Below the pieces are notes generated by a model. The model made no database searches and was not told the DNA's origin. It saw only the letters and a list, made by a program, of their open reading frames with translations. This document shows, in pieces, positions 1-32,000 of a stretch of DNA of 32,000 nucleotides. The position numbers and the translations under genes are program-made. Source of the stretch: Pyrobaculum aerophilum str. IM2. Lineage in GTDB: Archaea; Thermoproteota; Thermoprotei; Thermoproteales; Thermoproteaceae. How positions within the stretch are numbered: the first letter of the stretch is position 1; the number at the start of each line of letters is the position of its first letter. The stretch spans positions 690,001-722,000 of the forward strand of contig NC_003364.1 in NCBI RefSeq assembly GCF_000007225.1. Reading direction: 5' to 3'.

Positions 1-2819
1 TTGCTGTAGAGCTCGTCGACGAAGCTCTTCACTGCGTTCAGCCAGCCGTTGTTGCGGATGGCGATAATGCCGTCGGTGTAGAGCTGGACTTTCCATCCGG
101 TCCCCTCTACGTATTTAACCTCCGCCTCGCCACCAAGGGCCCTAATGATAGAGGCTAACTGTTGGGCATTTTCGCGGGAGCCGCCGAATTGGGCATAAAG
201 CTCATCGCCTCTCCAATACACGGTTATGTACGTCGCCTCCTTTCCACCAAGCTTAAAGCGAATTATGGCCTTTGGCCACTGACCGCTTGTGTCTAACGGC
301 CCCCTCTCCACTGTGACGTTTCTATAGATGTAGTCTTCAACTATTGTGACAACTTCCTCTAGCTTTTTGAAAAACATTTCGTTCTTCATGTCATACGCCC
401 AGTTAATGTCGAATTTCCTTTTGACCAACTCACGCGTAACAACTTCAAAAGCGTCGGCGAATTCTGCCAGGGCGTCCCTCAGCCCGTACAGCGTGGGTAA
501 CGCTGGGACAAGCGCCTTCAGTAGCTCGTTCAGCCCGTTGCCTCCGAAGACAATATGGCGAGCATTTGTGCTTCTACGCACTGAGCTTGGCTTAAAGCCG
601 AGCTCCCTCAGCGCCCAGAGCCAGAACACAGTGAAGTGATCGCGAGTCATAAGGGGCTTCTCCTCTTGCTCGGGACCGCCAACGATAAGTCGGATTTCGC
701 CTCTATATACAGCCCCGTCGTACAGCATGGCGAAAATCACCGCAAGGGCCGCCTCCTCTCTCGGTAACTCACCCCTCTTGTACGCCTCCACGGCATATGC
801 TAGCGGGAGGAGGACGCGTAGGTACTTGCCCAGCCTGTCCACGGCCTCTTTATCGCCGTTTTTCTCAGCCTCACTCCACCGCGTTAACAGCTCTTCAACG
901 CGGCTCCAGAACTCGCCAGCGGCGGCCTCCAAGGCGACCTTTAATTCATTACTCATTTTAACATCAGCCAGGGCCGTCCTTAGATCAACGTTTATTTTAA
1001 CGTCAGCTGGCGTTGCCTTCAGATCAACGCCGCCTTCTGACTGCTGGTTAAGTGCTGTGTTCTTTAGCTTTTCAAGCGCGGCGCGGCCTACACTCAGCAC
1101 CTCGCGCACCGTCTCAGTGTACTTGCCATCAACGCGCCATGCTGGCTTCAGTCCCTCCTCGGAGGGGTATACTCTTTCGAGGCTTATCTTGCCCTTAGCC
1201 AGCGCCCGGTAGGTAAAAGCTTGTGACAGGTAAGTGGAAGAGCAACGAACGAACTTACGTCCATGTAATAGAGTGACGTCAGTAGGCAATGCGCTAATCA
1301 CAATTATCTTTTTTATTATACTTACTGTTTCTATCATTTTCTTCCACCTCTTCTCGTCCAATTCAGCTAGCAGTTGAGAGCCAGAAGAAACAGCCTCTAA
1401 CAAACTATACACTTCCTTTATCTGTTTTATTATCTCTCCCTCAACCCTAAGTGGCGTCAACCATTTGCCAGCTTTACAAGTTGTCTTAAGGAGATTGTGG
1501 CCTTCTTTGTCTACAAACGTGATATAGATGTACTTTTTATTGTTTTCTTCTTTCTTCTCCATATGCATTTCTACGTTTTGTCGTTTGGTTAGTTCTGTTT
1601 TGATAAATGGATCTGAGAACAAAGAGATGATGTGGAGAACTAATTTGCGGTTCTCAGACGGCTTCTCCCTACCGATTAACTTGAACATATTATAGAAGCT
1701 CCTCGGTGCGTTCCTGAGGGCTGAGACGATGCTTAGGATGCTGGTCGTCCGTCCGCCCCTCTCCGCCAGCGCCCTCTCCACAGTGACGCCGAATAGGCCG
1801 CCAGTTACAAGCGATAGCAGAGCGGCCACTGCCCTCTCTCCTCTAGTGGCGTCTATGTTGGAAAGGTCGTCATGTGTTGCTTCCAACAGTGCTGTTACAT
1901 TTTCCGTAGTCACTTTTAGCCTTTCGGCAATACCGCTGACTCCGGCATCCTCCAGCTTGTATGAAATTGTGTTGAACTCTTTGGCAATTTCTTCCGCTCT
2001 CTTCCTTGCCTTCGCCTCAGCCTCTGCCAGTGCGTTCAAGTCGTTCCAAAAGTCGTCTAGGGTAAATTTACCGCTATTTACAGCGTCCTCCAGTCTTTCA
2101 AGCGCTCTATATACTCTATCCCTCAGCTCTACAAACTCCCTCAAGTGGTTTAATAGCGTGAAGGAGGCTATTAAATACGCCACCTTGTCATCGTCATCTT
2201 CAAAGACCTTTACGCTCTTGCCGGTCTCCCTAGCGCCAAGTACTGCCAGAGCCCAAAGCGCCGCGGGATCTCTTTGCTCATACCACGCCTTAGAGGCCTC
2301 CTCAAGGGCCTTTTTGTAGTTGGCGGCTTTCATCGCCTGCACATAACTAGCCAGGCGCCTTAACTCTAACACTGCATTTTCTATTTGCTTCTCATCCATC
2401 GCGTGTCTCAGCGTTGAGAAGGCGCTTACCGCCTTCTCCACAACGCCTTTGTCAAGGCCTAGCTGGGCGGCGCGCTCTACAATCTCTTTCTCGCTTGCTG
2501 TTTTTGTCAATACCGCATTCCCTACTTCCTTCCACTTATCGCCAACGCCAGCCGCCTTTGCCAGTCCCGCTATCGCCCCGGCGTTAAGCGCTATGTGGTT
2601 CTGCCAAAGCGTGTAGTCCAATTGCTGTGCTGCAAGCCAGCTTATTAGCCCGGCCGCCGCGGCGGCCATTATGAACCAATGCGCTCTTACGTAGTCAAGG
2701 ACTCTCGCCACCGCCTCTACAAACAGCTCGTAAAGCCTCTGCAACGTTATTCTCGCCTTTTCGAATACCTCCCTCGCGGCTTCATACGCCGCCTCGGCGG
2801 CCCTTCTTACGTACTCCAC
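1..2819 (-). CDS. Large repeat-family protein, copy 1 (PaREP2b-like by recollection). It is 3'-partial (runs off the window start) and its 5' end is degenerate.
   Basis: Hand translation of the minus strand is open for 939 codons, from GTG 2819..2817 down to position 3 (VEYVRRAAEAAYEAAREVFEKARITLQRLYELF ... GWKVQLYTDGIIAIRNNGWLNAVKSFVDELYS). It is collinear with + strand ORFs 20914..21942 plus 21986..24982. It is not in the supplied ORF track, presumably because no stop codon falls inside the window. An in-frame TAA lies at 2897..2895, and there is no ATG before 2671. Confidence 0.8.
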   Translation of the reverse strand, partial: MEYVRRAAEAAYEAAREVFEKARITLQRLYELFVEAVARVLDYVRAHWFIMAAAAAGLISWLAAQQLDYTLWQNHIALNAGAIAGLAKAAGVGDKWKEVGNAVLTKTASEKEIVERAAQLGLDKGVVEKAVSAFSTLRHAMDEKQIENAVLELRRLASYVQAMKAANYKKALEEASKAWYEQRDPAALWALAVLGARETGKSVKVFEDDDDKVAYLIASFTLLNHLREFVELRDRVYRALERLEDAVNSGKFTLDDFWNDLNALAEAEAKARKRAEEIAKEFNTISYKLEDAGVSGIAERLKVTTENVTALLEATHDDLSNIDATRGERAVAALLSLVTGGLFGVTVERALAERGGRTTSILSIVSALRNAPRSFYNMFKLIGREKPSENRKLVLHIISLFSDPFIKTELTKRQNVEMHMEKKEENNKKYIYITFVDKEGHNLLKTTCKAGKWLTPLRVEGEIIKQIKEVYSLLEAVSSGSQLLAELDEKRWKKMIETVSIIKKIIVISALPTDVTLLHGRKFVRCSSTYLSQAFTYRALAKGKISLERVYPSEEGLKPAWRVDGKYTETVREVLSVGRAALEKLKNTALNQQSEGGVDLKATPADVKINVDLRTALADVKMSNELKVALEAAAGEFWSRVEELLTRWSEAEKNGDKEAVDRLGKYLRVLLPLAYAVEAYKRGELPREEAALAVIFAMLYDGAVYRGEIRLIVGGPEQEEKPLMTRDHFTVFWLWALRELGFKPSSVRRSTNARHIVFGGNGLNELLKALVPALPTLYGLRDALAEFADAFEVVTRELVKRKFDINWAYDMKNEMFFKKLEEVVTIVEDYIYRNVTVERGPLDTSGQWPKAIIRFKLGGKEATYITVYWRGDELYAQFGGSRENAQQLASIIRALGGEAEVKYVEGTGWKVQLYTDGIIAIRNNGWLNAVKSFVDELYS

Positions 2820-2875
2820 TGCCCTCTCAAAGGCCCCCTCCCTCGCCAGCCGCCGTGCTGATGTACAAGGCAGTT

Positions 2876-2901
2876 GTGGAGGGAGAGGGGAAGATTAGGC
2901 C
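2876..2901 (+). repeat. Purine-rich junction motif, instance A (GTGGAGGGAGAGGGGAAGATTAGGCC)
   Basis: It matches 9763..9789 at 23 of 27 positions with one gap. It sits where homology of large-gene copy 1 to copy 2 ends, immediately before ATG 2902. Confidence 0.6.
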
Positions 2902-3822
2902 ATGAAAACACTACTTGACTTTTTGAAAGAGGGCGCTGAGGACCGCGTTGAGAGCGTTGAGGCCCGCGCGCCGTGTAAGCGGGTTAAACTGCCAGAGGCC
3001 TTTGAACTGCCGCGGAGGTTTGGCGTCTCGTGGGGGTGCCTGACGCAGAAAGCCTTTAGGGGTGTGGACGCCGTTGTGGCTGAGGGAGGAGCGAAGGGGG
3101 TGCGTTTCCGCTACGTGTTGCCATACGACGCTGAAATGGGCTATTACGCAACGTACAAAAGGCGCGAAGAGAGGGAGGAAAAGAGCGACAGACTACCGCA
3201 GTATTTCGCGGATGCCCTATACGAGCTGGCGGCTAAGTACCAAATTGAAATTACCCGCGATATTTACGTCCTTGTAAACGGCGCGGAAGTGGACAAGACC
3301 GTGTGTTATCAAAAGCGGAGCGCAGAGGCATGCGCCCGCGCCATAGAGGAGTACATAAGGGACGAGTGGCCCCGCGTATTGGAGTGGCGTAGGAAGAAGG
3401 AGGAGGAGCGGAGGAGGCTTGACCTGAAAAGCCAAGTCATGGCCGCCCTTAAGGACTGGTACCGCAGATGTTTTAAGTGGCCCATCATGCCGGGGGAGGA
3501 GGGCAAATTAGTGAAGCGGCTAGAGCTTTACTACGGAATGTGCGAAATGGCTAAGGCCGTAATCGCCGAATACGGCGAAAAATACGCCGAGCCTCTAATC
3601 AGCGAGTATGCCCTTAGGCGCGCATTTTGGTGGGAAGGGGAGTGGAGGGGAAAGCCCATGTCGTGTTTCGTGACGGAGAAAAAGGCTGTGTGTAAAGTAG
3701 GCGATAAGATGGCAACGTTTTATGTATTTGACACGCCCCACGGCGTGTACCTAAGGCCAGAAATCAAGCTTGTAGACGACTGGATTAAAGTGGCGCATAG
3801 AGGAAATGAGAGTCAAGGCTAA
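2902..3822 (+). CDS. Small repeat-family protein, full-length copy (PaREP2a-like by recollection), 306 aa
   Basis: ORF in the track. It is paralogous to 19547..20389 (-), and its C-terminal 90-125 aa recur at 14053..14322 and 20379..20756 (motif [39 protein letters not shown]). It is divergent from large copy 1. Confidence 0.8.
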
Positions 3823-3832
3823 AATATTTATA
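3821..3832 (+). promoter_or_regulatory. TATA-like box for rps5
   Basis: AAAATATTTATA is centred about 27 nt upstream of in-frame GTG 3854. It overlaps the stop codon (3820..3822) of the small repeat gene. Confidence 0.55.
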
Positions 3833-3853
3833 CGTCCATTGTTTGCCACGTAC

Positions 3854-4462
3854 GTGAGCGTCATCGATTTAAGTCTTTGGGAGCCTCGTACAGAGCTGGG
3901 GAGAATGGTGAAGGAGGGGAAGATCAGGACAATTGACGAGATATTTGCCAATAACTATATCATAAAAGAGCCTGAGATTGTAGATATCTTATTGCCTGGG
4001 CTGAAACAAGAGCTCCTTAATGTAAATCTAGTGCAAAGGCAGACTCACGCCGGCGAGCGCAACCAGTTTCAGGCAGTCGTCGCAGTGGGGAACGAGGATG
4101 GTTATGTTGGAGTCGGCATTGGAAAAGCCAGGCAAGTAAGACAGGCCATTGAAAAAGCCACTAGGGAGGCGAAGCTCAATCTCGTGCCAGTTAGACGCGG
4201 ATGCGGCTCGTGGAAGTGCTCATGCGATGAGCCTCACAGCGTGCCGTTTGTGGTGAGGGGGAAGTCCGGTAGCGTGGAGATCACCCTAATCCCAGCTCCG
4301 AAGGGCGTTGGGCTTGTGGCCGGCGATGTGGCCAAGGCGGTGCTTAGGCTGGCGGGGATAAAAGACGTGTGGACAAAGACCCGGGGAGACACGAGGACTA
4401 CTCTTAACTTCGCCATGGCAGTATACAACGCCCTGAGAAACACCTATTACTTTAAGATATGA
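3854..4462 (+). CDS. rps5: 30S ribosomal protein S5 (uS5)
   Basis: The translation has the typical uS5 core ([42 protein letters not shown] ... [17 protein letters not shown]). I moved the start from the track's ATG 3806 to GTG 3854 on TATA spacing. The 3806 extension overlaps the upstream gene. Confidence 0.9.
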
Positions 4463-4995
4463 TGGCGCAACAGGAAAAGGTTGTATACCCCCGCTACGCC
4501 GTAATTAGGCTGAGGGGCATACCCACAACTCCTAGGGATATCGCCGTAACGCTTGACTTGCTAAGACTCAGGAGGAAGTTCACAATGGTTGTGGTTAAGG
4601 GAAGTCCCAGCGTGATGGGGATGATACAGAAAGTAAATGACTGGGTTACTTGGGGCGAAATAGACGCCGACACTCTCGCCGAGGTTTTGCGGAAGCGGGG
4701 GAGGATCGTCGGCGACAAGCCGCTTACTCTTGAATACCTCCAGAAGTGGGGGTGGCACTCTTTTGAGGAGATTGCTCTGGCGTACGTGGCCGGGGAGATA
4801 GATTCGCTGTCATGCGGCAAAAAGATGAGAATAAAAGAGGGAGAGAGGCCGCCGTGCATTCCCTATTTAAAGCCGTTTTTCAGATTGCACCCGCCCCGCG
4901 GCGGCTTAAACAGCGTTAAGCTACACTTCTCAGTTGGCGGCGATTTGGGGTACAGAGGCCCCCTAATTAATGATTTAATCCGCCGAATGCTTTAA
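4459..4995 (+). CDS. rpl30: 50S ribosomal protein L30 (uL30)
   Basis: Archaeal L30 pattern: [53 protein letters not shown]. The ATGA start/stop overlap with rps5 indicates an operon. Confidence 0.85.
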
Positions 4996-5931
4996 ACATT
5001 TCTGTAGAGCCGCCTTAATTCTAGCCGCAGTCTCCTCGGGAGTAGTGTCCAGTGTAAATAGCGACGCTCCCAACTCGGCGCCGGCTGCATGTTTAAGCTT
5101 CCCGTCTGGCCTATACATGCCGTATATTTCAAAGTGTAAGTGGTAGTACTGCGTTGGCCGTGGAAGCGGCGCTTGGTGGAGCACCATTATATAGGGCATT
5201 GGTATCCCCGCCACTTGTTTTAAGGCGCATAGCGTTATTTTCAACGCCTCGGCTAAATCCGCCACCTCCTCGTCTGTTAACTCAGTGAGCAGGCTTCTGT
5301 GCCTCTTGGGGTATATGTGGACTTCGTGGGGCCATTTCGCATAAAACGGCACAAACGCCTTCCAATTGCGGTTTTGGAAGACAAGGCGTTTTTCCTCTTT
5401 TTCTACAATGCGGCAGTGGAGGCACGAGCCGTGTTTTACATACCACTCGTAGGAGGCTTGAAGCTCTGCGCGGACTCTTGGGGGAACCACCGGAAGTATG
5501 TATATTTGAGAGTGTGGGTGGGTGAGGGAGACTCCAATCTCCTTACCCTTGTTTCTAAAAAAGAGGAAGTATGCGGCGTTGCCCTCTTTCTCGGCTTTTC
5601 TCTGAGCCTCAGCCACCGCCGTCAAAATCTTTTTTATTTGGCCTAGGGGCAAGTCGCTGAGGTCGTCAACATCGTGTTGAGGGGTTTCCACCACTACTAG
5701 CGAGGAGCCGCGCGCGGGGATTACCTCATATAAATCTTCGGCTGTCGGCTCTGGGGGGTTTTCCGTAACCACGGGGTATCTATTTGGGAGTATTAGCACG
5801 TCCCACCCGCGGCCGGTCTCGGGGGCGCCGGGGCAGAAGGGGCATGCGCCCTCTGGTTGCCAGGGGCGTTTAAGCCTGTGGGGCGAGACTAAGATATACT
5901 CCCCCGTGAAGGGGTCTTTCCTAATCTCCAT
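4975..5931 (-). CDS. galT: Galactose-1-phosphate uridylyltransferase (HIT superfamily)
   Basis: CPFCPG zinc motif, SPHRLKRPW, and the active-site signature HPHSQIY (the HxHxQ of GalT). It overlaps the galK stop by 11 nt. Confidence 0.85.
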
Positions 5932-7042
5932 ATTTAAGCCCTTCGTCTACTTCAACGGCCCACCACTTCACGGCGCTTGAGCGCCTTCCTATTTTCTCGG
6001 CGGTTTCTCTATTGGGAGCCAAGGCGATTACTACGCCTCCAAGACCTGCGCCTGAGAGCTTAGCCCCATATGCGCCGGCGTTTACAGCCTCTTCTACTAG
6101 GCGATCTAACTCCGGCAACGACACGTCGTACAGCTCGGATAGGAGTCTGTGCTGTAGCAACATCTCGGCGCCTACTTTTCTCAAAATCTCCTCTGTCGGC
6201 AAGTCTCTGCGTTTTAAATATGCAAGCGCCCTTTCGGTGGATCTCTGCATTTCTAAAGTGAAGAGTACTCTTTCCCTCAAGGGGCTTGGCAATTTTTCCA
6301 CTGCATTGGGCTTGTCGTATAACACGCCCCAGGGGAAGTCCCAATACCCCTCGCTGTAAATGCCCAGCTCTGCCTTTAACATCTCCACGGCTTGTTGAAG
6401 TTCCGCCTGCCGTTTTGAGTGTACCTCAGCGGTGCTGTGCCGAACGCCGCTGTCTAACACGACAAAAACTCCTCCCGGCATTTCCAACGCCTCTACTCTC
6501 ACCGGGGGCTTAGGGTGTATCACGGCTACTTTCCCAAAGGCGGAGCCGTATTGGTCAAGCCTCCCGCACGGCACGCCTAAGATCTCCCTTTCAGCCACAT
6601 AGGCCAGCTCGGCCACAGTGGCTCTGTCAGCCTCGCGATTAGCGAGCCTCAACGCGGCTGCTATTAAACTTACTAACAACGCGGCGCTACTGGCCATCCC
6701 AGCCCCTATGGGTATGTCGGAGCGGACCACTGACTTAAAGCCCCTGAGGTAAACGCCGTGTTTCCACAGCGCCAGGACTGCCGCCTTTACGTAATCACAG
6801 AAGGTCCTCCCGGCGATTTGCGGGTCTTGGAAAATGCACTTCTCTCCTGTGTTTAACGACTCTATTTCAAAGACCTTGGACGCCTCCATTTCCACCCGCG
6901 TCCTCATGTTCACAGCCACAGAGACCACGGGCAGGCCTTTATAGTCCTGGTGGGTGTTTAAAAAGTCCAGCCGGCCCGGGGCAGAGGCCTTTACCAAAGC
7001 CTCCACACTAATACGGCCGCTATTGCAAACATTAAAACCCAC
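5921..7042 (-). CDS. galK: Galactokinase-like GHMP kinase
   Basis: GHMP motif PIGAGMASSAALLVSL, an N-terminal APGRLDFLNTHQDY resembling the galactokinase signature, and C-terminal KLSGAGLGG. The alternative start GTG 7006 would cut the overlap with the upstream gene from 52 to 16 nt. Confidence 0.8.
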   Translation of the reverse strand: MGFNVCNSGRISVEALVKASAPGRLDFLNTHQDYKGLPVVSVAVNMRTRVEMEASKVFEIESLNTGEKCIFQDPQIAGRTFCDYVKAAVLALWKHGVYLRGFKSVVRSDIPIGAGMASSAALLVSLIAAALRLANREADRATVAELAYVAEREILGVPCGRLDQYGSAFGKVAVIHPKPPVRVEALEMPGGVFVVLDSGVRHSTAEVHSKRQAELQQAVEMLKAELGIYSEGYWDFPWGVLYDKPNAVEKLPSPLRERVLFTLEMQRSTERALAYLKRRDLPTEEILRKVGAEMLLQHRLLSELYDVSLPELDRLVEEAVNAGAYGAKLSGAGLGGVVIALAPNRETAEKIGRRSSAVKWWAVEVDEGLKYGD

Positions 7043-7587
7043 ATGACTGGATTTGACCTAATCACCTTGTTGCCGTCTAGTGGGGGCAAGGGCAGTAGGT
7101 TAAATAACGCAAGCCACGCGTTTATATAGGCGAAGAAATGCCAGAAGTAAGATTGCGTGGCTGTCAATAATGCCAGTCCCAAGATGGCGAAGGCTATATT
7201 GGCGAGAGGCCCAGCCGCCGCTATGAAAAACATGTCGCGTTTCTCATCTCCCTGCCTATACAACCTATACGGCGACACTACCACGGACCCAGGCGCGGCG
7301 AATACGAAGCCGAAGAGTAGAGGGAAGATTATCGCCAGAGGAAGTAAGTAATAGTCTGCTTTATACATGGCGAAGTACCCAAGCCTCTTCGCCACTTCTC
7401 TATGCGCCAATTCGTGGCCAATAAAGGCAAAGAGGAGTACAAACGCTACATAGGGCATTAACGACAGAACTCTAGACCAATTCAACCCGCGGGCCATGTC
7501 GCCGGAGAGAGCTATTGAAAATCCCAGAGTTAATACTAACAAAGATATCGCCATGTCAATAAGCTCTTGTCTCCTCTCCTCATACAC
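6991..7587 (-). CDS. M50 (site-2 protease type) membrane metalloprotease
   Basis: HELAHR (HExxH) lies in a hydrophobic context together with NLLPLPPLDGNK (the NxxPxxxLDG motif). There are several hydrophobic helices. The start is a GTG with a TATA box 7605..7616. Confidence 0.7.
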   Translation of the reverse strand: MYEERRQELIDMAISLLVLTLGFSIALSGDMARGLNWSRVLSLMPYVAFVLLFAFIGHELAHREVAKRLGYFAMYKADYYLLPLAIIFPLLFGFVFAAPGSVVVSPYRLYRQGDEKRDMFFIAAAGPLANIAFAILGLALLTATQSYFWHFFAYINAWLALFNLLPLPPLDGNKVIRSNPVMWVLMFAIAAVLVWRLW

Positions 7588-7604
7588 GTTTCTCTCGAAT
7601 TCCA

Positions 7605-7616
7605 GATTTATAAATC
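7605..7616 (-). promoter_or_regulatory. TATA-like box for the protease-galK-galT cluster
   Basis: The A/T box (+ strand GATTTATAAATC) is centred about 24-26 nt upstream of GTG 7587. Confidence 0.5.
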
Positions 7617-7720
7617 ATTGCAACAGTAAATGTCGCCGCTCGCGAGCTTGCACAGCGGAAGTAACTCCAAATGCTATTGCAACTTATAGGGCCTCTGGCC
7701 ATTTCGCCTTTCAGAGCCGC

Positions 7721-7951
7721 CTATATCATCCTTGTCAGAATCTTAATTGCCCTGTCAACATCGCGCCGGGAGATGAGGTAGACGCCAGGCTTGTGTCTAA
7801 CCGCAACGCCCCGCTCAACAAGCGCGTTTAATATCTTCCTCACCTCGGCGTTGCAACTGCGATCTACCCCGCAGAGATCTACTATTCTCACAGCCACTAC
7901 TGTTCCACGTTCTTTCTTCTTGAAGTGAAGGTAATATATAAGCGCAGACAT
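7721..7951 (-). CDS. Small putative winged-helix DNA-binding protein (76 aa from ATG 7951; the track ORF starts at GTG 7963)
   Basis: VRIVDLCGVDRSCNAEVRKILNALVERGVAVRHKPGVYLI reads like helix-turn-helix plus wing. No family was recognised. Confidence 0.4.
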   Translation of the reverse strand: MSALIYYLHFKKKERGTVVAVRIVDLCGVDRSCNAEVRKILNALVERGVAVRHKPGVYLISRRDVDRAIKILTRMI

Positions 7952-8046
7952 TTGCTTGAACACGTTATTAATAAGTCAGTTAAAAGCAACTGCTGTGTCG
8001 GCTCCGCAGACGGTAAGAACTCTATATATACCCGTCGTTTAGAGCC

Positions 8047-9759
8047 ATGGATTTGGTAAAGAGGGTACTCTCAGTGAGGGCGGCCACAACGCCGAGGAGG
8101 GGGCCGGGAGGCGTTTTGTACTACCTCAGCGACGTGACTGGGCATATGCTTTTGTGGAAATTCGACGGCGGTAAACACGACGTTGTCTTGCCTTGGGACG
8201 ACAGAATTGGCGACTACAGAGTTTCAAAAGATGGGGCGCTGGCCTTTGTTTCAGATAAAGACGGCGATGAGAAGTGGCGGTTATATTTGGCGGACAATGA
8301 GGTTTACGAAATTTCTGCCGAGGGGGTGAACAACCTCGGCGCTTGGTCGCCAGACGGCTTAAAACTAGCCTTTACGTCAACTAGAGATGGCCAATCTGAT
8401 TTCAATGTATATGTTTATGACAGGTCTTTAAGAAAGGCGGAGAAAATCGCCGAAATCCCCGGCATAAACGTCGTTGAGGAGTGGAGCGAGGCGGGCGTGT
8501 TTATTACTCATTACGAGACTAATTTAGACAGCACTATATATTTGTATAAAGACGGCCAGTTGAGGGAATTAACAAAACACAGCGGCGAGGCCTTAAACCA
8601 TTCTCCCCGATACGTGGGCAACGGCAAGCTCTTATTCCTCACAAACGCCGACTGGGAATACGTGGGGATAGCGCAAATGGACTTATCCACTGGCAACTGG
8701 AAATATATTGTACAGCTCGACAGAGACATAGAGCATTTCGACGTCTGGGGGAGCTATTTAATATTTGCCGTGAATGAGGAGGGAAGGTCTGGGCTTTACC
8801 AAATGCACATCCCCTCAGGCCTCACGTATAAACTCGCCTCGCCTAGCGGCGTCGTCACGCATTTAGATTTTAAAGACGGCGTTCTCGCCTTTTCTCTGTC
8901 AAGCATAAACAAGGGGCATGAGGTCTACATATATCAACAAGGCGCCGTGAGGCAAATAACCCACTCCCCCAAATTCGGAGCGCCGATTCATAATATCCCG
9001 GAGCCGGCGTCGGTGTGGTACCCCAGTTTCGACGGCAGAAAAATTCAAGCAAATCTCTACTATCCCCCCGGCGAGGCAAAGGGAGTAGTAGTGTACCTAC
9101 ACGGAGGGCCTGAAAGCCAAGACCGCCCGGAGTTCAAGCCCCTAATCGCGGCGCTTTTAATAGCGGGATATGCCGTGGCAGCCCCCAACTACAGAGGCAG
9201 CACCGGCTTCGGCAAAACCTTCACTCACCTAGACGACTTAGAGAGGCGGTGGGACGCGATAAAAGACGTCGTGGCGTTTGGAAAATGGCTCGAATCCCAG
9301 GGAATAGCTAAGAAAAAGCCCTGCGTCTTAGGGGGATCTTACGGGGGATACTTAACGCTTATGGCCCTGGCAACAGCCCCCGAGATGTGGAGCTGCGGCG
9401 TTGAGATGGTGGGAATTTTCAACTTAGTGACATTCCTCGAGAGAACCGCCCCTTGGAGGAGGAGGTACAGAGAGGCCGAATACGGCTCATTAGATAAGCA
9501 CAGAGAGCTATTGCAGCAGCTCAGCCCAGCTACACACGTGGAGAAAATCCAAGCGCCGTTGCTGGTTGTACACGGCGTCAACGACATAAGAGTGCCGCTG
9601 TACGAAGCCGAACAGTTAGTACAAAGGCTGAGAGAACTGGGCAGAGACGTTACGTTTATAGTACTCCCCGACGAGGGGCACACTATCACTAAAATTCACA
9701 ATAGAGTGCGCGTCTACAGCGAGGTAATTCAGTTTATTGAAAAACAGTTCAGCGTTTAA
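8047..9759 (+). CDS. S9-family serine peptidase (acylaminoacyl-peptidase / prolyl oligopeptidase type)
   Basis: The N-terminal part has beta-propeller-like repeats (SPDGLKLAF, SKDGALAFVSDKDG). The C-terminal part is an alpha/beta hydrolase with nucleophile elbow GGSYGGYL, HGVNDIRVP and PDEGH. A TATA box lies at 8011..8020. Confidence 0.85.
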   Translation: MDLVKRVLSVRAATTPRRGPGGVLYYLSDVTGHMLLWKFDGGKHDVVLPWDDRIGDYRVSKDGALAFVSDKDGDEKWRLYLADNEVYEISAEGVNNLGAWSPDGLKLAFTSTRDGQSDFNVYVYDRSLRKAEKIAEIPGINVVEEWSEAGVFITHYETNLDSTIYLYKDGQLRELTKHSGEALNHSPRYVGNGKLLFLTNADWEYVGIAQMDLSTGNWKYIVQLDRDIEHFDVWGSYLIFAVNEEGRSGLYQMHIPSGLTYKLASPSGVVTHLDFKDGVLAFSLSSINKGHEVYIYQQGAVRQITHSPKFGAPIHNIPEPASVWYPSFDGRKIQANLYYPPGEAKGVVVYLHGGPESQDRPEFKPLIAALLIAGYAVAAPNYRGSTGFGKTFTHLDDLERRWDAIKDVVAFGKWLESQGIAKKKPCVLGGSYGGYLTLMALATAPEMWSCGVEMVGIFNLVTFLERTAPWRRRYREAEYGSLDKHRELLQQLSPATHVEKIQAPLLVVHGVNDIRVPLYEAEQLVQRLRELGRDVTFIVLPDEGHTITKIHNRVRVYSEVIQFIEKQFSV

Positions 9760-9762
9760 GCT

Positions 9763-9789
9763 GTGGAAGGGGGAGGGGAGGATTAGGCG
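9763..9789 (+). repeat. Purine-rich junction motif, instance B (GTGGAAGGGGGAGGGGAGGATTAGGCG)
   Basis: 23 of 27 positions match 2876..2901. The next ~30 nt (GATAAAAAACCTTTTTTCAATTTTCAG) still resemble the first codons of the 2902 gene, with ATG changed to ATA. It abuts the 3' end of the large-gene fragment. Confidence 0.55.
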
Positions 9790-9817
9790 ATAAAAAACCT
9801 TTTTTCAATTTTCAGTT

Positions 9818-10740
9818 TTAGCTCTGTTGATTGTCATTTTGTACCTCTTGCTTTTGCGGTTTACCCTCCCTCCACTGATCTATGGCATCTTTCAGCGCCT
9901 TAAACCGGCGCAGGGCGTCTAGCTGGTCGGCGTTAAGCCTCACTTGGCCCCTCTTGGCCTCCCCGGTCAGTGTCCTCAGTATGGCGACTTCTACGTCGTC
10001 TTTGACCGTCGGCCGTGCTATTTCGTAATAGTACGTGACTGTGGTTTGATCTTTCTTTTCCCGCTTCTCCGCCCAGTACCACTCCATTTTGAACTGTCTC
10101 CTCTCGCCGCTGGGTAATTCGTATTCTACGACAACGCGCAGGCGGCAGTCCTCGCCGGCGCACTGGCCTACCGGCTGGCCGTTTTCCACAAACTCGTACT
10201 TCAGATCTACAACGCGGGCAATTAAGTTGCCCTTATCGTCGCGCACTGCTAATGGTAATTCCACCGCCCCCTCCTCCTTTGCAGGCGTAAGTACTTCAAT
10301 TAACTTGTGTGCCGCGTCATCGCCGTATCTGCGCCTAAGCACGTCCTCCAGCTCCCTGATGAACTGTTCCGCCTCCAAGTCGCCATTCAGCGCCATGCGC
10401 TGAATTTCACGGAGGCCCTCTGAGGTGATGTAGATTTCGTATTGTTTGCCACTCCTTACAGTGAAGTCCCTGCCCTCCTCAATCCCTCCCCCCTTCAGGG
10501 CGTTTACAACGGCGTCTTTGTGATCCTTTTTGACGCGGATTATGCGCCATTTGCTGTAGACAGCGTAGTGTTCGCCCTCCTTCAGCCCGCTATGCGCCAA
10601 AGCCTCAACGGTCTTGGAGTAGGCATATTTTGTAACACGGATTTCATAACTGTCGTGCTCCCTTATCGTGAAGTGTGCACTTTCCTTCAGACCCCTGGCC
10701 TTTAAGGCGTCCACAATAGCGTTTTTAGAAACTTCCTTGA
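9818..10740 (-). pseudogene. C-terminal fragment of the large repeat-family gene (copy 3)
   Basis: The track ORF 9818..10714 (298 aa) aligns along its length with the last ~310 aa of 21986..24982 (ALKARGLKE..HFT, REIQRMALNGDLEAE.FIRELEDVL, QCAGEDCRLRV, EIARPTVKDDVEVA, ADQLDALRRFK). Nucleotide homology continues to about 10740, then stops. No N-terminal ~1050 codons are present. Confidence 0.85.
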
Positions 10741-10968
10741 GGCCTCTGCCGTAAGCGTCTCGTAATGCCTCTGTGCGGCCTCCCTTGTCCTCTCCGCCCT
10801 CTCCGCCGATAGCTCCGCCAGCCTCTCGGCGTATTTCAAGTGCTACCGGGCCATGCGTATTTCCTCGTAAGCCGCCCTGGCCCTAACCGCGTGCGCCACC
10901 GCCGTGAGGACGTCCCTCTCCATACCCACGGCCTTTTTCGCCCTCTGTATCAACTCCTCATACGCCTT

Positions 10969-11499
10969 TTACAGCGCCACCGCCTTGCCGGCTAGGGCCA
11001 TCAAGTGGGCGGCGGCTCTGTGCTGAATGCCCTCTCTGGAGTTGTAATATCTGCGGATACCTTCGGTGAGGCCTTGAAATGTCCACTCCGCCACGTATTT
11101 CGCTATCTTGTCTGGATACGACTTCTCGGGGAGGAAGAAGAAGACGTCTCTGGCCTTAAAGGCCACTGGCATCCCCACTGTCAGCGGGACGTCTGCTAGC
11201 GTTGAAATGTCTCTAAAGGCCTCGCCGTAGAGGTCAAACAGTAAGTAGCGCCCAAAGGCCTCTCTCGCCAGCCTCTCGCCCAGCCTATTTACTACGTAGA
11301 CGCCCATTGGCGCTTGCAGAAGCGCCTTCCACCCCCTCCAGCCCAAGTAAGGCAGTAATGACTCATACAGCGGGTTGTGGTAGAGCTCTCTGCCGTAGGT
11401 TTCAAACACGCCGCGACCGCCCCTCCTGACGTGTAGGGGATTTCTACCCCCCCTACCCACGTCTAGTAGCTTTCCGCACTGGGGGTGGTAATACTCCAT
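10969..11499 (-). CDS. Hypothetical protein, 176 aa, possibly the head of a decayed longer gene
   Basis: ORF in the track. I found no recognisable motif and no TATA-like box upstream. The same frame continues as helical-looking sequence across two stops down to about 10746 (see findings). Confidence 0.4.
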   Translation of the reverse strand: MEYYHPQCGKLLDVGRGGRNPLHVRRGGRGVFETYGRELYHNPLYESLLPYLGWRGWKALLQAPMGVYVVNRLGERLAREAFGRYLLFDLYGEAFRDISTLADVPLTVGMPVAFKARDVFFFLPEKSYPDKIAKYVAEWTFQGLTEGIRRYYNSREGIQHRAAAHLMALAGKAVAL

Positions 11500-12030
11500 A
11501 ATAGCTCATCCGGCAAAGGTAAGCGCCGTCCTCCTGGGCTTCACATGTTTAAGCACTGTAGGAAATGCTACTTTCGCACCCGTTATAGAAATTTAAAAGA
11601 CGGCACAGAGGACGAGGAAGCTGAGGAGGGGTTGTTGTTCACGCTACCCTGGGTCCCCGCGAGTTTTAACGCAACAATCAGCTACGCCCTATGTGGCCGG
11701 CAACAGCCCTATATAAAGGCAAGTTTAGCCACTGGATTCCTTCCTTTTCTTAACAACGTCCCAGATCCCGGCGATATTACGACTTAAGCGTCGTTATAAA
11801 AAGCGACATTCCAACCCGACTAAAGAGAAATCTTTAACCCCTTGATAGATTCTTCAACTTTTACTATTTAGCGCCGGCAATAGTTTTCTAATTAAAACAT
11901 TACAATATTGATGATATATATATAATAAGGAGATCGTAAAGCGGTCATAAGCGTACTAGAGTTTCCAACTCTAAGACAGTCTGGTATCGCCTCCTCCCTA
12001 CCTTAAATCATCGGCAGATTGTAAACCGCG

Positions 12031-12618
12031 TCACGCAATAGGCTTTGCTGTGTGGAAAAACGTTATGTAGAGAATCCGCGCTGCAACGTATAGAGGCAGA
12101 AACACGGCTAGTAAAACCAGGAGTTTTAACCACACGTCATCTATAAATAGAGGCGCGACAGGCGGCACGTAGAGCGGAGCCGTGACGCCGGCGAAATAAC
12201 TCGCCATGACTGGCCCTAGGCTTAACATTATAATAATACCGGTGCCGAGACCGCCTGCAAAGGAAAAACTTGGCTTCCACAAGCCCAGCACTACCCCGAT
12301 GGCACAAAATATCAGACTTGAAGACGCCAAGCCAATAAAATAGCCTGGCGAGAGCGCCTTGAGAACTTCACTCCCGTAGATAACAAAGTAAAGAATTAGC
12401 ATAGGGACAGTGGCCGTCAAAATTGTAAGCGCCGTCGCCGATGCTATAAGCAATATGAAATATGTGGAAAACCCCACGCCAGTGGCTCTGAAAAACTCAA
12501 TTCTCCTCGTAAAGTTGTCGTTGGCAATGGTGTAAAGAGGCGTGATGCCGAACGAGATGAGAGTCATAATGGCCAAAACCCCCATGGCGCTTTCCAAATC
12601 AAACTTCCCAAAATACAC
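12031..12618 (-). CDS. Polytopic membrane protein, probable ABC-2-type permease partner
   Basis: 195 aa that are almost entirely hydrophobic (about 5-6 helices). It lies 90 nt downstream of the ABC ATPase on the same strand. Confidence 0.6.
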   Translation of the reverse strand: MYFGKFDLESAMGVLAIMTLISFGITPLYTIANDNFTRRIEFFRATGVGFSTYFILLIASATALTILTATVPMLILYFVIYGSEVLKALSPGYFIGLASSSLIFCAIGVVLGLWKPSFSFAGGLGTGIIIMLSLGPVMASYFAGVTAPLYVPPVAPLFIDDVWLKLLVLLAVFLPLYVAARILYITFFHTAKPIA

Positions 12619-12707
12619 TATAAAAACTCCAATTAACGGCCACGTAATAAGTGAATATCACTTATATTTAAGTATAGGAATTATATAAAATTTCAATATG
12701 TCTATCA

Positions 12708-13394
12708 TTATGACGCAATAAGAAACTCCTCTAGCCTACTTATTTCATTCTCCTCAACAATTTTCACTAATTTATTTTTTAATATTATCGCCTTGTCGAG
12801 AATGTTCTTAGCCTCGTATAAATTATGAGTAGACAACACAACCGCGGCGCCCGAGACTTTAAGCTCCCTCAGTCTACTAATCACAGCCATTCTAGTCTCG
12901 TAGTCTAAATACTCAAAAGGCTCGTCCAACACATAACACCTTTTCTCTAAGCCAAATAAGATGGGCAACACAATAGACTTCCTTTTAAGGCCTTCTGAAA
13001 GCTTAAACGCTGGCTTATCCGCATGACTCATTAAGTCAAATTTAGTAACCAACTCCCGCGCCACAGTCCTCGACTTGTCTTTAGAAAGCCCGTGAAGTCT
13101 TAAGATCAAAACCATGTTTTCATAAAGCGTTAAAAACTCGTCTGGATGAGCTTCTTGTGGAATATAACCAACGTCATAAGGCGAGAAATTAGTAACCACC
13201 CTACCCTTCGTCGGCTCAATAAGTCTCAACATTAAACGAATTGCAGTAGTTTTGCCCGCCCCATTAGGCCCATTAAGGCCCACAATGCCGCCATCTATCT
13301 CAAACGAGACGTTGTCAAGAGCCACTACAAACTCATTTCCAAATCTAGACTTACGGTAGTATTTACTCACTTCCTCAAATCTAACAATAACCAT
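12708..13394 (-). CDS. ABC transporter ATP-binding protein (exporter type)
   Basis: Walker A GPNGAGKT, signature LSEGLKRK, Walker B CYVLDEP, H-loop STHN. I moved the start to ATG 13394 (MVIVRFEEV). The A/T box 13413..13428 is centred about 26 nt upstream of it. Confidence 0.85.
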   Translation of the reverse strand: MVIVRFEEVSKYYRKSRFGNEFVVALDNVSFEIDGGIVGLNGPNGAGKTTAIRLMLRLIEPTKGRVVTNFSPYDVGYIPQEAHPDEFLTLYENMVLILRLHGLSKDKSRTVARELVTKFDLMSHADKPAFKLSEGLKRKSIVLPILFGLEKRCYVLDEPFEYLDYETRMAVISRLRELKVSGAAVVLSTHNLYEAKNILDKAIILKNKLVKIVEENEISRLEEFLIAS

Positions 13395-13395
13395 A

Positions 13396-13901
13396 TTATG
13401 GAAATGGATGTGGCTTTTTATTAATTTTGTCGTATGATAATGCATTATTTCTCTGTCGTATTATAACAGGGTATTCGTATATTCTCCTAGGACCTAACAT
13501 TGGCACAAATGGATCTGAAAAAGGTATAAGTTTTAATACCTTTGCGCCATAAGTATGTATACTACTTTTAATTGTTACAGTATTCGCGTCAAATACTATT
13601 GGTGTATACCCTTTGTCGTGAAGCTGGTTGATCAGTTCTCCCTTGCTTACACCCCAATTATCAATTCGAGCTATATCAACTGAGTACTATTTATTATGTT
13701 AAGCAACTTATTAATAGCGGCGTTACTCATCGAAGATACTACATGTTGTAGCGATTTTATCTCGTTTAACTCAACACTTTCTGCAGCAGCATATATATAG
13801 TGCGCAGTAGCTGCCGATTGTAGGGCCTCCCTTAAGGCTTCCCTGATTGCTTGTTTTAAATTTAACGCCGCTGCAGAACCTAGGCCATGTCCCACTGGCA
13901 A
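13396..13901 (-). pseudogene. Possible frameshifted or decayed gene
   Basis: The track ORF 13671..13901 ends at TAG. A protein-like reading (VDIARIDNWGVSKGELINQLHDKGYTPIVFDANTVTIKSS...) then continues in another frame to 13396 without a start codon. The first frame is also open upstream of its TTG start, to about 13990. Confidence 0.3.
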
Positions 13902-14052
13902 ATCCTTTCTGCGTAAAATTACTAATGCTATAGGTATGCTAATATCTGTTGGTAAGATGTAGCATATTATATCTAGTTTTTTATATCAAAGCCTATATAG
14001 TTTAAATATTCATAGAGCAATACATCGCAGTTGCGAATGTAAATAGCCTTAG

Positions 14053-14341
14053 ATGAGGTATACCATCGCCGAATACGGCGAGAAATACGCCGAACCGCTA
14101 ATCAGCGAATACGCCCTGAGGAAGGCCTTTTGGTGGGAGGGAGAGTGGCGCGGTAAGCCGATGTCGTGTTTCGTGACGGAGAAAAAGGCGATATGCAAGA
14201 TAGGCGATAAGATGGCCGCGTTTTATGTATTTGACACGCCGCAGGGAGTGTACCTAAGGCCAGAAATCAAGTTAATAGACGACTGGATTAAAGTGGCGCA
14301 TAGAGGAGATGACGGCAGTTAAGGCGACATTTAAAGTGGCG
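14053..14341 (+). pseudogene. C-terminal fragment of the small repeat-family gene (copy 3), plus a short 5'-end remnant of a following copy
   Basis: The 89-aa ORF matches the last ~85 aa of 2902..3822 almost residue for residue. Homology starts near 14060. After the stop (14320..14322), GTTAAGGCG...AAAGTGGCG resembles the start of 19547..20389. Confidence 0.85.
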
Positions 14342-14400
14342 TATGAATTCTGCGGGGCAACGTGCCGCGTGTAAAGACACCAGCTCTTAGCGCTTAAAGT

Positions 14401-14410
14401 CTTTATAAAT
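14401..14410 (+). promoter_or_regulatory. TATA-like box for speE
   Basis: CTTTATAAAT is centred about 25 nt upstream of ATG 14430. Confidence 0.5.
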
Positions 14411-14429
14411 GGGCGTAAAGAGACTGGTT

Positions 14430-15305
14430 ATGTCAAAGGTGCCGGGTCCAATAGTGCTAATGGAGCCGCTTAGCGGGAAGACGTCGCTGATAATCAAGAT
14501 AAACGCAATACACGTTTCGAAGCGTTCTAAATATCAAGGGATTTTAATAGTAGATACTGATGATTACGGCAGGACCTTGGTATTAGACGACTATATTCAA
14601 TCCTCTTATTACGACGAGATTTACTATCACGAATCGTTAGTGCACCCCGCAGTGACCACTCACCCGCGTCCAAGCGACGTCTTAATACTGGGAGGGGGCG
14701 AGGGGGCTACTCTCCGCGAGGTGCTCAAACACAACACTGTGAAAAGGGCTGTTATGGTGGATATTGACGGCGATGTGGTGGAGCTGTCAAAAAAATACCT
14801 CCCGCAAATGCATCAAGGCGCATTTGACGACCCCCGTAGCGAAGTGCGTATTGAAGACGGTTTTGTCTACGTGGAAAACGCCTTGAAACGCGGCGAGAAA
14901 TTCGACGTGGTGATAATGGACCTCACAGATCCCTACAGTTCAGACATTGCAAAACAGCTTTACACGCCGGAGTTCTTTGGCAAAGTAAAGAGGTTGCTAC
15001 GAGAAGACGGAATTGTAGTGACGCAGGCAGGCAATAGTTTCTACTTCCCAGAGGCATATGACTATGTCCTACAGGGGGTGAAGGGCAATTTCCCAATAAT
15101 TGCTGAGTACAGCGTGTGGATCCCCTCCTTCGGATACGCGGTGAATTTCGTACTGGGCTCGCTCAAACACGACCCCCATTCGCTAAGCGCCGAGGAAGTG
15201 GACAAGAGGCTGTCTGAGAGGGGAGTGAGAGCGGAGTTTTACAGCGGCAAGACGCACATAGCATTAATGAACATGCCCGTCATTAAAAAGATACTCCGTG
15301 TCTGA
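14430..15305 (+). CDS. speE: Spermidine synthase-family aminopropyltransferase
   Basis: LILGGGEGATLREVLKH, VDIDGDVVELSKKYLP and DVVIMDLTDP are standard family motifs. I moved the start from the track's 14409 to 14430 on TATA spacing. Confidence 0.85.
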   Translation: MSKVPGPIVLMEPLSGKTSLIIKINAIHVSKRSKYQGILIVDTDDYGRTLVLDDYIQSSYYDEIYYHESLVHPAVTTHPRPSDVLILGGGEGATLREVLKHNTVKRAVMVDIDGDVVELSKKYLPQMHQGAFDDPRSEVRIEDGFVYVENALKRGEKFDVVIMDLTDPYSSDIAKQLYTPEFFGKVKRLLREDGIVVTQAGNSFYFPEAYDYVLQGVKGNFPIIAEYSVWIPSFGYAVNFVLGSLKHDPHSLSAEEVDKRLSERGVRAEFYSGKTHIALMNMPVIKKILRV

Positions 15306-16509
15306 GGTAGAGGCAATTAGGGGCACGTACAGCAATTTGCTGAGAGAGAAGAGGATAGTACTACTTGTCTCCTCGGGCATTTCGCTTTATAAATCTATAG
15401 ATACGGCGCGGTTATTAATCAGACACGGCGCCGAAGTTTATGCCTTCATGACTCCAAAAGCGGCGCGGTTAGTCTCGTCGGATCTCTTCTGGTGGGCCAC
15501 GGGGAGGAGGCCCGTGGTAAGGCTGACGGGCAAGGCGGAGCACATAGAGATATGCGCCAAAGCCGACGTAGTTTTAGTCGCCCCTGCCACCGCAAATACT
15601 CTTGTGAAGCTGTCGCTGGGAATTGCCGACAACGCAGCCCTCACCTGCGCCTTGGCCGCTGCGAACGCCAAGCTGGTAGTGGCGCCTGCGATGAACTTAG
15701 CCATGTGGAACACAGAGCCTGTGAGAAACGCCTTAGAGAGGCTTGAAAAACGCGGCTACATAGTGCCGCCCATTATTGAAGAGGGGAAGGCGAAATACCC
15801 CCCGCCTGAGGAGATAGCGGAGTACGTAATCGACGCCACAGCGCCTAGGGACTACGCGGGAGTGCGGGCGTTGGTCACCGCCGGACCAACCCACGAGCAC
15901 ATTGACGACGTTAAGTATATCACAACGCCCAGTAGCGGGCTCACCGGGTATTACTTTGCCAGAGAGGCGGCGGCGAGGGGGGCAAGGGTTACGCTAGTGA
16001 CGGGGCCGACTAATTTAAAGCCGCCGCCCAACGTGGAGGTAGTAAAGGTGACCTCTGTGCTTGAGATGTACAAGGCGGTAGTGGAAAGGGCCTCGGAGAA
16101 CGACCTCTTTATTTTCTCCGCAGCCCCTCTGGACTTTTACGTGGAGGGCAGAATCGCCGGCAAACTTGACAGCTTCCTATCTCAATACCAGCTGACGCTT
16201 AGGCAAGCCCCCAAGGCGGCGCAAGAAGTAAAGAGGCTAAACCCCGGGGCTGTTGTCATCGGCTTTAAGGCAGAATACGGCGTCTCAGAGGAGGAATTAA
16301 TAGAAAGGGCAAAGAGGAGGATGGAAAGCGGAGAGTGGGATTTCGCCTTGGCACACGACGTGTCTAAAATGGGGTTCGGAACTTTAAAAGACCAATACCT
16401 CCTAATCCACAGGGACGGAAAGACTACGCGGCTCGGGCCCGCGCATAAAAGAGAGCTGGCGCGCTTAGTGCTTACCTTGGCGCGCGGCCAGTTGAAGAGT
16501 TCTGATTAG
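15298..16509 (+). CDS. coaBC: Bifunctional phosphopantothenoylcysteine decarboxylase / synthetase
   Basis: The N-terminal flavoprotein half has SSGISLYKS and APAMNLAMW. The C-terminal CoaB half has VTAGPTHEHIDDVKYITTPSSG. The GTG start overlaps the speE stop. Confidence 0.85.
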   Translation: MSEVEAIRGTYSNLLREKRIVLLVSSGISLYKSIDTARLLIRHGAEVYAFMTPKAARLVSSDLFWWATGRRPVVRLTGKAEHIEICAKADVVLVAPATANTLVKLSLGIADNAALTCALAAANAKLVVAPAMNLAMWNTEPVRNALERLEKRGYIVPPIIEEGKAKYPPPEEIAEYVIDATAPRDYAGVRALVTAGPTHEHIDDVKYITTPSSGLTGYYFAREAAARGARVTLVTGPTNLKPPPNVEVVKVTSVLEMYKAVVERASENDLFIFSAAPLDFYVEGRIAGKLDSFLSQYQLTLRQAPKAAQEVKRLNPGAVVIGFKAEYGVSEEELIERAKRRMESGEWDFALAHDVSKMGFGTLKDQYLLIHRDGKTTRLGPAHKRELARLVLTLARGQLKSSD

Positions 16510-17163
16510 TTGGAAATGCTTCTCCTCGTCTAGCTCAATAGAGAGAATAAGCGCCCTCAACACCGGGTCGCCAATTCTGTACAAATCGGCGATACTCTCC
16601 CTCATAGAGCCCTCCTCAGCCGCCAACACTTCTAACTCCTCCTCGTTTAAATCAATTCCCTCAGCCCTCAACCTCCCCCCTAGATAATCTAGGATCATTG
16701 TCAAAATCTCCGCGTGGCGCAAGCTGTCAGCGGCAATTTGCATAAACAAAGCCCTGATCAAGGGGTTCTTCACTTTGTAAGAATAAGTCATTGCCCTAGA
16801 GGCCGTCTCTTGTTCCAGCCGAATCCTAGACCGAATAAGCTCTTCTAAATCCGCATGCTGGCCCCTCTGCGACATTATATTAGAAATCACCTTCGCCAGC
16901 TCAGTCAAGTCAACAGGCCCTCTTATCCCTTTCCTCGCCGCGTCGACTAAAATATCGGCGTGGTTTTTAATGAGGCCCATAACTCTTTCGTCCTTCGCGA
17001 GCTCTTGCACAAGCTCTCCGCCCCTCTTCCCCGAGATGTACATAGAGACCGCGGCAGCGGTTAGCCCCAGCAACTTGGCAGTCTCGTTGACGCTCAGCCC
17101 CCTCTCCACCAGCTCCCTCGCCAGCAACGCCCTAACCGCGGAAAGCGCCCTCTCAAAAGACAC
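16465..17163 (-). CDS. Putative HTH transcriptional regulator with a C-terminal helical (ferritin-like?) domain
   Basis: The N-terminus LSVNETAKLLGLTAAAVSMYISGKRG is a classic helix-turn-helix. The rest is helical with LRHAEIL and EEKHFQL. The start is a GTG, with the A/T box 17180..17192 about 23 nt upstream. Confidence 0.5.
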   Translation of the reverse strand: MSFERALSAVRALLARELVERGLSVNETAKLLGLTAAAVSMYISGKRGGELVQELAKDERVMGLIKNHADILVDAARKGIRGPVDLTELAKVISNIMSQRGQHADLEELIRSRIRLEQETASRAMTYSYKVKNPLIRALFMQIAADSLRHAEILTMILDYLGGRLRAEGIDLNEEELEVLAAEEGSMRESIADLYRIGDPVLRALILSIELDEEKHFQLIRTLQLAARQGKH

Positions 17164-17325
17164 AAAAAATCAGTACACAGAATATTAAAAAGTGACGTAG
17201 CTTAAAAACCACAATACGCAGACGCCGGCAATAACAATAGCCACCCCAGCGAGTCTGGCGATGGCGGTTCTCAGCAGCCTTGTTATCGCAATGTTTTATA
17301 TTCATATAACCACGGGGTCTCCCGG

Positions 17326-17512
17326 CGCCCCGCTGGGTTATTCATTTTCTGGGCACTGTCTGTGGCGTGGACACGGCGCCTTCTGTCCGGGCAATCACTC
17401 TCATTCCCTTTCTTAACGTTACGCCGCCGCCTTGAGGACGGGGCATCCTCCTATTGGCATTGGGAGTTGACAGGAAGGGCTGTTATGCGCGTCCGGCCTA
17501 GACGCATTTTTT
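17326..17512 (+). ncRNA. Candidate structured small RNA (unclassified)
   Basis: A GC-rich block with no credible ORF. Upstream A/T box 17293..17310. Local hairpins at 17321..17337, 17369..17388, 17434..17450 and 17485..17507, followed by T6 at 17507..17512. Strand and ends are guesses. Confidence 0.25.
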
Positions 17513-17551
17513 CGCCAAGGCGTGCGGCCTCTGCGCGGCTGTGACGGTAGT

Positions 17552-17564
17552 AAGTATATATATT
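17552..17564 (+). promoter_or_regulatory. TATA-like box for the 17583 ORF-malQ pair
   Basis: AAGTATATATATT is centred about 26 nt upstream of ATG 17583. Confidence 0.5.
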
Positions 17565-17582
17565 GCGGTTTGTTAAGTGCCT

Positions 17583-18014
17583 ATGTACAGAGTTTACGAC
17601 CGGAGAGTGCAACTTCCGATTAAAATCAGCAAGGGGGCTGATGAGCAGGCGAGGCTTAGAAAGCTGGAGAGGTGGCCTAGAGAGGCCGGCACCACGGTGG
17701 TTCTCGACGAGTCAGGCTCTAATTTTAACAAGCTAGTTCAGATCTACGCCGCCGACTACGGCTTAGAGCTCGGCGAGAAGAAGTGGGACGTGAAGACTGA
17801 GGGCGAGTCCATAAAGGCTAGGCTCGAAATCCCCATGTTAAAAAGCGGTGAGGTAAAAGGCCGCGCGGTAATGGAGGCGGAAATCCCCAAGGCCCCCTCG
17901 GGGGAGGAGGGCAATAACGCGGTTTATACTGCCGACGTCCACTATTATATTGAAATTGACGAGCAAGTCCTGGCGGAGTCCACCACTAGCGGCGTCGTGG
18001 AGTTCACTCTGTAA
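17583..18014 (+). CDS. Hypothetical protein (143 aa), translationally coupled to malQ
   Basis: ORF in the track (starts there at GTG 17577). ATG 17583 fits the TATA spacing. The stop and the malQ start share TAATG at 18012..18016. No motif recognised. Confidence 0.55.
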   Translation: MYRVYDRRVQLPIKISKGADEQARLRKLERWPREAGTTVVLDESGSNFNKLVQIYAADYGLELGEKKWDVKTEGESIKARLEIPMLKSGEVKGRAVMEAEIPKAPSGEEGNNAVYTADVHYYIEIDEQVLAESTTSGVVEFTL

Positions 18015-19420
18015 TGTTAAGAGGCGCCGGCGTATTATTGCACATAACCTCGCTGCCAGGGGGCTGTTTTGTCGGCGACTTGGGGCCGGAGGCGTATAAA
18101 TTCGCAGACAGCTTGGCATACGCAGAGCAGACCTACTGGCAGACACTGCCCATAAACCACACAGTCCCCGAGTACGAGAACTCCCCCTACAGCGCCGTGT
18201 CTAGCTACGCCGGAGACCCCGTTTTAATAAGCCTTGAGTTAATGAAGCGCGACGGCTTAATAGACAGCGTTCCCCAGTGCCCGCCCGCGGAGAGAGCCGA
18301 TTACATAAAGGCCTGGGAGGTAAAGAGAAAGGCGCTGGAAAAGGCTCTGAAGAGGGCCGGGAGGCTGAGCGACTACCGCCATTTTAAAGACGTCACGCCT
18401 TGGCTTGACGACTACGCCTATTACATGGCCATGAGGGAGAGGTTCGGGCCGTGGCCTGTATGGCCTAAGGAGGAGCCGCCTCCCGCGTCACTGGAATTAT
18501 ATAAATTCGCCCAGTTCGTCTTCTGGACGCAGTGGGAGAGGTTTAAAGAATATGTAAACAGCCTGGGCATTTTCCTCATCGGCGACCTCCCCTTTTACCC
18601 AAGTCTCGATAGCGTAGATGTGTGGAGGAACAAAAAGTATTTTAAAGTGGGAGAAGACGGGAGGCCGCTGTACGTGGCTGGGGTACCCCCAGATTATTTC
18701 TCGGCCACTGGACAGCTGTGGGGAAACCCCGTTTACAACTGGGAGGCGCTGGAAAGAGACGGCTTTAAGTGGTGGGTTAATAGGCTTAAACACGCAGTGA
18801 CAGTTTTTGACTACGTCAGGCTGGACCACTTCAGGGGATACGTGGCGTATTGGGAAGTGCCGGGGGGCGAGACGACGGCAGTTAGGGGGAGGTGGGCGCC
18901 GTCCCCCGGGAGGAGGCTGTTTGAAGCAGCCGCCGCGGCTGTAGACCTCGGCAGATTAATCGCCGAGGACTTAGGCTATATAACCCCGGAGGTGGAGGCG
19001 TTGCGAGAAGAATTGGGGCTGCCGGGAATGCGGGTTTTACAATTCGCCTGGGACGGAAACCCAGCCAATCCCCACAAGCCGCACAACCACGTGAAAAACG
19101 CCGTGGTGTACACGGGCACTCACGACAATAATACAGCAGTCGGCTGGTATAAAGAAGAGGCCACTGCCCGGGCCAGGCGGGAGTTTAAAAAGTACTCAAA
19201 TTGCGCCGGAGAAGTACACTGGTGTTTTATAAAACTGGCACACATGTCCGTGGCAAACGTGGCAATAGTCCCCGTGCAAGACCTACTGGGACTGGGTTCA
19301 GAGGCCAGGATGAATAGGCCAGGCACTGTGGGGGGCAACTGGAAGTGGAGGCTTGGGGCCCAGCCGGAGCCGCGCGTTTGGAAGAGGCTTAGAGACGTCA
19401 CGAGGACTTATGGCAGATAA
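18014..19420 (+). CDS. malQ: 4-alpha-glucanotransferase (amylomaltase, GH77)
   Basis: GH77 blocks are present: GDLPFY, RLDHFRGY, IAEDLG, YTGTHDN. Confidence 0.9.
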   Translation: MLRGAGVLLHITSLPGGCFVGDLGPEAYKFADSLAYAEQTYWQTLPINHTVPEYENSPYSAVSSYAGDPVLISLELMKRDGLIDSVPQCPPAERADYIKAWEVKRKALEKALKRAGRLSDYRHFKDVTPWLDDYAYYMAMRERFGPWPVWPKEEPPPASLELYKFAQFVFWTQWERFKEYVNSLGIFLIGDLPFYPSLDSVDVWRNKKYFKVGEDGRPLYVAGVPPDYFSATGQLWGNPVYNWEALERDGFKWWVNRLKHAVTVFDYVRLDHFRGYVAYWEVPGGETTAVRGRWAPSPGRRLFEAAAAAVDLGRLIAEDLGYITPEVEALREELGLPGMRVLQFAWDGNPANPHKPHNHVKNAVVYTGTHDNNTAVGWYKEEATARARREFKKYSNCAGEVHWCFIKLAHMSVANVAIVPVQDLLGLGSEARMNRPGTVGGNWKWRLGAQPEPRVWKRLRDVTRTYGR

Positions 19421-19483
19421 TTTAAAACACTGGTTTTGTTAGGACTGGCCCCCCTATATGCCCTCTCCCCCAGATACTCCGAC

Positions 19484-19551
19484 GACACGCCGAATTTTCT
19501 GGGTAGGGAAAAGGCCTCTGGGAGGGGGACTTTTACACACGCCGCCTTAAC
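19484..19551 (-). pseudogene. 5'-end remnant of another small repeat-family gene, placed head to tail after 19547..20389
   Basis: The minus strand reads VKAACVKVPLPEAFSLPRKFGVS, against MTVKAVKAACVKVALPEAFSLPRKFGVS of the neighbouring gene. It lacks an ATG, and homology stops near 19484. Confidence 0.7.
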
Positions 19552-20389
19552 TGTCGCCGCACCTGTGAACCACTTTAATCCACTCCTGGTAGAGGGGGCT
19601 CTCAGGCTTAATGTACACGCCGTCTGTTGTTGTCCTCACTAAAAACTTCCATTTGGCGTTCCCCCACTTGCATACCGCCTCCCTCTCCGTCACAAAACAC
19701 GACGCGGGCGCCCCCATCCACTCCCCGTCCCACCAAAAGGCCCTCCTCAGCGAGAAGTCAGAGGCGTATAGTGACGCCCTCCCTCCCAGCTCTCTCTTGA
19801 TAAAGTTGTATAGCTGGCACATGGCAAAATACTCCTCAAGCCTCTTTACAATCCCCTCTATCAAGCCCATCGGCTCGCGGCCGAAACACTGCCTATGCCA
19901 CTGGGCCACCGCTCTGTACAACTCCCTCCTCAACTCCCTCCACGCCTTCTGGCTCTTAAGGGCCTCTCTGGGCGGGTTTCTGAGAAAGTCTATGACGCCT
20001 CTAACACATCCCTCGGCCGTCGGCCTCTTGCACAGCCACTTGTCCACCTCAACGCCGTTTACATAAACAGCGTCTTGCGCCAGCTCAACTTCGTATTTCG
20101 CCGCCAGCTCGTAAAGCGCGTCTGCAAAATACTGCGGCAGTCTGTAGCTTCCCTCTTCCCTCTCCTCTCTCCGCTTGTAAACTGCCAGATAGCGTTTAGC
20201 GATTGCGTCGTAGGGTAGCACGTAGCGGAAATACAGGCCTTTAACGCCCCCCTCTGCCACAACGGCGTCAACGCCGTAGAAGGCCCCTTGCGTGAAACAC
20301 CCCCAAGAGACGCCGAATTTGCGCGGTAAGGAAAAGGCCTCTGGTAGCGCCACTTTTACACACGCCGCCTTAACCGCCTTAACTGTCAT
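19547..20389 (-). CDS. Small repeat-family protein, second full-length copy (diverged), 280 aa
   Basis: ORF in the track. It aligns with 2902..3822 over [61 protein letters not shown] and RRAFWW.GEW.G...SCFVTE.EAVCK. Confidence 0.8.
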   Translation of the reverse strand: MTVKAVKAACVKVALPEAFSLPRKFGVSWGCFTQGAFYGVDAVVAEGGVKGLYFRYVLPYDAIAKRYLAVYKRREEREEGSYRLPQYFADALYELAAKYEVELAQDAVYVNGVEVDKWLCKRPTAEGCVRGVIDFLRNPPREALKSQKAWRELRRELYRAVAQWHRQCFGREPMGLIEGIVKRLEEYFAMCQLYNFIKRELGGRASLYASDFSLRRAFWWDGEWMGAPASCFVTEREAVCKWGNAKWKFLVRTTTDGVYIKPESPLYQEWIKVVHRCGDS

Positions 20390-20858
20390 CGCCCCTATAC
20401 GCCACTTTAATCCAGTCGTCTATTAACTTGATTTCAGGCCTTAGGTACACGCCGTGGGGCGTGTCAAATACATAAAACGTTGCCATCTTATCGCCTACTT
20501 TACACACAGCCTTTTTCTCCGTCACGAAACACGACATGGGCTTTCCCCTCCATTCCCCTTCCCACCAAAAGGCCTTCCTCAGGGCGTATTCGCTGATTAG
20601 CGGTTCGGCGTATTTCTCCCCGTACTCAGCAATTGCGGTCTTTGCCATTTCGCACATGCCGTAATACAGTTCAATCCGCCTTACTAATTTGCCCTCCTCG
20701 CCCGGCATGATGGGCCACTTAAAACATCTGCGGTACCAGTCCTTTAACGCCGCCATTACCTGACTCTTAAGCTCAAGTCTCCTCTGCTCCTCCTCCTTCT
20801 TCCTCCACTCCAGTACGCGGGACTCCTCGTTCTTTATGTAATCTATGGCGCGTATGCG
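20379..20858 (-). pseudogene. 5'-truncated small repeat-family gene (about the C-terminal 160 codons)
   Basis: The track ORF is 20379..20756. The frame stays open upstream to 20858 (RIRAIDYIKNEESRVLEWRKKEEEQRRLELKSQV) and still matches residues ~148-180 of 2902..3822. Roughly 110 nt are identical to 3650..3760. The first ~145 codons are absent. Confidence 0.8.
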
Positions 20859-20890
20859 TTAAAATATTGCCTTAAATCTCGCTTAAGTTG

Positions 20891-20900
20891 TTTTTAAAAA
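20891..20900 (+). promoter_or_regulatory. A/T box upstream of large-gene copy 2
   Basis: TTTTTAAAAA is centred about 18-19 nt upstream of GTG 20914. That spacing is shorter than at the other genes here. Confidence 0.35.
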
Positions 20901-20913
20901 GGCGCGGAAATAC

Positions 20914-23900
20914 GTGGAAGAGGCGCCGGGATGCATCGCGGCGGTAGAGGAGGCAGTCAAGCCGGCAGTTGTAGCCGCCGCCGGCCTGGCCGGATACGCG
21001 GCGCTACACGACGGGCTGTACTCAACGGCTGTTGTGTCAGCGACGGCCGCGGCGGTAGTACTGGCGAGGGAGGGGGCCTTTGAGAGGGCAGTGGAGTACG
21101 TAAGAAGGGCCGCCGAGGCGGCGTATGAAGCCGCGAGGGAGGTATTCGAAAAGGCGAGAATAACGTTGCAGAGGCTTTACGAGCTGTTTGTAGAGGCGGT
21201 GGCGAGAGTCCTTGACTACGTAAGAGCGCATTGGTTCATAATGGCCGCCGCGGCGGCCGGGCTGATGGCGTGGGTAGTGGCGCAACAACTGGACTACACG
21301 CTTTGGCAGAACCACATAGCGCTTAACGCCGGGGCGATAGCGGGACTGGCAAAGGCGGCTGGCGTTGGCGATAAGTGGAAGGAAGTAGGGAATGCGGTAT
21401 TGACAAAAACAGCAAGCGAGAAAGAGATTGTAGAGCGCGCCGCCCAGCTAGGCCTTGACAAAGGCGTTGTGGAGAAGGCGGTAAGCGCCTTCTCAACGCT
21501 GAGACACGCGATGGATGAGAAGCAAATAGAAAATGCAGTGTTAGAGTTAAGGCGCCTGGCTAGTTATGTGCAGGCGATGAAAGCCGCCAACTACAAAAAG
21601 GCCCTTGAGGAGGCCTCTAAGGCGTGGTATGAGCAAAGAGATCCCGCGGCGCTTTGGGCTCTGGCAGTACTTGGCGCTAGGGAGACCGGCAAGAGCGTAA
21701 AGGTCTTTGAAGATGACGATGACAGAATAGCATATCTAATAGCCTCCTTCACGCTATTAAACCACTTGAGGGAGTTTGTAGAGCTGAAGAACAAGTCCTA
21801 CAAGGCGCTTGAAAGGCTGGAAGGAGCTGTGAAAAGCGGCAGATTTGCCCTTAGCGACGTATGGGGTGACCTCAACGTGTTGGTAGAAGCCGCGGAAAGG
21901 GCGAAGGGAGGTTACCAACGAGCTGGACAGAATTGCATATAGGCTGGAGGGAGCTGGTTACAGCGGAATTGCCGAAAGGCTGAGAGTGGCTACGGAGAAC
22001 GTAATAAGGCTTGCGGAGGCTACGCGAGACGATCTTCCCAAGATAGACGCCACTAGAGGAGAGAGGACAGTGACCGCTTTGCTATCGCTTGTAACTGGCG
22101 GCCTATTCGGCGTCACTGTGGAGAGGGCATTGGCGGAAAGAGGCAAATGGACAGTAGGCGCTCTTGGCATTGCGTCAGCAGTTAGGAGTACACCCTCAAA
22201 CTTCTACAACGCGTTTAGCTCAGTCAGCGGCGATGAGAAGCCTTCAGAGGCCAAAAAGCTGACCTTCCGCATTGCCACTTTGCTGGCAGATCCCGCAATG
22301 AGAGAAATACTGGCCGGCAGACAGGGCGTGGAAGTACGCGTAGAGCAAAAAACAGAAAACGGCAAAAAGTACATTTATATCACGTTTGTAGACAAGGACG
22401 GCCACGAGCTCCTCAAAGCCCCATGGGATGCCGACAGGGGGTTAATGCCGCTTTGGGCTGAGGGAGAGGTAGTAGAGCTGTTTAAAGAAGTTGGCAAATT
22501 GGCTGTGGCTGTCTCCTCCGGCTCTAAACCGCTGGAAGAGCTGAACGAGGAGGAATGGAAAAAAGTGGTAGAAACAGTGAGGAGGGTGAAAAAGGCAATT
22601 GAATGGACCGTCAAGGCCGTTGCAATCGGCGCACTGCCCACAGACGCTGTCCTATTACCTGGGTCTGAGTACGTCCGCGGTACCTCCTCCTACCTCTCGC
22701 AGACATTTACCTATTGGGCGCTAGCTAAGGACAGAATTGGGCTCGTAAGAGTATACCCCTCCGAGGAGGGGCTAAAGCCGATGTGGCGCGTTGAGGGCAA
22801 GTACACTGAGGCGGTGCGCGAGGTGCTGAGTGTAGGCCGCGCCGTGTTTGAAAATCTATTGGCGCTTAACCAGCAGTTGAAAAGCGGCATTGATCTGAGG
22901 ACGGCTCTAGCTGACGTTAAAATGAACGATAAATTAAAAGCCGATTTGGAACAGGCGGCCGGCGAGTTCTGGAGCCGCGTTAATGAGCTGTTAGCACGGT
23001 GGAAACAGCTAGAAAGGGAGGTAAACGAGAAAGAAGACGAAGAGAGGGAAAAGGTAATAAATGAGATAGACAAACTGGGCAAGTACCTCCGCGTCCTCCT
23101 GCCACTGGCGTACGCAGTGGAGGCGTACAAGAGGGGAGAGCTGTCTAGAGAGGAGGCGGCTCTGGCGGTGATTTTCGCAGTGTTGTACGATGGGACTGTG
23201 TTTAGAGGCGAAATTCAGCTTGTAGTAGGCGGCCCCGAGCATGAAGAGGAGCCGATTATGACTCACAACCACTTCACCGTGTTCTGGCTTTGGGCGCTGA
23301 AGGAGCTCGGCTTTAAGCCCAGCGCAGTGTATAGGGGCAGAGGCTCGCAGATCATTGCCTACAGAGGCGACAAGCTGAACGAATTGCTGGAGGCGATAAC
23401 GCCGATGCTACCCTTGTTGTACCAGCTTAGAGATGCCATTGCAAAATTCGCCGATGCGTTTAGAGTTGTTACGCACGAGGCGATTAAAAGGAAATTCGGC
23501 ATTGAGTGGGCATATGACGTGAGGAACGAAAGGTTTTTCAAAAAGCTAGAGGAAGTTGTTACAATGGCAGAGGACTACGTCTACAGAAACATCGCCGTAG
23601 AGAGGGGGCCGCTGGACACGAGCGGAAGCCATCCGAAGACCGTAATCCGCTTCAAGTTAGACGGGGAGGAAATAGCATCTATCAACGTGTACTGGACTGG
23701 TAAAGTACTACATGCTAAGTTCGCCGGCTCTCGCGAAAAGGCGGAGCGCCTGGCCTCTATCTTAAGGGCTTTAGGCGGCCAGGCTGAGGTTAAGCGCGTA
23801 GGTAAGAGATGGGTAGTCCAGCTCTACACCGACGGCATTGCTGCCATTCGCCACGGCGACTGGCTTAAAGCAGTGAGAGGCTTTGTGGACGAGCTTAAAG

Positions 23901-24982
23901 ACAAGGGACTGATCAGCGAGAATAGGTACGATCAGTTAATGAGGGATCTAGAGGCCGGCCCCAACACCGTTAAATTCGCCGGTGTGGAGTTCACGGTTAA
24001 CTACAGAGGCCAGAGCGACAAAATACACGTACGATATCACCCGGGTAGCGAGGCCTCTAAAAACGCTATTGTGGACACCCTTAAGGCGAGGGGTTTGAAG
24101 GAGGGTGTACACTTCACTGTTAATATAGTGGGCGCTGAACGTTACGAAATCCGCGTTACGAAAGAGGCATACGCCAAGGCCGTTGAGGCATTGGCGCAGA
24201 GCGGGCTGAGGGAGGGAGAACACTACTCCGTTTACGGCAAAAGGCGCGAAATCCGCGTCAGGGCGGAGCACAAAGACGCCGTCATAAACGCCTTGAAGGG
24301 GGCAGGGCTGGAGGAGGGCAAGGACTTCACGGTGAGAAGCGGTGGAGTTTATACAATCTACATCACTTACGACGGCCTTAGGGAGATTCAGCGCATGGCG
24401 CTGAATGGCGACTTGGAGGCTGAAAAGTTCATTAGGGAGCTTGAGGACGTGTTAAAGCGCAGACACGGCGATGATGCAGTGAAAAAGCTGATAGAGATTC
24501 TGACACCGGCGAGAGAGGAGGGGACTATAGATCTGCCACTAACGGTTTACGACGATAGGGGCAACTTAATCGCCCGCGTTGTAGATCTGAAGTACGAATT
24601 CGTGAAAGGAAAACGGAAGGGCAGACGGTCAACGGGCCAACCCGTAAACCAGTGCGCCGGGGAGGACTGCCGTCTGCGCGTTATTGTGGAGTACGAGGTA
24701 GGGGGAGAGAGGAGGCAATTGAAGATGGAGTGGTATTGGAGCAAGGTTCAGAAAAAGAAAGGTGAGACAACAGTCACGTACTTCTTCGAAATAGCGCGGC
24801 CAACGGTGAAGGACGATGTGGAAGTTGCCGTGCTGAAAACGCTAACAGGAAAGGCGAAGAGGGGCGAAGTATATCTCCTAGCTGACCAGCTAGACGCCCT
24901 GCGCCGGTTCAAACCGTTGAGGGACGCCGTAGATAAGTGGAGGGAGGGAAGGCCGCAAAAGGGCTCTACCAGCCGTCTTTAA
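20914..24982 (+). pseudogene. Large repeat-family gene, copy 2 (PaREP2b-like by recollection), split by a frame change into 342-aa and 998-aa ORFs
   Basis: Copy 1 reads straight through the equivalent point (LNALAEAEAKARKRAEEIAKEFNTISYKLEDAGVSGIAERLKVTTENV). In copy 2 the first frame gives LNVLVEAAERAKGGYQRAGQNCI-stop, while the next frame gives REVTNELDRIAYRLEGAGYSGIAERLRVATENV. The frame switch must lie within 21877..21942. Confidence 0.8.
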
Positions 24983-25014
24983 ACCGCCACGGCGTCTTGG
25001 AAAAGCCCTAAGTC

Positions 25015-25653
25015 TCAGCCCCGAGAGTCGCCAGGATTTTCCCCACTCTCGTGCCGATTTCTCCCAAGCCCAATACGGCCACCAACGGTCTTCCACTGCC
25101 ACCTTATACACTCAGACGGCATTCTCCCCTCTCGTAATCGCTGTAAAGTTCGGGGATCTGAGGGGTATCCGCTGCCGAAATCGCCGACTTCTTTTTTAAG
25201 CAATTGTATAAGCCTGTCTCTCACCACTTTAGCCACAATACTCGCGGCGGCCACTTGGGGCACCGCCTCCCCCTTGTGCAGCGCGATTACCCTCTTCCCC
25301 GTGGCGAAGACAAGCCCGCTTTCATACCTCTTGGGGTTAACGTCTGGGGAGTCGACGTAGTAATACTCGGCTGGGCATAAATTAATTAACTGCGCCGTGT
25401 ATTTCAACTCCAAGGCGTTTAGCATGCCCCTGGAGACGTAGGCGTCTATTTCCGCCGGCTCTATTACTACATAGTTTACACAAGCCGCAACTCTCAAGAT
25501 CTTCTCATACACAGCCTCCCTGGCACCAGGCGAGAGCCGTTTGGAATCCCTCACGCCTATTTTAATCATGTCATCGCTCTCACCTACCACAATTGCAATG
25601 ACCATGGGGCCGATAACCGGACCCCTGCCCGCTTCGTCAATGCCGCCAATCAT
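25015..25653 (-). CDS. rnhB: Ribonuclease HII
   Basis: MIGGIDEAGRGPVIGPMV is at the N-terminus, and DSKRLS and VAAASIVAKVVRD are also present. I chose ATG 25653 by similarity to typical RNase HII N-termini. The track ORF begins at TTG 25704. Confidence 0.9.
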   Translation of the reverse strand: MIGGIDEAGRGPVIGPMVIAIVVGESDDMIKIGVRDSKRLSPGAREAVYEKILRVAACVNYVVIEPAEIDAYVSRGMLNALELKYTAQLINLCPAEYYYVDSPDVNPKRYESGLVFATGKRVIALHKGEAVPQVAAASIVAKVVRDRLIQLLKKEVGDFGSGYPSDPRTLQRLREGRMPSECIRWQWKTVGGRIGLGRNRHESGENPGDSRG

Positions 25654-25678
25654 TTTAAAAATAGTTGTAGGTAATGAC

Positions 25679-25852
25679 GTGGAAATTCCGCAGGAGATTT
25701 CCAACTACCTCGCAATTGAGAGGGATCAATGGGACGTGGAACATATTGTCTGCAGAAAATGCGGCAAGAAATTCTTCACTCTCAAAGACGCGGCGCTCCA
25801 CATATATCACATACACGGCGTAAAAATAGCGCATAAATACGCAGAAACTTAG
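25679..25852 (+). CDS. Small C2H2 zinc-finger protein (57 aa)
   Basis: CRKCGKKFFTLKDAALHIYHIH has the spacing C-x2-C-x12-H-x4-H. The in-frame GTG 25679 lies beyond the rnhB start, and the A/T box 25653..25664 is centred about 21-26 nt upstream. The first 46 codons of track ORF 25541..25852 are antisense to rnhB. Confidence 0.55.
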   Translation: MEIPQEISNYLAIERDQWDVEHIVCRKCGKKFFTLKDAALHIYHIHGVKIAHKYAET

Positions 25853-26328
25853 CCTCCCAGCGCCTTTTTTAAACGCGCCTCGACTTTTTCCTCCAGCCGC
25901 TTGAGCAGTGCCAACATCTCTTTTAAAACCTCGGCGTCGTTCCCCTCTATTTCGTCAAAAACCTCATCTATATACACAAGCTCATCTCTAACGGCGGCTA
26001 GTAAATCGCCCTCCCTACCGCCGCCTTCTAACATCTGTATTATACTGCGGAACTCCTCGTCGTCCATTAGCTTCGCCAAGTGCTCCTCCCCAGCCGCCGT
26101 TAGGGCGTATATCTTCTTCCTGCGCCTCCCCACGTAGCTCTCCCTCGCCTCTATTAACCCCTCCGCCTCCAGGTAAGACAGGAGCGGGTAAAGCGTGCCG
26201 GGCGACGGGACGAACTTGCCCGAGGTCAACCTGCTCAACTCTTTTAAAATCTCGTAGCCGCTGAGGGGCTTGGACTTCAAAAGGTAAAGCACTACGCCTT
26301 TAAACAGCCCCCTCCGCCTCTTAAACAT
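25849..26328 (-). CDS. PadR-family transcriptional regulator
   Basis: VVLYLLKSKPLSGYEILKELSRLTSGKFVPSPGTLYPLLSYLEAEGLIEA....GRRRKKIYALTAAGEEHL is the PadR winged-helix pattern. ATGTTTAA overlaps the nadE stop. Confidence 0.85.
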   Translation of the reverse strand: MFKRRRGLFKGVVLYLLKSKPLSGYEILKELSRLTSGKFVPSPGTLYPLLSYLEAEGLIEARESYVGRRRKKIYALTAAGEEHLAKLMDDEEFRSIIQMLEGGGREGDLLAAVRDELVYIDEVFDEIEGNDAEVLKEMLALLKRLEEKVEARLKKALGG

Positions 26329-27124
26329 TTCTCCTAGCCGGAGTTATATCTGGGTAGGCAGGCGGAGTCAGTTTGTGGATATTTTTCTTAACTCTTGTGA
26401 TGACTATATCTACTACCTCGCCGAAAAATCCCCTGACCTCCTCCGGCGGCTTTTTTAAATCAAAAACTGCGTACAAGACTTGGTCAATTACCTCATACGA
26501 CGCCCCCAGCTCTCCCTCCGCCGTGTGGCCTTGCCAGAGCCTTGGGCTGCTGGGCTTTTTAGCTATGTCTGCGAATCCCAGCCTAGCGGCCAGTTCCCTC
26601 ACTTGTAGTTTAAACAGCGAGCCTATGGGCAAGAAGTCAACGCCGCCATCTCCGTATTTCGTGAAATACCCCAGCAACAGCTCGCTCCTGTCCCCCGTGC
26701 CCATTACTAATAAATTGTACTTGTTCGCGTAGTAGTACAAGACGGTCATCCGTATCCGCGGTAGAATATTGCCGGCGGCCACTCGGTTCTCTTGTGAGAA
26801 GTCGGGCAGAGTTTTAACAAAGGCATCGTAAATTGGAGTTATGTCCACTCTCTTCCACTCCACGCCCAGGGCATTAATTACGTCAAGTGCGTCTTTTAAA
26901 TCCTCAGGCGGGGTGTATAAAGACGGCATTAACAGCCCCAGCACCCTCTGGCGTCCCAAGGCCTCAACTGCAAGCGCCGCGGCGACGGTTGAGTCGACTC
27001 CTCCACTAATCCCCACGACAACTCCGCGCGAGCCGGCGCGTTGCACGTACTGGGAGATAAAAGCGGTGATTATAGACCTCGCCTTTTCATAATCCAAGGC
27101 ATTAACCACGTCGTATACAAACAC
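26321..27124 (-). CDS. nadE: NH3-dependent NAD+ synthetase
   Basis: PP-loop GISGGVDSTV, followed by TGDRSELLLGYFTKYGDGG. The start is a GTG, with the A/T box 27142..27153 about 24 nt upstream. Confidence 0.9.
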   Translation of the reverse strand: MFVYDVVNALDYEKARSIITAFISQYVQRAGSRGVVVGISGGVDSTVAAALAVEALGRQRVLGLLMPSLYTPPEDLKDALDVINALGVEWKRVDITPIYDAFVKTLPDFSQENRVAAGNILPRIRMTVLYYYANKYNLLVMGTGDRSELLLGYFTKYGDGGVDFLPIGSLFKLQVRELAARLGFADIAKKPSSPRLWQGHTAEGELGASYEVIDQVLYAVFDLKKPPEEVRGFFGEVVDIVITRVKKNIHKLTPPAYPDITPARRNV

Positions 27125-27143
27125 TTGTGAGACAATAACTCGA

Positions 27144-28328
27144 CTATATAAGCTCTAGCGCTATGGCAGTGCCGCCGCCAGTGCCGTGGCACAGCGCCGC
27201 GATGCCCCTACGGCCTCCCTTATTCCGCAATACAGATATTAGCGTAGTGACGATCCTCGCCCCGGAGGCCCCCAAGGGGTGTCCAAGGGCGATAGCGCCG
27301 CCGAATACGTTTAGCTTTTCATACGGCACGCCGAGTATTCTGTGCACTAACACGTTTACAACGGCGAAGGCCTCATTGGCCTCGAAATAATCAAAGGAGT
27401 CTATTTCAGTGCCCAATTTTTTCAATAATTTCTGTATGGCGTATACAGGTGCCTCGGTGAAGCGCCAGGGCTCTACCATGTGCCAGCTGTAGCCTAATAT
27501 CCTGGCTATGGGCTTAACGCCCATCTCCCTCGCCTTCTCCTCAGACATTAACAACACCGCCGCGGCGCCGTCTGAAAGCTGGCTGGAATTGCCCGCGGTG
27601 AGAACGCCGTCGGGCCGGAAGGCGGGTTTTAACTTGGCCAGTTTTTCCATCGTCGTGTCGGGCCTTATCCCCTCGTCTCTTTCCAGTTTTACATAAACGC
27701 CGCCGAGCTCTCCCTCTATGGGCTCTAAATCGTCAAACCACTTATTTTCCGTCGCGCGCCACGCCCTCATGTGGCTCTCATATGCCACCCAGTCTAGCTC
27801 CTCTCTGGTCATTTTGTGCTCCCTAGCCACCATTTCAGCCTCCTCCCCCATTAATAGGCCGTTAGTCGGATCCACAAGGCCGTCGTATACCATTAAATCC
27901 CTCAACTCCTCCCTTCTTCCTATGAAATGCCTCAAGCCCCACCTAACGCCGTCGGGCAGGCAAATGGGCTGAGTGGACATGGAGTCCACGCCGCCGGCGA
28001 TGACCACAGAGGCGTCTCCCATTGCGATTTCCCGATACGCCTCTATTATGGCTTGCATGCCGGAAGAACACACTCTGTTCACAGTGTAGGCGCTGACCTC
28101 CACGGGCAGGCCCGCGAGTAACGCCGCGTATCTAGACAAATTCTGCCCCATCCCCCCTTGAAGCGTCGAGCCGAATATAACCTCCTCGACCTCTTTGCCG
28201 GAGAGGCCCACTCTATCTAGCAGTTTTCTTATAGTAAAAGCGGCTAGGTGCGGAGATTTAACGTCTTTTAGCGAGCCGCCGAATTTCCCAATGGGAGTCC
28301 TCACGTACCCCACTATAACGACGCCCAT
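27144..28328 (-). CDS. Acetyl-CoA C-acetyltransferase (thiolase)
   Basis: NRVCSSGMQAI (nucleophilic Cys), NEAFA, GGAIALGHPLGASGAR and CHGTGGGTAI. Confidence 0.9.
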   Translation of the reverse strand: MGVVIVGYVRTPIGKFGGSLKDVKSPHLAAFTIRKLLDRVGLSGKEVEEVIFGSTLQGGMGQNLSRYAALLAGLPVEVSAYTVNRVCSSGMQAIIEAYREIAMGDASVVIAGGVDSMSTQPICLPDGVRWGLRHFIGRREELRDLMVYDGLVDPTNGLLMGEEAEMVAREHKMTREELDWVAYESHMRAWRATENKWFDDLEPIEGELGGVYVKLERDEGIRPDTTMEKLAKLKPAFRPDGVLTAGNSSQLSDGAAAVLLMSEEKAREMGVKPIARILGYSWHMVEPWRFTEAPVYAIQKLLKKLGTEIDSFDYFEANEAFAVVNVLVHRILGVPYEKLNVFGGAIALGHPLGASGARIVTTLISVLRNKGGRRGIAALCHGTGGGTAIALELI

Positions 28329-28371
28329 GGCGCATACTTTTCAAGAATATATAAATTTCTTTTTAAAAACG

Positions 28372-29442
28372 CTATTTTATTCTCACCCCATTTTGAAAAA
28401 GCTTTACTCCCTCTTTTTTAAGAAACACCCTGGCGAGACTGCCCTCTTTCAGTTTATTATACATCACAGCCCTCACCTCAATCCTCTCCCACTTCACTAC
28501 CGCCACTGGGGTGAAGCCCAGGTACTCCACAAGCAAAACACGCCCCGGTTTGAGCTCTAAGTCCTCTGGGCTCAGGGGCTGGTCTGCGATGTATATATCC
28601 GTGGGGCGGATGCCCACTTGTAATTTGCCCTGGGGGGCTGGGATGGGGATTTTCAAGTCGCCGAGATCTACGTGGTCCCCCCTCCCCTCGCCCTCTAGTA
28701 TATTAATGGGCGGGTCGCCGAAGAACTGCGCGACAAATATATTGGCTGGGTTGTTCAACACCTCGTCGGTAGTGCTTATCTGTTGCACAACTCCGTTATT
28801 AATAACCATTAACCTATCGGCTAGGGCGTAGGCGTCGTGTTGGTCGTGCGTTACGAGTATTGTAGTTATTTTCAACCGCCGTTGCAGACTTTTAACAAAC
28901 TCCCTGGCCGAGATCCTCAGCCTGGCGTCGAGATTAGAAAATGGCTCGTCCATTAAAAGGACTTGGGGCTCTTTCACCAAGGCGCGGGCAATAGCTACTC
29001 TCTGCTGTTGCCCGCCTGAGAGCTGTCGGGGGTAGCGGTCTAGGAGATTTGAAATCTCCAGCGCCTCGGCCACTTCCTTTACTCTCCTCTCAATCTCGCT
29101 CTTAGGCAATTTCTTAATCTTCAGGGGGAAGGCGATGTTGTCGAACACCTTCATGTGGGGGTACAGAGCCCAGTTCTGAAAAACCATCCCGACGTTTCTC
29201 TTAGCCGGCGGGATGTTGATTCCCCTCTCCACGTCTATTACGGGAGCGTCCCCGAAGAGTATACGTCCTTTTGTCGGCGTCTCCAAGCCGGCGATACATC
29301 GAATAAACGTCGTCTTGCCGGAGCCAGAGGGGCCCAGCACTACTAAAAACTCCCCGTCTTTAATAGTCACGTTGACATCTCTCAACGCGTAGACATTTGG
29401 GGGGAAAACCTTTTCTAAGTTCTGAACTGTCACAGATACCAC
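28372..29442 (-). CDS. ABC importer ATP-binding protein, MalK/UgpC type
   Basis: GPSGSGKTT, LSGGQQQRVAIARAL, LLMDEPFSNLD and VTHD, plus a C-terminal regulatory/OB-like extension. The start is a GTG, with an A/T box within 29459..29476. Confidence 0.9.
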   Translation of the reverse strand: MVSVTVQNLEKVFPPNVYALRDVNVTIKDGEFLVVLGPSGSGKTTFIRCIAGLETPTKGRILFGDAPVIDVERGINIPPAKRNVGMVFQNWALYPHMKVFDNIAFPLKIKKLPKSEIERRVKEVAEALEISNLLDRYPRQLSGGQQQRVAIARALVKEPQVLLMDEPFSNLDARLRISAREFVKSLQRRLKITTILVTHDQHDAYALADRLMVINNGVVQQISTTDEVLNNPANIFVAQFFGDPPINILEGEGRGDHVDLGDLKIPIPAPQGKLQVGIRPTDIYIADQPLSPEDLELKPGRVLLVEYLGFTPVAVVKWERIEVRAVMYNKLKEGSLARVFLKKEGVKLFQNGVRIK

Positions 29443-29458
29443 GGGTTATTGCAACTAC

Positions 29459-29476
29459 GGTTTTTAAATCTTATAT
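29459..29476. promoter_or_regulatory. Shared A/T box between the divergent genes 29442(-) and 29499(+)
   Basis: In GGTTTTTAAATCTTATAT, the TTTTTAAAT part is about 23 nt from GTG 29442 on the minus strand. The CTTATAT part is about 26 nt from ATG 29499 on the plus strand. Confidence 0.45.
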
Positions 29477-29498
29477 GGCTTATGATTCATATTCTTTA

Positions 29499-30617
29499 AT
29501 GAAATGGCTTGATGACGTGCTTAAGGCGTCTCAACTAGTTAAGAAAAAAGGCTTTAAGGCCGTCACTCACGGCGGGGGGGCCCACGCAGACGACACGCTC
29601 GCCGCGGCGTTGTTGTGGCGAAGCGGCGCTGAGGCCGTGTATAGACTAAACACAGCTGAGGAGATTTTAAAAATAGAGGGAGACGTTGTGCTGTTCGACA
29701 TCGGCGACCAATTCCGGCTTCCCGATAGATACGTCGTGTTAGATCACCACGGAGTGTCCGACCCCGCAGAAGAGCCGTCGTCAGTTATCCAAGTCTCGCT
29801 GGCAGTGGGGGCGAGGTACGCCCCACTGGTCGCAACACTGATCCACTGGGTTGATTTATTTGACAGGTACGGGCCGGAGGCCAAAAGGTGGGCTGGGCCG
29901 TACGGCAATTCGTTAAACAACGGTGTGGTGAAGTATTTCGGCGAGTCAAACGGCCTGGTGAGAGACACAAAGTTTTTAGACCTACTCGCCGACGCCCTTT
30001 ATTCCAAACTGTCGCTGGACTTGGCGGCCTTCTCCGAGGCGTTTAAACTCGCGGAGAAGCTCTCCTTCTCTGACTTGGCTGAGAAATACCCGCGTACGTT
30101 TCAAACACTTCGCCTAATGCAAGCGGCGTCTAAGGACGTAATAACTGCCTCGACAAGCAAAGAGGCATACGAGACGGGCTTCGGCATTGACTTCGGCGCC
30201 TACGCCGTCTTGGCCGTGCCCGAGCTAGAACAGTACGTATTAAAAGGCCTTGAGAGACATTACGCAGACGCCAAGCGGGCAACGGAAATAGTATCCTCTC
30301 AGAGGTACAAACTAATCACTACCGGCGAGATAGCCGCCGTCGCCGTGGAGGAAAACGTGCCCCCAGCTCCTCTTTGGAACGCATTAATAGATGAAAAAGC
30401 GCTGAACGGGCCGGTTTTAATCGTCGTGAAAGACAGGAGAAACCCCGGAGCGTATACAGTTTGGAGGCCTGATCGTTATGCAAATATAATAGACTTCAGA
30501 AAAATAGGCGGGGACAGGGTCTTGTTTAAACACGTCACAGGCTTTATGGCCGTGGTGAGGGGGGAAAGCGCCGAGGAGGTAGCGGCGTATGTGCTGGAAC
30601 AACTAGATGTGGTCTGA
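29499..30617 (+). CDS. Putative MYG1/UPF0160-like metal-dependent hydrolase
   Basis: THGGGAHADDTLAAALL resembles the family N-terminal motif (THxGxFHxDE), and DIGD...VVLDHHGV resembles D.GG...DHHQ. The start is uncertain: ATG 29499, ATG 29475, or the track's GTG 29397. The last overlaps the divergent ABC gene. Confidence 0.45.
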   Translation: MKWLDDVLKASQLVKKKGFKAVTHGGGAHADDTLAAALLWRSGAEAVYRLNTAEEILKIEGDVVLFDIGDQFRLPDRYVVLDHHGVSDPAEEPSSVIQVSLAVGARYAPLVATLIHWVDLFDRYGPEAKRWAGPYGNSLNNGVVKYFGESNGLVRDTKFLDLLADALYSKLSLDLAAFSEAFKLAEKLSFSDLAEKYPRTFQTLRLMQAASKDVITASTSKEAYETGFGIDFGAYAVLAVPELEQYVLKGLERHYADAKRATEIVSSQRYKLITTGEIAAVAVEENVPPAPLWNALIDEKALNGPVLIVVKDRRNPGAYTVWRPDRYANIIDFRKIGGDRVLFKHVTGFMAVVRGESAEEVAAYVLEQLDVV

Positions 30618-31098
30618 AATCTTTAAGGACTTAGACGCCTTTGAGTTGGGAGAATCGGCGCTTGACGTAGGGGCGGGTTTCGGCAATACGACAAGGTATT
30701 TACTGGCGCGGGGGCTGAGGGTATGCGCAGTGGATATAGACCCGGGGGCTGTTGCGTATATAAAAAGTCTGTTCAAGGAATTTGTCAAGTCGGGGTTGTT
30801 AAAAGTCCTCCTAGCGCCGGCCGAGTCCCTGCCTTTTGCCGACGGGGAGTGCGACTCCGTAATCTCAGTTGCCGCTGTTCACCACTTTAGAGATATAGAG
30901 GTTGCTTTAAGGGAAATGGTGAGGGTGGCCAAGAGGCTTGTGGCTATTTATGACTGGACTCCGGAGGCAGGCGGCGTTACCAACCCCCACAGCCCCCAAG
31001 AGCTTGAGGCCAAGATGAGGGCGGCAGCTGACGCGGCTGTTAAGTTGGGATTTGATATAAAAATCACGAGGTATTGGTACAGGTTAGTAAAGTTTTAA
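30607..31098 (+). CDS. Small class I SAM-dependent methyltransferase
   Basis: Motif I ALDVGAGFGNTTRYLL, acidic motif II CAVDID, and later CDSVISVAAVHHF. There is an 11-nt overlap with the upstream gene. Confidence 0.7.
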   Translation: MWSEIFKDLDAFELGESALDVGAGFGNTTRYLLARGLRVCAVDIDPGAVAYIKSLFKEFVKSGLLKVLLAPAESLPFADGECDSVISVAAVHHFRDIEVALREMVRVAKRLVAIYDWTPEAGGVTNPHSPQELEAKMRAAADAAVKLGFDIKITRYWYRLVKF

Positions 31099-31120
31099 AT
31101 ACTGGCGCAGTGTCGTTTTT

Positions 31121-32000
31121 ATGCGCTTTGTAATGGCGGCGTTGTTACTGGCGGTAATCGTGCTCGCCGTCACGCCCATAAGGCTTCAAGTAGACGCCGT
31201 ATTAGTCTCGCCTATAAACACCACTAAAATAATTGACTATCTGGAAAGCGCCAAGAGGGCTATTTACGTAGAGGTTTACGTCTTCACTTATAAACCACTG
31301 GCAGATGCGCTAGTAGACGCCGCAAAACGCGGCGTAGACGTATACGTAGTGCTCTCGGCGAGGGTGTATGGGGGAGTCCCCCGGCAGGCAAAGGACTTGG
31401 CGCAGTATATGGAGAAAAACGGGGTGAGGGTGAAGTGGAACGACGACTTTCCCAACGTCCACACTAAGCTCTACGTAATAGACAACCAAACGGTAATTAT
31501 TGGAAACATCAACCCCACGGTATCTGGCTTTACTAGAAACAAGGGCGTGATGCTGGTAATACACAATTCAACGCTGGCGCGACAACTCGCCACAATTGTA
31601 CTAAACGACTTCCGCGGGAAGTACCCGCGCTACAATTACCCCGGGGTCTTGGTGTCGCCGGTAAACTCACAAGAGGGCTTAGAGTGGATCTTGACGTTGC
31701 CCGGAGATTTGTACATAGCCATGGAGCAGATATATCTGGACTCCGGCATGGTCCCGCTAATCCTCCAGCACCAGAGGTATTACGCCGTTGTGGCCAGAAC
31801 TAACGCGGATATAAACGTGGCTGTTGACGACGACATAGTGGCAAAGATCATAGTAGTGGGGGATTACGTATATGTGGGGTCGATAAACTTGGGCTACTAC
31901 TCAATTCAGAGGAATAGAGAAGTGGGGCTGTTAATACACAATCCAGAGCTAGCGGCGAGGCTCAGAGCGCTAATACTTCAGTGGTACACAGAGGCGGGGG
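31121..32000 (+). CDS. Phospholipase D / HKD-superfamily protein with an N-terminal hydrophobic anchor; 3'-partial
   Basis: Hand translation is open from ATG 31121 to the window end (MRFVMAALLLAVIVLAVTP...). HKD motif VHTKLYVIDNQTVIIGNINPT, plus a degenerate second copy AKIIVVGDYVYVGSINLG. The A/T box 31091..31102 is about 26 nt upstream. It is not in the ORF track because it has no stop in the window. Confidence 0.7.
   Translation, partial: MRFVMAALLLAVIVLAVTPIRLQVDAVLVSPINTTKIIDYLESAKRAIYVEVYVFTYKPLADALVDAAKRGVDVYVVLSARVYGGVPRQAKDLAQYMEKNGVRVKWNDDFPNVHTKLYVIDNQTVIIGNINPTVSGFTRNKGVMLVIHNSTLARQLATIVLNDFRGKYPRYNYPGVLVSPVNSQEGLEWILTLPGDLYIAMEQIYLDSGMVPLILQHQRYYAVVARTNADINVAVDDDIVAKIIVVGDYVYVGSINLGYYSIQRNREVGLLIHNPELAARLRALILQWYTEAG

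Follow-up and report, generated by a model that had tools for sequence, protein, structure and literature searches.

PaREP2a/PaREP2b gene pairs of Pyrobaculum aerophilum: candidate mobile cassettes with a predicted LAGLIDADG-like domain

What kind of element is formed by a large and a small gene that lie head to head and recur within one stretch of the Pyrobaculum aerophilum str. IM2 chromosome? The window (the whole 32,000-nucleotide stretch analysed, positions 690,001 to 722,000 of NC_003364.1) was confirmed to hold three copies of the PaREP2a/PaREP2b gene pair of a Pyrobaculum repeat family, located as in the original prediction, which had tentatively proposed both names. The large-gene products matched Pfam PF07775 (PaRep2b; gathering score 20.4 bits) at 21986-24979 (E 5e-275, 913 bits), in copy 3 at 9818-10714 (E 2.4e-144, 482 bits; model positions 228-512) and in copy 1 at 1-2819 (E 4.8e-80, 270 bits). 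Four small-gene pieces, at 2902-3819, 19547-20389, 20379-20756 and 14053-14322, matched PF07903 (PaRep2a; gathering score 25 bits) with E-values of 1e-46 to 1e-67 and scores of 213, 224, 212 and 157 bits, and near-identical proteins carry the annotation 'PaRep2a/PaRep2b protein [Pyrobaculum aerophilum]'. The similarity among the copies is far beyond chance, with inverted repeats of 842 nt (2008-2849 vs 21061-21902; 93 %), 429 nt (3391-3819 vs 20376-20804; 89 %) and 467 nt (10184-10650 vs 24141-24607; 79 %), and a direct repeat of 248 nt (3562-3809 vs 14065-14312; 88 %). The two Pfam entries lack functional annotation and, because their models span only the C-terminal 512 aa of PaREP2b and 122 aa of PaREP2a, they miss the LAGLIDADG helix and conserved N-terminal patch of the former and the N-terminal domain of the latter. 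While the family name is already known, the LAGLIDADG-type domain, the general head-to-head pairing, the strain insertion polymorphism and the purifying selection described below are new.

In copy 2 the full-length PaREP2b (20914..24982, + strand) is split into ORFs at 20914-21942 and 21986-24982, and comparison with intact relatives places the lesion at one extra G at ~21909/21910, the deletion of which yields a stop-free ORF of 1,355 codons, in agreement with the approximately 1350 predicted. One intact relative (P0026; 1,348 aa) is 79 % identical to it. The most conserved patch of the superfamily comprises residues 8-145 (20935..21348, +; blastp map, hydropathy and alignment), while the Pfam PaRep2b model spans 23387..24955 (+), where the modelled secondary structure includes three tandem helix-strand-strand modules (24050-24364, +). 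The stop codon is followed by a 98-nt tail (24983..25080, +; alignment and blastn) that reaches the host junction at 25080/25081 and, on comparison of C-termini, now gives RNase HII a new 21-residue C-terminus that replaces its original final four residues. Upstream, a 55-nt divergent control region (20859..20913), in which two boxes (20859-20869 and 20891-20900) are AT-rich and TATA-like, forms a junction that is kept in three other loci (L004, L100 and L102). The small genes predicted at 19484..20858 are indeed present, but as four pieces, all on the minus strand. These are a short-form PaREP2a (20379..20858) with a 125-aa ORF (20379-20756) restricted to the C-terminal domain; 34 in-frame homologous codons upstream of its ATG, with a TAA immediately upstream at 20859-20861; a 280-aa long form (19547..20389; PF07903 E 6e-67), which in alignment is a divergent paralogue ~53-55 % identical to the 306-aa copy 1 protein; and 76 nt left over from the start of one more PaREP2a gene (19476..19551; direct repeats D3 and D4, 3'-end sequences), which overlap the stop of the 280-aa gene and mark a tandem PaREP2a array.

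The PaREP2b of copy 1 (1..2819, minus strand; PF07775, alignment with copy 2) comprises 939 open codons, and its 3' end could not be judged because the frame continues past the left window edge. It starts at a GTG (2819) 59 codons short of the copy 2 start, although DNA homology to copy 2 reaches 2849, and this type of 5' junction is seen again in locus L001 and protein P0030. An LAGLIDADG-like domain homologous to that of copy 2 ('AVIFAMLYDGAV...') is predicted at 540..761 (minus strand; Asp codon 717-719). The divergent intergenic region is 82 nt long (2820..2901) and, upstream of 2849, aligns as unrelated to the copy 2 spacer. It is followed by a long-form PaREP2a of 306 aa (2902..3822, +; PF07903 E 8e-64), modelled as an N-terminal domain, a long helix and a C-terminal PaRep2a domain. 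Its TAA stop is derived from the flank, as junction alignments place the boundary between element and flank at 3819/3820. Copy 3 retains the outer 3' end of each gene, correctly arranged head to head, namely a PaREP2b fragment (9818..10740, minus strand; 298-aa ORF 9818-10714; repeats I3, I8, I16 and I17), in which homology ends at ~10729-10740, and a PaREP2a fragment (14053..14345, +; 89-aa ORF 14053-14322; PF07903 E 2.3e-46; repeats D1 and I6), which on 3'-end comparison is followed by a remnant of the next PaREP2a start. The centre has been swapped for 3.3 kb of unrelated, low-GC DNA. Decay of PaREP2 copies by frameshift and central deletion is thus evident.

The pairing and orientation, which had been called conserved, hold well beyond the window. 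In 69 of the 76 evaluable metagenome loci (91 %) the large gene has a divergent PaREP2a-superfamily gene upstream of it, and divergent pairing is seen in 10/11 loci fetched by protein look-up, so that the two genes are preferentially adjacent. PaREP2a is small, has four invariant cysteines and occurs either as the short, C-terminal-domain-only form or as the long two-domain form. The partner in the metagenome loci is usually the short form, like the 125-aa ORF of copy 2. This small gene had been regarded as a fragment, but is probably a normal partner, being of the usual form among relatives and having a dN/dS of 0.09. In the distant clade the partner belongs to a family tied to PaREP2a through two-domain proteins (e.g. 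P0243) and common invariant residues. Divergent PaREP2a and PaREP2b genes share a control region of 50-150 nt, and the outer limits of the cassette fall at, or up to ~100 nt past, the 3' ends of both genes. Both genes are under purifying selection, with dN/dS values of 0.19-0.31 for PaREP2b (0.19 for copy 3 vs copy 2) and 0.09-0.11 for the C-terminal domain of PaREP2a. Thousands of PaREP2 sequence variants and hundreds of loci were found in hot-spring metagenomes.

No catalytic motif had been recognised in either protein, whereas PaREP2b does contain one of catalytic type, a degenerate LAGLIDADG helix. In the AlphaFold model of the 998-aa copy 2 ORF (pLDDT 82 overall and above 90 in the region concerned), residues 388-460 (23147..23365, +) form a unit of helix, two strands, helix and two strands. 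In a Foldseek comparison against the PDB eight of the fifteen top matches were LAGLIDADG enzymes, albeit with weak E-values of 0.02-0.5, including I-PanMI, I-OnuI variants, I-Tsp061I (probability 0.90), I-GzeII, I-GpeMI, I-LtrWI and I-CpaMI. An Asp-Gly pair (D28 G29 in the alignment; 23189-23194 in copy 2 on translation) is invariant in all 22 aligned sequences. The distant homologues contain the textbook motif 'SGAIDGDGYVS', while the proteins of the P. aerophilum clade, including those of the window, have the degenerate form 'AVLYDGTV', which retains the conserved acidic residue followed by Gly. LAGLIDADG_3 (PF14528) was matched by 11/22 homologues (best E 1e-6; several above the 22.5-bit Pfam threshold), the window's own PaREP2b having no direct match to PF14528, and profile searches of PDB sequences gave no match. 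In the alignment the catalytic position of the second motif is not conserved, being Glu-Gly in a single clade and Arg-Asn in that of the window. On motif and model together, PaREP2b is predicted to carry a homing-endonuclease-like (LAGLIDADG-type) domain ending in an invariant Asp-Gly. In the N-terminal patch a helical hairpin sits between two hydrophobic helices, of which the second (21226-21291) is likely a membrane anchor. The protein further contains long helices and ends in an array of repeated helix-strand-strand modules; such modules form the DNA-binding saddle in LAGLIDADG enzymes.

Insertion polymorphism among near-identical strains was found at two intergenic sites. In three assemblies (L013, L099 and L106), which match the window at 98.7-99.8 % in the flanks, RNase HII is joined directly to rpS5; the window, L014-L017 and L100-L105 carry the element at this place. 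At the second site, window position 8001/8002, L099 contains a 2.25-kb centre-deleted unit, and the site is empty in the window and the other assemblies covering it. The original description of the pair as mobile and in rapid turnover is thus borne out by presence/absence and inversion differences among strains with 98.8-99.8 % identity in the flanks. The RNase HII/rpS5 difference could, instead of by insertion, have arisen by one inversion that broke the DNA between two units in tandem, although the contig pair L014 and L102 (two contigs, not joined) argues for a simple occupied state. The two resolved insertions lack terminal inverted repeats and show junction duplications of 1 nt at one site and 2 nt at the other, and two sites did not suffice to define a target consensus. 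The copies also recombine with one another. Between copies, ~700 nt at the PaREP2b 5' end are 97-100 % identical, compared to ~70 % elsewhere, and the PaREP2a 3' ends align as a mosaic, patterns that indicate gene conversion. The window layout corresponds to the gene order of the empty site plus an element and an inversion of 3820-25080, and fits recombination between two units in opposite orientation that inverted the DNA between them. In P. oguniense, PaREP2 genes mark strain-specific regions and a paREP-family gene is found at the termini of one inversion (PMC3558965).

Neither PaREP2a nor PaREP2b could be linked to a well-characterised function, and hence we infer their roles. The reading we favour, which is about as likely to be right as wrong, is that the PaREP2 pairs of Pyrobaculum and its relatives are selfish mobile cassettes of two genes, for which the LAGLIDADG protein is predicted to make the initiating DNA break. 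The LAGLIDADG domain of PaREP2b, probably as a dimer, would nick or cut the target DNA, the element would then be copied in via recombination or microhomology-mediated repair, and PaREP2a may bind the shared control region, or PaREP2b, to regulate or assist. The domain thus provides a testable idea of how PaREP2 moves. With free-standing LAGLIDADG homing endonuclease genes (archaeal I-Tsp061I; the I-OnuI/I-PanMI group) PaREP2b shares the LAGLIDADG-type helix, Asp-Gly and helix-strand-strand core, and matches to LAGLIDADG_3 among its relatives; both also have a selfish-looking, multi-copy distribution with presence polymorphism in short intergenic gaps beside housekeeping genes. PaREP2b differs in being four to eight times larger, in its hydrophobic N-terminal patch and in its conserved divergent partner gene. 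Several observations weigh against an endonuclease-driven cassette. Proteins of the P. aerophilum clade have a degenerate motif, and the second acidic position is not conserved; no characterised homing endonuclease resembles PaREP2b in its size of 1,350 aa, its probable membrane tethering and its partner gene; the elements occupy many sites, where classical homing predicts one cognate site; and the Foldseek E-values are weak, the PDB-sequence profile searches empty and the junctions limited to 1-2 nt of microhomology. A bolder proposal, which we advance tentatively as possible, is that PaREP2 represents a class of archaeal mobile elements not recognised before. It would be a two-gene cassette without inverted termini or fixed target duplication, moved by a giant protein of LAGLIDADG descent, tethered to the membrane, together with a small cysteine-bearing partner, and thousands of its variants would be reshaping chromosomes across the Thermoproteaceae.

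A conventional DNA transposon, in which PaREP2b or PaREP2a is an unrecognised transposase that recognises the cassette ends and excises or copies it, would share with insertion sequences the multiple copies, strain insertion polymorphism, inversion substrates and centre-deleted copies with both ends. Three independent units of the last kind (window copy 3, L015 and L099) resemble non-autonomous derivatives, and on the PaREP2a side the ends of the two resolved insertions nearly coincide, '...AGT(T/C)AAGGC(GAC)'. The P. oguniense genome paper also termed PaREP2b a 'putative transposon' (PMC3558965). We nevertheless consider this explanation unlikely. The elements lack terminal inverted repeats and a fixed-length target duplication, their PaREP2b-side ends in the distant clade diverge right after the stop codon, and no PaREP2 protein matched a transposase, integrase or recombinase in Pfam or NCBIfam, the LAGLIDADG domain being the only enzyme-like one.

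Mobility might also be apparent only, if PaREP2 were a domesticated cellular pair, with a membrane-tethered DNA-binding protein on an inactive LAGLIDADG scaffold and a small regulator, spread by ordinary duplication, and its copies were mere substrates for homologous recombination. The purifying selection on both genes would suit such a pair, and for gene conversion and inversion sequence homology alone suffices. The loss of the second catalytic position, the degenerate motif of the P. aerophilum clade and the hydrophobic N-terminal anchor also accord with domestication. LAGLIDADG-derived DNA-binding proteins without nuclease activity exist, namely the WhiA-type regulators and intron maturases, and PaREP2b resembles them in a scaffold with a possibly incomplete catalytic set, while lacking a helix-turn-helix domain and an intron context, with no sequence or Pfam relation detected. 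Domestication is rendered improbable by insertions that are present or absent at two intergenic sites among strains whose flanks are 99 % identical, one of these insertions rewriting the RNase HII C-terminus, by the abundance of variants and loci in hot springs, by the frequency of frameshifted, truncated and centre-deleted copies, and by the family-wide invariance of Asp-Gly.

The tight divergent architecture in 91 % of loci, together with a nuclease-type domain and possible membrane anchor in PaREP2b, would also suit a defence or addiction module, in which PaREP2b is an effector or toxin, PaREP2a a sensor, antidote or regulator, and turnover the outcome of an arms race. The family is, moreover, highly variable and tied to strain-specific regions. 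There is nonetheless little probability in such a role, as the window proteins have no PADLOC or PHROGs match (one distant relative alone gave two marginal CARF-like PADLOC matches, E 0.005-0.01), the copies lie singly among housekeeping genes outside defence islands, and defence systems seldom occur in so many, often decayed, copies per genome. Patchy distribution and the link to variable regions notwithstanding, an origin from viral or plasmid integration is highly improbable, as each unit consists of just two genes, viral contigs searched with the N-terminal ORF of PaREP2b (342 aa) yielded no relative, there were no matches to PHROG families nor, for PaREP2a, to viral structures in Foldseek, and no integrase or tRNA gene was found near the units.

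Repeat analysis and Pfam assignment distinguish three related units in the window, as the original prediction had it: copy 1 (1-3822), the inverted copy 2 (19476-25080) and copy 3 (9818-14345). Copies 1 and 2 share stretches of 842 nt (93 % identity; 2008-2849/21061-21902) and 429 nt (89 %; 3391-3819/20376-20804), and copy 3 shares 467 nt with copy 2 (79 %; 10184-10650/24141-24607) and 248 nt with copy 1 (88 %; 3562-3809/14065-14312). The large gene belongs to the PaRep2b family (PF07775; E 5e-275 at 21986-24979, 2e-144 at 9818-10714 and 5e-80 at 1-2819), while four pieces of the small gene, which lies head to head with it, belong to PaRep2a (PF07903; E 1e-46 to 1e-67), so that the PaREP2a/PaREP2b identity suggested in the original prediction is right. 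The units are flanked by ordinary housekeeping genes, including those for rpS5, rpL30, galT, galK, M50 and S9 peptidases, spermidine synthase, MalQ, RNase HII, PadR and NAD synthase, and neither a tRNA scan nor an Rfam scan gave a match in the window. Two further products, a 145-aa ORF immediately 5' of MalQ without Pfam match (17577-18014) and a 232-aa protein with helix-turn-helix and rubrerythrin-like domains (16465-17163), are unrelated to PaREP2.

The copies differ in their condition. In copy 2 a single extra G at about 21909/21910 breaks the large gene into the ORFs 20914-21942 and 21986-24982, as determined by alignment with relatives' loci L001 and L004, the latter encoding an intact protein (P0026; 1,348 aa, 79 % identical); removal of this G restores a 1,355-codon frame free of stops. 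An 11-nt deletion had been considered as the cause of the frame change, but this was wrong: besides the 1-nt insertion, the comparison with copy 1 shows an in-frame 12-nt indel that both aligned relatives share. The copy 1 large gene has 939 open codons and runs out of the window. Homology between copies 1 and 2 ends at 2849, so that copy 1, with GTG 2819 as its start, is missing the initial 49 codons; L001 and the annotated protein P0030 have the same 5' junction. Copy 3 is reduced to the 3' end of its large gene on the minus strand (9818-10740) and that of its small gene on the plus strand (14053-14345), still properly head to head. Its centre consists of 3.3 kb of unrelated low-GC DNA (10741-14052; 39-43 % GC vs about 53 % elsewhere), encoding on the minus strand an ABC-transporter ATPase (12708-13445), a hydrophobic 195-aa membrane protein (12031-12618) and a 176-aa ORF without Pfam match (10969-11499), and looks like foreign DNA lodged within a PaREP2 unit. 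The small-gene side of copy 2 carries a 280-aa gene, a 125-aa gene comprising only the C-terminal domain and a 76-nt remnant of another small-gene start. Upstream of the 125-aa gene, 34 homologous codons are in frame, with a TAA directly 5' (20859-20861). Small genes are arranged in tandem arrays where each stop overlaps the following gene's start ('GATGACAGTTAAGG').

The joined 1,356-aa large protein, used as a query, recovered full-length Pyrobaculum relatives as well as more distant hot-spring metagenome proteins, about 1,200 aa in length. The best-conserved stretch across all relatives is an N-terminal patch (residues 8-145), a helical hairpin between two hydrophobic helices, the second of which is likely a transmembrane segment, judging from its Kyte-Doolittle hydropathy (1.7 in the window protein and, calculated by hand, about 2.0 in the distant clade). 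In the long variants of 1,670-1,850 aa (P0052, P0058, P0059, P0062, P0070 and L008 3220-11286), approximately 500-700 additional N-terminal residues without Pfam match render this patch internal; the L008 gene lies downstream of a co-oriented 918-aa ORF and upstream of rpoB, and lacks a head-to-head small gene.

The AlphaFold model of the 998-aa ORF (pLDDT 82, pTM 0.65) places two successive helix-strand-strand elements at residues 388-460, with Asp402-Gly403 closing the first helix. LAGLIDADG homing endonucleases account for eight of the fifteen top Foldseek matches in the PDB, with weak whole-chain E-values (0.02-0.5). Independent sequence evidence for a LAGLIDADG-like domain is provided by the distant homologues, which bear the canonical motifs 'SGAIDGDGYVS' and 'ATAIAGDGTVG' at the aligned position. 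The Asp-Gly pair is invariant in all 22 aligned sequences, eleven of which match Pfam LAGLIDADG_3 (best E 1e-6), some exceeding the Pfam threshold. In the window protein the motif reads 'AVLYDGTV', a degenerate form without a direct Pfam LAGLIDADG match, and only one clade conserves the position of a second catalytic residue. Profile searches against PDB sequences with two alignments of the LAGLIDADG region and with the 2b N-terminus returned nothing. Both the model and direct reading reveal at least four more helix-strand-strand modules of the same sequence pattern further on, three of them in tandem (residues 689-793). The Pfam PaRep2b model starts only past the LAGLIDADG helix, which may be why the link is absent from the family annotation.

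Close relatives of the small protein are few (25 clusters among 5.8 billion proteins), with an exhaustive profile search yielding 60 representatives; the low count of three loci in a genome-contig scan reflects the single peptide pattern on which it relied. Its model is confident only at residues 100-300, where a long helix is predicted along with a small bundle of helices and a sheet of six strands; this fold has no significant Foldseek match among PDB or viral structures, PH-like and biotinyl-domain matches being rejected as weak, and a profile search of the small-protein superfamily against PDB sequences found nothing. The distant large-protein relatives are also accompanied by a head-to-head small gene, from a very large partner family whose 3,555 clusters are without exception of Pyrobaculum or Thermoproteus-type origin. 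Alignment of the PaREP2a profile with one such partner by hhalign showed no relation. The two families are nonetheless tied together by two-domain intermediates (e.g. P0243), which match the PaREP2a N-terminal profile and share 72-78 % identity with the distant partners over their C-terminal half. Twelve residues are invariant in the joint alignment, including four cysteines (C135, C144, C255 and C264) that could form a metal site or disulfides; these occur as two pairs with 8-residue spacing, one ending the N-terminal domain and the other in the C-terminal domain. Most partners adjoining a large gene are short forms with the C-terminal domain only (126-147 aa in the distant-clade loci fetched by protein look-up), and in the census most small-gene matches are confined to the query's C-terminal half. 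Copy 2's 125-aa gene shares this architecture and is strongly constrained (dN/dS 0.09), and is thus probably the normal partner rather than debris.

The divergent pair is present at ten of the eleven loci fetched by protein look-up, the exception being a 1,761-aa long variant beside rpoB. A metagenome scan with the N-terminal patch detected at least 393 loci; among the best 80, of which 76 were evaluable, 69 (91 %) carry a PaREP2a-superfamily gene on the opposite strand upstream of the large-gene start, with a gap of about 80-95 nt where checked. The preferential adjacency assumed in the original prediction is thus borne out in both sets, and the lack of it that would have spoken against the pairing was not encountered. 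Both genes are under purifying selection, with dN/dS at 0.19-0.31 in 2b and at 0.09-0.11 in the C-terminal domain of 2a.

The position of the units is polymorphic among near-identical strains, which were obtained through look-ups with the window PadR and rpL30 proteins. In three relatives' contigs (L013, L099 and L106), RNase HII is directly followed by rpS5 after an 18-nt gap, and L013, in which the empty site reads '...GAAGACCGTTGGTAAATTATTTAAATAGGTTCTG...', corresponds to the reverse complement of window positions 25081-32000 (99.8 %) joined to 3820-9899 (99.6 %). In the window, the 3' end of the copy 2 large gene abuts RNase HII, whose last four residues (KLFK) are replaced by 21 element-derived residues (25015-25080), and the 3' end of the copy 1 small gene abuts rpS5. 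The 218-aa rpS5 ORF from ATG 3806 begins within element sequence, and the real start is probably GTG 3854, as in the 202-aa form of the empty-site strain. Two contigs of one assembly (L014 and L102) fit a single un-inverted unit between RNase HII and rpS5, and the sequence of the window fits this occupied state with an inversion of 3820-25080, for which recombination with an oppositely oriented second unit near MalQ would be responsible. The small-gene 3' ends are mosaic in a pattern that puts the crossover within the C-terminal region of 2a and replaces an earlier placement in the near-identical 2b 5' tract. The latter, of approximately 700 nt, is 97-100 % identical between copies vs about 70 % elsewhere and thus points to gene conversion. 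A less probable alternative to insertion for the RNase HII/rpS5 arrangement is that just one inversion took place, one of its breakpoints falling between two units in tandem. A strain 97.6 % identical presents a third flank arrangement, with a decayed unit (L015 11347-13200; a 530-aa 2b 3' part and a 48-aa 2a 3' part) adjoining RNase HII and followed by a FecCD permease gene, not MalQ or rpS5.

A second polymorphic site lies at window position 8001/8002, which is empty in the window and the other assemblies covering it. In L099 (10544-12792; GCA_003400025.1) it is occupied by a 2.25-kb centre-deleted unit between an 80-aa ORF and the S9 peptidase gene, bounded by a 2-nt duplication (GC), with 2a residues 190-306 fused directly to 2b residues 725-1350. 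Centre-deleted derivatives have three independent origins (copy 3, L015 and L099). That such deletion derivatives keep their ends would suit a transposon with an unrecognised transposase, but this is unlikely given the lack of inverted termini at the element ends examined, of a fixed duplication and of a transposase domain. The element limits fall at, or at most about 100 nt past, the 3' ends of both genes. A near-palindromic 'CGTCTTAAACTG'-like motif occurs 5-90 nt beyond the small-gene stop in approximately 17 of 45 metagenome loci (L019-L098), after which the sequences diverge, and a string resembling it lies across the stop of the copy 2 large gene (24974-24984); degenerate matches to it, however, occur throughout the window. 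A 'GTCTTAAAC'-like motif near element ends was dropped as element terminus, a degenerate search giving 30 matches scattered in the window vs 9.6 expected.

We favour a selfish element in which the LAGLIDADG domain would make the DNA break that initiates copying, with the small protein regulating or assisting. A domesticated DNA-binding gene pair is an improbable alternative. There is similarly little likelihood of a defence or addiction module, against which the absence of a PADLOC match speaks; NCBIfam and PHROGs likewise gave no meaningful match for either protein, and no relatives were found on viral contigs. The PaREP2 name has been published, as have its ties to inversions and strain-specific regions of Pyrobaculum genomes; in P. 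oguniense, one inversion has a paREP-family gene at its termini (PMC3558965). A literature search returned nothing on the LAGLIDADG link, superfamily breadth, short-form partner or defined empty sites, although the 2002 genome paper, which lay outside the search, may describe some of the anatomy. PaREP2 has so far been a named repeat without explanation. The invariant Asp-Gly of the LAGLIDADG domain makes this 'function unknown' directly testable, with the empty-site sequences as possible substrates for cleavage or nicking assays, while the near-universal pairing extends across a superfamily far bigger than the Pfam families imply. If break-initiated copying holds, homing-endonuclease-type selfish elements would extend to a large, possibly membrane-anchored, two-protein form, and one major cause of plasticity in the genomes of hyperthermophilic Crenarchaeota would be accounted for; if it does not, the recruitment of a LAGLIDADG scaffold to a large protein would still be striking. 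A post hoc listing by eye is suggestive of a skew in the neighbours of the units towards translation, transcription and replication genes, which make up about half of the immediate flanks listed and include those for RNase HII, rpS5, ArgRS, eIF5A, a class I aaRS, rpS26e, ProRS, RpoB, RIO1 and a KH/PNO1 protein.

Follow-up and report, generated by a model that had tools for sequence, protein, structure and literature searches.

A PaREP2 copy at the speE locus of Pyrobaculum aerophilum IM2 is probably a dead mosaic remnant

The PaREP2 family was reportedly first named in the genome paper of Pyrobaculum aerophilum IM2. The stretch of DNA analysed here (32,000 nucleotides of P. aerophilum str. IM2, NC_003364.1:690001-722000, hereafter the window) holds a first unit (1..3819), with its PaREP2b gene (2b) on the minus strand, running off the window, and its PaREP2a gene (2a) on the plus strand (2902..3822), preceded by the last 54 nt of a wHTH-like gene (2848..2901), and a second unit (19476..25080), with tandem 2a copies and a 2b gene (20914..24982) interrupted at 21942..21986. 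Between the genes of an S9 peptidase and speE there is a third copy, of which only gene ends are left, around 3.3 kb of sequence that belongs to neither of these ends. The question raised by this locus is how such an arrangement came about: the initial annotation proposed either that foreign DNA had replaced the centre of a unit or that the unit ends behave as termini able to carry different cargo.

The limits of the third copy are given by a conspecific contig (L068), which has an empty-site allele. The window matches this contig with 99.46% identity up to position 9746 and the match resumes at 14402 (flanks 99.4% identical), a 49-nt spacer standing where the window has 4655 nt (9747..14401); the limits first drawn, 9763..14341, are thus inexact. 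Since the peptidase gene adjoins speE in this contig and in four other Pyrobaculum genomes (L007, L008, L010 and L011), everything between the two genes is one strain-variable insertion, a single indel, and the two PaREP2 fragments are parts of one structure, as initially assumed, and not independent insertions. In the related species and the conspecific strain the spacer indicates an ancestral length of 50 nt or less. The sampled strains have the whole block or no block and no intermediate was seen, so that we can only infer a stepwise assembly, which may also have happened elsewhere, before an arrival en bloc. In the flanks, SNPs are in excess only beside the right edge, where 22 of them fall within the first 300 nt and their density then fades over approximately 1 kb, a gradient that fits haplotype exchange by homologous recombination. 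No tRNA or Rfam matches were found in the window.

From left to right, the block is composed of a wHTH/2a scrap, a 2b end, a piece of a giant gene, 0.37 kb of host-like composition, a YcaO-ABC segment, a 2a end and a second wHTH scrap. The 2b end (9818..10728, minus strand) comprises the last 298 codons of the gene, in a frame that is still open, in agreement with the large-gene end of some 300 codons proposed initially. Its match to the Pfam PaRep2b family (PF07775; 9818..10714, E=2.4e-144, 482 bits, profile positions 228-512 of 512) covers the C-terminal 56% of the domain only, and the same stretch is 76% identical at the nucleotide level to 24056..24961 of the intact unit.

The adjacent sequence (10729..11421, minus strand), described before as a stop-interrupted hypothetical gene and counted as unrelated DNA, turned out to derive from the interior of a giant gene of the PaREP2b family. 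Its product is 67% identical to residues 115-352 of protein P0123, and it also matches P0125 and residues 1692-1855 of P0124, a protein of at least 2464 aa; in a MAG contig (L049/L079) the sequence continues as a 2436-aa ORF with PF07775 at residues 1917-2432. PaREP2b is accordingly the C-terminal module of giant proteins, and the canonical units of approximately 5 kb are derivatives truncated in different ways; a link between PaREP2 and giant proteins (at least 2,400 aa) was not found in the literature examined on paREP2. Two in-frame stops interrupt the fragment (10969..10971 and 10843..10845), the one at 10969 being polymorphic, as contig L001 reads Tyr there. The junction with the 2b end (10728/10729) is sharp, with at most 1-2 nt of microhomology and a shift of frame between both pieces. 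It could be the product of an internal deletion, of recombination between copies or of an assembly chimera: L079 carries the giant gene on from this junction, but it ends beside an ETF gene, and between its 2b tail and that of the window the identity is no more than 76%.

The next 0.37 kb (11422..11790) were initially taken as the beginning of an AT-rich spacer; this description holds for 11791..12030, but 11422..11790 has a host-like GC content of 0.515. It matched none of the compared loci and nothing else in the window, and the 100-aa plus-strand ORF that it contains has no Pfam match. It also provides the spurious start of a 176-aa ORF.

At the right, the last 85 codons of a 2a gene are preserved on the plus strand (14053..14322), broken off inside the PaRep2a domain (PF07903; E=2.3e-46, 157 bits, profile positions 40-122 of 122) and 87-89% identical in nucleotides to 3562..3809 and 20359..20633. 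In the alignment, 2a homology begins at 14065 and corresponds to residues 220-305 of the 306-aa gene; the ATG of the fragment is a product of the junction. The small-gene end on the plus strand was therefore correctly recognized, as were the outward-facing orientation, which is that of unit 1 (2b minus, 2a plus), and the loss of the promoter-proximal parts of both genes. The two genes do not diverge from a short central region as in the family: the orientation is kept, and the centre and both 5' halves are missing. A strain alignment also revealed a gene-conversion tract of approximately 200 nt within the 2a fragment (14074..14277), where about 45 mostly synonymous differences split strains that are otherwise around 99.9% identical into two groups; no sampled paralogue is more than 89% identical to either allele. 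Together with stops and one frameshift, this tract constitutes the strain variation observed within the block.

Each end of the block has, in its outermost 50-70 nt or so, a further scrap of a PaREP2 unit. The left one (9758..9808, plus strand) contains the 3' end of a wHTH-like gene (111 aa) and approximately the first eight codons of PaREP2a, with the start ATG mutated to ATA; it aligns to contig L027 with a local score of 50 (shuffle maximum 34) and has further matches at window positions 2872..2908 and, immediately upstream of 2a, in L035/L036. The right one (14324..14378, plus strand, translated as KATFKVAYEFCGATCRV and a stop) comes from the middle of the same gene (score 51 against L027, shuffle maximum 35), with further matches upstream of 2a in L036, L040 and L046. 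Both ends of the block thus fall in one small gene, which normally precedes PaREP2a, in circularly permuted order and with 128 nt of it absent between the scraps. This permutation counts against random breakage, which does not predict it.

Between these family fragments lies the AT-rich segment (11791..14052, minus strand, 2.26 kb), an apparent remnant of a YcaO-ATPase-permease operon with the YcaO gene truncated. Its GC content is 0.403 vs 0.52 in the window, so that the compositional steps expected from the initial annotation exist, and its GC3 is 0.36-0.51 vs 0.57-0.68 in host genes. Relatives of its genes were identified only in low-GC (32-37%) contigs of uncultured Thermoproteota metagenomes, the nearest ones of the ATPase and permease being 57-64% and 41-45% identical, respectively. 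Judging from composition, codon usage and relatives, the segment is horizontally acquired from another lineage, and a separate origin, as proposed, holds for this AT-rich part. The whole 3.3-kb core had been considered unrelated to the family, which is valid for 11791..14052 but not for the approximately 0.7 kb of PaREP2b-family sequence beside it.

The ATPase (12708..13394, minus strand, 228 aa) is intact and DrrA/ABC-2-like (PF00005, E=3.6e-16; its best NCBIfam match, TIGR01188 drrA, is below the cut-off), with GPNGAGKT (Walker A), LSEGLKRK (signature-like) and LDEPFEYLD (Walker B) motifs. It is present in exact form in 12-13 contigs, which among the matches listed are all at the speE locus, and identity drops to 64% for the next relative (range for P0004-P0008, 57-64%). 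The exporter pair recognized initially is real and AT-rich with respect to this gene, but its partner, the ABC-2-type permease (12034..12714, minus strand), is a pseudogene, homologous over its full length to 230-aa permeases (tblastn, 41-45% identity to those of L028/L030 over 230 aa) but interrupted by a nonsense codon at 12658..12660 (codon 19), which replaces a Trp of the relatives (KYK*YSL vs KHKWHML); the 195-aa ORF at 12031..12618 is what remains of it. The strains are all alike in this region and have all lost the first helix to the stop. The decayed ORF previously noticed at 13396..13990 could be assigned to a YcaO fragment (13671..14024, minus strand), which holds only the middle of the domain. 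The 116-aa L001 allele, without frameshift, matches PF02624 with 31.9 bits (cut-off 25.7; profile positions 173-253 of 325), and the 76-aa ORF of the window, which, compared with L001 and L005, has lost 1 nt at 13976, with 18.2 bits; the match to TIGR03604 is below the cut-off. The fragment is truncated in 5' at the 2a junction and decayed downstream, so that about a quarter of the domain is kept. A residual function of the ATPase and of the 298-codon 2b fragment may exist, both frames being still open.

Other PaREP2 copies behave in a comparable way. The 5' ends of 2b are truncated differently in units 1 and 2, which also bracket an inversion that is polymorphic among strains, relative to conspecific contigs; in L045 the 2b and 2a ends are fused directly, without cargo. 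These observations, together with the conversion tract, indicate that the PaREP2 family recombines ectopically, i.e., from paralogue to paralogue. Large indels associated with paREP2 and inversions bounded by paREP elements were described in P. oguniense (PMC3558965). The 2a homologues form 25 clusters and those with organism names are all from Pyrobaculum, with the exception of one Thermofilum MAG, a distribution limited to Pyrobaculum and its close relatives.

We consider it probable that the block is a dead mosaic PaREP2 remnant, made by repeated illegitimate and ectopic recombination and not by cargo-carrying transposition. The block would once have been occupied or formed by a PaREP2 unit whose large gene was long or giant; both 5' halves would later have been lost to deletions and capture of foreign DNA, and homologous recombination in the flanks would have spread the haplotype among strains or removed it from them. 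What the data show is a single indel made of the pieces described above, without element termini, with ongoing decay and with gene conversion. The proposed replacement of the unit centre by foreign DNA stands with regard to 11791..14052, but a simple exchange of the core for unrelated DNA does not describe the locus.

The alternative that keeps most support, although we find it unlikely, is an integrative element with variable inner cargo that has its working termini in the PaREP2 gene ends, or in the wHTH scraps just beyond them, and that arrived en bloc, perhaps from a circular intermediate opened in the wHTH gene, with an SSV-like partition of this gene. The clean presence/absence polymorphism within one species and the permuted scraps of one gene at both ends would agree with this, as would L027, a long-form unit in which ten small genes between a giant large gene and 2a hold the same position as the ABC segment here, and a further unit (unit X) that only some strains carry, cleanly inserted at the RNase HII|rpS5 junction. 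However, a partition of the wHTH gene would have to account for the 128 nt missing from it, 49 nt of target were lost where a duplication would be expected, and no target duplication beyond chance was detected. The ends of the block differ from the ends of the 2a and 2b genes, and no terminal inverted or direct repeats were identified (end-to-end alignment scores of 7-8 vs a shuffle mean of 7.7). Different units have unrelated tails, and that of unit X has no similarity to the wHTH gene or to the tail of 9747..14401. No recombinase family of Pfam matched the 298-, 176-, 195-, 245-, 89- and 100-aa ORFs of the block, and no transposase, integrase or recombinase (Pfam, NCBIfam and PHROG) was recognized among 2a and 2b of the window, the giant ORF and the inner genes of L027; a PaREP2a model gave no fold match in the PDB (best E=0.036, TM 0.12), and neither PaREP2a nor PaREP2b occurs in the viral, phage or plasmid collections. 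The cargo is dead and cut exactly at the junctions, and no second copy of it was found. The idea of unit ends as cargo termini is accordingly not borne out.

On a larger scale, PaREP2 units could be the eroded outer ends of a bigger chromosomal element, of an unrecognized archaeal integrative kind without known recombinase, which moves en bloc into intergenic spacers; we put this forward as a speculation that is quite improbable. Such an element may have, at the left, a giant protein of 2,400 to more than 4,000 aa ending in PaRep2b and, at the right, the wHTH gene followed by PaREP2a, with an inner cassette that may vary (ten small genes in L027, a captured YcaO/ABC segment here), and would possibly move via a circle opened inside the wHTH gene.

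It is very unlikely that two independent events placed the 2b and 2a fragments around a pre-existing ABC island, the unit-like layout being a coincidence. At least seven segments of different origin make up the block, so that multiple events are certain; nevertheless, comparison of the peptidase-speE interval in related genomes, as suggested initially, revealed none with the ABC genes and without the fragments, nor any with the fragments and without the ABC genes, and both the empty spacers and the orientation of the fragments, which equals that of an intact unit, argue against it. Least credible of all is the reading of the inner segment as an acquired island that still works and is kept by selection inside a repeat, e.g., a RiPP-type YcaO maturase with an exporter or immunity pump, since the intact ATPase motifs, the operon-like gene order and the conservation of more than 99% among strains, which reflects strain relatedness and not selection, are set against about a quarter of a YcaO domain, frameshifted in the window, a permease without its first helix and the lack of any recognizable precursor peptide or partner genes (E1-like, dehydrogenase, TfuA) among the block ORFs of at least 60 aa.

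The mosaic remnant can be compared to several known systems. Both its end fragments are unambiguous, divergent and outward-facing members of the PaREP2 family (PF07775, PF07903), which here, as in P. oguniense (PMC3558965), is tied to strain-specific indels and inversions; it departs from the family in the loss of both 5' halves and of the common centre, in its foreign DNA and in the connection that it makes with giant proteins. Similarly to composite transposons and cargo-carrying integrative elements, it has repeat-family sequences flanking unrelated genes and is present or absent depending on the strain, and similarly to SSV-type integration, in which a gene is split at the prophage borders, it has scraps of one gene at both ends, although permuted. 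It differs from such elements in having no transposase or integrase, inverted repeats, target duplication, tRNA target or second cargo copy, and in its target loss and truncated cargo. With the recombination scrapyards of degraded islands, where repeats gather pseudogene pieces, it shares sharp junctions between truncated genes, mixed composition, ongoing decay and conversion between paralogues, but it mimics the polarity of an intact unit and is confined to a single intergenic site. The gene order and the PF02624 and PF00005 matches resemble YcaO (TOMM/SagD-like) clusters with ABC-2 (DrrA-like) exporters; however, only a YcaO fragment is present here, none of the other genes of such clusters was recognized among the block ORFs of at least 60 aa, and the closest ATPase/permease pairs of other archaea have no adjacent YcaO in the contexts examined.

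The result for this locus is mainly a clarification, as an apparently cargo-carrying repeat is a dead mosaic, and we advise its annotation as PaREP2b, PaREP2a, YcaO and permease pseudogene fragments plus one orphan ABC ATPase. The locus offers unusually clean natural controls for the reshaping of Pyrobaculum genomes by PaREP2, namely filled and empty alleles, inverted and non-inverted conspecific contigs and a sharp conversion tract. The recognition of PaREP2b as the tail of giant proteins reframes a family that has been without known function since it was named.

The window has a GC content of about 52% and carries, among housekeeping genes (rpS5, rpL30, galT, galK, S9 peptidase, speE, dfp, a GH77 enzyme and RNase HII), three copies of a two-gene repeat that Pfam identifies as the Pyrobaculum PaREP2 family, with PaRep2b (PF07775; 2b) as the large gene and PaRep2a (PF07903; 2a) as the small gene. 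The third copy, located between the S9 peptidase and speE genes, had been described in the initial annotation as two outward-facing gene ends around a replaced core, and this observation is largely correct. The 3' end of PaRep2b is present at 9818..10714 on the minus strand (profile positions 228-512 of 512, E=2.4e-144; 76% nucleotide identity to the 3' end of the intact copy, 24056..24961) and the 3' end of PaRep2a at 14053..14322 on the plus strand (profile positions 40-122 of 122, E=2.3e-46; 87-89% identity to 3562..3809 and 20359..20633). This is the polarity of unit 1 (1..3819), whose 2b and 2a genes lie on the minus and plus strands, respectively. The compositional argument also stands: the GC steps are genuine, the 11791..14052 segment having a GC of 0.403 and a GC3 of 0.36-0.51, against a GC3 of 0.57-0.68 in host genes and 0.62-0.73 in all PaREP2 pieces.

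The AT-rich segment contains an intact DrrA-like ABC ATPase gene (12708..13394, minus strand) and a full-length permease homologue (12714..12034, minus strand), related to the 230-residue permeases that follow the closest ATPases, in which Trp-19 is replaced by a stop codon (12658..12660) and whose region has zero differences in the strain alignment. The adjacent decayed ORF covers positions 173-253 of the 325-position YcaO profile, the middle part of the domain, with 31.9 bits (cut-off 25.7) when scored on an allele without the 1-nt deletion that the window has at 13976; its N-terminal half is severed where it meets the 2a fragment. The nearest ATPases, at 57-64% identity, come only from metagenomes and are encoded on contigs of 32-37% GC, one of which is part of an uncultured Thermoproteota MAG; no YcaO gene was found beside the nearest ATPase-permease pairs in the contexts fetched, and the ATPase was not found in IMG/VR. 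The contrast in GC and GC3, together with these low-GC relatives, bears out the separate origin proposed for the cargo. The segment was acquired long ago by horizontal transfer from an archaeal lineage of low GC and is now in decay. One of the low-GC contigs (L030) has a weak match to a Pyrobaculum-spherical-virus ORF131-like domain (2318..2866) a few kb from its close ATPase/permease pair.

The hypothetical gene in the left part of the core (10746..11499), previously taken as unrelated sequence, proved to belong to the family. A word-indexed search retrieved only two relatives of its 176-residue ORF, and an exhaustive HMMER search with P0002, a longer relative of this ORF, retrieved P0123, P0124 (at least 2464 residues), P0125 (1490 residues) and P0127. 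In tblastn, 11421..10717 on the minus strand matches residues 115-352 of P0123 at 67% identity, and also residues 1692-1855 of P0124, which places it within a giant gene of the PaREP2b family; the hypothetical gene is thus an internal fragment of such a gene, cut on both sides. The same DNA is present in a contig of MAG GCA_026414425 (JAOAJA010000039; L049/L079), 99.3% identical to the window from 19773 down to exactly 10729 and continuing as a 2436-residue ORF (L079 8938..16248). This ORF passes through P0123-like and P0124-like sequence before reaching a complete PaREP2b (the C-terminal ~1340 residues), whose N-terminal region is 80% identical to that of unit 2 (19476..25080) and which is recognized by PF07775 at residues 1917-2432 (850 bits); it follows that PaREP2b is a module at the C terminus of giant proteins. 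In units 1 and 2 the starts of the canonical 2b genes differ, lying at residues 1155 and 1095, respectively, of the partial giant ORF, with stop codons upstream, and these genes therefore look like independently truncated derivatives of the giant sequence. In the window this concerns 2199..2867 (unit 1) and 20863..21711 (unit 2).

The hypothetical gene and the 2b fragment were also considered as one continuous variant gene, which was rejected, the junction at 10728/10729 being sharp and out of frame. A simple 6.3-kb internal deletion of the MAG allele was rejected as stated, because the 2b tail of that allele is only 76% identical to the fragment in the window and adjoins an ETF gene, not the peptidase. 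The junction may have arisen by an internal deletion in a giant gene formerly resident at this site, with later recombination with another copy in the MAG lineage; alternatively, two copies may have recombined, or the MAG contig may be chimeric.

The S9 peptidase gene is directly beside speE in four further genomes of Pyrobaculum (L007, L008, L010 and L011). In L068, a 62-kb conspecific metagenome contig with 99.4 and 98.1% identity to the window in the left and right flanks, respectively, the gap between the two genes is only 46-49 nt. Homology of L068 to the window ends at 9746 and resumes at 14402, and therefore the inserted block comprises 9747..14401 (4655 nt), in place of a 49-nt spacer. 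The block is present at the same site in about 25 other conspecific contigs, none of which has a partial block, and samples JGI 3300030446, ERZ926311 and ERR14821858 are among those that carry it; the MAGs with near-identical contigs are labeled by NCBI as Pyrobaculum sp. or P. aerophilum. A 9-nt near-repeat at the block edges, AGCGYTTAA, was discarded as a target duplication, since it does not stand up to comparison with shuffled sequences or with the boundaries of the empty site.

Both ends of the block retain scraps of a 111-residue wHTH-like gene. The left scrap (9758..9808; score 50 against a shuffle maximum of 34) resembles its last codons and the first ~8 codons of 2a, and the right scrap (14324..14378; 51 against 35) resembles its middle, so that the order is circularly permuted. 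The same gene is found in a long-form unit (L027 1..5397), in which the giant-gene start (P0002) is divergent from an array of ten small genes running directly to the 2a start; the wHTH-like gene is the last of the ten, immediately upstream of 2a, and its last 54 nt are kept in unit 1. Another array member encodes a TFIIB-like zinc ribbon protein, and the first 88 nt of L027 are 97.7% identical to 2848..2935. The 49-nt L068 spacer is unlike the wHTH gene (score 18 against a shuffle mean of 19.6), and an empty-site remnant was thus rejected.

It had been proposed that the unit ends behave as termini that can carry different cargo. A circular intermediate would be expected to leave the wHTH scraps in permuted order, and the long-form unit and the clean presence/absence polymorphisms are also in line with this proposal. 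Nevertheless, 128 nt of the wHTH gene are absent between the two scraps, the target lost 49 nt, the block ends carry neither inverted nor direct repeats above the level of chance, the unit inserted between RNase HII and rpS5 has no wHTH-type similarity in its tail, no recombinase was found in any sequence searched, and PaREP2 is absent from viral, phage and plasmid collections (PaREP2a from IMG/VR and PLSDB, the 2b fragment from INPHARED). We therefore consider the proposal unsupported and of low probability. Two independent fragment insertions around an older ABC island are ruled out, because no contig has a partial block and the site is empty in L068 and in other species.

Recombination, and not transposition, is the process that these sequences indicate as shaping the PaREP2 copies, given a conversion tract, another copy (L045) in which the 3' parts of 2b and 2a are joined directly without cargo, an inversion bracketed by units and the divergence of one flank. 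Approximately 45 mostly synonymous differences are concentrated in 14074..14277 of the 2a fragment, in strains otherwise 99.9% identical over 9000..15500; they mark a gene-conversion tract derived from an unsampled paralogue, no donor having been found among the sampled copies (all at most 89% identical). RNase HII adjoins rpS5 in three other species (L007, L010 and L011) and in conspecific L062 and L068, whereas in the window the rpS5..GH77 segment (within 3820..25080) is inverted with respect to the RNase HII/PadR/NAD-synthase block. The inversion is flanked by units 1 and 2, themselves mutually inverted, and members of the species differ in whether they carry it; in L068, positions 3820 and 25081 map to a single position, 10132. 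P. oguniense offers a parallel, with reported inversions bounded by paREP and indels associated with paREP2 (PMC3558965). Elevated divergence from L068 is limited to the ~1 kb of speE adjoining the block, which is consistent with the haplotype having been exchanged as a whole through homologous recombination in its flanks. SNP density is ~7% in the 300 nt beside the block (14402..15400 region) and rises again just before 18014 (17732..18014), past which the window has GH77 and L068 a different sequence; the two SNP-dense stretches look like edges of recombination tracts.

All three copies in the window appear damaged, since the unit 2 large gene is broken by a stop or frameshift at 21942..21986 into ORFs of 342 and 998 residues and the unit 1 2b lacks the hydrophobic N-terminal segment. 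Unit 2 also has a head-to-tail 2a series (19476..20756), with a C-terminal-only copy (20379..20756), a full copy (19547..20389) and an N-terminal remnant (19476..19549), every stop overlapping the following start, a pattern that recurs in L035, L036, L039, L042, L043 and L045.

At two unrelated places, rpS5 (3806..3822) and carA (L047 956..972), the 2a stop overlaps by 17 nt the start annotated for the housekeeping gene that follows, and the rpS5 call is 16 codons shorter in strains without the unit; the unit may therefore be adding a TATA-like sequence as well as a spurious start. For speE, the true start is probably not 14409 but the ATG at 14430 (MSKVPGP..., orthologue-like), and a TATA-like TTTATAAA is located at ~14400..14408, on the block boundary. 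The AlphaFold model of PaREP2a has a pLDDT of 75 (~90 over residues 141-300); neither the model (Foldseek) nor the profile matched the PDB, and searches of PADLOC, PHROGs and NCBIfam for its function gave no match.

The block is an ordinary mosaic left over from a known repeat family, although resolved in unusual detail, and it encloses dead foreign DNA. The most useful by-product of this analysis is that PaREP2b is tied to giant proteins, which implies that the canonical units are truncated derivatives.
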